Assembly (NCBI GenBank): GCA_905178155.1
Contig: CAJINV010000003.1
Location: 8,476,799-8,540,798 of the forward strand
Source: Amoebophrya sp. A120
Lineage: Eukaryota; Protista; Dinoflagellata
DNA length: 64,000 bases
Direction of reading: 5' to 3'
Shown: one piece after another, positions 1 to 64,000 of the stretch
Position numbering within the stretch: position 1 is the stretch's first letter
Layout of the letters: every line of letters starts with the position of its first letter
Position numbers and translations under genes: made by a program
Notes under the pieces: model-generated
The model's input: the letters and a program-made list of their open reading frames with translations, nothing else
Database searches by the model: none
Told to the model about the DNA's origin: nothing

Positions 1-420
1 CTCAAGAAAGAACTTGAGGACTTCAGCACTAGAAACGGAATCTGTAATGCGGATTTGCCTCAGAGAGTCTTCTAGACATAAATCCCTCAAGAAGTCTTCT
101 TGAGACAAATCCGCATTACAGATTCGCTTTGCAATGCTGAGGAATTCCATTTGCGGACTTGCCTCCAAAAAAAGCTTTAGAGCTTCAGCATTAGGAATGG
201 AATCTGTAATGCGGATTTGCCTCAAGAACTTCTTGAGGAAAATCCGCATCACAGATTCCATTTCCAATGCTTGTAGAAATGTAATCTGTAATGCGGATTT
301 GCCTCAGGAACAGGAACTTCTTGAGGAAAATCCGCATCACAGATTCCATTTCCAATGCTTGCAGAGATTGAATCTGTAATGCGGATTTGCCTCAAGAACT
401 AGCATCACAAATTCGCAAGC
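1..420. repeat. Palindromic (fold-back) satellite array
   Basis: Arm GAATCTGTAATGCGGATTTGCCTCAAGAA occurs at ~38, ~141 (degenerate), 200, 283 and 370. Its inverse TTCTTGAGGAAAATCCGCATCACAGATTC occurs at ~97, 231 and 318. 200-260 is a near-perfect ~61-bp palindrome. Confidence 0.9.
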
Positions 421-2905
421 TCATGATAAAAAGTTTACTTGAATCGACTCCAGTTCTTGAAAAATAACCAGCTGTCAACTTCAAAATAGCAGTACGTGGA
501 AAATAGAACAACCGGTAAGCGCTTTACAGTTTTGACTTTTTACAATTTCAATTGCAACAGAGGTCCGCCACAAATTAGAATTTCAGATTTTACAATACTA
601 GACTGCTTACTTCTGGATTTAACACAAACAACTTCAGAATTTACAACTTTCGACTCACCTACTTGGATAGGATGTGTACAGAAATTTTACTTCCCCGATC
701 CACAGATACGCAGCGACTGTATCCATTTGTGAAAGTGGAAAAGATGCTGCTGTTCTGTTTTTGGGGTCGTAGCTACGTCAGCTCCATCTCGTAGAAAAAC
801 TTTTTTGGATTTCTCGTATGTAGCAGCTCGCTAGCGTCAGAAAGAGCAAAGTTCTCGCTCATTGGGATAAAAACAATTCGTAGTCAGACCAATATTTCTA
901 TTCGTCGCACTACGTACAAAATGCATTACAAATTACCACAGAAAAGCACACGAAAACTTCACACCGAGAAGAACCCTGAACCGAAGCCAATTGCTGCCTC
1001 GACGAGAAAACAGGAATTTTGTTTTTTGTTACCTCTATAGTGTGAAAGCAATAAGAGGACGCCAAGAAGGGCGGGAGCAGAAGTATTAACTTGCGGGAAG
1101 CAAGTGTTTTCTACGATTGTTCGGAGATATCGGCTAAAAGAGATTTGTATGGAATTTTCAAAAATAAGTCTCAAGTTCCGGTATAGTGTCGCCTACCTCA
1201 GTTCGGTGCAGCTCTTTTCTGTTTTTTTGAAGTCGTAAAAGACCACAGTGACTCTAGCAAAGAAGATACTCTGTCGCTTTCGTCTTTCATCATTTTGGTT
1301 TATTCTTTAACGATTTTCGACACCGCCAGCGCTGGATGGTATCTTGTTTGTTAAAGAGTAACTCCTTTTTTTTCTTCAAGTCGTGTAGTCGTTCTTCGTG
1401 TCGAGCCAAGCTCTTCAAGAAAGACTATTGCCGCGCTCGTATGTCTTCATCGTCGGGGATTTTTTTTGGGAAATAGAAAGCATTTTTTCACAAAAGTAAA
1501 ATGCTCTATGCCTGTTGCTTCGGTGTTGATCCTTGCTCTCTGATCGTTGCCTCCAGGCGCCCTATGGTCGTTGCGAGCGGTGTATTCTTCTACCCCTCAA
1601 TACTCTCCCCGCGCCGAAGTTTCTAATGCACAGCTTTCACCGAGTTCAGTTTGTTGCTTTACTACTACTACTACTAACTCCTACGTAGATCCCCCTGTTG
1701 TTAATTACTACTAGTACTACTTTAGATTCATTTCCCGCGTTATATTTATTTACTAGAATTAGAACCCTCAGCGCTAATACTGTATGTAAGTAGAGCAGCC
1801 CTCCCGCCACTCCCGCTTTTATATATAAAAACAGTATGAGAAATGGAATAGTAACACTGTACAATCAGCATTCATGAATTCAAGTACAACACACAACACA
1901 CACAAAATCGCATTTACATAAGTAACCCGGGCCATAGCATAGAAAATTTAATGTGCAAGAATCTGGATCAAAAAGAGAAAAACAAAGCTCACCAAATTCG
2001 AATAGAAAGACTGACTTTCGTTTTCCAGTGCGACAGTCCAAGCAGTAGCTTCATTTTCCAATGCCGCAGTTATTCCAAGTCGAAGTCTCATGGCCATTTC
2101 GTGGACAATAAAAATTTGATAACACAAAGATGAAAGTCGGCATGTTTTTAGAAAAAGCGACAAAGTAGCATTACAAACTGATGACTGAGAAATGAGATCA
2201 ACTGTTACGCAAGGCCACAAGTTTACACTTGCAAGCGCTGCCATCTAGTCACTTTATAGTTTTTTGGTTTTACACCGAGCGCACCACTGTGAGAGCCAGC
2301 ACAGACCACCAAAAGTCTCTCGTCAGCTATCAGCCGTCCGTAGCAACTTTTTGCACAGTTTTACTCTTCGAAACAGCATGACAAGATCACACTTTCGTAT
2401 TTGTGTCAAGGAAAAAGTGTTAGAGTAAGATCATGATCCTGTACAAAAAGTATAAGTGAAAAATCGAAGTAAGTACACAGCAACTTTTTCACATTGGTGT
2501 TTTTTCTGGATCCAGGCGCGCGTGTGTTCAGAGGACTATAGCAGCCCTCGCCGCCTCCCCGGGCGGGGTAAAAGTACGGGCGGGCCGGGTTGACGCTTCG
2601 CTGTGCTGCGTTTTCATGTCTAGCATCGTGGCACTTCAGGCGGCGCTCCGGCGTTTTGCATGGTTTAGCAATTTCAATTCGCAATAGTCGTGCCAGCAGT
2701 GACGTCGTCATACCATCGGGTCTGCGTTCAATCCGCATGCTGCTATGAGCTAAAAACTGACAGAATCAAGAATACCGTCGTGATTGGCTGCAAGTTCTGC
2801 AAAAAAGTTCTCGAATGCAAAACGCGAATCAAAAAGGACCCCCGCAGACCCCCGCGCTGCGGAAACTGCCCCCCTTATAAAAAAGGCGTATGTTGTTATA
2901 AAAAG

Positions 2906-3033
2906 GCACATTCATCAACAGAGCAACCTACACAGAAAACCTGCTTGTTGATTGCGATGGGCGAATAATATCATTCGCCCATCGCAATCAACAAGCAGGC
3001 TTTCTGTGTAGGTTGCTCTGTTGATGAATGTGC
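2906..3033. repeat. Near-perfect 128-bp hairpin at the broken 3' end of the retrotransposon pol
   Basis: 2906-2966 is the reverse complement of 2973-3033 with one mismatch; the loop is 6 nt (AATATC). Confidence 0.95.
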
Positions 3034-6000
3034 AATAGTCCTGGATGTTTTCCGGCGAAATTTTGTCACTCTGCTGGAACACCCACTTGACTATTACCGA
3101 CCGCGGCCTGTATAGCTCGCCAGACAAAGCAACTATCGGCTTGCTCACGTCCTCGTGGTCGCAGTTGGGGATGTACAGGTGCAGGACTTCCGCGGTTCTT
3201 GCATCGCGGGTTTCGACGAACTGCAGCTTCTCCCACAACTCCGGCGAAAATTTCTTCTTCCACGTCAGCGTTGCGAACAAATCCACAAACGCTGTCTGCA
3301 CCACGAGGCCGTCGTCGCGCAGCGCTAGCTCCGTGCGCTCTGCGCTGACGTAGTCCGCGATTGTTCCGATTTTGATCTTCGGCAATTTTCCTTTTAACCG
3401 TCTTTCTGCTGGTATTTTGAACGGAGTGTTGAAGATGCCGGCAGAAGAGGAAGCACGCGCTAGGTTGTATTTCGCGATGTCCATCCTGCGCTGGATTACC
3501 GCCAAAGAATCCTGGACCGTGTGCCGAAACTTTTTCGCGCCGAGCATGTTCAGCGGGGCAGTTTGTTCTTCCCCTGTACGTTGCTCTGGTTTTTCTTTTT
3601 CCGCGATCGAGTAGTCGTCTCGGTCGATCAGCAGTACTGGGTACCCTTTGATCGTCTTCGCCTTGCCTACGAACTCCTCTTCCGTCGGAGCTGGTTTTTC
3701 GCGCAATACAAATTCGTCATCTGCGGACCCGGAGGTGTCGTCGATGTACACTCCGGCGTTTGGTTTGCCCATCGCATTTTTCTGCACGGCGAAAGCAGTG
3801 GTCGAGCGACTGTTGTAGAAGGCGGGATTTTGTTTCGGCCCGAGCGTGCCAGTCAGGTCCCGTAGAAGCGGTTCTTCTTCTAGTCCTGTCTGGTGCGCGC
3901 ACAGCCTTGACGTCTGCTCTGACGGGACCATCCCGCGAAAGCCGAAGTAGTGGTCTTTTTCGATCTGGAAGCGGCCGACGGGGCGGTCGTAAGAACGTGG
4001 CTCTGTTGCCCAGGCGATTGTTGTCGTCACGTCATTGTGCGGCACGTAGTCGCCTGCTACACGCTGTTCTTCCTCGGACCCTTTTGGAACTAAAAAATCG
4101 GATATCACTCCTATCGGTTCTCCGATTAATTCGACCGTTTTCCAGGAGTACGCCTCTTGGGCTCCAGATCGCAAACTCATGCGGACGTGGTGGGCCATGC
4201 AGAGCTTGTTGTACTGCCCGTGGTTGATCGGTCGTCCGACAAAACCACCCGGACAGCCGGGGATCAGCCACCATCGGGACTCGCGCCCTTCTATCACCGG
4301 GCTGGGACGGCCCGGGACGTGGTACGCAACTGCACGGCGCTCCGCCGACGCTATCAACCTTGCTTTGGTTTCTTCGTCGACCTCGTCGGAAATTTGAGAT
4401 TCATAATTTTCGACTACAAACTGCGCGAGCTGCTCGTCGGAGACCGGGTCACGCGCCATGGCTTCTAATTTATCGATTTTTGCCCTTAGCTTTTCGATCG
4501 ACTCTTCGGATTTGCGGTCTCTAGAGAGACACTTTTTCTCGTGCTTGGAGATGCAAATCGCTTGCTTGTAGCCTGCTTCTAACTGATCGCTGGCGTCCTG
4601 CATCTCTTTCATCATTTCCGATTCAATCGCATGCAGGAGCTGATCCGTATCCGTTTTTTCGTCTCCGGCTTCAAACACAGGCGGACCGTAGCACATACTG
4701 ATCGTGTACTCGCCTGGGCGAAACGCGGCTTCTTGAAACTCGTGCGACATGTTGTACAAATTCACCTGCACGGGCCGAAGCTGATCTTTGTGTTGCGGAA
4801 GACGCTGGTGCTCCGTCACCAGAGTGAAGGTCATTCCGCGCTGGATCAGTAGCTTCGTCGGGGCTATCACTATGTAGTTCAAGCCGAGCCGGTATTTCGC
4901 TGGAGTATCAATCTGCGCCGTTGCTGATTGTCCCGGCGGAATAAGCCCGTCGCAGTGCTCGGAAATCGGCTTCGTCACTACTGATTGCACCGAAGTCGCT
5001 TTTTTCACAAAACCCGGCAACGAAGCAGGGGCTGGTGTTAACTTTTTGCAGATACCGTTCGTGATGTGCTCGAGCGTCGCTCTGTCGGCCATCTCCGGCG
5101 CTACTTGCCCGCTCTCGCCGAGGTAAAGCTGCTCTTTGATGAGGTTCAGCCGCTGCGCCGTCTGCACACACGTCGTCCATTCGCTGGCGCGCGGCTCCGT
5201 CGCGACGATCCACATTGTTTCTGCAATATGCCATTTCTGCTTATCATCCTTGTCGACGAAATGCAAGTTCACCATCGCAGTGTGATCAAAAGCAAGTCCT
5301 GTCGACTGCTCCAGAAACTGGCGCGCACGCAGGTCGCACGGCTCCGAGATCATGAAATCATACTGCGCTTTTTCATTTTCCGACATCACCTTTGAAGTAT
5401 TCGGATCTAGGATATCCCCCATGGTGTTGCCGCTGTCGATCTCGATCCACACCCAGACTCCCGTGCTCCGTCCTATCTCGGCGCGGATGTAGAGCCCCTG
5501 TGGTCTTTCTTCTTTCTGCAGCCTGGCGACTTTGAATTTCTTTATTCCTTTGACTGCTACAAGTTTCGACGTAAATGTTTTTCCATCGCTTGTTTGCAGC
5601 TGGTCTCCTGGCGCGAACAAAACCGCTGTTCCGGGGTCTAGATCCGGCGGGAGGGAAGTCTGCGCGTCGTGCTGCATACTTTCGCAAGCCGTTATCTCCA
5701 TTTGCGATGCAGCTACAGCAACTGCTGGAGACGAGCCCGCTGATTGGGACTCTGTCAGAATCGGCGGCGCGCTGGTAGCATCTGGCTCATCCTCCACCGC
5801 GGCCTGTTCATCGCTGGTTTTCACTGACTTGAAAATCTGCGCCGCGGTATCGGAACCCTGGTGCACTTCCTCGTCCGCAGCGCCGTCGTCTTCGCCGTCT
5901 GACTCATCTTCTGACGCTGTTACCTGCTGCAATAGCTGCTTTTGCTCCTGCAGCGCGCGGAATTTTGCTACTTCGAAGCTAGGAATTTCGTGGTCATGCC

Positions 6001-8407
6001 CGATTTCTTGTCCTCGGAAGTCGAGCACTTTTGTCGATGCTGACCCGTAGGACGTGAGACCGGTGTATTTTTCGTAAAACAGCTTCGCCTGCTCGTCCGG
6101 TTGCTGCAGCGCCGGCGGTGGGCGAAGTCGGTTGACCTTGGCTCCGTTTAACCATTTTCCTCCGGACGCGTCGTACACGGCGAGCGACTTTTTCTTACTT
6201 TCGTCTCTCGCGCGCATCTGGTCCGCTGTCAACGTTCCCTCCTGCGGGGTCGCGACCTTGGCGGCGGGTGCCGCGGCTTTCGCCTTGGCTTCTTGGCCAT
6301 TTTCTGCCCTTGGCCACGGCGAGTTGTAGTCGCGCTGCTTCCCTCCGCCTTTTCCTTTCGTTCCCGACGCGTTGGTCTTGTTCTTACCTTTGCCTTTGTC
6401 GTCTTTCCAGCCATACTGGTGCTTGAGCATGCACTTCGCGGTCAGCTGCTTCTCGTCGCGCTTGAAGCCTTCGTCTTTTGCAAGGTCGTTCGGGCAGCCG
6501 AAGTCCTCATTGTTCTTCCCTGTCACCGGGTGACGCCCTTTGCACCGCTGGCATTTCACCGCGGGCGCGCGCAGGAAGAGCTGGCCGTATGTTGATTTCA
6601 TTTTATTGAGCCCGTCCTTGTGGTGCCTGAAGATATGCGTGTCGGGCGTGTCTACAGCTTCACAAAGGACATCCTCGTCCTCGCCGTTGCCGCTTCCCTG
6701 CGGTTTCGTACCGGACATGAGGACTTCGCTCAGCGCTTGTTTGGAGGCTTTGACGCCCGGCATCTGCAGCAGCGTGTTTACCATCTCGCTTCTCATCGTG
6801 GTCACCTGCTGTTGCGTGCCGCTGGAGACAACATCACTCACGATCGACTTCATCGACTTCGCCGACTTTTTCGGGCCGGTTTCTGTACTTCCGTATCCAG
6901 AACCGTCCCCGCCGGCTGTAGTTGCTTTTGCTTTCGGAGTAGTCGTAGCTTTAGCTGTTGTTTGCTTCTCCGCTGCATATTTTTCGGCACGCATCGCTTG
7001 CGTCTGCTCATCTTGCGCTCGAAACTTGATCGCATCGCAGAACTGCGCGAGAGTGCGGTCGCCTTCTTGCACCGCTGCCGCACGCGACGTGCTGTAAAAT
7101 TCTTGCACATAAGGACGCGGAAGTTGTTTTTCAAAAGCTGTAACGCATTGAGAAATAATCGCGTCCTCGTTTTGCTTCGTGTTTTTGTCGATCGGTTTCA
7201 GGCCTTTTTTCATCTCCCGCATGATCTTGCACGACTGCAAATTCTGCAAAATATCTGTTGTGAACTGGATAACTGCAGGCGGGTTGGAAGACGCGAGCTT
7301 GGTCTGCAGCAGCGTTTCCTCCGCGATTTCCACCGACGATAGCGTGTCGCCCTTGAGGTTGAAAGCGTCCGCCACCATCAAGCGGAAAGCTTTGATCACT
7401 TCTTCGTAGTCGTATTCTAGTTTTCCCGGCACCACTAGCTTCTGGACGTCGTCCGGGTACTCGCGGTCTGCTGGGAGGATGTTGCTTTCACTATAGTATT
7501 GGAATTTCGATTGCAGTAGCGACATAGAATTCTTGACCTGTTCGAACATCTGCTTGGAGGTATTCGCCAGCGATTTCATGTTGCTGCGTCCTAGCGTCGT
7601 ATAAATCTTCTTGAAATTGCGGTTGGGCAAGTGGATCGCCTCGTCAAGCCTCGCCAAATCCTGCTGCGCTGCCCGACGCGGATCCGGATCGTGCACCGAG
7701 GCGCACATCGCAATGTCCTCCAGTTTCTCCTTATCGTCATTCCCGCGGTCGCTGCTAGAAGAGCGCTTTTTCTCCTCCGCTTTTACTGCTGCTGGCTCGA
7801 TCAGCGCTTGCACACGCAGAGAGCCTGCATAAATGACGAGTTTTTTTATTGTTGCTGCTTGAAGCCCGCACCAGCGTGCGGCTTCTCGCTTTACTCTCCG
7901 ATACCAGCGGGCGGTCTGCTCCGGGTCGAGTACTTCCTCCTCCGGAACCGGCATTACAAATTCGACGAAGATCTGCCTATTTCCCGTTTCCGCGTTCTCC
8001 GCGGTGTAGAGGGCGTCGATTTTCGGTGCGTAGCCGCAGACCTGCTCTTGCGATTCGAGGATATTCCGCAGTGCCGGTGCGAGGCCCGGAGCAACCGTGT
8101 TGAACTCTTTTTGTACTAGCTTTTTCGTTGTCTCCGAACCTTCGAGAGCGTTCGACGCAATATTGTGATGCAGAACAGTATCAAAACGTTCCTCGATGTC
8201 GTCGATAGAGTTCGCTTTCGCTGTTTGTTGCTGGATCGGTGGATAAGAGATTTGCGAAGCAGCCGTAGATCCGCGTTCCGAAGGCAGCGGCGACATCCCG
8301 GGCAGCGCTCTGGTCCTACTGTTCGGGATGCTGTGCAGCTCCTGCTGACCGAAGTTGACTTTTTTCGGCGGCGGCTTTCTACCATCACCACTTTCGCTTT
8401 CCAGCAA
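2915..8407 (-). CDS. Gag-Pol polyprotein: atypical Zn knuckle, retropepsin, dUTPase-like linker, reverse transcriptase; C-terminus truncated
   Basis: CQRCKGRH-x11-C (~6490-6553); IEIDSGN protease motif (DSG 5429-5437); IPPGQSA...VQVNLYN...FRPGE dUTPase-like segment (~4690-4960); RT motifs RVAGDYVPHN, EKDHYFGF, LGPKQNPAFY and YIDD (3737-3748). First ATG is at 8296; the last ~20 codons come from the hairpin. Confidence 0.85.
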   Translation of the reverse strand: MLESESGDGRKPPPKKVNFGQQELHSIPNSRTRALPGMSPLPSERGSTAASQISYPPIQQQTAKANSIDDIEERFDTVLHHNIASNALEGSETTKKLVQKEFNTVAPGLAPALRNILESQEQVCGYAPKIDALYTAENAETGNRQIFVEFVMPVPEEEVLDPEQTARWYRRVKREAARWCGLQAATIKKLVIYAGSLRVQALIEPAAVKAEEKKRSSSSDRGNDDKEKLEDIAMCASVHDPDPRRAAQQDLARLDEAIHLPNRNFKKIYTTLGRSNMKSLANTSKQMFEQVKNSMSLLQSKFQYYSESNILPADREYPDDVQKLVVPGKLEYDYEEVIKAFRLMVADAFNLKGDTLSSVEIAEETLLQTKLASSNPPAVIQFTTDILQNLQSCKIMREMKKGLKPIDKNTKQNEDAIISQCVTAFEKQLPRPYVQEFYSTSRAAAVQEGDRTLAQFCDAIKFRAQDEQTQAMRAEKYAAEKQTTAKATTTPKAKATTAGGDGSGYGSTETGPKKSAKSMKSIVSDVVSSGTQQQVTTMRSEMVNTLLQMPGVKASKQALSEVLMSGTKPQGSGNGEDEDVLCEAVDTPDTHIFRHHKDGLNKMKSTYGQLFLRAPAVKCQRCKGRHPVTGKNNEDFGCPNDLAKDEGFKRDEKQLTAKCMLKHQYGWKDDKGKGKNKTNASGTKGKGGGKQRDYNSPWPRAENGQEAKAKAAAPAAKVATPQEGTLTADQMRARDESKKKSLAVYDASGGKWLNGAKVNRLRPPPALQQPDEQAKLFYEKYTGLTSYGSASTKVLDFRGQEIGHDHEIPSFEVAKFRALQEQKQLLQQVTASEDESDGEDDGAADEEVHQGSDTAAQIFKSVKTSDEQAAVEDEPDATSAPPILTESQSAGSSPAVAVAASQMEITACESMQHDAQTSLPPDLDPGTAVLFAPGDQLQTSDGKTFTSKLVAVKGIKKFKVARLQKEERPQGLYIRAEIGRSTGVWVWIEIDSGNTMGDILDPNTSKVMSENEKAQYDFMISEPCDLRARQFLEQSTGLAFDHTAMVNLHFVDKDDKQKWHIAETMWIVATEPRASEWTTCVQTAQRLNLIKEQLYLGESGQVAPEMADRATLEHITNGICKKLTPAPASLPGFVKKATSVQSVVTKPISEHCDGLIPPGQSATAQIDTPAKYRLGLNYIVIAPTKLLIQRGMTFTLVTEHQRLPQHKDQLRPVQVNLYNMSHEFQEAAFRPGEYTISMCYGPPVFEAGDEKTDTDQLLHAIESEMMKEMQDASDQLEAGYKQAICISKHEKKCLSRDRKSEESIEKLRAKIDKLEAMARDPVSDEQLAQFVVENYESQISDEVDEETKARLIASAERRAVAYHVPGRPSPVIEGRESRWWLIPGCPGGFVGRPINHGQYNKLCMAHHVRMSLRSGAQEAYSWKTVELIGEPIGVISDFLVPKGSEEEQRVAGDYVPHNDVTTTIAWATEPRSYDRPVGRFQIEKDHYFGFRGMVPSEQTSRLCAHQTGLEEEPLLRDLTGTLGPKQNPAFYNSRSTTAFAVQKNAMGKPNAGVYIDDTSGSADDEFVLREKPAPTEEEFVGKAKTIKGYPVLLIDRDDYSIAEKEKPEQRTGEEQTAPLNMLGAKKFRHTVQDSLAVIQRRMDIAKYNLARASSSAGIFNTPFKIPAERRLKGKLPKIKIGTIADYVSAERTELALRDDGLVVQTAFVDLFATLTWKKKFSPELWEKLQFVETRDARTAEVLHLYIPNCDHEDVSKPIVALSGELYRPRSVIVKWVFQQSDKISPENIQDYCTFINRATYTESLLVDCDGRMILFAHRNQQAGFLCRLLC

Positions 8408-8419
8408 GAAGCCGCTCTA
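8371..8419 (-). promoter_or_regulatory. Candidate stop-codon readthrough signal (UAG + 3' stem-loop)
   Basis: On the minus strand GCGGCTT (8415-8409) starts 1 nt after the TAG and pairs with AAGCCGC (8377-8371); the stem can be extended with G:U pairs. Confidence 0.5.
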
Positions 8420-9895
8420 GTCGCTTGCTGTCCAGCGCGGCTGCGCCGCTTTCTCCTGCGGCGGAAGGAAGACTGACTGTTCCATCACTTCACTGCTCCG
8501 CGGAGACAGGTCAAAATACTCGGTATGATTATTTTGCGGTGGTTTTGATATTTGCGCGAGCTCCGTGATTTTTGTATTGGTTTCCTCGCTGCACGCAGAA
8601 GCAAAGTTGTCCAGTCGAGTGCGCATCGTGTCGATAATTTCGTATTTCTTCTCGTCGAGCGCTGACTCGTACCATTCGTACACTTCGTCGAATTTCTGCT
8701 CCTGCTCTTCTTTGTGCTGCTCGAAGTCGCGACGTAGCTCGTCAACGTCATTCACTGTGTCGGTCAGTTTCGCGTTCACCTGCTGTAAACTGTTTGTCGT
8801 TCCAACACACAAAGCTTGCGTCGCTGTGTGCGCATCCGACACGAAGGTGATTTTTTCGCGTAGTTGCGCGTCGCTGCGCGCTACTAGCTCGCGCGTCGTC
8901 GCATTTTCTGCTGAATTCACCTCCTTGTGCTCCAGCAGCTTTGCGTCGATCGCTGTCTGCAACTCGTTGCTGCGCTTCTCGGACAAAGAACGCATTTCCA
9001 CACTATCCGCCGACGTCGCTTCTTTGTGCTCTGACAGCTGCTTCGTCATTTTATTTTCGAATTCTTCTTGCTGCGACAGGTGGGATTGCTGCTTCGTTTT
9101 CAGCTCCTCCACTTCGGAGCGGATAAGCGCGGTGTCCTCGAGCTGCTTTTTCACAGCTTCCAGCTTCGCTTCGAACTCTTTGTGGCGGTCGGCATCTTTC
9201 ACGTCGGCCACTGCGGTTTGCAACTCGGCAAATTGCGACTGCAGAGTGTCGAGGTAGTTGTGAAGCTCTTCGTCGGTGTTCTGCAGCTCGTTTCCGATCT
9301 GCTTTTTCGCGGTATCCACCAGCAAGTCGATTTTCTTGTTCAAGTCCATCGTCTCTTGTTGCGCCTTGTTCTCATGCGCGCGGAACCGCTCGTCTGCCTC
9401 CTGCAGCTTCTTGCTCAGCGAGTCGCTGCCGATTTGCATTCTCTGTTCTAGCGCATTCGAATCGTCGTTGAATTTGCTGAACAGTGACTGTTTTAATTCG
9501 TGTAGCTCCGCCGATTGCGTCTGGATTTTATCCGCTAACATTTGGACCTCCAGATTGCACTTATTCACAACGGACAGTGCTCTCCTCTGGTCCGGCGACA
9601 AGGAAACTCCGCGGATGTTTCGCCTTCCTACGACGCCGCTCGCATACCGCGTTGTGTTGCTGCGACCCAGCATGCGGCTGGCGCTGGATGCTTCCATCGC
9701 TGCGGCAGTTCTCGTAGCTGTTACTCGTTGTCCTTCGGCATTCTCTACTGTTACCGAGTCGGTCCTGACGAAGGAATTTGCGCGCTCTGACGGAGTTGCA
9801 AATAGTTCCTCTGTATGCGTGGTAGTCGGATTTCCTCCCATCGATACGTCCGAGATGGAGGAAAAATCTCGCATTTCGTTGTCGTCGTCCGCCAT
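8417..9895 (-). CDS. Retroelement coiled-coil protein (492 aa from ATG 9895), in frame with gag-pol across a single UAG
   Basis: Long heptad-like E/K/Q/L-rich ORF. TAG at 8419-8417 is followed by AGC GGC TTC TTG in the same frame as the 1830-aa ORF. Confidence 0.8.
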   Translation of the reverse strand: MADDDNEMRDFSSISDVSMGGNPTTTHTEELFATPSERANSFVRTDSVTVENAEGQRVTATRTAAAMEASSASRMLGRSNTTRYASGVVGRRNIRGVSLSPDQRRALSVVNKCNLEVQMLADKIQTQSAELHELKQSLFSKFNDDSNALEQRMQIGSDSLSKKLQEADERFRAHENKAQQETMDLNKKIDLLVDTAKKQIGNELQNTDEELHNYLDTLQSQFAELQTAVADVKDADRHKEFEAKLEAVKKQLEDTALIRSEVEELKTKQQSHLSQQEEFENKMTKQLSEHKEATSADSVEMRSLSEKRSNELQTAIDAKLLEHKEVNSAENATTRELVARSDAQLREKITFVSDAHTATQALCVGTTNSLQQVNAKLTDTVNDVDELRRDFEQHKEEQEQKFDEVYEWYESALDEKKYEIIDTMRTRLDNFASACSEETNTKITELAQISKPPQNNHTEYFDLSPRSSEVMEQSVFLPPQEKAAQPRWTASD

Positions 9896-9899
9896 CTTT

Positions 9900-10718
9900 T
9901 CAGTCGCTGACCAGCGTGGCGTCGAAGAAGCGCGGAAGCGTCGGAAGCCTTGGCTGTCTTTGTTTTCTCTTATTTCTTCTTCGCCGGGGCGTAGCCGGTT
10001 CTGCTTCTGGCTGATCCGGTTCTCCCTGTAGCAATGCGTCTTCGAGATGTTTTGCAAATCGACGTTGCAAGAACAAAAAATGGTGGTTGTATTGCTCCGC
10101 GATTTCTACTTCTCGATAGAGGCGTCTAATAATTTGTTTAGCATGCGCGATTTTGGTTTGCTCTGTTGAAAATCCAAACCAAATTTGCGGCTTCGTGCGC
10201 CGGCGCAGCAATCGGATGTAGACCGGTTCCCGTGCGAAGAGGATGATCGGCCACAAATGCCACCCGCACTTGAGATGCTGCCAGCCCGCAGTCCGTCTGT
10301 TGACTTTGACCTGGTAGTGCGGGTGGGGAATCGTTTCCCGCTGCGCCGTAACGTCGATGCTCTGGTACCTGATTCCTGTTACTCTTAGTACTGTTGATGC
10401 CGAATTCCAGTTCGGGCCGATGTAGTACCTGGCTACACGCTCGAACGCGAAGAAGAGGTCGTCTGTGCTCCAGTATTCGTTCGATTTCTCCTTCGGCGCG
10501 TAGACTGTGCAGATAAAATCTTCCAGTTCTACTTCCGGCGTATCCCAAGGCAGCCGTGCTAAATTTTCCACCGAGTTCGTGAACGGCTCGAAAAACCCTT
10601 CGTTGATTCCGGCTCGTGCTGCCCGGTCGGTCCAGCTGTATTCTGCTTGCAATCGTCTAGATCTCCTCATCCATATTTCGTATAGTTGCTGTCCGGGACG
10701 GCCCGTGAAAGAGAGCAA
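9900..10718 (-). CDS. Accessory ORF B of retroelement, unknown function
   Basis: 272-codon intronless R/W/Y-rich ORF; its TGA lies 4 nt before the ATG of the coiled-coil ORF. An in-frame ATG at 10799 is separated from it by one TAA. Confidence 0.6.
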   Translation of the reverse strand: MLSFTGRPGQQLYEIWMRRSRRLQAEYSWTDRAARAGINEGFFEPFTNSVENLARLPWDTPEVELEDFICTVYAPKEKSNEYWSTDDLFFAFERVARYYIGPNWNSASTVLRVTGIRYQSIDVTAQRETIPHPHYQVKVNRRTAGWQHLKCGWHLWPIILFAREPVYIRLLRRRTKPQIWFGFSTEQTKIAHAKQIIRRLYREVEIAEQYNHHFLFLQRRFAKHLEDALLQGEPDQPEAEPATPRRRRNKRKQRQPRLPTLPRFFDATLVSD

Positions 10719-10799
10719 ACGAAATAACGATAAGAATTGTAATTAATGCGAGGGGGTGTGCAAGCAAAAGGAGTGTAGTTGTTTTTGCGCGATGGACAT

Positions 10800-11615
10800 C
10801 TAGTAGTTGTCACCGGCCCACCGCAATAGCAATTTTTCCTGTACTCGGGAATAAGCAGGCAGTTGTTGCTCGATTATGTTTCTTGCAGCGTAAAGAAGAT
10901 GGTCTTCCTGTTCCAGGAGCAATTGCAGGATGTGCAGCTCGTGGCTTGAAGTCAGATATTTTGCCGCGAGCGCACGCGCAGCGGACAAAAATAGCCACCT
11001 TTTATATTCGGACTCGAGAGTTGTTCTCCGGCAGCGGGAGCGGTCGGTGCGACGGTACACAGTGACCGGCGGCCCGAAGGATACTGGGTTTCCTGGTTCC
11101 TGGAGCTTCCGCGCCTTGTTGCTGAGAATTTTCCACCTGCTGGACGGGTGTTGTTCGTTCGCCGTGTCCAAGGAATATTTTCCCACCAAATATCCGCCAG
11201 GCCGAACCGGCTCGCAAAAATTGGGATATCTGCGGTTCGCCGTCCTGCTTTTGCGTTCTTCGTACAGTTCCGTGGAGATGTACTCTTGCAGGACCCGTAG
11301 CTGGTGGGTTAGCAAGTACAGCTGCCACACTGTGTGGTCTAATTCCTTTTCGGTTGTGAACCGATAGCGGCCCCGGCGGTTCTCCTCTAGCACCTGCTCA
11401 TACAAGTTCTGGCGCCGCCACAAATAATAATTGCGGAATAGCTGGACCTGCTGATATCGTTGGTGTACGTTTGAGCGCTTGCGCTCTAGTTTTGGACTAA
11501 ACCAACGCGCCCGACCCTTAAAATGTATCTGGTCGTCAGCGTATATTGACTCGTTGAATTCTGGAGCGAAATAAATCACCTCATCGAATCCATTGGTGAT
11601 GTTGTCGCGCCACAT
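10800..11615 (-). CDS. Accessory ORF A of retroelement, unknown function
   Basis: 271-aa ATG-initiated intronless R/Y-rich ORF between the PBS and gag, with TAGATG stop-start junctions at both ends. Confidence 0.65.
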   Translation of the reverse strand: MWRDNITNGFDEVIYFAPEFNESIYADDQIHFKGRARWFSPKLERKRSNVHQRYQQVQLFRNYYLWRRQNLYEQVLEENRRGRYRFTTEKELDHTVWQLYLLTHQLRVLQEYISTELYEERKSRTANRRYPNFCEPVRPGGYLVGKYSLDTANEQHPSSRWKILSNKARKLQEPGNPVSFGPPVTVYRRTDRSRCRRTTLESEYKRWLFLSAARALAAKYLTSSHELHILQLLLEQEDHLLYAARNIIEQQLPAYSRVQEKLLLRWAGDNY

Positions 11616-11907
11616 CTACCATTACGAACCAACGGTCAGTGCTCCCGCAGCTTTCGCTAGCCGCTCGCACCAATCTCGCGTGTGGTAGAGGTTGCGAAGG
11701 AGCTTAGTTGCACGGTCCAAGCGACGCGAAAATTTTGTTTCCTTGTTGAGCCGGCGTTTTTGGTTGTTTTTTTTTAGTTGTTTTTAGTTGTGAAATCCCC
11801 TGGCTTCATAGCAGTTCCTCCCGGGTGGTGGTGGGGACGTGGAGGACGCCGTTTTTTTCGTATTTAGTTGTCTAGTTGTTCTTCGTCGTTGCCATCGAAG
11901 ATGTTGG

Positions 11908-11926
11908 TTCCCGGCTTGATTCACCA
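11908..11926 (-). promoter_or_regulatory. Primer-binding site (tRNA identity not assigned)
   Basis: TGGTGAATCAAGCCGGGAA lies 1 nt after the LTR-terminal CA; its complement reads TTCCCGGCTTGATTCACCA, like a tRNA 3' end. Confidence 0.7.
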
Positions 11927-11927
11927 A

Positions 11928-12354
11928 TGTAGGACTACGGCCAACTGCACACTGACTGATGTCAGGAGAGTTGTGCGATCACCACAAGAGAGAAGGAACG
12001 GGTTAAAACTATCTTGAGCGAGAAACTTGGAACAAGCTACGAGAGCGAGGGATCTCAAATCACATCTGCTTCACGACGTAAATGCGTGAGCAGGGAGCAC
12101 GCTGCTCGAGTGTTCGTCTTTCTCTTTACTTCCTTGTTTCTTCCTATGTTCAAGGTTGAAATCGTGACTCGTTCAAGTTCAACAACGCGGTTGCACGCAC
12201 GCAACGGATCTCGGTTCACAAACAACTCTTTCTCGTTCGTCGTTCTTTTCTCATCTTCGTTGTTCGTACTCGCGGAACTCTTTGCGTTGTCAACTGTGAC
12301 TAGAGCTAAGGTGGCGAACACAGTTACACTCGATGGATTCATTCTCTTCATACA
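11928..12354 (-). repeat. Putative 5' LTR (427 bp)
   Basis: Minus strand runs TGTATGAAG...GTCCTACA with imperfect terminal IRs, abuts the PBS, and composition shifts beyond 12354. No second copy is in the window, so the outer boundary is inferred. Confidence 0.6.
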
Positions 12355-12458
12355 TTGGAATATGGATATTCGAGTCGATATCTATATCCATCTTCGATAA
12401 GGAGTCATGATTTTAATTGAGAATCGTCGACTCATCTTGATCGATTCTCGATTCATCG

Positions 12459-13826
12459 AGATCCATCTTATTCATCGAGATCCATCTTCCATTCATCACG
12501 CAATTTGTCCCTTCCGCTGTTGCTGCCCTCTCGTCAACCGCACAGGTATCGCTTTTTCGGCCCGGCATCCCGGATCGACCAACCACAAGTGCAGTGCGAC
12601 ACAATGCCCACCACGACATCAAGGATTGCGACAAGACCACAAACATCCTACTCTCACCGGCTGCACGCTTCGGCGGGGCAAAACGGTGGACACCTAGGCG
12701 AGGCACGGGAGGGGGCGCCCCAGGGCGGGGGTCCCCCAAACAGGTATAGTTCTACTCTATTTCCCTGTGGCGCTGCATGGCATGGAATGCAAAAATACAA
12801 CGCTGGTCCCGGTGTTCTTCCTCCCCTCAATTCCCAGGTCAACCGGCACTACACGGCCAACGGATGGACCGGGCGGCCAGGGGACGACCGGGGCGGCGGC
12901 TGGCGATGCCACGACGACTTCTACGCGCGGGACATTGATGCCGATCGCCACTTGCCGGAGATACGGAATAACCGACTGCACGCGACAGCGGGGCAAAACG
13001 GTCTACACCTAAGCGACCAAGGGGCGGGGGCTCCCGGGTGCGGGGGCTCCCAGAACAGGTATAATTCAACTTCGCATGGCTGTGGTCCTTTTTGGAATGT
13101 CGAGGTCCACCACTCTCATGCTGGCGCGTTTGCTTCCCTCCCCTACAACACCCAGGTCCACTACCACCATGCGGGGCGATCCAATCCCGGGCGGTGGAAC
13201 ACGACCGCGCAACCGGCAACGTGGTGGTGACCGAGCGGAAAGATTGGAATACGACTTGCAAAGTCTGCTGATCGACGATCCGAGATGAAAAGAGAAACAG
13301 ATGATCTAAAAGCTAGCACGCTGCTGGCTCCAGCTGCGTCCAAAAAAAAAAGAAACAACTTGAAATTTCGACTTTCGTATGAATCCAATTGATATCTTGA
13401 AGAACAGGTTTATTTTTGGGATGATCAAACTTCAAGACTTATCCTGCTGACATAGGAGCTACCATTTTGGTGGCCCCAGCTGAGTTTATTCAGAAAAAAG
13501 TAATCTTGAAATCTAGATTTACTTTTGCCAAAAACAAAGAACTACGATCGACGGATCTATTTTTTTTACTAAAATGCTGTTGTTGGATTTGAATTTAGAC
13601 GACTTGTTGACCACGAACAGATAAATCGTCTTGTTATTATTTCTCATGAATAGATGTTTATTTAAGTTTTTCAGTTTGAGTTGGTTCTGACATGGAGGAT
13701 CACTACTGCGACAAAAATGGGATTGCAACGGAACTTTTAGGGCCTTGAACATTTGACGCCATGCCCTGGCATGGAAAGAAAGAAAGAAAGAAAGAAAGAT
13801 CCATCTTATTCATCGAGATCCATCTT
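12459..13826. repeat. Pair of identical 30-bp direct repeats flanking the plus-strand gene
   Basis: AGATCCATCTTATTCATCGAGATCCATCTT at 12459-12488 and 13797-13826; the second copy is preceded by a (GAAA)n tract. Confidence 0.9.
12604..13230 (+). CDS. Hypothetical 208-aa G/H/N-rich protein with a twofold internal repeat
   Basis: ATG at 12604. RLHASAGQNGGHLGE...NRYSST and RLHATAGQNGLHLSD...NRYNST are ~315 nt apart with synonymous differences. GC-rich island in AT-rich flanks. Confidence 0.7.
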   Translation: MPTTTSRIATRPQTSYSHRLHASAGQNGGHLGEAREGAPQGGGPPNRYSSTLFPCGAAWHGMQKYNAGPGVLPPLNSQVNRHYTANGWTGRPGDDRGGGWRCHDDFYARDIDADRHLPEIRNNRLHATAGQNGLHLSDQGAGAPGCGGSQNRYNSTSHGCGPFWNVEVHHSHAGAFASLPYNTQVHYHHAGRSNPGRWNTTAQPATWW

Positions 13827-14012
13827 TTCTCATATGAAAATATAATTCTCTGTCTCTTGAGTCCTCTTTTTCTTATCTTCCTATTCTTCCATCTCTACAA
13901 TTTTGAGAATCAAACCAAATCGAATTTTATCTTCAGAAGATCTATTTAATCATCAGATGAAGAAATTCTCGTATGATGGATTTCGGTGCTTTGTGTGCAA
14001 TGATTTCCTAAA

Positions 14013-14059
14013 CACTAACACATTCACACGGAATAAGCACTAACACATTCACACGGAAG
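14013..14059. repeat. Short tandem duplication
   Basis: CACTAACACATTCACACGGAA twice, 25-bp period. Confidence 0.85.
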
Positions 14060-16090
14060 CTATGAGAGTCCCCAGAAGAAGAAATTGATATTCTAGAAAT
14101 TCAAATAGATTATGAAAAATAAATTTTGAATTGTGAGAATCTCGAAGGAGATTGATATAGGATAAAAAAAAACCGAAATTGAAAAAAATTCAGATTGATA
14201 TTACGAAATTCAAAAAGTTCAGAGATCTAGAAAACACAATGATAATATCGAAGATTTTCAAAAAACAACAACAAATATCATTCTCTAAACAAATAGACAC
14301 AAACATAAAAAAATTCCGAGATATTGTTATAGACACATAATCGAAACTGAGATTGAGATAGATGAATCATCACATGAGATGAGACAGATGGTTATGGGCA
14401 TTGCAAATGCCTCATTACTCCGAGATAGATGAATGAAAAATATTTCGCAAAATGAAAATATTTATATTTTTGAAGAAAATAAGAAAAAGAATGAGAGATG
14501 ATATCAAGATCATATGAGAAAAAAAAAATCATTCATGAAAAGAAATTTGAATTTCCAATGAATTTCTTACATATGGGATTCATTCATCATCGTCATCATC
14601 TAGCGCATTCATCATCATTGGAAAATATTCATGATAATCTGAAATCATTCTCAGAAAACGGAAAATATTTCAAGACTAAGATTCGACGCAAGTATGTGGC
14701 CTAGTGCTATTTCTGTCCACCATGTGGTTGTGATGGGGAGATCTCCTCGGATGTTGATGCCCATTGTCGGATTGATGGCCATCGGCATTCTTGACCCCGT
14801 GCTATAGAAGGGTGGAAAGAATCTTCAACCTCAATATGCGATGCGCTATGAATATGGGCATTTTTGTGTATGTATATTTTGACGATGATGCAACTCGGTT
14901 CCACTTTTGTCGCGGTTTCATTTTGTTTTTTTGGATATCGATATTTTTCATGCCATGTCCTCCATGTGTCTGTCCTGTCTGTTCGGGTCTTGACGTTTTG
15001 GTTTTCTTCTCTGTCGAAATTATACACGTCGCAACCGAAGACGACGAAATCGAAAGGCTTGCCCCCATACAGGTGCGGACCGCGGCCCTGCATTGATTTC
15101 GATTTGGGCTCGGAGCCAAACTCTTAAGTCCATTAATATTAAATGCGTTATTGGGCTCACGCTCACCAGAACCAGTGCATGACTTTCCAGCGTCAGAAAG
15201 ACAACATGGACATTTTGCGGCTGCTGAATAGCTGTGCTAGTCGTCTAGTACGAGAATGAGTTGCTGCATGCACAGTTATGGTGTACTAAACATAGAGTTC
15301 ATGATAGAATCTTTACAAATTGCATAAAAATGTGGAAACTAAAACTATGCGAAGGTGATCAAATATGTCCTGCATTTTGTACGTATTTCGATAGATACTG
15401 CTGTCTTTTCTAAAAAGCAGACCGTAATAAATGGCTAAAGACAAAGAATACAGAGGTAGATGGCTTTACCCTGGCGGCACGTTCGAATCACAAATTTGCG
15501 TGTTGAAAACGAAAAGTAAATGTAAGTCTAAGTTGCTGTTCATGCGGTTATTTTTCAGTTTCAGGCTCTTTGATCTTGATACTAGCAAACTCTCCGATGT
15601 TTTTCGAAACAACAGGATCATCAATCGTTCGTGTTGGTGTTGCAATCAAATAAATAATTGTAATATTCTCATTGCCGACTGCATCTTTCTGAGTTACTTT
15701 CTCGGTCGTTGTGGGCCGAAGTAAAACAGGAACAACGCCAGCAGGCAGGAAAACCAATTCTATTCAGCGCTAGCGCTACGATAGCTCCAAGAGGGTTTGG
15801 CCGATTTATTATTCCCCGCTCAGACGTGACCACCCCAGCACCAGCTGCGAAAAAGTTGATCAGGGCGCGCAACTGTAGTAGTAATGCAAAACGCGCATTA
15901 GAAGTCATGACATGATGCGAGCGACAGCGTGTCCGCGGCTCGGTATATTAAGTTGGTTAACTTTTGGTGTTCAACGCGTTCAGCGTGACAGATGTCTGGA
16001 CACCTGAGGTAAAAAAAAACCTGTCGTGCAGCAAATGCCTGTACCGGAGAAGATACTTTGTTGCAATTTCAATTTGGATTCAGAGGTTCG

Positions 16091-19000
16091 TCACAACTGA
16101 GCGAGGCATATCATGGCTGCGGATGTAGTCTTCCTGTGCTCAGCCGCGGTGACGGCAGCAGATTTTCGCGTTGCGCGAGAGGATTTCGTGGCCTCGCGTC
16201 GTTTTTCTCTTTCGCGCGCGAGCAGCTCTTCCGCAAACCGCAGGGTCTTGCCGAAGCGGTCGGGTGGGGTCAGTTTTGCGAGTGCCCGGCGGCACATCCT
16301 TTCGTCCCGCTCCTGTTCCCGTTCTACTTGCGTGACTAGGTGATCCACCAGATGGAGATCGATCAGTCCCTCGTCGTACTCCCCCCCGTCGACCCGAAAC
16401 TGAAACTTGCGCAGCCACCAGCAGAACTCCATGGTCTGCCGAAAGCTCCACGCGGCCACCGGCATCGCCCCACTTCTATTGCTAGCGTGACTACTAGTAA
16501 AACTTAAACTCGTAGTTCCTGCCGTAGTAGTACTGCTGTTCATCTTCTTGTTCCTTACCGTTGCCGAGCAACTGGTGCTAAAGCCGCCGCGCGGCTCGTT
16601 TGACACGACCTCCAGCTTCTCCAGCGCGCGGTGAAAGCTTTCGGCAGGTAGAAATCCGTGGGCGGCATTCTCCTCTCGGGTGAAGGCTTTACAGAGTCTC
16701 AGCACGCTGATTTTGCGGAGCCGGGTCATGTACAGCAGGCGCGTCAGCAAGCTGCGATACGGCTCGCAGACGATGCTGCCTTCATCCCTGTACTCGACGA
16801 CAATGTCGTCCTTGGTCCGGTGCTTCTGCGTCTTTGCTGGGACGACACTGGACGACAGGGAAGAACTGGGCGCTTGTTTCCCTTGCGAGGTGGACCCGTC
16901 CTCGACCTCGTTCAACAACACCCCCGCTGCTGTGTCGGCATCGTGCCACGGCCGCTTCAGGGCGGTTGGGAGCGGGAGGTAGTTCTTGTAGTCAGTCGAT
17001 GTTGCTTGTTTGATGTTGCCTTTGTTGTAGCTGCTGCTCATCCCAACAATAGTAGAGCCTGGATAATTGTTGTTTTCCTCCCGCTCGAAGGAATCTGATG
17101 GAAAAACGACGTCGACGAGCGCACTGTCGTAAGAACTCGACCATGTTGTCGGTGCTGGTGCTCCACCTGCGCCACCCCCACTAGTGGAAGAACTAGAACA
17201 GGCACCTCCGCTTGATGTTGTCGCCGCCTCCGCCTCGTCGACGCGGTAGTACAGTTTCTTTCGCACACAGTCGTCGTCTGGAGAGCTGTAGTGCAGATCT
17301 TGCGCCATCTGCGAGAGGGCAACGACTTCCACCTGGTCGCGGAAGGACCGCACCGGTGCTGCCCCATTGGGAATCTGGGTGTAGTAGCGCAGGGCCTTGC
17401 TGTTCCCCCACTGTTGCCCTGCCCACTGCCGTCGGCTCTCCAGGGTTTCGTCAACCGCGAGACAATCGAGGCATTCGGCCGGGCTGTCAAATGCAAATGT
17501 GTCTGGGTCTGGAACGATGCAAGTTTTGCCACGCAGGTTTTCCATGACCCATGAGGTCTGGAATGCGGGACCTCGCATGACAGAAGATTCTCTGAGGTCT
17601 CTAACTCTATCATGCCTACAACTCTGCATGAGAAACTTCCTCTCAACTCGGTGGAAAGTGGACAGCTTTTGGCACTTATGCAACACAGTCACAGATTTCT
17701 GTATGATTCAGATGTAGCATGACAAATCGCAAATGCAATCGTCCAGACCCAAACATATTTATTTGCATTCGATACGTGCGCCGGCGTCGCAATTCTTGCG
17801 TGCGCGTCCACGGAATCCGGTGGTCGTCGGTCTGCAGTTCTTCCAGAGCTACTCCCGCACAATTGCGGTATTCGGCCGAATATGCATCAAAAATAGTTAT
17901 CATGGATCTTGGTCGGGCAGAGCCAAAGGCAAAAGCGCTGCAGACGTCACGTCTGCTGCTGGTTGGGATAATTGCGGTCCATGTCTAGTTTTGATGAAGC
18001 TGGGGGATGGACTTGCCGAGTCTGTCAAGTAGAGCGGCCAGCGAAAGAACCTATACCCAGCTGCGTTTATACTCATTTATATTGTTTTTGCTGAGACAGA
18101 GACTGACATCGGATTGAAGTTGTCCAATGGATGCAGGATAGTTATTACAAGCTTCGGGTCTTGCTGGGACCGACCTCCTTCTTCATCTCGCGGAACCGCA
18201 TGCACGGAAGAGAGACCTTCGCATGCATCTCAGACTCCGAGCTAGCGCTCGTGGGTTACCTACATGATGTGCGCGCCAACCCTCTGCACTGTTCCAGGTC
18301 TAGATGTTGTGTTTTCAGTTGATACCCAAGTGGAGGGGTTCTGGAGAAGCAGCTGGCTTCGCGCGGCGACCGGCATTAGAGATGAACACTGGGCCTTTCC
18401 CTTTGCCAAAAAGATGGGATCTTGCCGATTCCACGAAGAATGCGACATACCTGGGGGGGCGTTATGGTTTTGGTCACAAATAACTTGCATATCGAGAAAA
18501 AAACTCCGAGGACCTCCTGAACCTGATCTTCGTAGTAGTTGCGTAAAGATTCATGCAGCGTTCATGAATGTTGACAGAGATCAGATAGGGCCTGATGCAT
18601 ACTTAGATGAAGAGCCCCTCAGGAGAAGTTTTGTGAAAACAAGCAGGACCCGTGCAGTGTCCAGAATAGTTTGCGGTGCCGTTCTCTTTGCACTTGTGCA
18701 GGATTTGCAGCTCTTTCTTGAGTGTGTTACGTGTTAGTTTGAACTTCTTTAGGAAAAGGAAATACACTAAAAGGGCGATAGAAGAATAAAGAAAAAGCGG
18801 CAGTTTGTTGAATTTCTAGTTCTAGGTAGTATCTTTATCTTGGCTGTGTAGCTGTACCTGGTAGGGGCGCAGTGGTGTACAGTCGGCGGCGATTTCCGTG
18901 TAAATTCGGTCTGTCGATGTCCCGTCCGCGGCCTTTCTTGATCAAGTGCGTGTACAGACTTCGCGGTTGCGCAGATATCGCTCCGTAATCGTACTGTGCC

Positions 19001-19467
19001 AGCGCGGAGCAGGGTCGCCGCACCCACCGCTGCTGCTTCCTGCGGGTCTCTTCATCGCCCGGAGCAGCGTCCGCGGCGTTCGTCCGCGCGTCCGGGTGTC
19101 GGGCAGGGCGCGACGAGCTTCTATTGAGGTTCTGTTGCTGATGCTGGCCATCTTCCTCTTCATATCTACTAAAATCGTGGTCGGCGTCCTCCTGGTCGCT
19201 GCTTCTCGGGGAGGAAGACGAGGAAGCCTGCTCGAGCACTTGTAGTTCGTCGTGGCCTTCGAAGCGTTCAAGCGCATCCTTGAGACCCCGCATCGCGCCG
19301 GTCCTCCGGCGGTGGTTTAGGAAGCGCCGCGTCGCTACAGCAGCCCGGCGCTCGCGGGCGCGTGCAGGGCCGCCGTTTCTCAATGCGAGAACACTCCATA
19401 CTGAAGCCGGGTGGTCGTTCATCGCTTCTATCTCCTGCTTTTCTCTATATTTTCCGCCGATCTTCAC
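16091..19467 (-). CDS. Multi-exon hypothetical protein, weak EF-hand-like segment (span approximate)
   Basis: Large exon 16091-~17484 joins in frame to the 17775-~17990 exon after removal of the IR element. RLCKAFTREENAAHGFLPAESFHRAL resembles a degenerate EF hand. Linkage to the 18.8-19.5 kb ORF is assumed. Confidence 0.5.
17485..17774. mobile_element. IR introner copy a (intron)
   Basis: TIRs TGTCAAATGCAAATGTGTCTGGGTCTGGA / TCCAGACCCAAACATATTTATTTGCATTCGATA; flanks CGGGC/CGTGC. Removal restores frame; a GT-AG alternative (17775-17484, 292 nt) is also in frame. Confidence 0.85.
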
Positions 19468-20463
19468 ACAAACATCACGTGAGCAAGTACTGAACGCTGG
19501 TGCTGGTCGTGGTGCAGCTGCTAAGAAACTAGTTAACCTAGGAAATACTCACAGAACTTGTTCATCGGTTTACTGCGGCATGAGTCATGATGACGTCGGG
19601 GCATTTCGTCTCCCATCACATACGGCGAAAAAAAGCTCGATGGATTGCGCTCTGGCGCCGGGAGACACAATAATACTACTTAACCCTGCTTCAGATGATG
19701 AAAAAATGCGCGATCCCCATCTCTCATCGTCCCCGTCACACCACTACGACCGCTCCCCCTATGCTTGCTGGGTTCACTGAAATATTAGTTCAAGTAGACC
19801 GTGCTTGGTCACCATAATATTAATCTTCATAAGCAGGAGCAATCATACATGAACAAATCTCGGTCAAATAACTAAGCGCAAGGTCGTCACTCTCGTATGA
19901 CAACCAGACTCACACTTGTTCCGGGAGAAAAAAAAACGAGACAGTTTTGCGATACCCATGAAGGAGATGAAGGACTTGATCTCTAAGAATTAGAAAAAAA
20001 AAACGAACAAGAATGTTTTCTTATTGAGGCAAGTGCAACATTCCGCTTTTCAAATTACCCAACGTGGGTCTTGAACAAGAAGAGCAAGTCTGTTCTTTAA
20101 TCCATAATCCATGACCATGTTGGTGCAGGTAGAGGTGCTTGGTGCCAAAAATGCACTAGGGTGAATGTCGACGACCCGCCTTCTTGTTTCTGCTCACAGT
20201 GTATGAATCTGCTGTTCCACCAGCACCAGTCACAGTCTGTAGCTACATTGCAATTTTTCCCCTTCGCGCGACGTTGTGGCATTCGTATTTTTGTCCTCGG
20301 TGACGGTCATGCTGGGAAGAATTTATACGACGTTACTTATATCTTGCGGAAAATAAGATAGGCATGTCGCATAACATTTATTAAACCCGCAAAGTTTTGA
20401 ATTTTTCCACTTCTCGTCTTCTTACCCGTACAGGCACAAACGATGCCATTTGTGTTCTTCGAT

Positions 20464-23400
20464 TTAGCGACTTTTTCTTGGAGCAGTACGCTTGAGTTTT
20501 TGGAAAGTGTAACTCGAATCTATTCTCCGTCTCGCAGTTCTCGCAGGGTTTTGCTTCTCATGCTTCTCCTTGTCGAAAGCCGTGCAATCGAGCCACTTCC
20601 TCAATACGTCGGTGCACTGAGATATGGAAGCGTCAGGGTTGAAATCGTCAAAGTTGAAATAATTTGTAACGCATAAAAAAATAATGTATGACCCGAGGCA
20701 CGTGTGTTCCAGAGCAGGCAAGTGAGACCGATTGCAAACCTGTTTGGGGTTAGAGCTCGAGCTGCTAAAGTAAAAGTAGCATGAGAAAATCAGTCTTCTT
20801 TGCCTAAGCAGCATGGCAAGCTGGATTTAAGGACCACCAAAGTTTGTCATGCACCGCTTAGAAATTAGGCTTAAAACTGGCATCCATTTTATGCATGACA
20901 AATCATTTCAACTTTGTCGATTTCAAACCTGACGCTTCCATATAAGATGGTGCTCGTTAACATCCACGAGAAGGACTGCTGGCCGCGGATGCTACCGCGG
21001 TACTGCAGGTAGACTTTCCGCGCGTGCGCGACGGCTGCTGGGGTAGTTGCGCTGCAACGCCGGGCGCCCCTCTTCAAAAAGCGGGGCTGCACAAGGCAAT
21101 TCAGAACGCGGAGCACAAGTCGTGGATCCGCACGATGGCGATGGGGAATTTCAGTCCACAATTGGGCAAGGAGCGCGACTTGCAAGTCTTCGCAAACGGC
21201 TGCGATTGAGAGGTCCTCCATTCCAGAAGTACTCGCCGTTTCACCAATGTGCGCGGAAGCGCTGCATTCGCCTTCCCCTTTCCTTCTGCGTGTAGCACTT
21301 TCTTGCGACGTGTTCAATGGGAATGGGGTAGAGGCAAAAGCATCGGAAAGCGTGTCCTCACAGGAGACTCCGACAGTGCACCACCCCGGGCTCGACAGCG
21401 ACAAGAGTCTTGGCTTCCTTGCGGTGTTTCCTTGCACAAATGGAACAGAGGAGCATACGCTTTCCGATGGCGCGGATGCTGTGCGACGCCGCTTTGCGAT
21501 TCTTAAGTGTGATTGTTGTTGTCCACCCGAAACTTCTGCCACGTTCTTGCACCTGAGAAGTCCCAACAAATCAGGGTGGACGGCTAGTCTTGTTTCGTCG
21601 ATGCAATCACTACGACTTCTTGTCATACCGGTAGTAGAAGTAGTTCCCCCACCAGCCTGTACAAGAGTTTCTGCTGTAGTAGAAGTCGAAGATGATGACG
21701 ATGAGCCTTCTGTTTCTACTGAAGGTGTTGAGTGGGGGCGGTGAACCGCACCTCCAACTACAGCTTCTTTCCCTTTGGGTTCGGTTACGTGCTGCGATGG
21801 TGCAGCAATATCTGGATCTGCAGGTTTGATTGGCTTGTTCCTTTGACTTCGAAGTAGACGCACCGGTGCGGCGATTGCAGCGACGAGGTGGATAAAGTAT
21901 TCCACGTCGAAGAATTGGAGCGCAGCTTGTCTGGCGTTACGACGTCTTGTAATCTACCGAATGCAAATATGTCTGGGTCTGGAACATTATGGCAAGATTT
22001 GCCGTGCGTGTATGGCATGATACATATGGTACCAGAAGCAGGCCCTGGCAGTTCGCCCTCCAGGTGGCATGACTTTCAGCTCTGCACTGCATGGCCACGA
22101 AGGGCTCCTCACCTGTAACGACTTGTTTATGCAAAAATGACGTTTATATAGTCTAAATTTCATTTTGTCATGCCTGCGGAAACGCAACACGAAGCCGCGC
22201 AAAATCAATTTTAACAAAACAAACCTGTGACCACGCTTGGGCTTGGCTGCGCATTTCAGCTGGCATCACAACTTTCTAATAGACCACGACATATTCGCAG
22301 AATGCATATCAATATCATCCGTTGCTGGTCGTGGACACTGGGCGGGGCCATCTCTCGGTCGCGTCCCCAGCTTGTGCGGCCCTCGTCATTCTCATTTGGG
22401 CGTGCGATAAGTTCGCTTTTAGGTCGTGGCTCTTCCGCCGGTTCTTCGGCCGCTGCAACTTGGTGGTCGTGCCCTTCGTCCTCGTCTTCAGGCGGAATCA
22501 CGACCCGAGCCCGAAGCAAGTCTTGGTATCCCGCGACGTAGGCCAGAAAGGGTTGGCCCGCTATTCTCAGTGCTGTAAGCAAGCAGGTACTGGCCTGGAC
22601 CGAGAAGGCCCCGGGAATGCAGTAGAGCATTCGGAAGTGAAAGCGCAGCGCATCAGCGGGCTGAAATCGACAGGCGCGGAGAATCCCCGCGAGAGTAATT
22701 GCGGACGGGTGCTTCACAAACGCAAACATGGCCAGGGGCGAGGGCAGGTGGCACCTCTGCAGAGCATGATCAGAGGTGTTCGGAGTCAGACCAACTATTG
22801 TTCCTGAAAGCGTGCCTTTATTGTGCCCGGGAGTCGAGAGCAGTTGTGCTCCAACTTCGCTGCTACACAAACGTACCTCCGACATATGATCTGCCAGAGG
22901 TGCATGTAGTGTATTTCCATCACAAACGCCATGTTGATCGACCTTCTGCTCGGTGAAGAAGTCCGCACTTATCTGCCCTGCCGGGGTGCTTGCCAACGGG
23001 CGACAGCACGCCAATAAAGTGTTCCACGTCGTATCATCTGGACTGAGATGAGATCCTGTGCAAAACAAGTATCGGACTTCTCTTGCAAAATAGAAGCAAA
23101 CAACTCAAACAAAATTTCATTCTCAGGACGGCGAGAGGAGCATTTTCCTCTGAAGAAGTAGTCACGATTTTTACTCATTATATCAGTCGCGCGGAGGTGC
23201 TGCTTCGCAGTGTCCTTCACGTCACACTTTTTTCTTTGTACATGTGCGATACTTGTGGAATATTTGCAATGCATAGGCGAAGCCCATCAATACCTGGACG
23301 TGCGCCGCCAGCTAGAAGGTCGGCGTACAACTGTTCCGCGGCGTCGTGCTTATCCGTAATTTGTGTGTGCGGGGCCTTCTTTATAGCCGCTAGTGCGATA

Positions 23401-23786
23401 TTGAAGGTGCGCACCGTTCGCGCACTACGAGGTATCCGGTGAAAGAAGTCGAAGAACTTTTCGATCGTTGGATTATTCGCTTCACTCGATATGTTGACTG
23501 GAGCACGACCCGTGGCGCTGTCTTTTCGCACAACAATGCTCGTCTCGCCTTCAGGGTCAGTCCAGTTCCAGTCTCCTAGCGCACGCCGCGCGTCGTGCTC
23601 ACGGTCACGACCTGCACCCTCTCGGTCCTCTCGTCGTCCAGGAGCAACACCGAGGACGCCGAAAGATCGTTCGGCTTGCATGGAAATCGTTGGTATCTTG
23701 GCCGCTGCACTGCGGAAGCCAGCACCAGTCCTTGTTCGCGTCAATGTTGCAGCTGCCCCTCCGGCGGCAGCAGAGAGTGCGACCAA
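20464..23786 (-). CDS. Pentatricopeptide-repeat-like protein, multi-exon (span approximate)
   Basis: PPR-like motifs RTVRTFNIALAAI...AAEQLYADLLAGGARP, PDDTTWNTLLACCR and PSAITLAGILRACR; exons join in frame across IR elements. Confidence 0.6.
20616..20948. mobile_element. Long-IR introner (second family; intron)
   Basis: ~60-bp imperfect IRs (~20620-20678 vs ~20887-20945) and a perfect GGTGC duplication (20611-15, 20949-53). Removing 338 nt joins ...LTST to DVLRKW in frame. Confidence 0.85.
21955..22314. mobile_element. IR introner copy c (intron)
   Basis: TACCGAATGCAAATATGTCTGGGTCT ... AGACCACGACATATTCGCA...ATA; flanks TAATC/TCATC. Removing 365 nt joins QQRM to TRRRNARQAALQFF in frame. The interior resembles copy a. 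Confidence 0.75.
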
Positions 23787-26700
23787 CGCAGCGTGGAAAG
23801 CCGGTAGAACATCTACGTCCGTGCGTATGGCTGGGGAGAGCCTCTCGCTCTACTCGACCTAGACGTTCTCTGGTTGTGTCTCTTGCTTAGGAATAGCAAC
23901 TGCACACATTGTCGAAATCTTAATCAAAGGGTATAAATGTCGTAAATAAACACATGCACTTGAAATTGAATGCAGTTCCTTCACTTTATTACCACTAACT
24001 TCCACATCCACGGGCGGCGGGGAAAAAACTGCGAATGCCAACCCAAAAGGAAGCGAAGGAAATCATATATAACTCAGAAAGAACGAGGCAAGTAGAGTGC
24101 TCTAGCGGCTCGCCCGAATCATACCATCCCCTACACAACGCGCAGTTCCTCGCTGACGTGGTCTTCCTCGTCCTTTCCTTTGCCTTGTGACATAGCATCC
24201 ACCTCCACTTTTTCGATCTGATGAGTGTGAGTCCTCGTCCTCCTTCGACCGTGTAATGCTAATGGTAGTTCTTTGCCTCTCGTCCACCTGCATCACACGG
24301 GCGGCGCGCTTTTGATTTTGTTCGGTGTCAGAGCGTCGATGTCCGCCATCGCCACCAGCTTCGTTCCTCAACAGCAGGGATGACAAGGGTGACGATCACT
24401 ATCCTTCAGAAACGTACACCGTGCAATTTTCCGCGGCGCGAGCGCAAAATTGTTAAGTGTGGGTGTGGCCCGTCTTCTCCTGCATGCTGTCCGTTCAGCA
24501 TGACAATTTCTTGGGGCAGATATTGCCTGGCTCGCGTTACAATGTTCCCCATCTAGCTGCTGCTGCATGTCAGATAAGCTATCATTATTTGCGACCACCA
24601 CCAGCACCACCACGTCGCGCGGCTCGACTTTGACGGTATAATCAAAATTCTTAGCCGCGCAAGAAAAAGTGCAACACAAATGCAGGCCTGCTGTAGAAGT
24701 TGTATTGGTGTACTTTTCTGCTTGATAGCCACAATTGTTCGGCCAAACGTAAAATCTGCTTTCCTACCTCATCAGAGTCGGCTGATGCCACGTGGTGTCA
24801 GTATTAGAATGTAGAAGCGCTGGCATGATGCCGCATCATTCAAGCCAAGGTCGCGATCGTCATGACCCTGAGGACAAACACGTAGTACCACTACGAACAA
24901 ATTATAGCTGGTGATCATCATGTTCATGTGCAATGCAAATGTTTTCAGGGCGAGGAGCCGCTAGCCGTGAAACGGAATTGGTCGTGAAGGAGCGGCCTCC
25001 ATCACTTTTCCGAACGTGAAGGTAACAAATTCATCTTCAGAGGAGACGTGGTGAGACGTATCTGCAGCTGAAGGCTTTATCATAGCTGCGCTGTCCCCCA
25101 TGCATACATAGCACGCCTAATGTGAGCACGAAGATTTTTGAAAGATGCGAGAAGCAAAGGCTACGTCAGCGCTGATCAGCATAATGAAGCGCACCAAACA
25201 AAGTCACCCAAGGCCAGGGCGACACATCTGACCTTGCCAGGGAGTCTGTTGCGTGGGCGGAGTTCGAGTTACCACGTCCCGATGCAATGCCTGTTACACA
25301 AGGGGCGCTGCCAAATAGCGTGTCCGTGTCCGTCCCGATATCTGGTGGTCCTGGCTGCTCCACGTCGCACCTTGTTCCTCCAGTAGCGATAGCGTCGAGT
25401 TCGCGGGCACATATCTGCACCGATTTCACTACTTCCAGCGGAGCGTAACAGGCCGGCTTTCGCACCACGCGACGGTGACTTTTCATGTGTGCTGGTGTAG
25501 AGATAGCTGACGAAGCGCCACATTTATTCATGGCTGATCCTGATCTCCAAACTCGATCATGAGAAGAAGTTGCACCAGGGGCTGCAGCACATTGACCATC
25601 ACCTTGCGCTTCAACTTTTTCTTCATGAGTAGCAAGGTGATTTTTTGGTAAAGCGAACGCGGGAGTGTCGTCCGTCGTGGCAGTGTGTTCAGGCCTCCTG
25701 GCTTTTGTAGGAGATGCTGGTCGTGGCCCCGTCTGGCCATCTGACTGGTAGCTGCAGCCAGAAAAAAATGAAGACATCGCAGACGAAACGCTGGGGCAGC
25801 TGCTGTTGTCGGCATGCGGTGGCTTGCTTGCGGAGGCTCGGTTGCCGGCGTGACCTGTAACATTGCAGCAGACTGTTTCCTTTTTGATTTTGCTCCGGCC
25901 ATAACTCATGATGCAACGGCGCAGGATGATGGCTGCGTTGCTTTTGATGCCCACGCACAGTTCGTGCTGACGCAAGTAGCCCGAGATGAATTGCTCCCCG
26001 CGACGATGGACAACGTAAGAACCTCCTCCAGCGGCAACTATATGGCCTGCTCAGGTGGAACGACGAGCCTGAACCTCACGGAAGGAACATGTATGAAGTG
26101 ATCACTACAGACTTCAAATCTGGTTCTTTGCATACATGGCAAGAAAAGCACAGGCTACCACTCCGTCGGTTGCGGTGCAGCATTGCGCGACAGACTTTCG
26201 ACGGATTTCAATGTGGGTTCATCTATCTTGGACGGCCAGAAGTTTGCCATGCTAGGCACGGACGTGTTGACTGGGCAGATACAGATCACTTTCCGCATGC
26301 TGGACCAACAGGAATTCATTGTTCCAGTCGACGCGATTGTTCCACTTCCATGTCCATCTGAGCACGCCATAAAGTCCTCCATTCTTGACACCTTCGCCGA
26401 TACAGCTTGCACGACCGCGACGTGAGGACCTGCTCGCAAATTCTCGTACGATCATAGCGATCAACCTCGTGCGGTTCCACGACGTGCTCCTGTTCCAAGG
26501 ATCCGAGCGTCACATACCTAATACTTAGTTGTCCTATCAAAAAATGCAATGTAATTACAACGGAATAAGTGTAGGCACACGCGCTTGCGTAGTTAGAGAA
26601 GGCGACGCGAGAACGCGTGAAACAATCATCAATGATTGTCCTACTTGTCGCATGTACGACATCTTCAACATCACATACACAGGTGCAACGGAGGCGGTAG

Positions 26701-27695
26701 AATTCATTCGAAAGAATTGCCAGATCATGGAGCAGCCTGCCTCTTGGGCTAGATAACATGTGTTCTCCACCCTTGGCCTTGACATTGCTACTGCTAATTC
26801 ACCTTTCCAATCCAATTTGGCAAAGCTGCCAGACGGAAGGTAATAGATCGAAGAACCAAAAAACTCCCATCAAGTCAATCGATGGTGTGCCTAAAGGCGA
26901 CTGGCAATCACCATCATCATCATCCTCGGATCTGCCGACGCACATAAAATCAAACAGGAGTAACTTAACAGGAGCCGAGAAAAAAAAGGAGAACCAAATG
27001 CGTATCGATCGACATCGAAGTGGAAGTGCGCAAATAATATCAAATAGTGGCTTCACATTTTGTTAGGCCGATCACTGCAATTACGAGCAGATCTTTTTCG
27101 AGATCCGTCGAAGGAGTAGACGTAGAGATCTTGTCTTTGCTTGTAAATCAGACACACATTTATCAGGGCCACGAGCATCGAGCAGGACAGTAGAAGCACC
27201 TAGTTCGCGGCATACAAGAAGACCAACGAACATGAGGAAGAGCATGCAGCTGCAGGCAGATCGCGCCAGATACTGTTCAAGTAGGAAAAGTTAAAGTTCA
27301 TCATACGAGGACGACGTGGGACGCACTTTCGAACCAACACAGTGAAAGGGCCTTTGGACGTTTTTTTTTTTGATTGTGCCTCGATGCAGTGCTATTTCTA
27401 TAAATGCAAGATGAGCAAAACCAAATAGAGTGCTGAGCGACCATCTTTATATTCTCAATTTTCATCTCTACTTTGCAAAAAAAAAGAAGTCAATTTCTTT
27501 TTCATATAGACAAGAAGTCTATCACTATCACCAGAAGATGTGTGTCTGCTCTTCAACCAAAATCCACAGCCACAGCTTTTGACACTTGGCTATGGCGTTC
27601 TCAAGCGTTACAACACTCGGATCTGTTCATAAGTATGATTTTTTAGTGATACGAGAATGGCAAGAAAAGAGGGGAGCGCCCGCGTCGTGCATATA

Positions 27696-28701
27696 CTACA
27701 GATTTGGTGCGGTTCCAAAGCTATTTAGTGCGTCGATAAGTTGCCATCGCGACAAATCTTGATCGCGTGAAGCGTGATAGTAATTCTGCATGACAAATCG
27801 CTTGAGCATGTAACGTCTGAGAATCCACCCATATTGGCGCACCAGCGACCAGTAACGTGAGGCGCGACGAAGAAAAGCGCGAACCCGGGGACGAATCCGT
27901 AAGGTGCGGCGAACTTGGGCCGCGGGTATGACAAAGGGAAGCAGGCCATGCTGGGCATCCAGAATTTCGTAGCCAATAAGCACTCGGGTGGCGGTATCAA
28001 ACGCATATTTGTCTGGGTCGTCTGGAAGGATGCAGATTTTTTCCATGCCTATTTATCTTTCGTGGCCCAGAAACAGAAGGTCTCGTCTGGCATGCAATTT
28101 CTAGCATTACAGTTTTTGAGAGGGCCCGTCGATGCCTAACCCGCATGGAAAATCGCCTGTTTTGTCGGTGACATCAACGAGCAACTTTTTCTGTCCTCTG
28201 TGCATGTTGGCAGATTTTTGTGTGTTGTGAAATGCGCATCACAAGTGCCACCTTACTTTCCTGAACCAGACATATTTGCAATGAATAGGCTGGTGCTGGC
28301 TGCTTGGTCGTGGCCTTTTCGCCACTATGAAAGTAGAGGATTTTTCGCGCTATCGTGCGTGACGCAGAGGCTGCCGCTGCTGGCAGCGAAGCTCCGACGC
28401 GGTGGGGCGCAGGCAACATAGGTAGGGTGGCGATGTCGTCGGTATCATAAACTTCGGCCACCACCACGCCGTACAGGAGTATAGCAGTTGTAACAGGTGG
28501 GAAGTTCTCAGAGGAAAAAACAGGAGCGATCGACCTCGTTCTGCACTTCTTCTTCTGAAAAATGCGCATGTTCGTGCACAAAGAAGAAGCAACTCTCTTA
28601 GAAGGTGGAAGCCGCATTTTTAGCTTCGGCAGCAGCACGAGAGATAGCGATAAAAAAAAGTGCGAAATGCAAACCAATAGTAATGATCGTGACAGCTCCA
28701 C
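27696..28701 (-). CDS. Hypothetical protein exons (frame uncertain)
   Basis: ORFs 28174-28701 and 27696-28046 join in frame when the IR element plus one flank is removed. Confidence 0.35.
27995..28287. mobile_element. IR introner copy d
   Basis: TATCAAACGCATATTTGTCTGGGTC ... GAACCAGACATATTTGCAATGAATA; flanks GGCGG/GGCTG. Confidence 0.8.
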
Positions 28702-29143
28702 CTGGTCCTGGAAGCTTCAAAACCTTCTCTGCGGTTCGTTTTCTACTTCACGTCGCTTGTCAAGCCTCTACCATGTCTGTGTATGCACTTGAAAAGATGA
28801 CCTCTGAACAACCTGAAGAAGAACAAGGAGCGTTCGCCTTTAACTAAATATAGACTACTACACGACCTACAAAGGAAAATAAAGCAATTCTTTTGCGAGG
28901 GTTCGAGGGTGCTAGCTTTTCCCATTCATTTCGTGAGTTCGTATTTGTCTTTTCTGTCGCTACAGAAGCTAGTACTTCCACCTGAAAACTTCCCACCAAG
29001 CCCTGGCGTAGGGGATTTTCGTCCCCGCATGCTGCCTCCTGCACCGGCTGCCGCGAAACCATATTCGTCGGACAGCAGCATTGGTTGACCAGGACGTAGC
29101 CGAACGCGCACCCAGTCTCCTACTTTCGGCTTCAAACGAGGCG

Positions 29144-30037
29144 TCACAGTCCTCTTCTGAAACCGCCGAGACGATAGCGGTAGAGCCGTTCGCGCGAAGC
29201 ACCTTCGCGGTTGAAGGGATCCGTCTCGTCCTCGGTGATTTCCGGGGCCATCTGCTGGTTAATCAGCTTGAGCCGCTTTTTCTTCTCCGAACTCGTTTTC
29301 GGGGGCTCGATCGGGTAGTTGTAGTTTTGGCTCGGGAAGTTCATGTTGTAGTTGAAGGTGAGCGCGATACCCGTTTCGGGATCTGCGAACTTGTTCAGCC
29401 ACTTGTTGGACGTGTGCTTCGTGAGCGGCTCGAGCATCAAGCTGCTTGGGCGCGGCGTGCTGTTGCCCAGACCAACGGCGCGGGACTTGTAGTTCTCCTT
29501 GCTGTTGTTACTGTTGCTCGTGTTACTATTGCTGGTCGACGGGGAGTCGCTGTTGTTGCCGCTGCCGGAGGAGTCGACCCCCGTGGTGGTTTCCTCCGCG
29601 CCCGGCCTGCGCAGCCACCAGTCGTCTTCCAGTTTGCCCAGCGCCTTCAGCAACAAGTCGTCGGTCACGGAGAGGCGCGCCTGCGGACGGGGAGTCTGCG
29701 GGCCAAACTGCAGCCCCTCACTCTTGTAACTCCGCTCGGACCGGCCGCTTGGCGTCTCAGCGCCACGACCAAAGGACGACGTTTTCGGGCCCAGAACCAA
29801 CTGTCCGGTAGCTTTATTGCCCGGGAGGTCCGCAGTAGAGGACGGCGTCGCAGCGTTCAAGCCGAGGGCTGCGCCAATCGGCGATGACATTTCCGCGATC
29901 AAGGCACGCAGCTTCGCCTTTTCGGCAGCTTCGCGCTCGCTCCGTAGCTTCATTATTTCCGCCTCTGCGCCTCTTCGACCAGGACGTAGCCGAACGCGCA
30001 CCCAGTCTCCTACTTTCGGCTTCAGGCGAGGCGTCAC
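29144..30037 (-). CDS. ORF fragment bracketed by the 62-bp repeats, possibly a gag-like N-terminal piece
   Basis: 297 codons open from one repeat to the other; short coiled coil plus S/N-rich tract; its start and stop codons fall at the repeat ends. Confidence 0.4.
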   Translation of the reverse strand: MTPRLKPKVGDWVRVRLRPGRRGAEAEIMKLRSEREAAEKAKLRALIAEMSSPIGAALGLNAATPSSTADLPGNKATGQLVLGPKTSSFGRGAETPSGRSERSYKSEGLQFGPQTPRPQARLSVTDDLLLKALGKLEDDWWLRRPGAEETTTGVDSSGSGNNSDSPSTSNSNTSNSNNSKENYKSRAVGLGNSTPRPSSLMLEPLTKHTSNKWLNKFADPETGIALTFNYNMNFPSQNYNYPIEPPKTSSEKKKRLKLINQQMAPEITEDETDPFNREGASRERLYRYRLGGFRRGL

Positions 30038-30300
30038 ATTAACGTCATACCGTGCGGGTTGTGATTTGAATTGTGACGTATTTGGGACGAATTTGGGACG
30101 GACGGAGTTTTGAAATTCTGGACGGGTCTCGTTTGCCTCCAGTAGAACCTAGGACCTAGCTACGAGGGGGCGCCAAGATAGATTGACTACAGGTTGTGTG
30201 TGTGCGTTTTTTACCTTGTAGTGCTGTGAGAAAATTGAAAATGAAGAAACTTTTTTTTAAATATGATTATTTCACATACCGCTACCCGCCACCTGGCATC

Positions 30301-30347
30301 CTGGATGTAAATCGGTCCCTTCGTACTGGATGTAAATCGGTCCCTTC
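30301..30347. repeat. Short tandem duplication
   Basis: CTGGATGTAAATCGGTCCCTTC twice, 25-bp period. Confidence 0.9.
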
Positions 30348-31003
30348 AGCCCGGCAAGAGGAGCAACACCAGCGGAGTTCGCGTTGCAATCCTCGATGGC
30401 AAGGCGTCGCGGCTGTTCATCCGGGCAGCGGCTGCGTCCCGTCCAACAATACACTTTCCGACTTCGCGCCGCGTCCTTCTCCGAAGAGCAGGAGGTGGGG
30501 GTCCGGGGCTTTCCGCTGGCCCCGAGAGAATCAAGTATTCAGGACGTGAAACATGTAGGAACCGATCAAAGGCCAATGCTTGCACTGCGATGGAATTTTC
30601 GTCCCTATAGAGTCTCGATTGCGTTCGTGAGTCGGGTGTCGCGCCTAGTTCTTGCAGGTTCCTGTGATGCACTATCAGCCCAATTTCAGAAAGTCTTTTG
30701 TTTTGTCTTGCATTCCCACCGATTGAGATGGGAGATATTAAAGAAGATGCACACCTACCACATAACATGATCTGCCCGGCCTGTTTATGTTTAGGCTCGT
30801 CATGACAAAAAACATCGCTGAGCGAAGCGCAGTGCAAACGGCTTGGCCTTTGCACCGTCTCCCTACATTCATTTTCCATTCCATAAGGTTGATCCATGAC
30901 GGTGGCACCAGCTGCTTCTCCACACAGACGCACGCGGTGCACATCAGCCATCACGTATCGGAGTCGCTCGGGCCGATCATGCGTTCCCTCAAAGCTACAG
31001 CTC

Positions 31004-31268
31004 TATCTATGCGTTGCAAATGTGTCTGGGTCTAATGTTGGAGCTTGTAAATATGGCATTACATTTGGCTTCATTCTATGAAATCTGCACTGCATGACCA
31101 ACGAAAGTCATAGCCTCTCCTGTCATACAAAAACGCAGTTTGTCATGCGGAACGCGTGTGAGAAATCATTTTGCAGAATTGTCATGCTTTCCTGCATGCG
31201 GAAGCGCTTTTTTTCTTTTCAACATGCAAGTTATAAATTTTCAGACCCAGACACATTTGCATTGGATA
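31004..31268. mobile_element. IR introner copy e
   Basis: Perfect 19-bp IR TGCAAATGTGTCTGGGTCT / AGACCCAGACACATTTGCA, TATC...GATA ends and a perfect AGCTC duplication. Removing 270 nt joins minus-strand VIDAS to CSFEGTHDRPERLRYV. Confidence 0.9.
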
Positions 31269-33916
31269 AGCTCGCATCGATGACAACATCGACAGCGAAC
31301 AGCTTGCGCGGAACAGGGGGGCGCGCAGATTTCCAATCTAAAAACAGGCCTTGCGTCGCGGCGTGATTTTTTTTCATTCCCACTTCCACACAAAAAGAAG
31401 TTCTATCATTCGAAGAAAAGTTTGCACGTATACCGGCCACATTGAGGCGCGGTTTTTCTGTGCAAGTGCTAATTTCTAATTAGGAGTACTAGCGGCGCAC
31501 TGTGAGTGTTTACTCTGTAGAGGTGAAAACGCATACTAGGTATCCGCACCCACTCGAGCGAACTCCTGCTTCAACAAATATGCTACCAGACAGCACGTTC
31601 CACGTGGTGCGGCCCGCTGAGTACAGTTACCGTCCTTGGTGGGTGGACAAAAACTATTATCCGACTGCTTGCTTCCGACTCCGAGCTATTTTCGGAGTGT
31701 GTCTTCTGCGAACGAGGACGAAACAAGTGCCGCGCTATGTACTGAGAAGCTACTTAGAGGGTAAATAAATTCACTGTAGCTAAGCCGCCCGGTCGCAGTC
31801 GTGCGTCGTCGTGCATTGCTTGTTGCAAATCTATGCTTCTACTCCATGCGACAGCGTTCGCCTTTCCTGATAGCGACTGCCTTTTGATGCAAGTGCAGCC
31901 TAATCCTTAGAAGCAAAACTATGACAGGGTCCGCGCGTGTCTACCAGTCTGAAACGCGAAAAGAAAGCTGCAGCCCGCTAGTACGCTTTCACCTTGTAAA
32001 TTTACGCAGTAGCGGGATCGTTTTCTTTTGCTAAGAATCCACCATGCTAGCAGCAGGACTCCCTGTACTGATAAAGCAGAGCCCAACAGGCAATGGATTT
32101 GAAAAAGATGGGGAGAACGCTTCATGGCAAGAGGCACCCTCCCCCATCATAAAGTTGGGAGATGGAGTTGGGCGCGACAGAAGAATTGTCGGCCCTAACA
32201 CCGTTCAAGTTCATTGCTAGGAAAATGAACAGTCTCCTACTTTCGGCTTCAAACGAGGCGTCACAATCATGAGAGCTGCGAGGACCTGTGGAAAAAATCG
32301 AGATATTATTTCCACGCAAAAGCGATAGCGAACAACTTGGATGCATTGATTACGCAGTTCACTCTTGAGGACTTCAACGCCACACTTCACAACAAGGATT
32401 TTTGCTCATTTCATCTATTATTGCCACGCAACGAGTTTCAAAGATAACGAATTAAAAGCCGGAACGACGGTAAAGCGACGGTAAACACTTTCAGTATTGT
32501 GGCTCGTCTCCCGTCATGTCACAAAACGTATTTTTGATGTGTTCACATGTAGACGCGGATCTGCCGATAGCACAGTGGGACTAGGAACAATGACAAAACA
32601 AGTATCGCTCTGGGGAAAAGAACTACAAAGACGTAACTCTGTTGAGTGTGGTGTTGAGAATAAATGACTGCTGAAATATAGGCTCCCTGGTAGTTGAGGT
32701 CCTGGGGTAGAAAAGAGGCACAGTATGTTTTGAGTATCCATGAGAGAACAAGTGTGGGACATAAGTGATAGAAAGCTAAAGTTGAACAAACAGGAGCGCA
32801 TTCTACTCAAAGTGTCTGTCGTATAAGCTGAGTGTGTAGGATTTGAAGTCGCGAAGCAGAAACGACTCACGCACGCATGGTGGCGGGAGCAGTGTGTGTA
32901 TTCATCATCATCTCAAAATCGCTTTTAGTGAGCTACTTCAACAACCAATCGTCACAATCGTGGAAAACCAATTATCAAAAAACTGCATTTTCATCCATTC
33001 TGTTCGCCCAAAAACAAAATAGGATGTCGCATGCCAGTCAGAGGTCGTGAGTATTAGTACCAAGTAAAGTAGATGAATGAAATACGTAGTAGTAACTGGA
33101 AGGCTCGTGAAAAGCACGAAGAAAAAAATGCACAGAAGAACCTCAAAAAAATCGGTAACAGAGGAAAGTCCGTCGCATGTGGTCACCGTCGTGAGAACTC
33201 GAACGTGAATACAACCTACCGTGGAGAAGTCACTGTCAGTATGCAACTGGAGTCAAAGTGGAACCACTTGCATGTGCAGAAGCAAAACAGTACGAACATA
33301 ATAACATCTTCCAACCCTCTGCTTGTAACTCTTCGTGTTTTCACCGCAATTCGTCATTTTTACAACTGAAAACAGGAACCACAGCGCGGCCAAAGAAGTA
33401 CGATCGCTTCTTTCTCCCAGAAGCTTCACATTGGTAGTCTTGATCTCTCGATTTTCAACCACTGAGAATTGGGTGTGAAGACTACCAAGAACTAGCCCGG
33501 TAATATAATTTTCAGCAAAAGTACAACATTTCCGTAGATTCATTGTCCTATATTGAAGTACTAATTTTTCTACGGTTAAAGTAGTTTTGTGTGATAATTT
33601 TCGGCTAGTCTCAGTTGAATCAAGTACGAAGTGTTTGAGTTGTTTTTCTTGTTCTAGCAGACATTCAGGTGCATAACCTCTATACGACAAAACTATCCTA
33701 GATACGGTTTCAGTTTTTTAACTTTTCGCATAGTCTATTTACTCTATAGCACTAGCTTTATCGCTATTCCCATGTAAGATTTTATTCAGTTTTATTGATT
33801 CGATATTTTGCATAGGATTTAGTAGAATTCTGTGTAGATCTTTTATCTTTTGCGCATCAGAGATTTGCATAATTTAGGATTCAGAAAAATGAACGAAGTT
33901 TTTCCTACGTGTGGGA

Positions 33917-35475
33917 CAGTCTCCTACTTTCGGCTTCAAACGCGGCGTCACTTAACTCTAGACTGCGCGGGCTGTAATTCTAATTACAACCAATTTCAAA
34001 CCAATTTCAAAATTCCAGCATTTTCATGCTGTGGCAACCCCGCGGGCCTCCGCGGTGTGCGATTTTTCATTGCATACAGCCACACAAACTTGACTGCAAC
34101 GGGAATGCCAAAAGCCCGCCAAAGAGCTGGCGGGCCTAACAACGGGCCGCCCGCGGCCATGAATGTCGGGGCCCGCGCGTCTGGTGTGGCCTTTCCACAC
34201 GGAGCCCCACACCCGGAGCGGCGCCGGCCTTTGCAACATGTGACAGTACGCGATGGGCCCGAGCGATTTACACTGGCGGAGCAAACCTGCCGCACGCAGG
34301 GGCGCCACAATCAAATAATGGGCGCCGGGCGCCGGGCTGCCGCCCCGGTTTGGCAACCCCATACAGGCATAGACACTGCGCCATGGGCAGCGAGACACGG
34401 GGCGCCCACGCCCACCCCCGATCGGCACGGGCGATACGAATCGGGCAGGCGCGGCACCTCTCCCAAGAATACCGGCGCCGGCAGGTAGTGCCTGCGCCAA
34501 GGGCCCGGCGGCGCGGCTCGTTGGCAATCAGTGGGCTGCGGGGCTTCGCGGCAATCGGCATCGACACGGGCGAAGAGCTGCACGCCCCTGCCCGATGGAC
34601 CGCTTCGCACACCGGTACGCGAGGCCCCACCGAATTGCCGACGGCTGCCCTTCGGAAATTCCGAAGCCCATCAATGCCCTTCGCTGATTTCAAAACGCCA
34701 TCGGCCATCTCGCTCGCTTTCAAAATCCCATCAAGCCTCCTGCGCAATTTCAAAACGTCATCAGGCATTTTGGCCAATTTCAAAACGTCATCAAGCATTT
34801 TGGCCAATTTCAAAACGTCATCAAGCATTTTGGCCAATTTCAAAACGTCATCAAGCATTTTGGCCAATTTCCAAACGTCATCAAGCATTTTGGCCAATTT
34901 CAAAACGTCATCAAGACGATATTCAAAATGCCGTCAGAATTCCGTCAGATTCCGTCAGAATTCCGTCAGAACCAAGCTACCCATCGGGGAGCGGAATTCT
35001 GACAGAATTCTGATGGCGTTTTGAAATGCCTTGATGATATTATTTGGAATGTGCCCAAGCCCTATTTTTCTTTCTTTGCCCAGCGGGTGTCGCCGCCCGA
35101 TGGAGTTTACTGAACCAGGGGCCCACCCCCTCCGGCTTTCCTCCTTGTCCTGTCGGGCGTCGCAAATTTGCTCCGAAGAGCGGCCACGCGCTGCAGGAAG
35201 GATGCCGCATGCTCCAGGCGGCCCTTCGCCTTCACGGCGCGACGTTGACTACGTAGCGCAGAGCCGCGAGGGAGACTATCCCCGCCGCGGCCCCGTCTGC
35301 GTCCTCTTCCCGTCCGTCTCAGGTAGCCTCGCGACCTACGAGCAGGCGCGCGGACCACTGCAACACCAAGACGAGGAATTTTCCCCGGCAAGTCGCCCGC
35401 GCGCTGGTTCTTCAGAGCCCATGCCGAAGCCCGCTGCGCTTGTCTCCTACTTTCGGCTTCAAACGCGGCGTTACA
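33917..35475. mobile_element. Non-coding module A bounded by the 35-bp motif
   Basis: 30-bp tandem TGGCCAATTTCAAAACGTCATCAAGCATTT (~34681-34915), then central inverted repeat 34921-35027. Confidence 0.65.
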
Positions 35476-37041
35476 TATAGAGACGAAAAAGGTGGTCTTC
35501 AGCATTGTTCTTATCCCTAAAGAAATTCGCAGCATACCATCGGGATTTGCCCTTTTTTTTGCGCCAACGCAGGCGCTGCAGTTTTTATGGTCGCGTCTGC
35601 GTAGGAGTGCTGTTGCCTTCCCTGGCGGGTTTTTTCACGCGGCCCAGGCGTCTTTCTAGAGGAACCAACAGGCACGCCAGCACCCCGACGAGCCTAGACA
35701 TAGACTAAAGTGGCCCCCCATTGCGCAGGCCCACGGGCACTCACAGCACGCCCAACAGGCGCAGGCGGGCATCTTTTTCGCGGCCCCCGGCCCTACGTAC
35801 TCGCGACCCAAAAAAGGCCGCAAGCCGGCTCGTGCGGGCTTGGTACGCAGGCCCCTCGAGTCCTCTTGGAACTCTTCAAACGCGCCTCAATCTCTCACCC
35901 ACCGCCCCAATCACTCACCGCTGGCACCGCTTCCGCGATAATGGTGGACGCACTGGCAGAAGACCCTGAAAGCTTCCCGCCGGGTACTCGTTTAAACACT
36001 TCGGGAAGATAGATAAGAACACCTACTGCAACGACCTGGAATTAATGTTTTGGCATGCAGCAGACCCCACGAAACACAATTCGCCACGCCGCTAACGAGC
36101 CGACACGGAATGAAAGAGAAGGGCACTGAAAGACCCGTGGATATTGGCGCGCGCGGCAGCGCGCGCCAAAAAATGTACAACCTAGCCCAGAGACTCTGTT
36201 GTAATGTAGAAGATGGCATCAGATTGGACCCCAAATTGATCCAACCAATTTCAAACGGAATCCGAATTCCATCCGTTTTTCATCCGAATCCAATTCCATA
36301 TTAGGGAAATCGAATTCGGATGGAAATCGGATGGAATTCGGATGCAATTCGGATTCAGTTCGAAATTGGTGGGGCCCCTCCAGGAAGCAACGGATTTGGT
36401 TTGAAATTGAAAAGGAGGCCGCGGATTCAGTTTGAATTCGCGGATTCAGTTTGAATTCGCGGATTCGGTTTGAATTCGCGGATTCGCTTTGAAATTGAAT
36501 GCGGGGTCCGTCTCGTGCTACATGTCAGGGCGCATCGCCTTGACATGTGGCGAAAGCTGGAGCCAGCCGCCATCCCCTGAGAACCCCAAAGCGTTCTGCC
36601 CTCTGCCTCGGCACACAGTTGATGGTTGGGCCCCGCCCTCTGCAGCCCATGCCAATCTTAAGCATCGCAGCATGTCCAACCGCACAACGCCACTTGCCAC
36701 CAGCTCACAAAAAACGAACGGAACAACAAGGCCGTGGAAATGCAATTGCGGGCACACATTTCCCCCCCAGCCCCCCGCTCGCGCCCCGGGAGCCGCCGGG
36801 GACTTCGCGTCTCGTCACCGGTGCGTTCCATGGGAACATCTGGCCCGCCTAGGGGGCAAGGCGAGGCGGCGCACCAGTCAACGTGCCTGCAGCGTGCCAT
36901 CAACAGACGAAGCGGGCTCCTTTGACCCTCTGAAGCCGCCCGCTCCCGTGTTGCCGCCCGAGCCATTTTGGCCGGGTTGGTGTCATACCTGGGCGAGCTC
37001 CGAAAATGCAACTCCAACGTAGATCCCCTGTATCCCTCAGA
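35476..37041. mobile_element. Non-coding module D between motif copies
   Basis: Central inverted repeat ~36241-36372 (CATCCGAAT / ATTCGGATG); 19-bp tandem GCGGATTCAGTTTGAATTC x~4 (36421-36500). Confidence 0.55.
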
Positions 37042-38146
37042 CAGTCTCCTACTTTCGGCTTCAAACGCGGCGTCACATTAACTCTAGACCGCTCGGAATG
37101 TAATCGTGATTCAAACGGAATTCAAACTGAATTCAAAAAGTTGGCACTTTCAAAAAAACGCCGGGAAATGGGGCGAACGCGCTTTGGTTCGACCGGCGGC
37201 CGAAGTTTGTTATAATGCCTTAACTTGCGAACCTTCAAACCCGGCTCGGCGCCAGGGGGGGCGCTGCCGGTGTAATAAGAGAAGACCCTGCCCAGCCACG
37301 GAAAAATGCCGGGAACCGTCGGGGGCCGGCGCATGCGGTTAGGAGCATGGCTGGCCTCGGTGTCGGGGTCGCGGCTTGGCCCGGCGAGTGCTCAAGCAAG
37401 TCAGCCTGTGCATATTGCGTGTGACGCTAGTGGACAAAATGCCGCCAGGGGCGAGGCCATCCCCGGCCGCGATTCCCAATGCGATCAGCCACCTAAGATC
37501 GCCCAGGTTGGTCTCGGTAGGTGAAGTCGACTGGAGGCACAACTCTGGTGGCCCGGACCACAAAATCCCATCCCCCACCAATTCAAAATCCATCCGAATT
37601 CTGTCAGAATCCGTCCGAATCAAGAAGCCAAGTAGGGGACGAAATTCGGACGGAATTCCGACAGAATTCGGATGAGTTTTGAATTTGCCCCGATGGCCCC
37701 GATGGAGTTTGAATTGGGGCCGATCGTCCGGATGGGTTTTGAATTGGGGCCGGTCGTCCGGATGGAGTTTGAATTGGGGCCGGTCGATCGGATGGAGTTT
37801 GAAATTGAGATCCACTCCCCGATGAACTTTAGAATTGTTGCGCCGATCCCAAATTAGCGCCGCAAACAAGCGCAGCACCCTTCTGCGCCCGTGCGGGCCA
37901 GTTGTAGCGTTCCTGCCTGAAGTGCCAAAGCCAATAATAGCGCCGGCCGCGGGAATGACTAGACCGCCACCCGTGTCAGACAGGCGCTACACAATAGTGG
38001 CGCGAAATTTTAAGCCACGACAGAGCGCAGTCGCCCTTCGCAGGCGATGCGGGCGTATGCCGGAAAGTGAATCAGAGCGCATCGCTCTTGGCCCTCGGTC
38101 ATCATTCAGCAACACTGCTACTTTCGGCTTCAGACGAGGCGTTACA
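37042..38146. mobile_element. Non-coding module C bounded by the motif
   Basis: First ~100 bp align with module A; central inverted repeat ~37580-37685; 30-bp tandem GATGGAGTTTGAATTGGGGCCGATCGTCCG x~5 (37671-37807). Confidence 0.65.
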
Positions 38147-40317
38147 GTCCTGATCTTGGAAATCACAGCCCGGACCATCTTCCTAATCCGTTTGTCGCTG
38201 ATCCGGCCGCTCAGTTTATTTCCTAATCGTAATCCTAGCTCTGTTGTAGTAGATGAAGGAGTAATATGCAGATGATCAGGCCGCGGACCGAGCGCTGAAG
38301 ACGGGGCGGTCGTTCCTCGCCTGCCTGGTACGTACTTTCGCGGATTCGAGAAACTCAACTTCCTGAGAAACCCGGGGGCGCTTACTCCAGCAGGCGGACC
38401 ACGGGGCGCTATGATCCGTGAGGTGGAAGAGGAAGGAGCTTCCCGCTGGGACTGACGACGAAACGAGCTCGAACTTGGTGGGCTTTGACTCCTCGTTAGT
38501 TTCTTGCTTCGTCTCGTTGGAGCCGGCGTGCTGGTGTTCACTACGGAGATATTATTCCCATCTAGTACTTTATTGTCTCGGGCAAGAACTCCGCACCAGC
38601 TGCGGATGTTTGCGGCGTGTGAAGAAGCTGAGGCCGCCAGTGAAGGTGTAGGAAATGACACTTTTGAAGAACTACTTCCATGAGATGGTGGAGACAAATA
38701 AAACGAAGACGATCCATGCTCCGCTGATGTTGATGTTCCGAGTACGTTGCTTGCAGAACAATTCTTGTAGATACTACTTTGGCCGGACGCCGTCGGCGAA
38801 ACGCTGCGGTCCACCGTCCCCGGCGACCAGCAATTTGGTCCAACGTCCCCGACGAACCTGGGGTCGTATTGGTGCAGGTGGGAGTGTCGTTTTCGCGGTA
38901 ACAGTGGATGTCTTGCGGGAAGAAAAGAAGTGGATCTTTGTCCACGTGGTCTCTCCCTGCTGTTCCGGATTTCCAGAAGCTCGTCGTATTACTTCTAGAA
39001 GCAGAGGGCCCCGAAAGATCCGGCTGCTCCCCCGGAATCCGGTCCTCGTCGCGCAATGAAGGCCTCGCTCTCCTCCACGCTCCAGCGAGGTGCGATCCTA
39101 CCACGGCACAGGGGTCGTGCAGCACACAGAAAAAATAGAAAAGCCCCGCTGGGAAGACGGTAGGGTAAGTTCTCATCACCCGCAGTAACCCGCTCGTCTC
39201 GTTGTAGTGGTAGCACTGGGACTCGCGTAGGCGTCTGCTGCATGATGATCGAGACTGTAGCTGCATCGTTGTTCGTTGTTTTCTTACGTCCATTCGGGAG
39301 AGCGAAGGATCGAGAATACCACCAGCAAAGAGTAACAGATCGGTCAAACAAAGGCGATTAAACGGCTTGGATCTTCTCGTTTCAGGGAGCTGGTTGCTGA
39401 GGACAGTCCTTATCGTAATTTGAGTTCCTAGATGATCAACATGAAAAATTGCGCAGTCTGGAGCCGGCTAAACCTAAATTGGGAATCAGAAAGAGAACTT
39501 CAACTCTCGGGGTCGGGGCCGCTAGGAGAGACCGCTAAATAAACATGGAGAAAGTGGGGTTTGGATAAGAAGTTCGGATTCCAGGAAGTGGAGTCGGTAC
39601 AGAAACCAAACTACTGCACCGAATATTCATCTTCATAATCAGACATATTTATACATATATGCAAGAGAACCAAGCATGATCATGATGATGATGTTCAGGA
39701 TCGAAGTCTTCAAATCAGCCTCACGATTTTTTACGCCACAGTTTATCACATATGCCACTCGTCGCTTGCCGCTGCTGCTGTGCAGTAGAAATTGAAACAA
39801 GTATTTGCTTATGCTTAGAGTCATTCTCATTGAACCACAAGCGGAGCGAATACCAGTACTACATACATGCATACAAACATAATCAGCTTCGCTGAATCTG
39901 AGGGATGGTGTTGCTGGGCACGCTCTCCAGGAGGTTTTTTGTGCTCACCTGGATTGGAACCTCGCCCCAGGAAAGCGACATTCTCATCAAGAGCGATGTA
40001 CTGGCAAGCAAGATGAGCTTAAAAATCTTAAATAATAGCGAGGCGGCCTCCCCCTCCGCATCTGCAATTTTCCGTCGCGTCAAATGACGCGAGAGGTGGG
40101 GATCTAACGGGTCCAGGAGGGGATCCGCGACTCCATTCGGAGTCGTCGAGGAACGCTTGCAGTGCCCGGACCGAGCCCCCGCCCTATGTCCCCGATTGCT
40201 GCGCCAAGCACTATTCGCTCCGGGCTTCGGGTACGGGTTAATGGGGTCTGCCACAAAATTATGACTGGCGACGGCTACGAGTACGACCACCCAACCTGCC
40301 GTGACAGCAGTGGGCAT
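38147..40317 (-). CDS. Ser/Arg-rich hypothetical protein, multi-exon; frame runs into the motif at 38146
   Basis: ORFs 39883-40317 (hydrophobic N-terminus), 38562-39347 and 37987-38814; exon structure not resolved. Confidence 0.4.
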
Positions 40318-42332
40318 CCATCTTCGTCCCGGAGGGTGCGTAGTTGTGTGCCCCCTTCATTCTCTTTCATCGCGCGGAGAAGTCGGTGGCAACGCATACA
40401 CTGCCGCACAGGCGGGGTCGTGTGGCGTCAACTCTTCGCGAAACTGAAGAGAGAAATAGGGGGCAACCTAAAATAAAAAAAAGCGAAGCGGAAGTGCGAC
40501 GTTCCACGAGCGACTCACTTTCAGAAAATGCCAAGCGGATGCAATCTCTCCACATTTTCGTCCAGGAATGGACTTCTGGGATCGCGGGATGTCGGAACAA
40601 ACTGCCTAAATACTTGGCGATCGTTCTGCTTTATAAGCCCAATCAATCTTCAAAACGAAAACTCGTCTGTCAGTGTCAAACGAGCACTGAATATCTATTC
40701 ATTACTCTTGCTACTCAACCGTCTAAGATGAGGCAGAGGAAGATTCGAAAATAACAACTTGGGCCGCGCGGCACAACCATTACATTCGTTGTCAACGTTC
40801 GACATATTTTTTTGCTATATTCTCTAGCCGAAATGAGTTGTCTCATCTCAGATCTCTTTTACTTTTTTGTATACCCACTATAAAAAAGAAATAAATCAAA
40901 TACATAGATCACGTATATATATTTACAAAAAGGAGGAGGATGAAGTACTTACGAAAACGAAGCGGCTTCGAGCCGTTCATATAAAAGTAGTGAGTGGCAC
41001 GCGCACGCGCACGCCAGCGGTGTCCTCTTCTCTTTCTCATAGCTATAGCATTTTTTTTCTGCAACCAAAATAAATACAAGAAGCCCGGGGGCAACGGCAA
41101 GAAGTTCAGAGCTAGTCGCAACTACAAAGTACTTAGGACGATCACCATCCATGGAGGGCAAAGCGCTTGCGCAGAAGTGAATCTTCTCTGCAGTATTACG
41201 ATAATAATCGCATCGACTTCGGTATCGGTTACTACCGGAGGAGTGCAACTAATATCGAGGAGCCTGCTGATACTGAGTTTCTCTACTACAGCTAAGTACT
41301 TATTTCCTTGTGATCATCTAACGCAGAGAAAACATGAGTACTCGGAGATATAAATAGGATTTTTACCGCTTTCCCTTCCCTGCACCTTGTTGGTTATTTC
41401 AGTATTCCAAACCTTTATCTGGTTTGTCGTACTTCGCCCAAGGCAAAGGCTCCATACGTTTGTAGTCCAAAAAAATATACAGATCGATCAAAATAAATTG
41501 GGCCAAGGTAGAACCACATGCCATCTAGATCTACGGAGAAACGTAAAAGATTATATCACTGGAGACATTTTTGCATGTCATTCAACAGGCATCGGCGCGA
41601 TTCTATTGCTGTTGGTGAGGAGTTTCTCAGATGTGATTAAGTCTTCCTTTAACCAACAACCACAACAAGTAAAGCGCGCCACATTCATTTCCTACGATGC
41701 AGACACGCAATGAATCAGCTTCATATTTTTCTTTTTACTAGACTGTATTCCCTTGCAGTACCAGTAATATGTCGAAATTCAAATAATAGGACGAAACCAT
41801 TGCCGCAAAAAGCCCCCTACAACTTTCCAACGAGAAAAGAGTTACCATTTTTCCCCGTGTGGAAGATCCCGAGTGTTTCATTTACACCTCTGGCTGTTGT
41901 AGCAACTCTCTTATCCTTCGCAAGTTTGTCCATGCCAGAGGTGAGCATGCAAAAATGAGTGGATGCGAAACCACTTTTAGAAGCACACCATAGGGAGTCA
42001 TATCTACTAGAGTTCCCAATAATTAAAGTGCTTTCTTTGTCCACCAGACCCCCCCGATTGGTCTAAGAAAGCTTCACACGCAGGATTGGGCTCGACGCAG
42101 GCGATGCAAGAAGGTGCTTTGAGATGATGATGTCGTGCTACTACAAACATATTTCATTATCCGCCGCACCAGGTGCCTATAGAATTCGAAGTTTTTGCTC
42201 TGATGACCCTGGTTTGCCATCCGTCTCGCAAGCACCCTAGGAACCACGGACTGCAAGGTCACTGTTCAAAACTGGCGCGTACAAATATACAAATCACGCA
42301 GCTGCTTTATATATATGCTTTTTGCTCTGCCT

Positions 42333-45300
42333 CTAACGTGGACAATTTGAGAAGTGGATATCTACCCACACATAGCAACACCCAACCGAAGCCAGTAGCG
42401 AGGAAATCTGGAGCATCCAGCCGTTCTTGACGTAGTCGCCGAAAGCGTACCCCCCCGGAACCTGGACATACATGTTGCAGCTTGTCCCGAATGGCGTGCA
42501 AAAACACGCACTCGCGCCGAAAACGACCAATGCCAGCATAGGTTTAGGCGGGATCCCCAGTGACTGTTGTAAGTTCGTGTTATTTCGTTTGAGTATGGAC
42601 AGCCGCGCAAAATCTTCAGACTCGTTCGTCGTACTGGCGATACAGATAGTACCCTGGTTCAGGAGCAGGATGAATAATATAGAAAACCTAATGAATCCAG
42701 AAGATCATGTAAAAGTCACTTAGGCAAGAAGAAGATGACCACTGCCGTGTGCCCGTGCACTTCAATTCTGGTAAGTGCGCCGCGGCCTGGATGGTTCATT
42801 AAAAGCTGCACCCAGGCCATTTACATAAAGTAGTTCTATATGGCAAACCCAAACCAAAAATGCTTTCGAAAGGAGTAATTAGGCTGAAATAAACGGTATA
42901 GGTATTATACGAACATATGTTCATCATGTGGTGTTTAATATTCTTACCAGCGCGACTTGAAATGTAGCCGCCTGAAACAACTGCGCCGTGGTGTTGTTGT
43001 TGATAAACTGCGTGATGATGGACAGGGCGACGAAGAGAAGAATCATATCACAAGGAAAGATCCCCCCTCCCCATATCAAAAGGAAGGCTCTGATGCTGGA
43101 TTTGGGTACACAAATCAGGTCTGTCTTGCGGTAAGAGACTGCAGGCCCATGCTGCGCCTAATTAGGAGAGTTCTGACGTAGGCGCGTAGCGTGGCAGATG
43201 TGTACTCTGTAGGCCCCATGCATAGCATCAAAAACTGCCTGCATAATGCGGCGGAGTCTCTGGCTTGGCCTTCTTGCAATACAGAGACGATTTACGGCCA
43301 CAAATCAGCATCGCAAATTTTCAGAAGTATCCCTGTTTGGTATGGGGACGGGGGATATTTTTTCACGATAAGTCATGACCAGAATGACTTTGGAGCCTTC
43401 AACGCCAACGGGCGACGCTGCACCAGCGCCCTCCAGGGGTGCAGCGGGCTGACCGGAGGTACCGACGTTCTGTATCGTACGAAAAAGCGCCCGGCTGCGA
43501 GGAACAGAAGGACGATGTTGTGTTTGATTCTTCGGCAAGGCCACAACGAGAACGACGGTGGCCTTGCCGACAGTCTCTCGGCTCGTGACAAGCCTCGTCA
43601 GGCACCGAAATGTTGTATAAAAAATTGCTTTCCAGCTCCTGCTGATAAAAATAGCCGAAAGAACTGTGGCAAATGTAAAAACTGCTACTTCCGAGCAGCA
43701 ATTGCAAAGGCTTTGCAAAGATACGAAGACACCCTCTACTCATTCCAAGCTTGTCTCTGCTAGGAGCGCTTTTCTGTAGAATACTCTGGATTGCAGTCGA
43801 GATCTATGAGAATCTACAAATCCCCCTCAACGTGCCCCTCATTTGTCATGCGAAGCACCCAGCAATCGCAAACGCGATCCATGACGACCAGTTCGCAGTT
43901 GTTGGCCCCTCCCCCTCTTGCTCTGTTTGCATGACACATCGCGGACGCGAAAGCCTCAGCAGCAGTAGATTTGATGCATGAATTTGTGTTTGTGATGCAG
44001 ATTGAAGCTACAGCTCTGCATCTGCAGTAGTTTGTGTTGTTGCTCATGCCAAGCTACGACTGAGGGCGAGGGGGAGTTGTGCACTCTGATACGATCAGCC
44101 GTACGGCCCCGGACTTCTCCAACGCCTCTGCGTATACACTGCAAAATGAAAATGCCTGGCTCTGGAAACTTGTAACGCTGCAATGTAGACGATGGATTCA
44201 GACACTGACGCTCTTGTGAAGTGCTAGTGCAGCACCGGAGCTGCATGATAATAATATTCTTTCAACATGTCAGGCTCCTGCACTACAGCGCAGTGGCTGC
44301 GCCCCAAGCAAACTCGGACTTAATTTGTCAACATGCAAATAAGTAAAATTTTCAGGGACAACATACAATGCTGCAGAAGAATCGACTGATATATGAATTT
44401 CTTGCTCTTCATCTCCAGATCCACATCCAGATCGATATCAACATCTGCGATGCATACCGCGGTTGCATCGGCGAAAGCGAAGGTAAACAGCACCGAACTG
44501 CTCATCGTAGCCACCGCATTTTTCCACGTCAGAATGTGCGTAAAGACGACGATCATGGCAATGATCGAAAAATAGGTGTGAATGTGGTTGAACCGCTTCA
44601 GGCTGGGATGCAGTCCGGAAACAGCTGCGAACGTGACCGCGAGGAAGAAGAGGATGAACACGAAATACCCTCGACTCTGGTCCATTGTAGTTACTGAACG
44701 GGTATCAAGCTTGGAAATTTGTCTGAGTCTGTAACTAGAATAATTCTTTCATCAGTGTCAGTGTGTCTGATCCTGATGAGTCTTTGAGAAAATTTTTTCA
44801 TGATGCAGCTCGTCCCCTTTGCACCACGCGGCCTGGCCAGTTACGTACTAGTTGGCCAGGGCGCGCGGAGTTCGCGGGAACGCACTGCAGGTCTTGGAGC
44901 AAGCGTCTTGATAGCGATAGTATAATTGACGTATGACAATGACTGACATGCCTCGCCCATGTAATGAGCGGGCTCCTTCTTGTTTCGTGGTAAGAAGCAA
45001 GTGGGCAGCGGTTGGCGCTCGCGCATGCCAGACTTTGGTGATCATTCCAATCGTTGTAGTTCTGATTGCGCGCTCCAGCCCGGGATTGCATTTCACAAAA
45101 TATGCACAGGATATTTGTTTTTTTAGTGAAGACCCAGACACGTTTGAGTTTGCTGTGCCTACCGGGGCGGTTTCGTTCCTGGGACGGGTTTCACGAGGGT
45201 CACCTCCGCGCGTTTCTCCCGAACCAGCTTTTCGAATTTAGGCCCTGCAAACGCCTCCACCAAAACTAGATTCTTGCTTTCGTCGTACCCGACTTTGCAG

Positions 45301-48300
45301 CACTGCAGCTCCTCAAATAATTCGTCGTGCGCTGCCACCTTCGCACCGTCATCCCCTGCAGAGTTTGTTGTATGAGTATGAGATGAAGATAGCAACAAGA
45401 TGAAAGAATAAGAAAGCGAAAGTTCTTGTGAGGGTGCGTGTCATAAACACGGGACAATGACAACATCATCAGAATAATACACGCGCCTTATCAATATTCC
45501 TATACGGCCAGCAACATGAAGAAGAAATATTGCAGGTGAAGATCACCAGCTGCGAGCCTGTGACCACATAAAAATTTTTACACGAGTCCGAGCACATTCA
45601 GCCCCGAGCAGAAAGGCTGAAATACCTGCAATTTTGGAGTCGAGGGCGAGCTCGTATAGCAGCCGCTTGTAGCGTTTGCGCCCGAGGAAGTGGGTAAATT
45701 TGGAGGCTGGCACCATGCCTTCGCAGTTGCGGCGGATTTTTGCGACTGCGTCCGCCGTTTTCACCGACAGCTGCAAGACGTTTCCAGCAGCAAAACTTCG
45801 CTCCGCTGGAGGCGTGGCATCCACCGGCTGCGCCACTTCAATGCTATGAAAGGAACGCGAGTGACTTCTTGTTCTCTACTTGGGGGTGCTGCCAGCCCGG
45901 GGACGAAAAGTTCCAACCCTGCTTCACGGTTGCAGTTGCCTCATAGTAATCCCGCTTGGCATTTTACATCGCATTCGCAAAATATTAAGACGTGCAGCGC
46001 ATTTTTACGTAATATACTTTTCTTGCGTAAAGTCGCGCAACAAGGTTGTCTTTCCTGTGGGCTCTAATCACCACAGAAGCAAAAGCTTGGTCACTGACGC
46101 TGCATAAATGTTCACTTGCCCTTGGTCAGCCACATTTCTCAGCGTCAACTTCTCAGTGCCTGTGGTCTCGCTTGTTCTTATCGAGTGAAATACGGCGCCC
46201 CTACTGCCACTGGTGCGCTTTGTTTGTCCCCTTGCGGATCAAAAATAAGTAAATAAGCAATTAAGTATTCACAACGCTAGCAAACCAAAGTTGATCTCAA
46301 GGCACATGGGCAGCTAATCTTTGTACTTTAACTTGTTCTACTGCCAAATATATAACTGAAACCACTGCGGCCACGTTGCACGGCTTGTAGTTCGCCACTT
46401 TGCTCGTCCTTAGGCTTCACTTTTAGTTTCGGATTTGCATGGAACATGCAAAACACCCGATTAATTCAATGAGAACAAGCTACGATATAGAAAAGTTCGC
46501 TTCAGGTCCGGTTTTCGTGCATGGCAAGATATTCTTGCGCTGAATTTGAAGTCTAACGAAACAGCACTGGGTAGCACAGGCTTGTCGTAGTGTCATACTC
46601 GTCGCGTCGCGGTACCTTTGATTTGACGCAGCAAATTGTTCATTTCTGCTCATATACATATTTTCTTTGGCTTAGGGGCGTGGCCGGCTCCTGGAGCGTC
46701 GGAGGAGAGGTTGCTCAGCAACTAGTAATGTTGCAATATTACAAATACAATTGCTTGATGACCACGTGCACTGCTGCAATAGAGGCGGCTACGGCTGGAC
46801 TGGACCTGTGACTGTGCCCGCATGTGCCCCACATACAAAACAACATATACCCAGGCCGGGGATGATGCATGTGGGGCGGGAGGACATTCCATTGCATGCT
46901 TTTGGGAACATCTTGCCGAAAGTAGCGCTCATGCTGCTTGGGCTTCACGACTGCGACCACAGTCTGTGCCTCTGTGGATCTTCATGTAAGTGTAATAAAC
47001 GAGTCTGAAGCAGAGACTGGCTCGTGTGAGACCCAAAAAGCGATGCAGGTTGCATTGGTTTTGCGTCAAGGCTGGGCGGTCCCTGTCAACATCACTGCGC
47101 TGTGAACTCAAACCCGAGCTGCATTAAAGCCCCTCGAGTTTTAATGTTCATATTAAGATTGGAAGTAGTGAAAGGCAACAAATAACATATTATTATATTT
47201 ATATATGGAAGAAAACGGGGCCGGAGAGGTTCCGGTAGAGGGTGGGGAGAGGTTGCGTAGAGGTAAAATAGAGGTTGGGAGAGGTAAAGTAGAGGGTCGG
47301 AAAAAAATAGAGGGTCGGGGAGAGGTAAAACGAGAGGTAAAGGAGAGGGTAGGGAGAGGGTGGGTAGTATGTCGGCCCGTATAGCGGCGCTATACGCCCG
47401 AAGAGGGTAGGTAGAGGGTGGACAGAGGTTAAATAGAGGGTAGGGGGAGAGGGTCGAGAGGGTCAGAGAGGGTGCGTAGTATAGAGCGACCCTCTATGTG
47501 ACCCTCTACCACGACCCTCTCCGGGAACCTCTATTTTACCTCTCCGCGGACCCTCTCGGGACCTCTCCGACCCTCTCCCGGACCCTCTCCGGGACCCTCT
47601 CCGAACCTCTCCCGGACCCTCTCCCGGACCCTCTCGCGGACCACCTCCAGGAGCACCGCCTACCCACTTGTCTGCGCGCGGCGCCCCCTAAAGAAGCTCG
47701 CTAGGGCGCAGCGACCGGCTGGCATTGTTTTATTTCGCTTTCAGATCAGAGCGGCCGTTCAAAGTGCGTGCGCCGCTCTGCGTCCCCCAGAGGGGGCGCG
47801 GCGCCACGGCACGCCTTAACCTGGTCGGCCACCTAGGGTGGCCGCAACTTCTTTCCCACAGCGACCGCGCGCGCTGGCAGCAGGTGCGTCGCCCTTGTGG
47901 CGTCTTGAACGTTGGCGCCCGGAAATAGTTCCCTGTGCGCATTTTCCCACGGCGCGCAGCTACCAAGGCCGGGCATGCAGCAGCAGGTGGAAGTGTAGGA
48001 CGCGCCCCCGTGCCGTCTATTAGCAATACAGGCAACGCCCTCGAGGCGCGCCCCCCAGGGTGCCCACCCATGCCGAAACCTGGGCCGGGGTCTTTTTATT
48101 TGGTTGTGTAGCGGCGCGCAGCGAAAGCGATTCATTGCTGGCGCCACCTTCCCCACCGGAACACCTCCACCGAACAGCCCCCTCCCCGGCGGCCTTCGCC
48201 GGGGGGTGGCTGGTTTATCGTATGATCAAAAATACTCGGATCGATCCTTCCAGATCTGCAAAAGCTTGACGCCCGGTGTGGTGCCGAGTGGGGTAGAAGA

Positions 48301-49939
48301 AAAGCACTTTCCGATAAGCGTGGAACACTGAGGCTCGACGAAAAACTCGCAGATGTAGCCGGCTTCGGAGCTTGCGTTCCCGGCTAACGGCTTGGCTGTC
48401 ACAACAGGCATCAGGGGAGCCTTTTCCTCGTGTTCTTGTGCGGTTCGCGCTTTGTCCGTCACATCCTCTTTTTCCTTCCGGTCAGCCAACTGCTGCTTGC
48501 TCGGGTACTTGTTACTCAGCACCACCATCGAGATCCACAAAAACAGGGCCCCCACGACACAATTCACGAAGCCGACAACCAGAAACCCAGGGTCGAAAAT
48601 TGAAAACTTGCAGTGCCTGAGAAGAAGTTCTTCTGTTTGTTTATAATTATTTTCATCATCGCGGCTCATCTAAGCAGCTCCGGCATGCGCAGATTTATAA
48701 CTCGGGGGCTTGGAGAAAAGCAACTTGAATGATAGGGCTGAGTTTGAGTAGAAGAATGATTTCATCACAAGGAAGCCAACGAACTAGGTTGAGTTTCCGG
48801 CAAATTTTCTTTCGGCGTGAATGTTAAGACTACGACTCGATAGAATAAGTGCGTATTTGTAACTGCATATACGAGTTCGCGATGGTATCGGAATCCAGGA
48901 GAATGCCGGTTTCCGGAATGGCTTTTCCTTTGATCTTGTACATCAGTTCGGTGCATTGTTGAATCCGGTCCCGACTTTCATTCAAGTAAGAAAGGACTGT
49001 GAGGTTGGGTGGCGATCCAATCAGGGTGAGTAGGCCGCCCAGTGAGGTTGCGTACGCAAGGGGCAGAAAGAAATTCTTCGGGTCAAACCCCACTTGGTCC
49101 GCAGCCACCACGGCAAGCGGCATCGCCATGCTGCACACCGGTCCGTTGGCGCAGACGCCAGATAGCAGCATCACCGGCACCAACAGCCGCAGGATCATGC
49201 CCCAGTAGGTTTTGGGCGCACCAACAATCGGCGACAGCAGCCTCTCCAGGACACGAGTTTCGTTGAAAGCTGCCGAGATCACGAAGAGCGATCCAAACAG
49301 AATCGGGGCCTGCTTGCCCAGGCCACGGAAGATATCCTCGGACGTGATGATGCCCAGCTCGCGGAACGCCAGTCCCAGAAAAATCAGAAGGGCGTCCGAG
49401 GGTTTGCCCTCTACGGAAAGGACGATCAGAAGCGCAATCATCGCAAACACCCACACAAAATCGTTGTCCTGCGGACCGAAAACGTTTTTCAATTTCTGCT
49501 CGTCCTCCTTCTTCTGTGCGGCTGGTGTGGCCGTACTGCGCACTGCCTGCGCCAACCGATTACATTCCGCCACCAATTCGGTTTTGGACAAGTCAGGCAG
49601 GTCGTTATTTTCGAACTTCTTCAGTCGCGCGTTCACCTTCGCCACATAGTACCCAGCGTCGTCATCCTTCTCAAGTTCGTCGCGACAAATTCGCGTCTCG
49701 TAAGCCGCCACATTAACAAACTTCAGCGATTTCTCGACCACCGGCTGTTCATCGCAGAGGGTAAGTCCCAGGATGAGCCCTACAACGCACGCGAGCCGGC
49801 CCCAGGTGAAAATTTTACGAAACAGCACATCAGTGAAGGTCAAGTGTGGCAACACCGTGGCACCAAGATCGGGCATGGACTCCGAGTCCGAGCCTGTGTC
49901 TTGGTCCGCCACAACTTCCAACCCTTTGCTCGGAGGCAT
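42333..49939 (-). CDS. SLC13/CitMHS-superfamily anion transporter (SLT/SAC1-like with long TrkA-C-type loop), multi-exon
   Basis: LSGVCANGPVCSMAMP, PLAYATSLGGLLTLIGSPPNL, YICEFFVEPQCSTLIGK, LVKPVPGTKPPR, AEALEKSGAVRLI and C-terminal GASACFCTPFGTSCNMYVQVPGGYAFGDYVKNG appear in the expected order. Confidence 0.85.
44133..44456. mobile_element. IR introner copy f (transporter intron)
   Basis: TATACACTGCAAAAT...GGCTCTGGA / TCCAGATC...CATCTGCGATGCATA; flanks CTGCG/CCGCG. Removing 329 nt gives FAFADATAEALEKSG. Confidence 0.85.
44703..45161. mobile_element. IR introner copy g (transporter intron)
   Basis: TATCAAGCTTGGAAATTTGTCTGAGTCT ... AGACCCAGACACGTTTG...TA; flanks ACGGG/CCGGG. Removing 464 nt gives PGTKPPRSVTTMDQSRGYF. 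Confidence 0.85.
47198..48213 (+). mobile_element. GC-rich non-autonomous element, Helitron-like ends, with AGAGGGT/ACCCTCT fold-back array
   Basis: AGAGG(G)T repeats 47224-47475 switch to ACCCTCT repeats 47488-47640. The 3' hairpin CCCCGGCG/CGCCGGGG (48184-48204) is followed by CTGG|T; the 5' end is TTTATATAT rather than canonical TC. Confidence 0.5.
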
Positions 49940-51285
49940 GATTGTGTCTCGGCCTTGGACAATCTTTTGGTCTTAATCTTGTGTGCTTGTTTCTCGTCTG
50001 GCACAATCCTCCAATAAATGAAGGTCGTGGCTTCCTCCTATGTGTTTTATCAGTCTCGTACTAATACTTCTTCTCCTGCTTCCGGCGTCCGGTCCTGTGC
50101 TCTGCTGCAAAAATTACAAACGAATGCAAGAACAGGCGAGGCGAACTACTCACACTAGTCTGTCAGCTCTTTTGCTTGTTCGTGAATAGAAAGACCTGAA
50201 ACGGATCAAGGAGAGTCCCGTGGGGTGGTGGAGGTACAATGTCCGGCACGTGGACTTGCTTTCCGTCTATCTTTATACTTGAGTGAATTACAACGCTACG
50301 CACTACACCACGCAGATCGGCAGAAAACTGTGAGTGCCTCGCCTACGGCTGCAGAATCCCACTCACCCGTAGCTGTGGCAAAAAAAAGAAACTGGAACAT
50401 CACCCAATATTTTACTAAATCAATAAAAGGAAAAAAAGAAGAGTTATAGCTTCAGGCATAAAACGAGCATGGTGGGCGCGCGACAAAGAACACCCACACA
50501 AAGCGGGCAAGCGCTGCAGCTGCTGCCGGCGCTTCACTACATCTACGCCGCTCGTTGTCGTCTCGGTCCAGGGTTTCGTTCAAACAATGAATTCGGATAA
50601 TATCCACCACAGTGAATGCAAAAGAAACAAGATCAACGCAGGTCGACTCCTAAACTCCTACGTCGGTCGGAAAATATACGCGTGAACTATTGGCGATTTA
50701 CCGCCCTGGACAGATCTTATCTTGATCTTGGTTATTTTCAGTTGTAGTTGTTATTTTTACAAAATTTTGTCGTTGTTCTTGAAAAACCGCAAGAGAAATG
50801 ATCACACACACACAGAGGATTCTCCGCTTCTAAAAAAAAAAAACTCATGGAACAACCCAAAAAGAGACAAGCCAATGTAGTTAGACGAATCATCAGCACC
50901 ATAAAAAGACTGAACCTGCAGAGGGTCTTTCACATCAGTTCAGTGTTCATCGAGAAGCTCATTCGAGGTACTATGTCGAACAACACTTCCAGCCTTGATG
51001 AATATGAGAACGGAGGCGGTCACGGATCCCTTGCAATAAGACATGATTTTGTTCTATATGCTAAGTGGTGATCGTGATTTTCGCCGATGACATTGACAAT
51101 GAAAGCCACGGCAGGAATACTCATGGGATGTTGTCTTGCTTCCACCAGTGCTGTCAAGGTTGGCTATGCACTCGCGAATCATCCTATTCCTACCCTAGAT
51201 ACCAACGTAGAGGGCGGAGCTACAAAGACAATGCTTATCTTATTTCGTGTGAACCGAAAATTAATGGCGCCTGCTTAAGCTTAGT

Positions 51286-53381
51286 TCAGGAGGTGCGAAA
51301 CGAGTCTGCCTCCTTCTGCGTCCAGTTTCCGGAAGTGGCTGCGTCAACCCGTCGCACGTACAGCTCGGCACCGAGGGGTAGGAGCCAAGGTGCCTTTTCA
51401 TTTCTATGAAGATCAATCAAATCACAAACCGGCCCGCCGTTGTAAAAGTAGTGCTTGCGAATGCGAGCGTCCCGCCGGGGAGCATCTTGGCGGAGAGTAA
51501 TCACCATTATCTCCAAGCGACAGCGTATGTTGTTTTTCACACCGCTGGACGGCGAGTATCACGCTGTTGATGCCGCTCCTTGCCCACAAGTTCCTGCCTG
51601 CAGAGCATCTACGTTTTGTGGTGCACAGGCACAATGAAGCTGGAGGTGCGGTGACCGGGTCCAAGTTTGGTCAGGAAAGCAGGCGTGGGTCCGTGTCTTC
51701 GAGAAAATAGAGTCCGAGCTGCGGATCGCTCGCAACGGGCTCGCCGTGTGATAAAGCCTCTGCGAGCTCATGGTTGCGCTGGAAGAACTGTAGCGGAAAG
51801 ATGTGCTGCGCCCGCCGTGCCATCCGCAGGGCGGCACCCAAAGCAGCACGGGCCAGCTCCAGTTCATTGAGGTACAAGGCAGCCACACCAAGATTACTCC
51901 AGGGATAAGGGTTCAGTTCCTGACAACGAACGGCCTGCAGAAAGCTTCGCACAGCGCCGCGCGGATCGCTGTCCACTAGAAAACGAAGATAACCCTCCGT
52001 ATTATGCGCAACCCCACACAAAGACAGCACCGCAGTCGAGGACCCCCCGTGATGCGGCTCGGCATATAAAGAGGAAGCGTGTGACCACCTTCAGCACTGC
52101 TGCGGGCTCCAAGAAATGAAGCCCCACACTTCCGCTTTGATACATTCCTCTCTGATTTTCCTCGTCAAGCAAATAGAAATAAACGCACACCAACATCAAG
52201 AGCACGCCGAATAAATAAAGCGCGCAATTTCTCCATCAGCATGCAATCTGGAGTGCTTTTGGTTTGTAGTTGCACCACGAAAATAGAAGGCATAAAAAGT
52301 TGAGTTTCATTTTCTTTCGGACTATCCAGCAGCAGCCTGGCACTGGCAGATCACATGTTTCATCCCATACGGCAGCAGCTACGAGGGTAGCGATTTCCTT
52401 TCGCGCGTCTGTTAGCCGTAGTCCCTGACTAATGGATGCGAACGCGCGAGCGAGCTGGGCTTTTCGCGAGGCCTCTGATTTTCCATGACTCAACGGAAGC
52501 AGCGCGCCTTCTGCAGCGGAAAAGTCGTTCTTCTCCAACAGCTTCACGGCTTTGGCCCATGCGTCTGCGCTTTTTGCGTCTGCCCAGGGAAAGGATGGAG
52601 TTGAAAACGTTTTTCAGTGCCCTCGATCATTCCTCCTGATTCCGGGTTTCAAATTCAATTCATATTTGAAGCCCTGCTCCTCGTAGCTATTCACTTGGCC
52701 AGAAAAGCATTCATACTTCGGCTCTGCCAATTCGCATTCTAAGCCCAAATTATGGTGTGTCTCATTTGCAAAAGGGCCACAGAAGCAGCAGAACGTGATT
52801 AGCATGATGATGATTTTGCGTTTCATCTGGGGTAACCTGTCAACATGCAAAAAGAAAGCTCAGGCCGCTGCTTGATGTTGAACTGATGGCAATACTCGCC
52901 CTTCCCAGTCTCAGCGGTCTTCGTTAATCACTAAAGTTGTACTGGAAGCGGAATCTTGACGCTAAATTTGATGATGTACGTCAGGAGCAGCACTACACTG
53001 AGAAACGTACTAAGACAAAGTGGCTTGTCTTTTCCATAAGGTGGGTGAAGAAACTGGAACATGGGGGGTTGCCACTGCTTGCCGTCGCGCTGTAGCTGTG
53101 CTAGCAGTGTCAGTAGCTGTGGAAGGCCCAGGACTTCTCCTCCGGGTTGCCTGAGCCGCGAGCTCCGCAGAACGAGGGCGCACCATTGCCACAATGTCCC
53201 GCTGTCGGGCGGCAATTTCGTGCATGCTGGGCAGTGCAACTGCTGCAAAGCCGGAGAGGAAAGCAATCACGAACAAGGCAAGCAGCGAGGCTCGATCAGT
53301 TTCGCTCACTTGTGCTTTCTCGCGTCCGGCTAGCATCGTTTCTGTTGCGTCCTCTGTGCTTGCAGACGAGTCATGGATCAT
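51286..53381 (-). CDS. TPR-repeat protein, multi-exon (span approximate)
   Basis: GAVRSFLQAVRCQELNPYPWSNLGVAALYLNELELARAALGAAL is TPR-like; hydrophobic segment LLALFVIAFLSGFAAVAL near the N-terminus. Confidence 0.65.
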
Positions 53382-53758
53382 CGGCCCGTGTGTTCCTGCG
53401 GAAAAATGCTTCTTCTCTTCATAAACAGAGATCCTACTGCTACTTTCTTTTGCAGCGCAATGTATACAAACAGATCAAGCTGTTGCCTCGCAAGAACAAG
53501 ACAGTTCCTTATGGGAGGGCATGGATGCGGCTAATTTGCTAACAATTTCCGGTCATGCTGGACGTCTTTCGCCGGGGCAGCGCAGCGGCAACGTTTGTCC
53601 CTGCCTCCTGTCATGCTGGATAAGCATAGCGTTTCCACACAGCTGCCCTTTCCACTACACCTTCTTTGTGTGTCCACAAAAAACAAGAATTAGCAGTCAG
53701 AATCACTAATGAGCACGCGTTGACACAAACTCGTTTTCTTCATTTTCATTTTCTCTGT

Positions 53759-56700
53759 TTAGTAGGGGATAAGAGGCTCTTCGCATTTTCCTACGTGTCG
53801 CTCTCGCTGTGAGGACGACGACGAAAGAGTGGAAATGGTCGTGTTGGGAACCACACGTGGGGGCCGAGAAGTCGTTGCGGTCCCCGACGACGACGCGGGA
53901 CTGACGCGCTTCTTCTTGTTCTTCTCCTCTTCATCACCCTCCTGCCGCTGCGGGGCAGCGTTGGCCTGCTCCGTCCTATCTGCGGTTTCGCCGCGAGTCA
54001 TCATCATGCCCTGGCTAAGGCCTGGCACAGCCTGCTTAGTGTCGATGATGCCTGACCCTGATGTGGTCTGGTCATCATAGCTCTGGGGATAGTCTATTAT
54101 TTCGCGAAGTTTCACGTTGCGGCCCTGCTTCCCGTCATCCCTTATTTTGCCGCTTCCAACCGAGAGCGGAGCACCGGACGTCTCGGGTACTGCTCTCGCT
54201 GTTGCGCTATAACTAGAATCACGACCACCACGACCACTACCCTCCTGCGGAGAAAGTGCAGGGGCCTCGTCTTTATGCGCGCGCGGCCTGCTGCTCGTTA
54301 TTACCGCCTGGTCCACCTGCTCGGTCTGTGTGAGCGCACGGGCCTGCGAAGGTGATGAGGGCTGTACCTCTTGTTCGGCTTCTCGAGGCGAACTGTCATT
54401 TTGCGTACCGAAACTACGCACCAAAGCCGTGGCGGACTCCTCGACCTCGTCCGCAGTGGCCGTGGCACTGGCAGAATATGACTGCTGGCCAGAGCTACGG
54501 CCGGTCATTTCCTCCCCGTTCTCATCAAAATAAGTGGCGTCCCCCTCTTCTAGGAGGAAGCGATCACGTCGAAATCCAAACCCCGCTGGGGCCGTTTTGT
54601 TGAAGGGCAGCTCATTTTCCTCACTGTCGGTAGCCCCTTGGTGCGGCTGTGTATCTCACCTTGAAAACGGTCCCGGTTCCCCGCCCCCCCCCGTGAAGAC
54701 TAAAACATTGGCAGTCGTACAATTTATTTCAACAAATTGGTGCTGCAGGAGGGAAGAGCGGTCTGCTCGCACCCTGGTCATACATGCAGGCATACGAAAC
54801 CTGACGAGTACAGCGTATTTTTTTCAACCGCCGACGCAAAGAAGTCTGCGCGTCCTGATAAACAGAAACACAAGCTCAACTGCTTCGGCTATAAACTGGA
54901 GAACGCAACACCGTTGCAAATTTTTCGAAATTCTGTTCATATATTAATTTGTAGTTGCGACGCAGTTAATAAAATCATGCGAATATTAGTATTACGTGAG
55001 CGGGGGCGGGCTTGCTGGGTGCTATGCATGCCCAGTGTTACCGCCCACGCACGAACATGCTATGCCTACTGCCTAGCGGAAGCCTTTTAAACACGGACAT
55101 CGCGCAGGAACCGATTTCAACAATTTGATAGCGATTCGGTTAGGTTTACCGTGTCTGAATTCGGTGTGTCGCGGTCCTCCAGAAAGTCCTCTTTCCTCGG
55201 CAGATTTGGAGCGTTTTTCGCGATCATCTTGGTGCTACCACGCCGCGATCGTCGGCGTTGTAAATACGTGCCCAGCTGCTGCTGCGACGTACCGCTCGAC
55301 AGATCGCGTGGCGTTTCATCCAATTCGGGGTGAGGCTGGGTCTCGGACCGCTGACCTCCACTCCGTGGTAGGGGATCGGGAACAGGCAGCTGATGCTGCT
55401 GCGCCGCTGTCGAAGCGCCTGCCGTTGAAGTAGATGTGCCGGCGCCGGCCCCGAGGACCACCTCTTCGCCTGCTAGTTGTGTCGGAAGAACCTGATGAAG
55501 AAGCGGCACTGCATGGTCGGATAATGTAAATTTCGAAGATGTAGTGACGGTGGCGCTGGAAGCTTCGGTAGCAGGGGCTGTTATGGCCACCACGGCTGCT
55601 GCGCTGCCGCCCACCCAAGTGCTGGAGGTGGTGGTGCCCGGTGCTAGTAGATTCGAACTGGAAGTTACTTCTTGAGAACAGGTATAATGCACATCATGCT
55701 GCGGAGGTGGAGGTGCAGAAGGATTCCTGTAGCCAGGCAGCGCACTCCCACTGGCCGGCCCTGTGCTGCTCGAGCTCACCGCGCGCCAGTTCATATCTGT
55801 TTCGCTGGTCTGCTGGGCAAATGGCCGCGTGAGCTGGTGATTGGATGCGTTCAGCCCGGCGGCCCCCGGTTGCGCGCTGCCGAGGGCAGTCGCAGGCGCG
55901 CCACCGGTGGCAGAAACGCCCCAAGAATTCAACTGAGCAGGCCACGGATCGTATGCTTCCTGTTTGTCCATGCTAGAGGTTGTGCCCTCAACATACCAGG
56001 GCACCATCGTCGCACTGTTCGGGTACGCGGAATGAAGACTCTGCGAGTTGTTGGAGGAGCCCTGCTGGCTCGTTTGTGTCGCCGGATCGAATACTGCCGT
56101 GTAGGGCGGCCCCTGAAGCGCGTGCTATGGTCCGTTCAGGTTGTGCCACAATCTCAGGCGTCGCTACTGTGACTAGTATGTGAAACGTATATACTACGTA
56201 CATACTTATGTCAATCATTCCAAGTGAAAACTGAGGCCGGCAGTGATGGTTTGGTCTGTCCCTGTCGTGTTGTCTAAACACCGTTAGCTACCAAGATCGA
56301 TCTAGCACACTGCCCTGTTTACAACTACATAGATTACCGTCGTGCACTTTTCCTATGAAAGAGAAGCCCACGTCCGCGAATGATCGGAAGAACAGTTGAG
56401 ATTGTATGGGCACCTGAGCGAGCCATACGCGGGTCATGTGCTGCTCATGCTGAGAACGCTCCGCACCGCCTGGGCGCGGGACGGATGATAGACCGGAAGC
56501 AGGAGGAGCTGCCCCTGCAGCTAGAGCTGCGCCACTGGGAGGCGCATTCCCGGTTGCGGCAAATCCGGGCGCTGTGCCCATAACGAGAGTGCTGTATTTG
56601 TGTCCTCCTGCGTAAGTAGAGGAACCTCCGTCTAAGTGGGAGTGAGAAGATACGGCTGCTCCGTATGGCCAACTTGCCAAGTTGCTGCCGTCGTCCTGAT

Positions 56701-58635
56701 CTGGTACCTCATACTGAGCCGTCAGTTTCGGCCCCACCTCCCGGTACTGCGACGACGTGGGTGTCGGTGTCATCCCTCCTTTACTAGGGACACCATCGCG
56801 CAGTTGGTGCTGGTGCCAGCGCCCCTCACTTGTGGGCGCCTGGGCTGCAAATAAACCGGGGTGCTGGTGTGCCTGCGGGTAAGCCGAGGGCGGGGCACCA
56901 AACTGCGTGAGAGGTGGTTGCTCACTGCCTCCATCAACGCCATCAGGTCGTGGGCCACGAGCTGAAGTAGACGGGGCTCCCGCGGTGCCAGCCGTCGGCG
57001 CCAGTTGAACTCCTGTAGTTCCTACCGCTGTGCTTTCTTGAGTAGCTGCAGCCACGTCGTAGCCGACTGGCGCGGCGGATGCAGCGGCGGATGCATTAAC
57101 GTTTTTAGCTGGAGCCAGCGGTCCTGCTGTTCCTCCTCCGTTATTCTTGTGTGTTCCTCCTGCGTTATTCTTGTGTAGTTGCTGCTGCGTTTTGCTTTTG
57201 CTTGTGCTGGTCGTCGCCTGCGCACCCTTGGAGCTGCCCGTCGTGGCCCAGCTGGTCCCACCTGTGCGTTTCATGGAAGACCCTTTGGCCAACATATCCG
57301 CTGTACCCGCGGAGGCCGGAGTAGAGTAGCCGCTCGCCCCTCCGCCGCGCTGGTGCGGAGGCTGATAGGTAGCAGCTGATGCCGAGCCACCAGCTCGCGG
57401 ATCATGTGCATGATAGGGCTGTTGCGGGGGGTAATTGTACGCGTTCCAGTGCTGGTGTTGATCGTAGTCGTACTGGCCGCCCGCTGCGCCAGGACCGACT
57501 AGGCCGCCGGAGCGTGCAGACGGACCACCAACTACTGCGCGGGAGCTACTGCTGCTTGTCGAAGTTTTGGAGTTGGTGTTTTGGGGAAGGTATTGATGGT
57601 AAGGTACCTGCGCTGCACCGGCAGCTGCACCGGAATAAACGTGGGCAGCTGACTGGTCATGATTTCCGGAGTTGTCTTCAGTCATGTTCGACGACGACAT
57701 CGGCTGACCTGACACTCGCTGACCGCCGAACTCTTTTCTCGCGCTAGACTCGGCGGGGCCCGGCGGCGGCCTAGTCACCCCGGGGTGAAAGTGATTTATC
57801 TTCTCGCGCTGGTCCCCCGTCGCGTGCGGACCTCCTGGAGGTGCGGCACGTCCGGCGCCAATGTGGTCAACGTTGTGCTGCTGGGATGAAGCTGTATCAT
57901 GTGGCGCAGGTCTACTGTTCGACAACCTTGCTTTGCGCTCTTTCAAATTCAATTTTTACAACTTTATCTTCACTTAAAATATAAAGACGTAGATGCTGAT
58001 GGGAATCCGACCACGATGAAGATGATTAATATCACACGTTTGTTTACTCTTCATCGCAAAGCTGCAATAATTCAATTCACTGCGTCGATAATGCTTTCGA
58101 CGTAACACCGTGAAACAAAAAGAAACAGAATCCTGAGGCTCCTCACAGAACGGCACCAAGGCACGACCCCGGGCTCGCTTTGCGGCGCATTCTTAGCTGC
58201 CATTTTGTCGGGTAACTCTAGTACGAAATAAAAAAAGTGGAGTTCTTAGTTGTTGGAGAAGATCCTTCAGTTCCACATATGATACGCTGTGCTTCCCTTT
58301 GCAGCGGAGCCGCCAGACGAGGACGTGGTGGAAGTGAACGTTGCAGTTCCTGTGGGTGCGATCGAGTGGAATCGAGGCTGTATTCTCTCCGGTTGGTGTC
58401 CCCAGCCTCCCAGGTGCATACTGATTGCGGCGCCAGAGGAAAGCCCAGGGGTGCCACTCGACGTCTGGGAGGAGTACGCACCGGCAGCGCTGCCGACTCC
58501 CTTGGTGCCTTGATGGTGCAAGCCCAGCCCAGAGGACTTGGTTTTTCCACTGCCTGTGCCGAGGTAATCGAGCTCCTTCGGTGGAGGCGGCGACTCCGAT
58601 AGCGCCGAGGAGTCAAAATCGTTGTCATTCCGCAT
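53759..58635 (-). CDS. Low-complexity S/T/G/A/Q/P-rich protein(s), multi-exon
   Basis: Co-oriented long ORFs 58267-58635, 56288-57952, 55117-56007 and 53759-54508 separated by intron-sized gaps; no recognisable domain. Confidence 0.6.
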
Positions 58636-61600
58636 CTATGCTGCGCAAAACTAGTACAGCACACATATTAATACTCACACAAGATTTAGTTTTAGACTTT
58701 TGCTTTTCACCTACGGATCTATATATAGAATATCCACATAGTCATAGAGAAGATAGAAATATTTGAACATGATATAGATATTGTAGCATCCGATACAATG
58801 CTAAAAATGCATATTTCCCAGAAAGTGAGTCAAACATCTGTACGCCTTTGTACGTGTTCAGACAACCGTTTTCGCGCTGCATAATGCGAAAAAGTATTGG
58901 TATGACCAGCTCTGATCGCTGTCGGAGTCGGAGGCGGGAGCACCACTGCCACATATGAGAGCGCGCGGTGAAACTCGTCAAAAACTATCACGAAAGATGA
59001 CACGTCACGCAGAAAAGCGACAGTGCGCTTGCGTTCAACAATTCTAGGCATCAGACGCCTACTTTATACCCCGCCCAACGCGTCGACGAGGAGAGAGCCT
59101 GTACGTGCACTTTCCTAAGAGCGAAGCGGAAACAAGTATTAGCGCCATTGAAATTGCGATACATAGCGGAGCCTCTCGCTATGTGCCTAAACGGCGCGAC
59201 CTGTAGCCCCAGCCTTTCTCAGGCGGAGCCTGGTGGTGAGCCCAAGTGAGTTTCACCTTACCTTTGCGTGCAAGACAGGACTTTTATACATCTTGATTTG
59301 TTCTTTTTCTTAAAGTTAAATGCAAGAAATCTTTTATCATTTCCACTTTAGACTTATTTGACGACTTCTCACATCGCGCATGATCCATACCATGATGTCG
59401 GGACATGTTCGACCTGTTGTGGTTGTGACACTTCCTTTCCAAATTTCACGAAGCAGATGCAGATCGGGAATACAAGATTCATAGGCGTGCGTTGCTTTTC
59501 AAGACGAATGAATCTGCCCGCCACGGTCTCGTTTCTTTATTGTGCGTCATCAGCCCAAAAAGCTAGCCATGTTCATGCAGCAAGAATCCAGGCTAAAAGT
59601 AAGATCTATCATTGCTTTATACAGAAGCAAGTAAAACTTTCTAGCTTTTTGTAAAAACCAGGTACACAATCACACGACATGTGGTTGATGTTCAAGTACA
59701 TTATACCTATGACTCAGCCTGTTCAGGTTGCCGCCTGCATCCACGAGGTGTGCTATCCCTTGAAAAAAGTGCATCACGAAATGTACTACATGTAGACAAA
59801 GCGAGTTACTGATATTTTCATGAAAAAAGGGACGGTAAAGCAGCAAAAGATCAGGCAAAGACAGCAAAAATCGTGTGTCAGCTACTGGTGTCAACGCCTT
59901 GAGCACGATCATTACTAGCGAGCAAGTGCCAGGCCCTACTCCTGCAGAATTGGCGTGCTCACAAATGTTGACCCTCAACAGCGCGTGCGCGGCACGATGA
60001 TCATGTTCATGACCAATGACGCAGGTTACTTCTTGTTTCTTTCTTTGACGAGGTCGTGGTCGTCAGCGTCACGTGCCTCTCCGTGTTTAAATATCCGCCA
60101 AGTTGTACCACTGGAAACAAGTCTAGATGAAAGTCCGACGCAATGCAATGTTTTCGCAGGATACGCCCACCAGAGGATTTGTTGTGCATACCTTATCACT
60201 TCCTCAAACGCGACGACCTCGACTGTGACACTGTACAGCCTGATTTTATCTTCTTGCAGAATGTGCGATAGCGATAGGGAAGGCAAGGGCAGCAAACTAA
60301 ATAGTCTATAGCACTACTCGCGGTCCACCACGATCGAACTCATCATCCAAGTGCGCCTGCGCCTTTTATTATAAATTTTCATTTTGCAAGGGCAGTTGCA
60401 GTTGCATTTCGCCGCAGTTCGGAAGTTCGTCATAACAAGCACCACCAAGATGACTAGAGCTATTAGCCCTGCTGTTCTCCTTCTGCCTTAGAAATTATCA
60501 CGGTTGAGATCGTTGCAGCTGAGCCCGTTTTCATATGCTCGAAGAGGAGGAGGCAAGATCCACATCGGAGCCCGTGGGTGTGCCACTGCTTGTATATTTT
60601 TTGTAAATTTTGCGCACCATTCGATCCTCCTTGCGCTTGTTGCCCTTTATCAAGCAGAAAACTACACCCGTATAACCAGAGTTCAGTGCAAAATACCTGC
60701 GCTACAGGTGTCTAAGTACAAAAATGGAATAAATGCAAAGGTGCAATTCTTTTTGGTGCCTTATTTATCGTCATTCCTATTACGCACTCTGCATTAATAC
60801 GGTCACGCAGTGGTCACTCAAAATCAACAAACTGTACCTGCGTGACATCGTTATACCTATGCATAGTAAGCTTTCTTTTTCTACTTCTTTACTTTTTCTG
60901 GATAGTTTGTTACTTTTTCTGGCAAGGGTGTGCGTCTGCTTTCCTCTAGAATAGTCTTTCCAGCGGGCGAAAGTAGTTCTTCGGAATCACTTGAGTCGTG
61001 AGGCATATCGCCCCATGAAGTGGAGGTGGGAGGCAGCGTTGGCAATGTTCGTATCCCGATGAAAAAAAATCCCCCGTGGAAAGTGAATTCTAATCCCAAA
61101 GAACGGAATAAAATCAATAAAATGCAAATGCGTGTTCTTTCAGATTGTGGCTTTACGACGCTAGATCATGAAGACAGGACTGCACTTGGCCCGTTTATTT
61201 TTGGCTAAGTACTGGCACTTCATGATGTAGTTCGTCTTCGTACGTTCTCGCATGGAGACTACAGCTGGAAGCTTCATCACAGGAGCGTTGCGCTAGTAGG
61301 AATGCTGCTCACAACATACCAGAATTCTTGTGCTGAGCATCAGAGCAGGACTGTGGCTGCCAGGAAAGTGTAACTTAATCACTTCTAATACTAGTTTTGA
61401 TGGCATGGGCATGCAACTCCAAGATACGATCCTCCTGTTGCGATCAGAAAGGGATTTTGATTTCGCTTTGATAGTATGCGTGCCGCCCTCATGCTCGAAA
61501 GGCGGCGGCGACGGAGAGGGAACCACAGCGGACATAATTATAATTTCAATTTTGCGGGAGGAAAAATAAGCGACGGCTTTTCCACCACGAACGGTGATCG

Positions 61601-62801
61601 ACGAAAACAAAAAGGTAGAATAAAAATCCGGACGATAAATCAAATATTATAACTCCGAGCCTGACTTTCGCCGCGACACATTCTTGTGAATAAAACCAAC
61701 ACCGATTGTTCTGCATCCGAATCACATGAAACAGATAACAACTGCACGATGCGCGAGCTGCACTGCCGACGCGAATTACAACAATTAAGAAATACCATAA
61801 CTTAAACTTCTACATGAAAATTCAGCATGCAGGAGTCGCATGGCCTTTGCAATTACGACCATAATTACAACTCTAGTGGAAAAAGCATCTTTTGGGTATA
61901 GTAACTAAGTGACTTTTGCGGTAATATAAAGACTGCTTCTTCAATAAACTGGGAATTTTTAGATGCAATATTCCAAGGAGGACCTGTGTGAGAATTGAAC
62001 TGTGCGGGAGAGCGAGATCATGATCAAGCTCATTCTTTCTGTGATGCAGCTGAAGAAAACTCAAGGTCAAGTAGTATAGATAAAGTGCAAGTGGAACAGC
62101 GATAAATGCAAGCAAGTCATCTGATCGGGGGCGAGATCTTCGGTAGCCATCAAAGGAAACTTCTTACTTTTGCCTCTCAGCGCCGGTCTGTTCGAGTTAC
62201 ACTACACAACTACAACGACTCGTCCCACCGAAGCTGCGCTTCTAAAGAAGTAAAAACGCACATACCATAGCGCAGACTGGCGGAGGAAGAGCTGCTGAAG
62301 TATTGAAAAAAATATTTGCGGCCACGAGTGCATTTTCAAAGTTTTTGCGAGACGTAATTGCTTCCGCGGAGAGGACATGCGCTTTTTCTTTTTGTTTTTC
62401 TTTTTGCATCGCGCTTCCGAAAAATAAAAAACTATTTGTGAACACGGACGGACAAGTAGTCACTCGATGAGACTGCGGCAAAGATCTGCTCCTTTGCTAT
62501 CCGAGATCTGAAGGCTCTTCAAGCTGCCGTTTATTGTCAATGCGCACGTCGATAATGGATAGTACTTGACTTGATCATAATGTCGTCTTCAACGCTCAAG
62601 AATAATACCAACAGGACGACCAACGCACTGACACAGGGTGTCTGACGTGTGCCGCGCTTTTCTGTTCCTCATATTTTCGATGTGGACGCCGCACTATCTA
62701 CATATAATTTGAAAAACTCCTTTACTTGACAAACGTCGCGAATTCAAATAATGCCCGCTGAGTCACTGCCTCGCCACTTGTCAACGCTCCAGCGCCAGCC
62801 T

Positions 62802-63085
62802 TATGCGCTGCAAACATGTCTGAGTCTGGCGGGATCAAAAATGTGACGCAGAGAGATGCTGGAAAAAAAAGTCCGCGTTGGTCTTGCATAGCAGGCAGCA
62901 AAAGATGCGAGCTCTTTGTCTCCAGGAGGGGACATTGCTTACGCAGACTACTAGGAATAGAGAAGCATCATGTGTCATGCTCGCTGAGCATTGCAGACTT
63001 GTTTCATGCAGCAGATGGTGCAAAAGCTGCGTGACAGGTGTCTGCTTTTTATTTCTTCCAGAACCAAACATCTTTGCATTTGATA
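62802..63085. mobile_element. IR introner copy h
   Basis: TATGCGCTGCAAACATGTCTGAGTCTGG ... CCAGAACCAAACATCTTTGCATTTGATA; flanks AGCCT/AGCTT. Confidence 0.8.
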
Positions 63086-63479
63086 AGCTTCCTCTGCCCA
63101 AGACGAAGACGCTCAACTGGGGTTCACCGTCAACCACCCTATTCCGCCTATTAAGAGATTTATAAATATTGCTGTATCAAAACCTTAACCTTTAGAGGAT
63201 CAATTTGTAGCTAAGAAGCAGTGCTAGAAAGAACCACCGAAAAAACAGAGTCTCGCTGCCTCATCTGATCCCCGTCTATGACGTTCTATTAGTCGGAGTT
63301 CATGTAGTATCTGTAAACATCAAAATAGTATCTCATGCAACTCAAAAGTGGGAGGACGACCGCGGTGGATCCGCTTTTCTGCCATCAAATACGGAAATCA
63401 CTCGTTGAGTGGAAGAGATGTAAATGCGATCTCCTTGCTCTTGAGATAAATTGCCGCAAACATTTATACAAAATAGGTG

Positions 63480-63861
63480 CTATACCTCTTCCAGGAAGTC
63501 CTGGACTTCTGCCGGCGTCAGCACTCGAAAAATCCCGTCATCGCGAATTATCGGGAGGAAGAAGCTCACATTGATTCCTGACTGCAACAGCAAGACATAG
63601 CAAAAATTGTTTGCAGTCATCATGCGGTAAGTATTGTGCAAGCGGCAGCAGCTGGAATTCAAATTCATAAAAAGTAGGGCAAACATGAAAAAACGGCTCG
63701 GAAAAAATTGCGATGTGACTAAAAAGAAAGTCTGTCCTGTGCATGCCCAGTCGATGCAGTCCTGAGCTTGTGAGTTCATGGCTGATTGCTTGCATACGAA
63801 CGACGCCAACTTCTATGTTCTCGGAGGTGAGCGCCCCTTCCGCATTTTCGCGCAATGGGAT
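63480..63861 (-). CDS. PSMA2: 20S proteasome subunit alpha-2, last two exons (gene continues beyond window)
   Basis: The spliced product LRENAEGALTSENIEVGVVRDDGIFRVLTPAEVQDFLEEV* matches the recalled alpha-2 C-terminal pattern (LKExFEGxMTxxNIEVG...FRxLTPxEVxDYL). Confidence 0.8.
63549..63796. mobile_element. Degenerate TAT...ATA introner in proteasome alpha-2
   Basis: Flanks CGAAT/CGAAC; removing 253 nt restores frame and alignment; IRs are weak. Confidence 0.8.
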
Positions 63862-64000
63862 TATCCAAGCAAACACAAACTGTTGAGTTCTCAAACTCAA
63901 ATTCAATTTTACCAGCGTGTACCAGTCTGATCATGCAGCGACATCTTTATAAATATCTATCATATAATTCGTCATACCTCCTCAACAGAAGCGCCAGGGC

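Follow-up and report, generated by a model that had tools for sequence, protein, structure and literature searches.

A divergent gypsy-like element of Amoebophrya sp. A120 with two AUG-depleted open reading frames ahead of gag-pol

The window analyzed here, 64 kb of Amoebophrya sp. A120 DNA, carries on its minus strand a retroelement in which a PBS-like motif, ORF A, a T-rich spacer, ORF B, a coiled-coil ORF, an in-frame UAG and a gag–protease–RT frame follow one another in that order (Table 1). The initial annotation of this DNA had described a very divergent gypsy-like element with sense ORFs before gag and a polycistronic, virus-like layout, and the sequence bears this description out.

Table 1. 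Features of the element, in its 5′ to 3′ order
Feature	Position	Strand	Remarks
LTR-like repeat	11928..13751	−	CA end at 11928; adjoins PBS; putative TGT start at 13751; boundary on the 5′ side about 13710–13760
PBS-like TGG motif	11926–11909	−	One base after ...CA (11928)
uORF, 13 codons	11581..11622	−	Purine at −3, G at +4; overlaps start of ORF A
ORF A	10800..11615	−	271 aa; basic (net +12); Arg/Trp/Tyr-rich; internal Met 0; weak start context
18-codon ORF	10743..10799	−	Opened by a TAG-ATG junction, closed by TAA
T-rich tract, A–B spacer	10700..10760	−	Likely non-coding; AG after tract is a possible splice acceptor
uORF, 5 codons	10657..10674	−	Strong context; overlaps start of ORF B
ORF B	9900..10670	−	256 aa counted from its first ATG, 280 between stops; net charge +12, basic tail; internal Met 0; weak start context
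Coiled-coil ORF	8417..9895	−	492 aa; E/K/Q/L-rich, coiled-coil-like; strong start context, 4 nt past the stop of B
TAG in frame inside gag	8417..8419	−	1,833-codon frame follows in frame
Rest of Gag-Pol	2970..8416	−	1,815 codons, gag–protease–RT; cut off before RNase H
Capsid-like region and CCHC-like knuckle (6553)	within 2970..8416	−	3′ of UAG
Protease DSG motif	5437	−	In gag-pol after UAG
RT three aspartates	3955, 3742, 3739	−	In gag-pol after UAG
Fold-back, 64 nt	2906..3033		62/64 pairs in assembled sequence; pol cut off here

The PBS of the initial annotation is present as a PBS-like motif, the first 8 letters of which recur after CA in the relative L001 (at 4303). We take the motif to be unlike a Met-tRNA site, and no tRNA genes were found in the 64-kb window. 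The repeat upstream of it is multi-copy: its depth in run X1 is 93–313 (bins 11856–14075) versus 43–45 for the internal region and flank, and a second copy in that run differs at 4/207 and 2/508 letters. No partner LTR was found within the 64-kb window, and this copy has lost its 3′ end. The internal region, by comparison, forms a single contig in the same run, at a depth that indicates one copy. The earlier figure of about 9.4 kb before RNase H and integrase is not confirmed: pol ends at the fold-back, 8.96 kb from the PBS, and both domains are absent from the window. Rfam returned 24 matches, mostly hairpins, every one under its gathering score.

The resemblance to Ty3/Gypsy elements (Metaviridae) lies in the PBS placed after a CA-ending 5′ LTR-like repeat, in the order gag, protease, RT, and in an LTR-type RT whose three catalytic aspartates (D116, D187 and D188) are invariant in 6/6 aligned rows. 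The differences are also clear. The RT has no Pfam match even at E 10, and two sense ORFs stand ahead of gag. A search with the RT gave 11 proteins at E ≤ 0.001, one of them named from Amoebophrya sp. A25; a search of longer proteins was empty. Against solved structures, the RT profile matched 8R0S best (E 6e-12), an entry that we take to be cauliflower mosaic virus, followed by Ty3 entries (4e-6, 3e-5); HIV RT was also matched. The relatives carry on beyond RT with RNase H (Pfam finds one each in P0010 and L001) and an AP2-like segment. Only P0010, whose best solved match is Ty3 Gag-Pol, shows the full gag-PR-RT-RH-IN order, of which the window copy shows gag-PR-RT; an integrase was not found in P0001, P0011 or L001. 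For two relatives in the window's subclade, P0001 and P0011, the C-terminus is visible; it lies 169 and 233 residues past the AP2-like motif. P0010 belongs to the sister subclade. P0001 also has a long insert after the RT core, with 548 residues from there to RNase H versus 154–215 in the sister subclade. The tree has seven rows and covers the element's relatives only.

Two extra ORFs precede gag-pol, rather than the three of the initial annotation, the third candidate being the coiled-coil ORF, which sits where the relatives' Gag-Pol has its N-terminus and is most likely the beginning of that polyprotein. Two frames of at least 256 codons arose in 26/2,000 third-order Markov simulations of the region. 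Triplet periodicity is present in ORF A (p=1.8e-6) and in ORF B from its ATG (p=0.009), and absent in the leader (p=0.86). Under a gag-pol model of synonymous codon use, the ORF frame fits best of six for A and for B; counting against this, the codon-fit scores of both (0.02–0.04 bits) fall under all 8 held-out gag-pol blocks (0.04–0.12). Judged by these sequence statistics, A and B look coding. The first ATG of B lies 130 nt past A's stop, and the spacer between them holds 23 T in 46 nt, versus a maximum of 16 among all 46-nt windows of A, B and gag-pol.

Protein searches found no homologue of A or B, and the internal region is single-copy in X1, with no second copy of either ORF, a point against the reading preferred below. 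Neither ORF has a Pfam, PHROG or PDB match or a usable match in the ESM Atlas, and viral_contigs holds no locus for RT, A or B, the one relative counted there for A and B being likely a chance 8-mer. None of the nine window proteins is present by exact look-up in the protein collection. Structure prediction, which had been proposed as a check, did not help, since the single-sequence folds (mean pLDDT 37.6 and 38.7) are unusable and Foldseek gave no match at E ≤ 0.001. Several identities were tried and rejected. A and B are not evident paralogues, their local score lying within the shuffle range (P 0.12–0.48, 4 matrices). They do not match two small AP2 profiles built from the relatives. No Pfam, PHROG, PDB or integrase match supports an HUH endonuclease, a tyrosine recombinase or a displaced integrase, the resemblance to such motifs being one by eye only. 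As membrane proteins they reach a top 19-residue hydropathy of only 0.7–0.8. A and B are basic and soluble by sequence, and our best guess, of low confidence, is that they would act as nucleic-acid-binding accessory factors. The initial annotation's suggestion of virus-like accessory proteins finds no support in any homologue or fold.

The region is poor in AUG. Across 11612–9896, 7 are seen versus 19.3 ± 3.4 expected, a count that none of 1,000 dinucleotide shuffles matched, and AUG is the most under-represented of the 64 triplets in A–B (0.36, where the coiled-coil ORF has 0.99 and pol 1.04). Internal codons of A and B hold 0/525 Met, against 51/2,306. Depletion of out-of-frame AUG alone, however, is significant in B (P 0.01) and not in A (P 0.13). 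The clearing stops exactly at the start of the coiled-coil ORF, which thus is marked as the main start. Nine other AUGs lie ahead of gag, and all open ORFs of 2–18 codons (region-stratified P 0.008; the same test gives 0.15 in the coiled-coil ORF and 0.77 in pol). Start contexts are weak at A and B, strong at gag, and strong at the uORFs that overlap the starts of A and B. For the uORF overlap the probability is about 0.001, a post hoc figure. The rule that separates strong from weak contexts is that of other eukaryotes and may not be this host's.

Because A and B are AUG-poor and weakly started, each start is overlapped by a strong uORF, and the gag start is strong, a design of leaky scanning and uORFs is likely. 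Ribosomes scanning the RNA would come upon weak starts at A and at B, and the short strong-context uORF over each could carry many of them past, on to the strong Gag start; the output would be A and B in small amounts and Gag-Pol in bulk. Counting against this, such scanning needs about 2 kb past the nine other AUGs, a greater length than the 900 nt reported for RTBV. L001, the only relative with DNA, also speaks against it: its leader of 950 nt has no A/B match and, taken as a whole, no AUG depletion (7 versus 7.9), with 0 versus 4.3 in its last 543 nt, although L001 is decayed and of the other subclade. Our preferred reading, to which we give a probability of about 0.55, is that this is a very divergent retroelement of Ty3/Gypsy type, present as a single 3′-truncated copy and carrying, between PBS and gag-pol, two extra coding ORFs that are likely translated off the same RNA by leaky scanning and reinitiation after short uORFs. 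It builds on what the sequence shows: the order of the parts, motifs of RT and protease, a coding signal in both A and B, AUG depletion limited to A–B, and kinship both to the Amoebophrya A25 protein and to polyproteins in gypsy order.

Gag-Pol likely begins with the coiled-coil ORF. This ORF matches residues 85–370 of P0001 in position and composition, with no significant pairwise similarity between the two, and has a weak apolipoprotein-type match (E 0.003). The TAG at 8419–8417 had been read as the passage into gag-pol. A long frame does follow it in frame, but the TAG is not the gag/pol boundary, as it precedes the capsid-like region as well as the zinc knuckle and the protease. Since the polyprotein continues without a stop at the equivalent place in 3/3 relatives with a visible N-terminus (P0001, P0010 and L001), we place the UAG inside gag. 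A lesion in this dead copy is somewhat more probable than a programmed readthrough site, which we still regard as a serious minority possibility. A stem-loop 4 nt past the UAG (−17.3 kcal/mol) is not significant against shuffles (z −1.2). Reassignment of the stop codon in the host was rejected, there being 1 TAG in about 2,300 gag-pol codons, and host frames are long and free of TAA and TAG. In MuLV, a UAG separates gag from pol (PMC4178896, in excerpt); the likeness is the in-frame UAG followed by possible RNA structure, and the difference is that the UAG here precedes the capsid-like region.

Other explanations of the same layout must be weighed. The initial annotation supposed three accessory ORFs linked by termination–reinitiation and followed by programmed UAG readthrough, which would make the TAA after the second TAG-ATG a lesion. 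The TGA-AAAG-ATG at 9902–9893 is confirmed as a tight junction, and it is the sole true stop-start junction of long ORFs, so that B-to-gag alone fits the chain. The TAG-ATG at 11618–11613 exists but ends no ATG-started ORF, its frame being shut by TAA 11624 two codons earlier; that at 10802–10797 exists, with ATG 10799 in B's frame, but TAA 10745–10743, a stop missing from the initial annotation, shuts it after 18 codons. In favor of the chain, the absence of in-frame ATGs makes one right after A's stop improbable; of the three frames, B's gives the 43 spacer codons their best score (0.08 versus −0.08 and −0.07); B and the coiled-coil ORF share the six letters before their stops; a stem-loop is possible 4 nt past the UAG; and about 2,850 codons run without a frameshift. 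Yet the T content of the spacer exceeds that of any coding window, the 100 nt upstream of each of the four stops hold no UGGGA, the stem-loop does not stand out from shuffles, the relatives have no stop at the UAG, and the AUG clearing marks the coiled-coil start as the main one. We regard the chain as quite unlikely. Splicing is also unlikely, if a little easier to credit: B and Gag-Pol could be made from spliced or spliced-leader trans-spliced RNAs by way of AG acceptors before their starts. Three ATGs, those at 11615, 10799 and 9895, have an AG right before them (this holds for 15/106 ATGs of the element), and the T-rich tract and AG upstream of B are compatible with it, both of which count against scanning. 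Amoebophrya trans-splices at least 18–38% of its transcripts (PMC7789003, in excerpt), and Ogre has an intron between ORFs (PMC6317226, in excerpt). But splicing would make AUG clearing over 1.7 kb needless, and the gag ATG is preceded by neither pyrimidine tract nor spacer. No joint within 3001–11965 appears among the matches listed, with RNA coverage there nearly absent (one raw RNA run gave 2 partial reads over 13 kb). These reads, and the contigs of X3/X4, which are only putatively RNA, speak neither for nor against expression.

A and B might instead stem from a capture of host or foreign DNA, perhaps a single gene of 571 codons, now broken; they would then be confined to this copy and play no part in the element. 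That a single frame holds A, the mini-ORF and B, that the copy is single, that the 950-nt leader of L001 has no A/B match and that capture in one or few copies is known (PMC7264820, in excerpt) all suit this idea, which is set back by the specific pattern of AUG loss and start contexts, codon preferences resembling those of gag-pol, a spacer that looks non-coding, and the lack of any host or database homologue in our searches; it seems about as improbable as the reinitiation chain. Very unlikely, in our estimate, is an integrase-less, pararetrovirus-like branch in which A and B serve particle or spread functions. The absence of integrase matches at the C-termini of P0001 and P0011, the rank of 8R0S above Ty3 and the similarity to badnavirus ORFs I–II–III point that way. 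Against this stand the integrase that follows the same domains in P0010 and the LTR-like repeat ending in CA beside the PBS; moreover, an integrase could sit in a following ORF, invisible in protein records, profile ranking is not phylogeny, and the window copy lacks its 3′ end. Caulimoviridae lack both integrase and LTR and have episomal circular DNA; here integrase is absent in 2/2 nearest C-termini and present in P0010, and an LTR-like repeat is present. No movement protein, which in badnavirus-like members stands at the polyprotein's start, was matched by Pfam in the window ORFs or 11 relatives, where divergence could hide one.

Returning to leaky scanning from one RNA, the closest parallel in working is with Badnavirus and Tungrovirus, in which two AUG-poor accessory ORFs with weak starts precede the polyprotein and short uORFs are tolerated (PMC5902531, in excerpt). 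The similarity to ORFs I and II is one of working and no proof of membership, and the element differs in being an integrated LTR-like protist element whose A and B resemble no database protein. In KSHV ORF35/36, short uORFs hold down the first ORF and let ribosomes reinitiate at the one after it (PMC3561293, in excerpt), a mechanistic analogy only, from an unrelated DNA virus. Extra, fast-evolving ORFs of unknown function are shared with Ogre/Tat: gypsy-type elements carry 1–2 (PMC6431247, in excerpt), and Ogre/Tat elements have 5′ and 3′ eORFs (PMC6317226). What defines that plant lineage, however, is an additional, archaeal RNase H together with a polyprotein split by an intron, while protease and RT share one frame in the window copy, and AUG clearing goes unmentioned in the excerpts consulted.

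Gypsy elements commonly have extra ORFs, which usually lack an explanation; in this element the RNA bears a measurable signature of how they would be translated, of a kind described for plant pararetroviruses; our literature search found no account of it in LTR retrotransposons or in this Amoebophrya lineage. Polycistronic mRNAs are reported as lacking in this host group (excerpts of PMC7789003), so that the element, if correctly read, would supply a polycistronic RNA there and, for relatives of dinoflagellates, a reporter with which scanning and reinitiation could be tested, its value being capped by one truncated copy and orphan ORFs. More speculatively, and improbably, some reverse-transcribing elements of marine parasitic alveolates may form a branch that reached the badnavirus design independently, with two AUG-cleared accessory genes served by leaky scanning before a giant Gag-Pol, an AP2-like DNA-binding domain following RNase H and a polyprotein devoid of integrase; it would be a protist counterpart of plant pararetroviruses.

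The element on the minus strand, known from one truncated copy, is a divergent gypsy-type retroelement that carries two orphan ORFs upstream of gag and shows a clear signal of AUG clearing. The 1,717 nt from the start of ORF A to that of gag contain 7 AUGs versus 19.3 +/- 3.4 in shuffles, and none of 1,000 shuffles has a count that low. AUG is the most depleted of the 64 triplets in the A-B region, with TGA and TAA behind it; in the coiled-coil ORF and in pol it is neither depleted nor enriched. The products of ORF A and ORF B contain no internal Met. Taken alone, out-of-frame AUGs are depleted in ORF B (P 0.01), the value in ORF A being nonsignificant (P 0.13). Each of the nine other AUGs before gag starts an ORF just 2-18 codons long (stratified P 0.008).

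Coordinates of the element (window) and of the segment following RNase H in its relatives
Feature	Sequence	Position	Strand
LTR-like repeat, 3' end CA	window	11928	minus
PBS-like TGG motif	window	11926-11909	minus
Leader, 310 nt, with three short uORFs	window		minus
ORF A, 271 aa	window	ATG 11615 to TAG 10802-10800	minus
18-codon ORF, ATG adjoining ORF A stop	window	ends TAA 10745-10743	minus
ORF B, 256 aa, in ORF A frame	window	open from 10742; first ATG 10670; TGA 9902-9900	minus
Coiled-coil-like ORF, 492 aa, 4-base gap after ORF B	window	ATG 9895 to TAG 8419-8417	minus
In-frame 1,833 codons, final 18 within fold-back	window	after TAG 8419-8417	minus
Fold-back, 64 nt, 62/64 paired	window	centre 2969/2970	
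AP2-like segment, then Cys/His cluster	P0001	2838	
AP2-like segment, then Cys/His cluster	P0010	about 2370-2430	
AP2-like segment, then Cys/His cluster	P0011	555-630	
AP2-like segment, then Cys/His cluster	L001	about 11700-11830	

ORF A and ORF B are apparently genuine genes. Of 2,000 Markov simulations, 26 produced a pair of frames like these, and base periodicity is significant in ORF A (p=1.8e-6) and ORF B (p=0.009) versus 0.86 in the leader. Third codon positions in both avoid T, as in gag-pol, and a gag-pol codon model fits each best in the ORF frame of the six, at a level below all 8 held-out gag-pol blocks. The products are basic, rich in Arg and Trp, and free of membrane segments; database searches returned no homologue, family or fold for either, and kinship between the two is not demonstrable. 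L001, the only relative compared as DNA, is identical to the window at the first 8 letters of the PBS, and its 950-nt, AT-rich leader has no match to ORF A or ORF B; it is decayed and belongs to the other of the two subclades.

The initial annotation had described a chain of stop-start junctions. The letters are present at all four, and two long ORFs are joined only from ORF B to gag: the TAG before ORF A terminates no ATG-started ORF, and the ATG after the ORF A stop opens just 18 codons. By the usual -3/+4 context rule, which is not calibrated on this host, the starts of ORF A and ORF B are weak and that of gag is strong. Strong-context uORFs begin 7 nt before ORF A and 4 nt before ORF B, each overlapping the start concerned. 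Most ribosomes would thus skip the ORF A and ORF B starts, by leaky scanning or by way of the uORFs that overlap them, and begin translation at gag, the two upstream products coming from a minority; reinitiation after ORF B may raise Gag output and is not required. The main rival is that splicing, or spliced-leader trans-splicing, takes the place of scanning; a T-rich tract and AG lie upstream of ORF B, and three ATGs are preceded by AG.

From the coiled-coil start onward AUGs are again as frequent as usual (20 in 1,473 nt), which marks that ATG as the last start meant for scanning ribosomes. The capsid-like region, CCHC-like knuckle, protease motif and RT all follow TAG 8419, and no stop occurs at the equivalent place in the three relatives with a visible N terminus. 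Together, these observations place TAG 8419 inside gag, not before gag-pol as had been proposed, and the supposed three extra ORFs become two. A GS motif 198 residues past the TAG is conserved; in the relatives it is preceded without interruption by 545 residues in P0001, 725 in P0010 and several hundred in L001. Judging from position and composition, the coiled-coil ORF is probably equivalent to the N-terminal part of P0001, whose residues 85-370 are similarly rich in E, K, Q and L; a pairwise comparison falls short of significance (E 0.77). The GS-hydrophobic motif itself (window 7825, pol residue 198), within a short beta/alpha segment, is common to gag in the window, P0001, P0010 and L001 and may resemble SEA-type self-cleavage motifs.

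We lean slightly, at roughly 0.55, toward TAG 8419 being a nonsense lesion, as this solitary copy is truncated and, without a lesion, capsid would depend entirely on readthrough. A readthrough site is a less probable but serious alternative: frameshifts are absent throughout, the position is linker-like, six letters are shared with the end of ORF B, and a stem-loop is possible (z -1.2, not significant). In sequencing run X1, which may come from the same source as the window, 3001-11965 is a single contig with no differing letter at a depth of 43.2 versus 45.2 in the flank, and no second copy at 80% or more is among the matches listed. Depth rises to 93-313 in bins over 11856-14075, consistent with an LTR whose partner lies elsewhere; a second copy of the LTR-like region differs at 4/207 and 2/508 letters among the matches listed. 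Short contigs from X3 and X4, runs of another study, match pieces of ORF A, ORF B and pol, and one crosses the ORF A stop junction with one other letter in 227; our guess is that they are RNA.

The window's own pol has no match in Pfam or PDB. A full HMMER search started from its RT region yielded 11 proteins at E<=0.001, including, among the 10 looked up, one (P0011) from Amoebophrya sp. A25 by source name, the sole pointer to a likely Amoebophrya-like host. P0001 (3,006 aa; 38% in the RT region) aligns collinearly with pol in three blocks (pol residues 114-651, 955-1246 and 1284-1815), and the truncation of pol falls ~140 residues ahead of the first RNase H aspartate of P0001. P0010 (3,147 aa, 25%) has the order RT, RNase H, integrase, with Ty3 Gag-Pol its top solved match. 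All three RT catalytic aspartates are invariant in the six aligned rows, and the alignment profile ranks 8R0S, which we take to be a cauliflower mosaic virus entry, first (E 6e-12), followed by Ty3 (4e-6) and HIV (3e-5). A seven-row tree, comprising the window and its relatives with no outside references and omitting P0004, P0006-9, P0011 and P0012, which lack the RT core, separates the window, P0001, P0002 and P0003 from P0005, P0010 and L001 with 100/100 support.

An AP2-like segment and Cys/His cluster occur in all four relatives extending past RNase H (weak AP2 match in P0011, E 0.005). Integrase lies downstream of it in P0010; no match follows it in P0001 or P0011, which end 169 and 233 residues later. 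Their integrase may be encoded in a following ORF, invisible in protein records; true absence, which would deepen the parallel with pararetroviruses, seems improbable.

RTBV and badnaviruses have ORFs I and II cleared of AUGs with short uORFs tolerated (PMC5902531), the same layout as ORF A and ORF B ahead of gag, and that layout is also described for KSHV ORF35/36 (PMC3561293). Extra ORFs are common in gypsy elements: one survey counted 3,372 such plant elements, leaving out any ORF that other copies fuse to the polyprotein (PMC6317226), and Ogre has 1-2 (PMC6431247; see also PMC7264820). The parts of PMC2774666 available do not cover the window's lineage; Amoebophrya genome papers report LTR elements without detail (PMC7789003; PMC12130899), and the one text supplement of the former has zero matches for gypsy or LTR. 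In a literature search mostly outside subscription journals, we found no description of this lineage or of an LTR element whose upstream ORFs are cleared of AUGs.

Within the LTR-like region, a 207-codon antisense ORF (12607-13227, plus strand) with two 315-nt-spaced repeats has several divergent copies in X1 and no Pfam match; a 30-nt identical direct repeat (12459-12488 and 13797-13826) flanks most of the region. After the fold-back, 1200-2887 is a different multi-copy repeat (2668-2887 at depth 254 in X4) with no Rfam family, and 1-400 holds a cluster in which an 80-90-nt unit is repeated in both direct and inverted orientation. In L001, an open frame of 1,386 codons (13565-17722, minus strand) shows primase/helicase-like and transposase-like stretches by eye only and has no Pfam match. 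Elsewhere in the window, inverted-repeat elements at 20622-20943 and 36240-36363 (57-nt and 56-nt arms) are MITE- or introner-like, and 48833-49972 (minus strand) is a host gene fragment of a citrate/SLC13-type transporter (Pfam CitMHS, E 1e-20). Seven copies of a ~30-nt motif, on one strand at about 0.9-2.2-kb spacing (29087-38146), are probably exon ends that recur within a host gene on the minus strand; related intron-like sequence follows several of them.

Follow-up and report, generated by a model that had tools for sequence, protein, structure and literature searches.

Introners of Amoebophrya sp. A120 appear to be cut in a fixed register relative to their terminal inverted repeats

Introners with inverted and direct repeats (IR/DR) were described in Amoebophrya sp. 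A120 in 2021 (Farhat et al. 2021). The accessible part of that article (PMC7789003) gives the A120 introners IRs of 8–20 nt with the motif TAT + 7 nt + AAA and DRs of 3–5 nt (5 bp in the legend of Fig. S19), and records the same IR/DR anatomy for 15% of the canonical A120 introns. It also reports U2, U4, U5 and U6 as well as 83 of 89 spliceosomal proteins, and states that U1 was not found. The text in this part describes the sites as variable and finds no clear signature of splicing, and in the legend of Fig. 3 the position of the splice sites with respect to the hairpin is likewise given as variable, whereas the register described here (−1/+4) is very probably fixed. Two details of the same part point the same way as our rule, namely the N-T donors of Table S4, in which T is the second base at each of the 9 predominant boundaries of A120, and a remark placing the DR "4 nt upstream". 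The −1/+4 rule, its independence from the repeat and tests of orientation are not stated in this part of the text. A literature search with subscription papers outside its scope returned no published cut rule, only Farhat et al. 2021, reviews and unrelated papers, and no "Amoebophrya" rows were returned from Dataset S2 of PMC12130899.

Other systems resemble these introners in part. ILE class 12 of Polarella glacialis also has a 5-nt duplication, a donor in which the last target base is followed by the element's first base, and an acceptor provided by the downstream duplication; it requires, however, NNAGG/NAGGH (GC/GN-AG) and one orientation (10.1101/2020.10.14.339549), whereas the A120 elements seem to accept any target and both orientations. 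The targets of 44 copies showed no preference for AG|G, a weak result with many of the strand calls there being chance. In the nonconventional introns of euglenids, TIR pairing joins the ends, TSD-like repeats are present and GT-AG is absent, and the introns have pyrimidine|purine junctions and CAG/CTG at +4..6 and −8..−6 (PMC11282704). Here the end-to-end stem is found as well (21/26), but CAG/CTG and Y|R junctions are not, the motif being N|TAT...ATA-NNNN|. Fritillaria borealis likewise has genome-wide non-GT-AG introns derived from TIR/MITE elements (PMC11282704, PMC13326754); these have defined AG-AN boundaries, a divergent U2AF and the modification of U1/U6 have been shown to play a role, and U1 is present.

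The DNA analyzed here (the window) is a stretch of 64,000 nucleotides, and its elements are almost certainly the known IR/DR introners of A120. In three of three protein searches a record labelled Amoebophrya sp. A120 matched window exons at 99–100%, an alignment of the element ends shows TIRs starting with TAT + 7 nt + AAA, and direct repeats of 5 bp, within the published range, lie over the exon/intron border. Organism label, IR and DR sizes, IR motif, the presence of many families and removal from RNA agree with the accessible part of the published description (PMC7789003). The sequence-only reading, which had proposed this identity, is thus borne out by TIR motif, direct repeats, copies, non-GT-AG removal and host. 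What is added here beyond the known introners is the cut register.

That reading had listed eight elements (290, 360, 293, 265, 324, 459, 284 and 248 bp, starting at 17485, 21955, 27995, 31004, 44133, 44703, 62802 and 63549). All were located and their lengths reproduced, and the claimed identity of the flanking 5-mers (4/5 to 5/5) was seen at 8/8. Allowing up to three mismatches, the TIR core occurs 10 times in the window and not once in each of 20 shuffles. Seven elements were said to share this core, which holds by edit distance (left, right: 17485, 0,3; 21955, 0,3; 27995, 4,2; 31004, 0,0; 44133, 4,7; 44703, 3,2; 62802, 2,3; 63549, 9,8), 44133 being marginal. Unlike the TA..TA ends, 17485 has TG at one end. 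Element 63549, counted with the family, lies outside it by its edit distance and has neither core nor end pairing. The surrounding exons gave 11 weak PDB matches, all to proteasome alpha-2 chains (best E 0.078), and the element likely sits in the last exons of a proteasome alpha-2 gene. Two sets of bounds had to be corrected: at 21955 by 6 nt, the annotated intron having 359 nt and not 365 with its end at the inner TAT at 22308, and at 31004 by 4 nt, the spliced unit being 31008–31268 plus 5 nt, which makes 266 nt and not 270. The interiors of only 4/8 elements (17485, 27995, 31004, 62802) could be aligned to other family copies and so be oriented; 31004 is oriented opposite to 17485 and 27995. 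The eight elements are a minority, three annotated genes alone holding 26 non-GT-AG introns. An internal GCATGAC motif is enriched (14 occurrences vs 0.63 expected) and present in 8/20 interiors; as a branch point it was rejected, occurring on both strands and at several distances, and it is more likely a subterminal transposon motif.

In one record set of a second assembly we found at least 148 distinct paired copies in at least 152 loci. Among the matches listed, 144 of 148 copies measure 244–293 bp, the 5-bp target duplication has an identity of 0.95 in 143 copies (115 perfect) vs 0.25 for a 6-bp duplication, and 136/143 copies have TAT..ATA ends, a pattern partly imposed by the script. For 6 of 189 TIR ends there is no near partner. 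Short, bounded by TIRs, with a constant TSD and at least 148 copies, the elements have the features of MITEs, i.e., non-autonomous TIR transposons. An autonomous transposase with these TIRs was sought and not found in three long copies (631–1255 bp), which have no stop-free frame above 137 codons, or in the 45 of 105 long ORFs scanned for a transposase domain. The suggested resemblance to IS3EU fits with respect to the TA..TA termini with TIRs, as in IS3EU/GingerRoot, but membership is unsupported, the duplications there being usually 6 bp (PMC10045372) and here 5 bp. Viral contigs contain one exact copy of the core; it lies within coding sequence, 1.3 kb of which showed no second TIR to pair with it, and was judged to be a chance match.

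The elements had been claimed to act as non-canonical introns, and contig skips and published gene models agree with this. The contigs of set X1, which is RNA-like (its RNA origin is a guess), leave out 298, 248, 536 and 266 nt at four elements, while contigs of X5 enter or cross the elements, and the published gene models take out 21955, 44133 and 44703. The evidence for the eight elements consists of contig joints for two, piece ends for two, annotation for three (one overlapping) and frame only for 62802 and 63549; between 41700 and 64000 removal is indicated by annotation or frame alone (44133, 44703, 62802, 63549). From the raw RNA runs X9 and X10, 1 and 0 reads matched the window. At 17485 an X1 contig piece starts at 17479, the contig running 131 letters further, and taking out the element plus 5 nt opens 70+298 codons. 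At 31004 the X1 pieces cover 29995–31003 and 31270–32259. The sequence between the joint at 28480 is flagged "not known"; the junction repeat there is chimeric, with positions 1–2 from the upstream and position 5 from the downstream copy. The A120 gene models were built from BLAT-aligned transcripts because GT-AG mappers failed, and GT-AG is impossible in 26/31 annotated introns of three genes (P0001, P0004, P0005). Transcripts using nearby GT/GC-AG sites would have spoken against the claim: 27995 has no in-frame GT/GC-AG pair within 10 nt, and at 44133 a 330-nt GT..AG option is present but unused, the frame being conserved with the A25 orthologue, whereas at 62802 a GC..AG pair of equal length fits too, the sole such case among the eight. 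The features are collected in the table.

Table. Introners and other non-canonical introns of the window, with the observations on their removal
Feature	Position	Strand	Removal
TGCAAAT-family introner, 290 bp	17485..17774	-	predicted intron 17480-17775 region, 295 nt, GT..CC under -1/+4
TGCAAAT-core introner	21955..22308	-	annotated intron, 359 nt (P0005 threading); X1 piece starts 21949
TGCAAAT-family introner, 293 bp	27995..28287	-	298 nt spliced; X1 joint 27989->28288, depth 143
TGCAAAT-family introner, inner TIR-consensus unit, 261 bp	31008..31268	- (from neighbours)	266 nt spliced
Degenerate introner, CitMHS/SLC13-type transporter gene (Pfam)	44133..44456	-	329-nt intron, P0001 threading
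Introner, CitMHS/SLC13-type transporter gene	44703..45161	-	464-nt intron, annotation
TGCAAAT-family introner, 284 bp	62802..63085	-	splicing suggested by frame
Old TAT..ATA intron without family core or end pairing	63549..63796	-	splicing suggested by frame
Young introner, other TIR family, 57-nt arms	20623..20942	-	325-nt intron; overlooked by the sequence-only reading
Introner, other TIR family	27591..27833	-	248 nt spliced; X1 joint 27585->27834
TAC..ATA introner	28480..29010	-	536 nt spliced; X1 joint 28475->29012, 30 letters on short side
Further TAT..ATA transporter introns	41912-42360, 43046-43370, 43473-43783, 43805-44091, 45845-46106, 46179-46597	-	P0001 annotation
P0004 gene, 13 annotated introns	52065..61473	-	12 non-GT-AG; N-TA donor compatible with all
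P0005 gene, four more non-GT-AG introns	23052..25183	-	three permit only the -1 register

In the proposed register the 5′ cut lies 1 nt before TA and the 3′ cut 4 nt past the far end (N-TAT...ATA-NNNN). This was predicted before the annotated proteins were examined. Of the 31 annotated introns of P0001, P0004 and P0005, 30 allow the −1 register, and 4 allow no other. Among the 21 introns anchored at both ends −1 fits 20, −2 fits 14, 0 fits 12 and −5 fits 6; for random cuts a fit of 12.3 is expected (simulated p 1e-5), and when the two elements from which the prediction arose are set aside, −1 still fits 18/19. In the canonical register the donor has T at +2 and A at +3 in 30/31 introns vs 4.6 expected by chance, a conservation that is partly built in, since the TA anchor was sought near each junction. 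The register's one exception is 41912–42360, where only a −4 cut is permitted. The last four intron bases look random and an AG one base away is bypassed at 44133 and 43473. By raw counts, +1 is G in 11/21 introns vs 5/21 at the twin exonic base. Support for the register comes mainly from annotation, and annotation and X1 may share source data. Four informative junctions could be aligned with the A25 orthologue, and at three of them (43805, 43473, 43046) the orthologue carries the residue specified by the base that the register discards, which could reflect annotation error or variable cuts.

The direct repeat does not set the cut, because its identity is about 60% (0.60) in the 23 anchored annotated introns of the window and because a perfect repeat is ignored at 31004. 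There a perfect 5-mer repeat flanks 31004–31268, yet the cut obeys the inverted repeat (266 = 261 + 5), and the TIR geometry outdoes the repeat at 21955 (359) as well. Introns with 0–2/5 repeat matches are still removed in frame.

Pairing of the ends (z ≤ −2) was found in 21/26 non-canonical vs 0/5 GT-AG introns. It is not significant in 5/26 non-canonical introns and in 63549, and 27995, when folded as a whole intron, does not do better than its shuffled versions (z −1.06). One NRAMP gene (L119) contains five copies oriented −,+,+,+,−, and a 475-codon frame runs across all of them only after removal of element plus 5 nt; both orientations are thus found within one reading frame. Of the close element pairs, 9/22 are in opposed orientation. 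Both orientations work, as had been surmised from the symmetric ends, and this conclusion rests on L119, the close pairs and the window copies; strand calling with a codon model is noisy (21/25 correct for window introns, a set overlapping the training data), and so is the open-frame orientation test (18/96 vs 6–9/96). The further proposal of a symmetric structure-guided excision agrees with the retained end pairing but not with the cut, which is asymmetric.

We consider it probable that these short TIR elements are cut at −1/+4 by a relaxed spliceosome that takes its position from the end-to-end hairpin, and the catalysis itself is likely to be spliceosomal. Insertion, in either orientation and with a 5-bp stagger, would be the work of a transposase whose gene lies elsewhere, and the two element ends are predicted to pair in the pre-mRNA. 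The donor N|TAT would consist of the last target base and the first bases of the TIR, and would share its register with the GTAT/GTAA donors of canonical introns in these genes, with +1 relaxed. The 3′ cut would be set by the distance from the TIR end and not by AG or repeat homology; a conserved A at −7 is a candidate, if speculative, branch point. Removal of element plus 5 nt would restore the mRNA length, the upstream copy supplying repeat positions 1–4 and the downstream copy position 5; both copies would then be free to drift. The position of the 5′ site in the GTAT/GTAA register points to a modified spliceosome over a symmetric structural excision. The leaning of +1 to G, the published U2, U4, U5 and U6 with 83 of 89 spliceosomal proteins, and the 5-nt geometry that class 12 of Polarella shares, there with an NNAGG duplication, also speak for a spliceosome. 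Of the U2-type features, the +2 U/+3 A of the donor is present in the canonical register and GT/GC...AG boundaries are absent. In spliceosome chemistry +1 G and 3′ AG are near-invariant; losing both would therefore be a large step, which speaks against a spliceosome.

It is possible, though rather unlikely, that a non-spliceosomal endonuclease/ligase or a domesticated transposase-like factor instead takes out the hairpin, cutting at set distances from the stem, as has been proposed for the euglenid introns (PMC11282704). Such an enzyme would have no need of GT-AG and would suit the seemingly random last four bases, the persistence of end pairing while the repeats decay, the independence of orientation and the failure to find U1 (PMC7789003). 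Against it stand the donor exactly in the canonical GTA register, the leaning of +1 to G and the splicing of some introns without detectable pairing; moreover, the IR/DR anatomy of 15% of canonical A120 introns (PMC7789003) suggests one machinery, and tunicate non-canonical introns use a modified spliceosome. We regard it as doubtful that most introns are cut by a machinery with a hairpin ruler, maybe non-spliceosomal, that needs neither splice-site dinucleotide nor U1; if so, any TAT..ATA element would be a length-neutral intron, wherever and whichever way round it had inserted.

A cut sliding within the direct repeat, the −1 signal being aligner or annotation bias, would accommodate the exception at 41912, the A25 residues at three junctions and the Fig. 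3 legend of Farhat et al. (PMC7789003). It is improbable, as mismatches that alter an amino acid leave only −1 at four introns and bracket it elsewhere, and the joints of X1 contigs at 28480 and 31004 agree with −1 independently of annotation. Hairpins between short repeats are classic substrates for template switching, but that the skips are artefacts of reverse transcriptase switching templates at direct repeats, or DNA-level empty sites in an X1 set not recorded as RNA, is very improbable: the perfect repeat of 31004 predicts 270 nt and 266 are observed, introns with hardly any repeat match go in frame, an element left in place brings stops into most frames, the alignment of the spliced transporter with its orthologue runs through the junctions, and X5 contigs contain the elements.

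For more than 60% of the introns of this genome, removal involves no GT-AG and, it seems, no U1. A fixed −1/+4 geometry gives sharp tests, namely of the branch site (A at −7), of the base kept in each mRNA and of the effect of shifting the stem, and it offers a rule for correcting gene models. It would explain how a transposon spreads through coding exons whatever the target or orientation, and because each mRNA would be chimeric for two independently drifting repeats, it may provide a route to protein change biased toward the junctions.

All eight elements of the sequence-only reading are present at their starts (17485, 21955, 27995, 31004, 44133, 44703, 62802 and 63549 of the window), with lengths of 248-459 bp and flanking 5-mers agreeing at 4/5 or 5/5 positions. 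The core of their terminal inverted repeat (TIR), which begins TGCAAAT(A/G), has 10 matches in the window at up to 3 mismatches and none in 20 shuffles. As had been claimed, seven elements carry this core at one end within 4 edits; in the exception, 63549, it is absent within 4 edits at either end. A motif-free scan of the window revealed further TAT..ATA elements with unrelated TIRs, and the eight therefore belong to a broader class. Two more introner families, each with numerous relatives among the fetched loci, lie at 20623-20942 (arms of 57 nt, 91% complementarity) and 43046-43370.

Three single-exon protein searches each returned a 99-100% identical record labelled as Amoebophrya sp. A120. 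For this strain the available text of Farhat et al. (2021; PMC7789003) puts the share of non-canonical introns above 60% and describes introners with inverted repeats of 8-20 nt, direct repeats of 3-5 nt and the inverted-repeat motif TAT + 7 nt + AAA; U1 and a transposase were not found there, and the removal mechanism was left open. The family end TATCAAATGCAAA conforms to this motif, so the system is already known; with the protein matches this bears out the identification as Amoebophrya IR/DR introners.

The proposal that the elements act as non-canonical introns holds for 27995 and 31004, skipped in X1 (a contig run, RNA only by guess), and for 21955, 44133 and 44703, removed by the gene models. 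Among the matches listed for window 14500-34400, X1 pieces also end at 17479, 21949 and 20943 with their contigs carrying on past these points, and contigs of X5, a run holding the elements, enter or traverse them. Threading of the annotated proteins P0001 (a CitMHS/SLC13-type transporter), P0004 and P0005 on the window gave 31 introns, 26 of them without a GT-AG option; according to the available text of PMC7789003, the annotated A120 proteins were built from BLAT-aligned transcripts. Across the junctions the spliced transporter lines up with its A25 orthologue, relative to which the exon between two introners at 43371-43472 has a 22-residue insertion. For 62802 and 63549 only the reading frame points to removal as introns. 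A low-complexity inverted-repeat element (47183-47912; 79% identity over 773 nt to L044:4308-5067, a fetched locus) lies within a 1620-nt GT-AG intron.

Elements and intervals removed in X1 (among the matches listed) or in the gene models
Evidence	Position in window	Length (nt)	Basis
X1 skip	27586-27833	248	joint
X1 skip	27990-28287	298	joint
X1 skip	28476-29011	536	joint, flagged uncertain
X1 skip	31004-31269	266	piece table
Annotated intron	44133	329	protein threading
Annotated intron	44703	464	protein threading
Annotated intron	21955	359	protein threading

From the X1 contigs a 5′ cut preceding the TIR by 1 nt (-1) was predicted, ahead of its test on the annotated proteins; these permit it in 30 of the 31 introns and force it in four (60648, 24803, 24400 and 23826). 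Of the 21 non-GT-AG introns that have element+5 length and are anchored by TA or CA ends, 20 are fitted by -1, 14 by -2, 12 by 0 and 6 by -5, with 12.3 fits expected for random cuts (p ~ 1e-5); once 20623 and 21955, which helped to form the prediction, are set aside, -1 fits 18/19. The ten remaining introns (five GT-AG, five with decayed 3′ ends) all permit -1. The 25 fitting introns give the consensus N-T-A-T-(G/C) ... (G/C)-A-T-A-N-N-N-N, and position -7 is A in 24 of them. In the part of Farhat et al. (2021; PMC7789003) consulted, Table S4, T is second in all nine predominant A120 boundaries. Two sites are natural experiments separating TIR from direct repeat: at 31004 a perfect 5-mer surrounds a 265-bp unit, yet the joint corresponds to the inner 261-bp TIR unit + 5, and at 21955 the gene model takes the inner TAT, where the repeat agrees at 2/5 positions, not the outer one with 4/5. 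At 44133 and 43473 an AG lying a single base from the site is passed over. These data indirectly support a fixed -1/+4 register.

Against it stands 41912-42360, alone among the annotated introns in not allowing -1: its annotated Gly demands a cut at -4, 4 nt ahead of the TIR, and no other is permitted. At 43805, 43473 and 43046 in the transporter (43046-44091) the A25 residue is that coded by the repeat base which the gene model discards. Junction-biased protein change or an error in the annotation may lie behind these matches, and selection for G at +1 could account for two of the three. Annotation and X1 may also not be independent of each other.

Relative to family references, 17485 and 27995 face one way on the minus strand and 31004 and 62802 the other; for the remaining four elements no orientation was obtainable against these references. 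X1 shows splicing of the oppositely oriented 27995 and 31004 alike, the strand at 31004 being judged from its neighbours. At a further locus (L119) an NRAMP gene is broken by five copies oriented -,+,+,+,-, and taking out element+5 five times yields a 475-codon frame spanning all of them; if 3, 4, 6 or 7 nt are taken instead, none of the three longest frames covers more than three copies. Among close pairs 9/22 are opposed. The suggestion of removal independent of orientation holds.

One collection scan gave at least 152 loci with family copies, the 80 listed all from one record set, and at least 148 distinct paired copies, 144/148 of 244-293 bp; copies were chosen by exact core and the sample is thus young. 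Across the 143 copies whose ends are regular, the flanks show an identity of 0.95 when read as a 5-bp duplication (115 perfect) and of 0.23-0.29 when read as 2, 3, 4, 6, 7 or 8 bp. Of the supposed likeness to IS3EU transposons the TA..TA termini stand as the sole match, since duplications there are usually 6 bp according to the text available (PMC10045372). A search for an autonomous copy among fetched loci, long copies and 45 of 105 long ORFs found none. Three long copies (L008:946-2200, L019:632-1465 and L039:3862-4492; 631-1255 bp, without long ORFs) perhaps hold nested insertions or captured DNA. GCATGAC/GTCATGC, enriched in interiors across unrelated TIR families and recurrent in position within the TGCAAAT family, is a candidate shared transposase-binding motif. 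A dispersed direct repeat of ~36 nt (29113, 30003, 32230, 33916, 35442, 37041 and 38115) surrounds the intron-poor ORFs of 29-39 kb, which have paralogues elsewhere.

Also counting against the proposed cut model, 5/26 non-GT-AG introns show no significant end pairing, nor does 63549. Folding of the whole intron is significant for 44703 (z -3.86), but neither 27995 (z -1.06) nor 63549 (z +1.52) reaches significance. Elsewhere in the window, palindromic repeats of ~40-50 nt, alternating in orientation, form an array at 1-400, and at the end of an 1833-codon ORF without a Pfam match lies a near-perfect 128-nt hairpin (2906-3033; 64-nt arms, 97%).

The elements carry a 5-bp duplication, lie in both orientations and at the tested sites are removed with 5 additional nt; their repeats decay while pairing is mostly kept. 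A transposase would have spread them, hairpins may form in vivo, and catalysis would fall to the spliceosome with branching possibly at A -7. We favour a relaxed spliceosome because the donor position coincides with that of the GTAT/GTAA donors in five canonical introns of the same genes, because core snRNAs, with the exception of U1, have been reported (Farhat et al. 2021, PMC7789003, available text), because Polarella class 12 shares the geometry, albeit with canonical letters (bioRxiv 10.1101/2020.10.14.339549, in part), and because tunicates provide a precedent (PMC13326754, in part). A non-spliceosomal hairpin nuclease/ligase, discussed for euglenids in the text available (PMC11282704), is a real rival to the relaxed spliceosome.

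The -1/+4 register is not stated in the accessible parts of the literature found, including PMC12130899, PMC12005148, PMC9860276 and PMC11453091; figures S19-S23 of Farhat et al. may show it. The elements themselves are known, and the cut rule added here is probably useful.

Follow-up and report, generated by a model that had tools for sequence, protein, structure and literature searches.

A block of six segments between seven motif copies

The block described here occupies positions 29087..38146 of a 64,000-nt window of Amoebophrya sp. A120, the window being the whole stretch of DNA that was analysed. Seven copies of a short motif separate six segments of 828, 2191, 1651, 1490, 1566 and 1040 bp (Table 1), which agrees with the spacing of 0.8-2.2 kb given in the original prediction. 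All seven copies lie on the same strand, as also predicted, and share an invariant 15-mer core with exact matches starting at 29120, 30010, 32237, 33924, 35447, 37049 and 38118 (seven matches versus 0.15 expected; 0 of 100 shuffles reach seven). There are no further weaker copies in the window, where the next-closest match differs from the 34-bp unit at 13 positions, and scans with the motif pattern gave no matches in viral contigs and none in metagenome contigs.

The right end of the motif is sharp, as first described, and all six segments abut one position (in one case with the last base missing). The left end had been called ragged; instead of being evenly spread, its lengths are modal (62, 36, 36, 34, 36 and 29 bp), and in four of six cases the duplication is 34-36 bp long. 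Four unrelated kinds of sequence adjoin the motif, which is far better conserved than the neighbouring TTAAC ends. We dropped the description of the motif as structured, because its fold z-scores are only -0.3 to -1.9 over seven folds and are not significant.

Table 1. Features of the block and its flanks, in window coordinates; the split host gene is a likely reading.
Feature	Position	Strand	Remarks
Host exon C	27834..27989	-	X3; exon B joined to C in this frame in P0003
Host exon B	28288..28475	-	X3; frame as in annotated protein P0003
Host exon A	29012..29148	-	contains motif; frame open across three RNA-supported joints; joint 28475/29012 in X3
Copy 1	29087..29148	-	target copy continuous with downstream half of host gene
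Segment 1a	29149..29207	-	59-bp piece; first 5 bases equal first 5 of right flank
Segment 1b	29208..29966	-	759-bp partial copy of resident gene P0002 (aa 452-704), sense orientation
Segment 1 junction	29967..29976	-	8-nt near-duplication
Copy 2	29977..30038	-	62 bp
Segment 2	30039..32229		TTAAC-family end; remainder, about 2.1 kb, at single-copy depth; transcribed, spliced in X3
Introner within segment 2	31004..31269		26-bp inverted ends
Copy 3	32230..32265	-	36 bp
Segment 3	32266..33916		AT-rich (GC 0.41)
Copy 4	33917..33951	-	36-bp type, final A missing
Segment 4	33952..35441		TTAAC-family end; multi-copy
Copy 5	35442..35475	-	34 bp
Segment 5	35476..37041		composite: high-copy left part plus family-type right part
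Copy 6	37042..37077	-	36 bp
Segment 6	37078..38117		TTAAC-family member; palindrome 37580-37685; multi-copy
Copy 7	38118..38146	-	29 bp; continuous with upstream half of host gene
Right open frame	38147..38988	-	single-copy; 333 codons (37990-38988), enters copy 7 in VTPRLKPKV frame

The junctions were compared with 31-mer contigs from runs X1, X3 and X7, and all figures refer to the matches listed. Among these, X3 record 13 runs across copy 4, X7 record 22 across copy 5, and X1 record 8 as well as X3 record 14 across copy 7; the overlapping records 11, 18 and 4 together cover copy 2, and copies 1 and 3 have partial coverage only. Among the same matches there is no bridge over copy 6 and no single contig spanning the whole block. 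The bridging contigs, which come from two samples, have 0-3 differences or gaps along the alignment. Joints in X3 are taken here as RNA joints, no run being recorded as RNA; among the matches listed, no skip other than that of the introner is seen in X3 contigs, which continue through copies 2, 4 and 7. Circle or empty-site junctions are absent from the 15 of 35 joints listed, most such junctions being beyond the resolution of 31-mer contigs. Two loose ends in X3 were also seen, one at 29270, apparently a match of <30 bases, which was set aside, and one at 39053, without a partner in the window.

Composition of the segments

The segments differ in character, as originally proposed, with GC ranging from 0.41 to 0.61. 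They are not all unrelated, however, because segments 2, 4, 5 and 6 have family sequence in common. The extension of about 60 bp ascribed to three of the copies is indeed shared by segments 2, 4 and 6, but the exact sequence TTAACTCTAGAC occurs in only two of them, the third having diverged. In pairwise comparison, 45, 40 and 54 of 75 positions are identical in these TTAAC ends (53-72%; 0 of 1000 shuffles for each pair). The right ends of the segments are unrelated (the best of 15 pairs has 29 of 75 positions identical, with 10 of 1000 shuffles), an inverted match of the left end within the last 300 bp is significant in none of the six segments, and no TIR remnants are seen inside them. Poly(A) is absent from all six; the shared end sequence is present in three, and segments 1, 3 and 5 have no shared 3' tail. 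A scan for the TTAAC end found nothing in viral contigs and, in metagenomes, one 19-nt match without flanking similarity, which we take as chance.

The expectation that inter-repeat segments would have sources elsewhere was borne out for segment 1, of which part (1b) was traced to P0002, and for segments 3-6, which have further copies in the read contigs. P0002 is a separate gene model on the same 11,993,425-bp contig, and has no intron within the copied 759 bp. Its product and that of segment 1b are identical at 251 of 253 amino acids, and X1 record 3 covers exactly segment 1b, beginning at 29208 (depth 73.7). Segment 1 has three parts, in sense orientation and with an 8-nt near-duplication, and its flanking bases are 33/33 identical. 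A shifted frame across the junction reads VEEA, as in P0002, so that a 4-nt microhomology is likely at this position, judging from the protein comparison.

Segment 2 contains the introner noted originally, which is seen as a 266-bp skip in X3 and has very high depth in X1. Its retention implies that the segment originated from DNA or unspliced RNA, or that the introner came later. The AT-rich, degenerate piece of the first description is segment 3, which has one diverged second copy with substitutions and indels. Segments 4-6 carry the hairpin modules that had been recognised, with central palindromes that fold at z -8 to -11 relative to base shuffles and are 71-73% alike. Segment 4 combines a 30-bp tandem array (34745-34915) with a central palindrome (34922-35025), and an X1 contig starts exactly at 33952 with a depth of 128.7, about three times single-copy. 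The left part of segment 5 has a depth of 570-1760, and its right part holds a palindrome (36241-36373). Other segment 6 copies depart from this one at 38117, and one contig (depth 105) contains the joint 37150/38120. They likely terminate in 37078-37150 in inverted form, which is absent here, and relative to them segment 6 appears truncated at its far end.

A coding motif in a probably split gene

On the minus strand all seven motif copies encode VTPRLKPKV, in a frame that matches both the spliced gene at the left and the 333-codon open frame at the right. The four sites that vary among the copies are all synonymous (p about 0.007), and in two of the six pairs of variable sites all four combinations are present. 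The C variant goes together with segments 4, 5 and 6, which are related. Two different continuations follow the motif, and both encode RTVTPRLKPKV. We read the motif as a piece of a host coding exon, and therefore as a duplicated target or target-derived arm rather than a free linker. Of the original proposal of an att-like site or linker, site-specific accretion at a reused sequence is retained, and the free linker is not.

When the block is removed in silico and the sequence is spliced at the RNA joints, a single open frame of 451 codons results. Because the copies are coding and in frame with both flanks, the block is best read as six insertions stacked at one host-exon site. The target would be one gene split by the block, likely within a single protein-coding exon, and the right-hand open frame is likely the upstream part of this gene. 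The public gene model P0003 leaves out exon A, and the flanks on both sides are at single-copy depth. A gene on the plus strand was rejected, since stops occur in all three plus frames across the RNA joints and one minus frame alone is open; an RNA-gene target was also rejected, given the coding frame, the single-copy flanks and the lack of any Rfam match.

The exon A piece matched none of 34 candidates, the search with exon B returned this locus's own gene model as sole match, and the right-hand frame had no relatives among 1.84 billion representatives; a codon-usage model, itself weak, gave no clear coding signal for this frame. Searches for domains and structures of the host protein found nothing in Pfam or PDB, with leads only from the Atlas, and its AlphaFold model has a pLDDT of 37. 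Judged by eye, it may resemble a KOW/SH3-like domain.

The statement that the block encodes no recombinase holds: among the 94 ORFs scanned in the window there was no recombinase, reverse transcriptase or nuclease, and no RLE or APE endonuclease, Cas1-family integrase or HUH Rep gene.

Possible origins of the array

The explanation that we prefer, with slightly less than even confidence, is that an enzyme supplied in trans carried out target-primed insertion again and again, in the manner of R1 or Utopia tandem arrays. A sequence-specific nuclease with a polymerase, probably a reverse transcriptase, would be encoded elsewhere and would have inserted the six pieces successively. After a nick at the site, the freed end would prime copying of a foreign template, with rejoining about 34-36 bp further on. 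In the sense of the gene, the 3' end of each piece would lie at the fixed nick, and the far end would be closed by a second cut or by microhomology. Each event would regenerate the downstream target, with the next insert landing beside the last, so that segment 1 would be the newest and segment 6 the oldest. The near-identity of segment 1 to its source (251 of 253 residues, with all 33 flanking bases) is in keeping with this order. The usual passengers would be non-autonomous TTAAC-ended elements (segments 2, 4 and 6), and segments 1, 3 and 5 would be template-switch patchworks or bystanders. Strains without the insertions would carry an intact VTPRLKPKVGDW exon.

Several observations argue for target-primed insertion. 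One fixed junction is common to three family members whose ends are only 53-72% alike, and the X1 contig at about three times single-copy depth starts at the same base, 33952. The duplication has a modal length of 34-36 bp, and the frame of 451 codons is recovered once the block is removed. Segment 1 bears synthesis-type marks, and segment 6 would be truncated at its far end. A plain duplication of the target cannot produce the pattern of variants, because two of six site pairs show all four combinations and all the sites are synonymous. The passenger might have brought along the first ~22 bases of each copy, taken from a diverged homologue of the gene that served as donor site; the synonymous mosaic would then be accounted for. 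This is the weakest step, as no homologous donor target is seen: the left flank is at single-copy depth and there is no homologue among the 34 candidates. Also against target-primed insertion are the empty enzyme search in the window ORFs, the lack of poly(A) or a shared 3' tail in segments 1, 3 and 5, the introner kept in segment 2, and a right-hand frame without homologue or clear codon signal. In addition, elements that are TTAA-ended and inverted-repeat-like are usually moved by DNA transposases rather than reverse transcriptases. A further point against it is that the site-specific retroelements known so far are described as targeting multicopy RNA genes (PMC4640811).

The original view that no named element class fits was too strong with respect to layout, because architecturally similar systems have been described (R1, Utopia and casposon arrays); that no named family fits the tests still stands. 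In Drosophila 28S genes, R1 forms tandem arrays with non-autonomous R2/R1 SIDE elements (PMC3414825). As here, tandem inserts occupy one site with target duplication between them and non-autonomous passengers interspersed, and the template jumps to other RNAs described there may be likened to this block. The R1 duplication is 14 bp, however, versus 29-62 bp (mode 36) in the block (PMC3414825). The present target is also a single-copy protein exon, no reverse transcriptase is seen in the 94 window ORFs, and the passengers are heterogeneous, including TTAA-ended elements and a gene fragment, with duplicates that differ synonymously. Utopia, an RLE non-LTR element, forms arrays in U2 genes of Phytophthora, and thus within SAR, where different families are stacked at one site, each 3' end being followed by a target fragment, with precise 3' and varied 5' boundaries (PMC4640811). 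Unlike the block, in which no segment encodes an enzyme and Rfam has no match, Utopia encodes a reverse transcriptase and RLE and targets a multicopy snRNA gene (PMC4640811). Casposon and CRISPR arrays arise, as proposed here, by site-specific integration, with a long duplication that restores the target each time so that the array grows in a polar and chronological manner, but casposons are prokaryotic and need Cas1 and two TIRs, with a 15-bp duplication in A. boonei, none of which is seen here (PMC5137440). Amoebophrya introners are also non-autonomous inverted-repeat elements inside genes of the same host, but they have inverted repeats of 8-20 nt and direct repeats of 3-5 nt, and are dispersed and spliced out (PMC7789003, PMC12130899); the six segments are not spliced out in X3 contigs among the matches listed. 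In the parts of the literature available to us, neither this locus nor such an array in Amoebophrya is described; the TTAAC family may be included in the repeat libraries that accompany PMC7789003 and PMC12130899.

A somewhat unlikely alternative is att-type accretion, in which circles carrying their own 34-36-bp arm from a homologue of the host gene were stacked like tandem genomic islands by a tyrosine or serine recombinase in trans, with crossover inside the invariant 15-bp core. The synonymous, four-gamete-violating variants are accounted for directly, and better than by target-primed insertion. The association of the C variant with segments 4, 5 and 6, the co-oriented, invariant 15-mer, the near-constant arm length and the direct-repeat att-like sites around each element also fit. 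Tandem genomic islands and ICEs are bacterial, with both ends native and an integrase usually nearby, and their elements too are separated by target-derived identity blocks with variant bases. Against such circles, other copies of segment 6 branch at 38117, and at least one contig (depth 105) would continue there not into the motif but into the left end in inverted form. Segment 1 has a patchwork make-up with marks of slippage, the site shows no dyad or fold signal, and no recombinase is found in the window ORFs. The portions of the literature available on dinoflagellates and tyrosine recombinases assign no such enzyme to Amoebophrya.

Host repair without a dedicated integrase is quite unlikely. 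It would require recurrent breakage, for example by one-ended attack of a TTAAC-family transposase, with polymerase-theta-like or break-induced synthesis pasting templated DNA and re-copying the break end. Microhomology and near-duplication at segment 1, the composite nature of segments 3 and 5, the presence in segment 2 of an introner that was not spliced out, and the origin of cargo on the same contig are consistent with this. There is also a precedent in Replitron-1 of Chlamydomonas, which is orientation-specific and has one precise end, duplications of variable length and a carried donor flank (PMC10288648). Replitron-1 differs in its dinucleotide target, 6-bp terminal direct repeats and HUH gene, and its donor flank is found at the fuzzy end (PMC10288648); in the block the corresponding flank would be at the sharp end. 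Three duplications in the block are exactly 36 bp and one is 34 bp, with six events at one base. Repair outcomes are usually less regular than this, and the synonymous variants would be left without explanation.

It is very doubtful that the motif is the conserved terminus of a head-to-tail element family, or the remnant of a decayed paralogue array that was hit at the same site. The two continuations that encode RTVTPRLKPKV are as expected of paralogues, and the superior conservation of the motif over the adjoining TTAAC ends and the lack of exon A in the P0003 model also agree. Random deletion, however, would not leave the same 36-bp remnant in three places, the depth of both flanks is that of single-copy sequence, and the motif abuts four unrelated kinds of sequence in a frame that fits both flanking ORFs. 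An assembly artefact, with repeats joined via a shared word, is almost certainly wrong: the block is unspanned and copy 6 unbridged among the matches listed, but there are contigs from two samples that cross copies 4, 5 and 7 and that overlap at copy 2, with 0-3 differences or gaps, and the copies differ mutually at synonymous sites.

Amoebophrya belongs to a lineage with rapid protein evolution, in which repeats are mostly unclassified (PMC7789003). It is conceivable, though unlikely, that the block reflects a eukaryotic site-specific integrase of Amoebophrya, not yet described, that recognises a conserved protein-coding motif and makes a staggered cut of ~35 bp. On the same reading, which is unlikely as a whole, the block would hold captured DNA in polar and chronological order, much like a CRISPR array, from non-autonomous elements of Amoebophrya itself and from pieces of host genes, and would yield new chimeric transcripts. 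To our knowledge, most of the sequence-specific insertion described in eukaryotes concerns multicopy RNA genes and duplications of about 20 bp or less. Repeated targeting of a single-copy exon, with a duplication of ~35 bp and promiscuous cargo reaching 2.2 kb, points to a targeting enzyme that is not yet characterised and that would be a candidate for use in genome writing. A search for this enzyme can start from two exact handles, the motif and the TTAAC end. The block also illustrates a way in which gene fragments may be captured and chimeric transcripts may form.

Coding character of the motif copies

The seven motif copies are co-oriented, as in the original prediction: a 15-mer recurs seven times on a single strand, against 0.15 expected, and the 64-kb window holds no weaker copy beyond these. 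In minus-strand reading, starting at the sharp end, copies 2-7 retain left-flank sequence for 62, 36, 36, 34, 36 and 29 bases. The far end thus varies in length, as was first proposed, but it has its mode at 34-36 and is not freely ragged. The idea that the motif is structured did not survive, since none of seven folds stands out from shuffles (z -0.3 to -1.9).

The motif is coding sequence. X3, a sequencing run taken by guess as RNA, omits four intervals that are kept in another run, X1. Of the six frames just one, on the minus strand, stays open through the three left joints (about 207 codons), and it includes copy 1. The public gene model at the left flank (P0003) has exons B and C in this frame and leaves out exon A. 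On the other side, the right-hand ORF runs into copy 7 in the frame of copy 1. All seven copies encode VTPRLKPKV in the host frame, and no other frame gives an identical peptide in all. The four variable sites among the copies are all synonymous (p 0.007 under random placement of three transitions and one transversion), and two of the six pairs of sites present all four combinations. By eye, we take the peptide to resemble the first strand of a KOW/SH3-type barrel; every test of this likeness was blank or uninformative.

The left exons and the right ORF are probably one host gene interrupted by the block, given their shared frame and the single 451-codon open frame obtained when the block is removed in silico, although the right ORF has neither relatives nor a clear codon signal, and on its short side joint 28475/29012 is covered by just 28 bases.

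Positions of features in the window
Feature	Position	Strand	Description
Repeats	1-400		Nested palindromic and 88-bp tandem repeats; no relation to the repeat family of the block
ORF cluster	2906-11615	minus	Four tightly packed intronless ORFs (1833, 562, 280, 271 aa)
Hairpin	2906-3033		128 bp, near-perfect; end of ORF cluster
Direct repeat	12459-12488, 13797-13826		Exact, 30 bp; flanks a 269-aa plus-strand ORF
Repeat within 269-aa ORF	12656-12756, 12971-13071		100 bp
Introner family members	27990-28287, 31004-31269, 17487-17534, 21960-22003, 63056-63089		One very abundant family; summed X1 depth >10,000
Exons C, B, A	27834-27989, 28288-28475, 29012-29148	minus	Host exons; A holds copy 1
X3 joints	27585/27834, 27989/28288, 28475/29012, 31003/31270		Borders of the four skipped intervals
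Segment 3 start	32266-32321		56 bp, including small hairpin
ACTTTC	37146-37151, 38120-38125		6-mer
Right-hand ORF	37990-38988	minus	333 codons
Transporter exon	48833-49972		CitMHS/sodium-sulfate symporter type; sole clear Pfam match in window

Segments of the block and their surroundings

Segment 1 is a patchwork of 59 bp of no traced source and 759 bp of P0002, a separate resident gene of 1288 aa (aa 452-704; 251 of 253 identical). An assembled X1 contig (record 3, depth 73.7) spans exactly 29208-29966. At the far junction a shifted frame gives the VEEA of P0002, and an 8-nt near-duplication comes next; from the protein reading, not source DNA, a 4-nt microhomology is likely here. Third positions account for four of the five variant sites listed. 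At both 29759 and 29776 the window, X1 and X3 carry three different bases, and at aa 256 P0002 is different once more; this could reflect the presence of more than two copies, a mixture of alleles or a polishing error.

The segments had been described as unrelated. This holds for their right ends (the best of 15 pairs is reached by 10 of 1000 shuffles), but segments 2, 4 and 6 have a left end in common, the TTAAC end, in diverged versions (45, 40 and 54 of 75 identical; 0 of 1000 shuffles each), and segments 4, 5 and 6 a palindrome of about 105 bp (71-73% alike; fold z -8 to -11). Segment 2 is at single-copy depth, is transcribed and contains a spliced introner. Of segment 3 there is a single second copy, which is diverged and carries indels. 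The start of segment 3 echoes the 59-bp leader of segment 1; X3 record 13 matches from 32322 only, its first 819 letters lying elsewhere.

Segments 4-6 stand at about 3-6 times single-copy depth and the left part of segment 5 far above, figures that are rough because summed depth is not copy number. An X1 contig (depth 128.7) starts precisely where TTAAC does, at 33952, and this boundary is therefore an element end common to other copies. From the 30-base overlap of records 7 and 8 it follows that other segment 6 copies diverge from the window sequence at 38117. In one contig (depth 105), 37150 is fused to 38120 on the opposite strand, with zero ambiguous bases. Judging from that contig, other segment 6 copies may terminate in their first 73 bases repeated in inverted orientation, a stretch missing here; this would agree with the overlap as well as with the lack of ambiguous bases. 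ACTTTC stands at both breakpoints, by chance or mechanism.

Two of the five introner family members listed are spliced in X3. The ORF cluster is possibly a truncated large mobile element; its ORFs have no Pfam family above cut-off and no viral relative, and in the 1833-aa ORF we see by eye what are presumably zinc-knuckle-like, D-S-G protease-like and dUTPase-like stretches.

Support for the junctions and possible mechanisms

Contigs of four runs were matched in one comparison, to which the fourth run, X9, contributed no matching sequence. Among the matches listed (24 of 2018 pieces, 15 of 35 joints, 18 of 237 loose ends), long X1 contigs with zero differences (depth 42-46) cover both flanks and segment 2. 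The bridging contigs are X3 record 13 for copy 4, record 22 of a further run, X7, for copy 5, and both X1 record 8 and X3 record 14 for copy 7; overlapping records cover copy 2, and copy 6 has no bridging contig among these matches. X1 may be the data from which the assembly was made, which leaves X3 alone as a second sample. Base 38088 is absent from X1 and X7 contigs, a possible one-base assembly error.

Read in gene sense, every inserted segment has a fixed 3' junction and a duplication mostly of 34-36 bp; the far end, where visible, is truncated or closed by microhomology, and the captured coding DNA is in sense orientation. This geometry matches target-primed copying, our leading though tentative reading, in which a candidate enzyme would nick the target sequence-specifically and prime copying from there, each event restoring the target so that the next insert stacks beside the last. 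The synonymous mosaic is its weak point: simple duplication cannot yield it, so the first ~22 bases of each copy would have to arrive with the insert from a diverged homologue of the host gene. The C variant tracks segments 4-6, consistent with such carriage; no donor homologue was seen. The mosaic would follow naturally from an att-type recombinase, which fits segments 1 and 6 poorly and which we consider rather unlikely. The block encodes no recombinase, as predicted: reverse transcriptase, recombinase, transposase and nuclease families had no match in the 94 ORFs scanned (all of at least 90 aa in block and flanks, at least 150 aa in the rest of the window). Rfam gave no match. Repeated breakage of the site with repair by the host is improbable, an array of element termini or of paralogues more so, and an assembly artefact most improbable.

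Comparison with known systems

In layout, the block is like R1 tandem arrays, which in the portion of PMC3414825 available have a 14-bp duplication between copies, interspersed non-autonomous elements and template jumps, and like Utopia arrays in Phytophthora (PMC4640811) and tandem casposons (PMC5137440), as partially accessible. Replitron-1, in the available part of its description, has one precise end, duplications of variable length and carried donor flank (PMC10288648). Membership in any of these is not established, because here the target is single-copy coding sequence, the duplication is longer, the passengers are mixed and the window holds no enzyme. The main texts covered, mostly outside subscription journals and including accessible parts of PMC7789003 and PMC12130899, yielded no account of an array like this one in Amoebophrya. 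The window's non-canonical inverted-repeat introns fit those published for Amoebophrya, as far as the accessible text of PMC7789003 goes. The feature is real and partly explained, and by analogy the block may work like the R1, Utopia, casposon and Replitron-1 systems.
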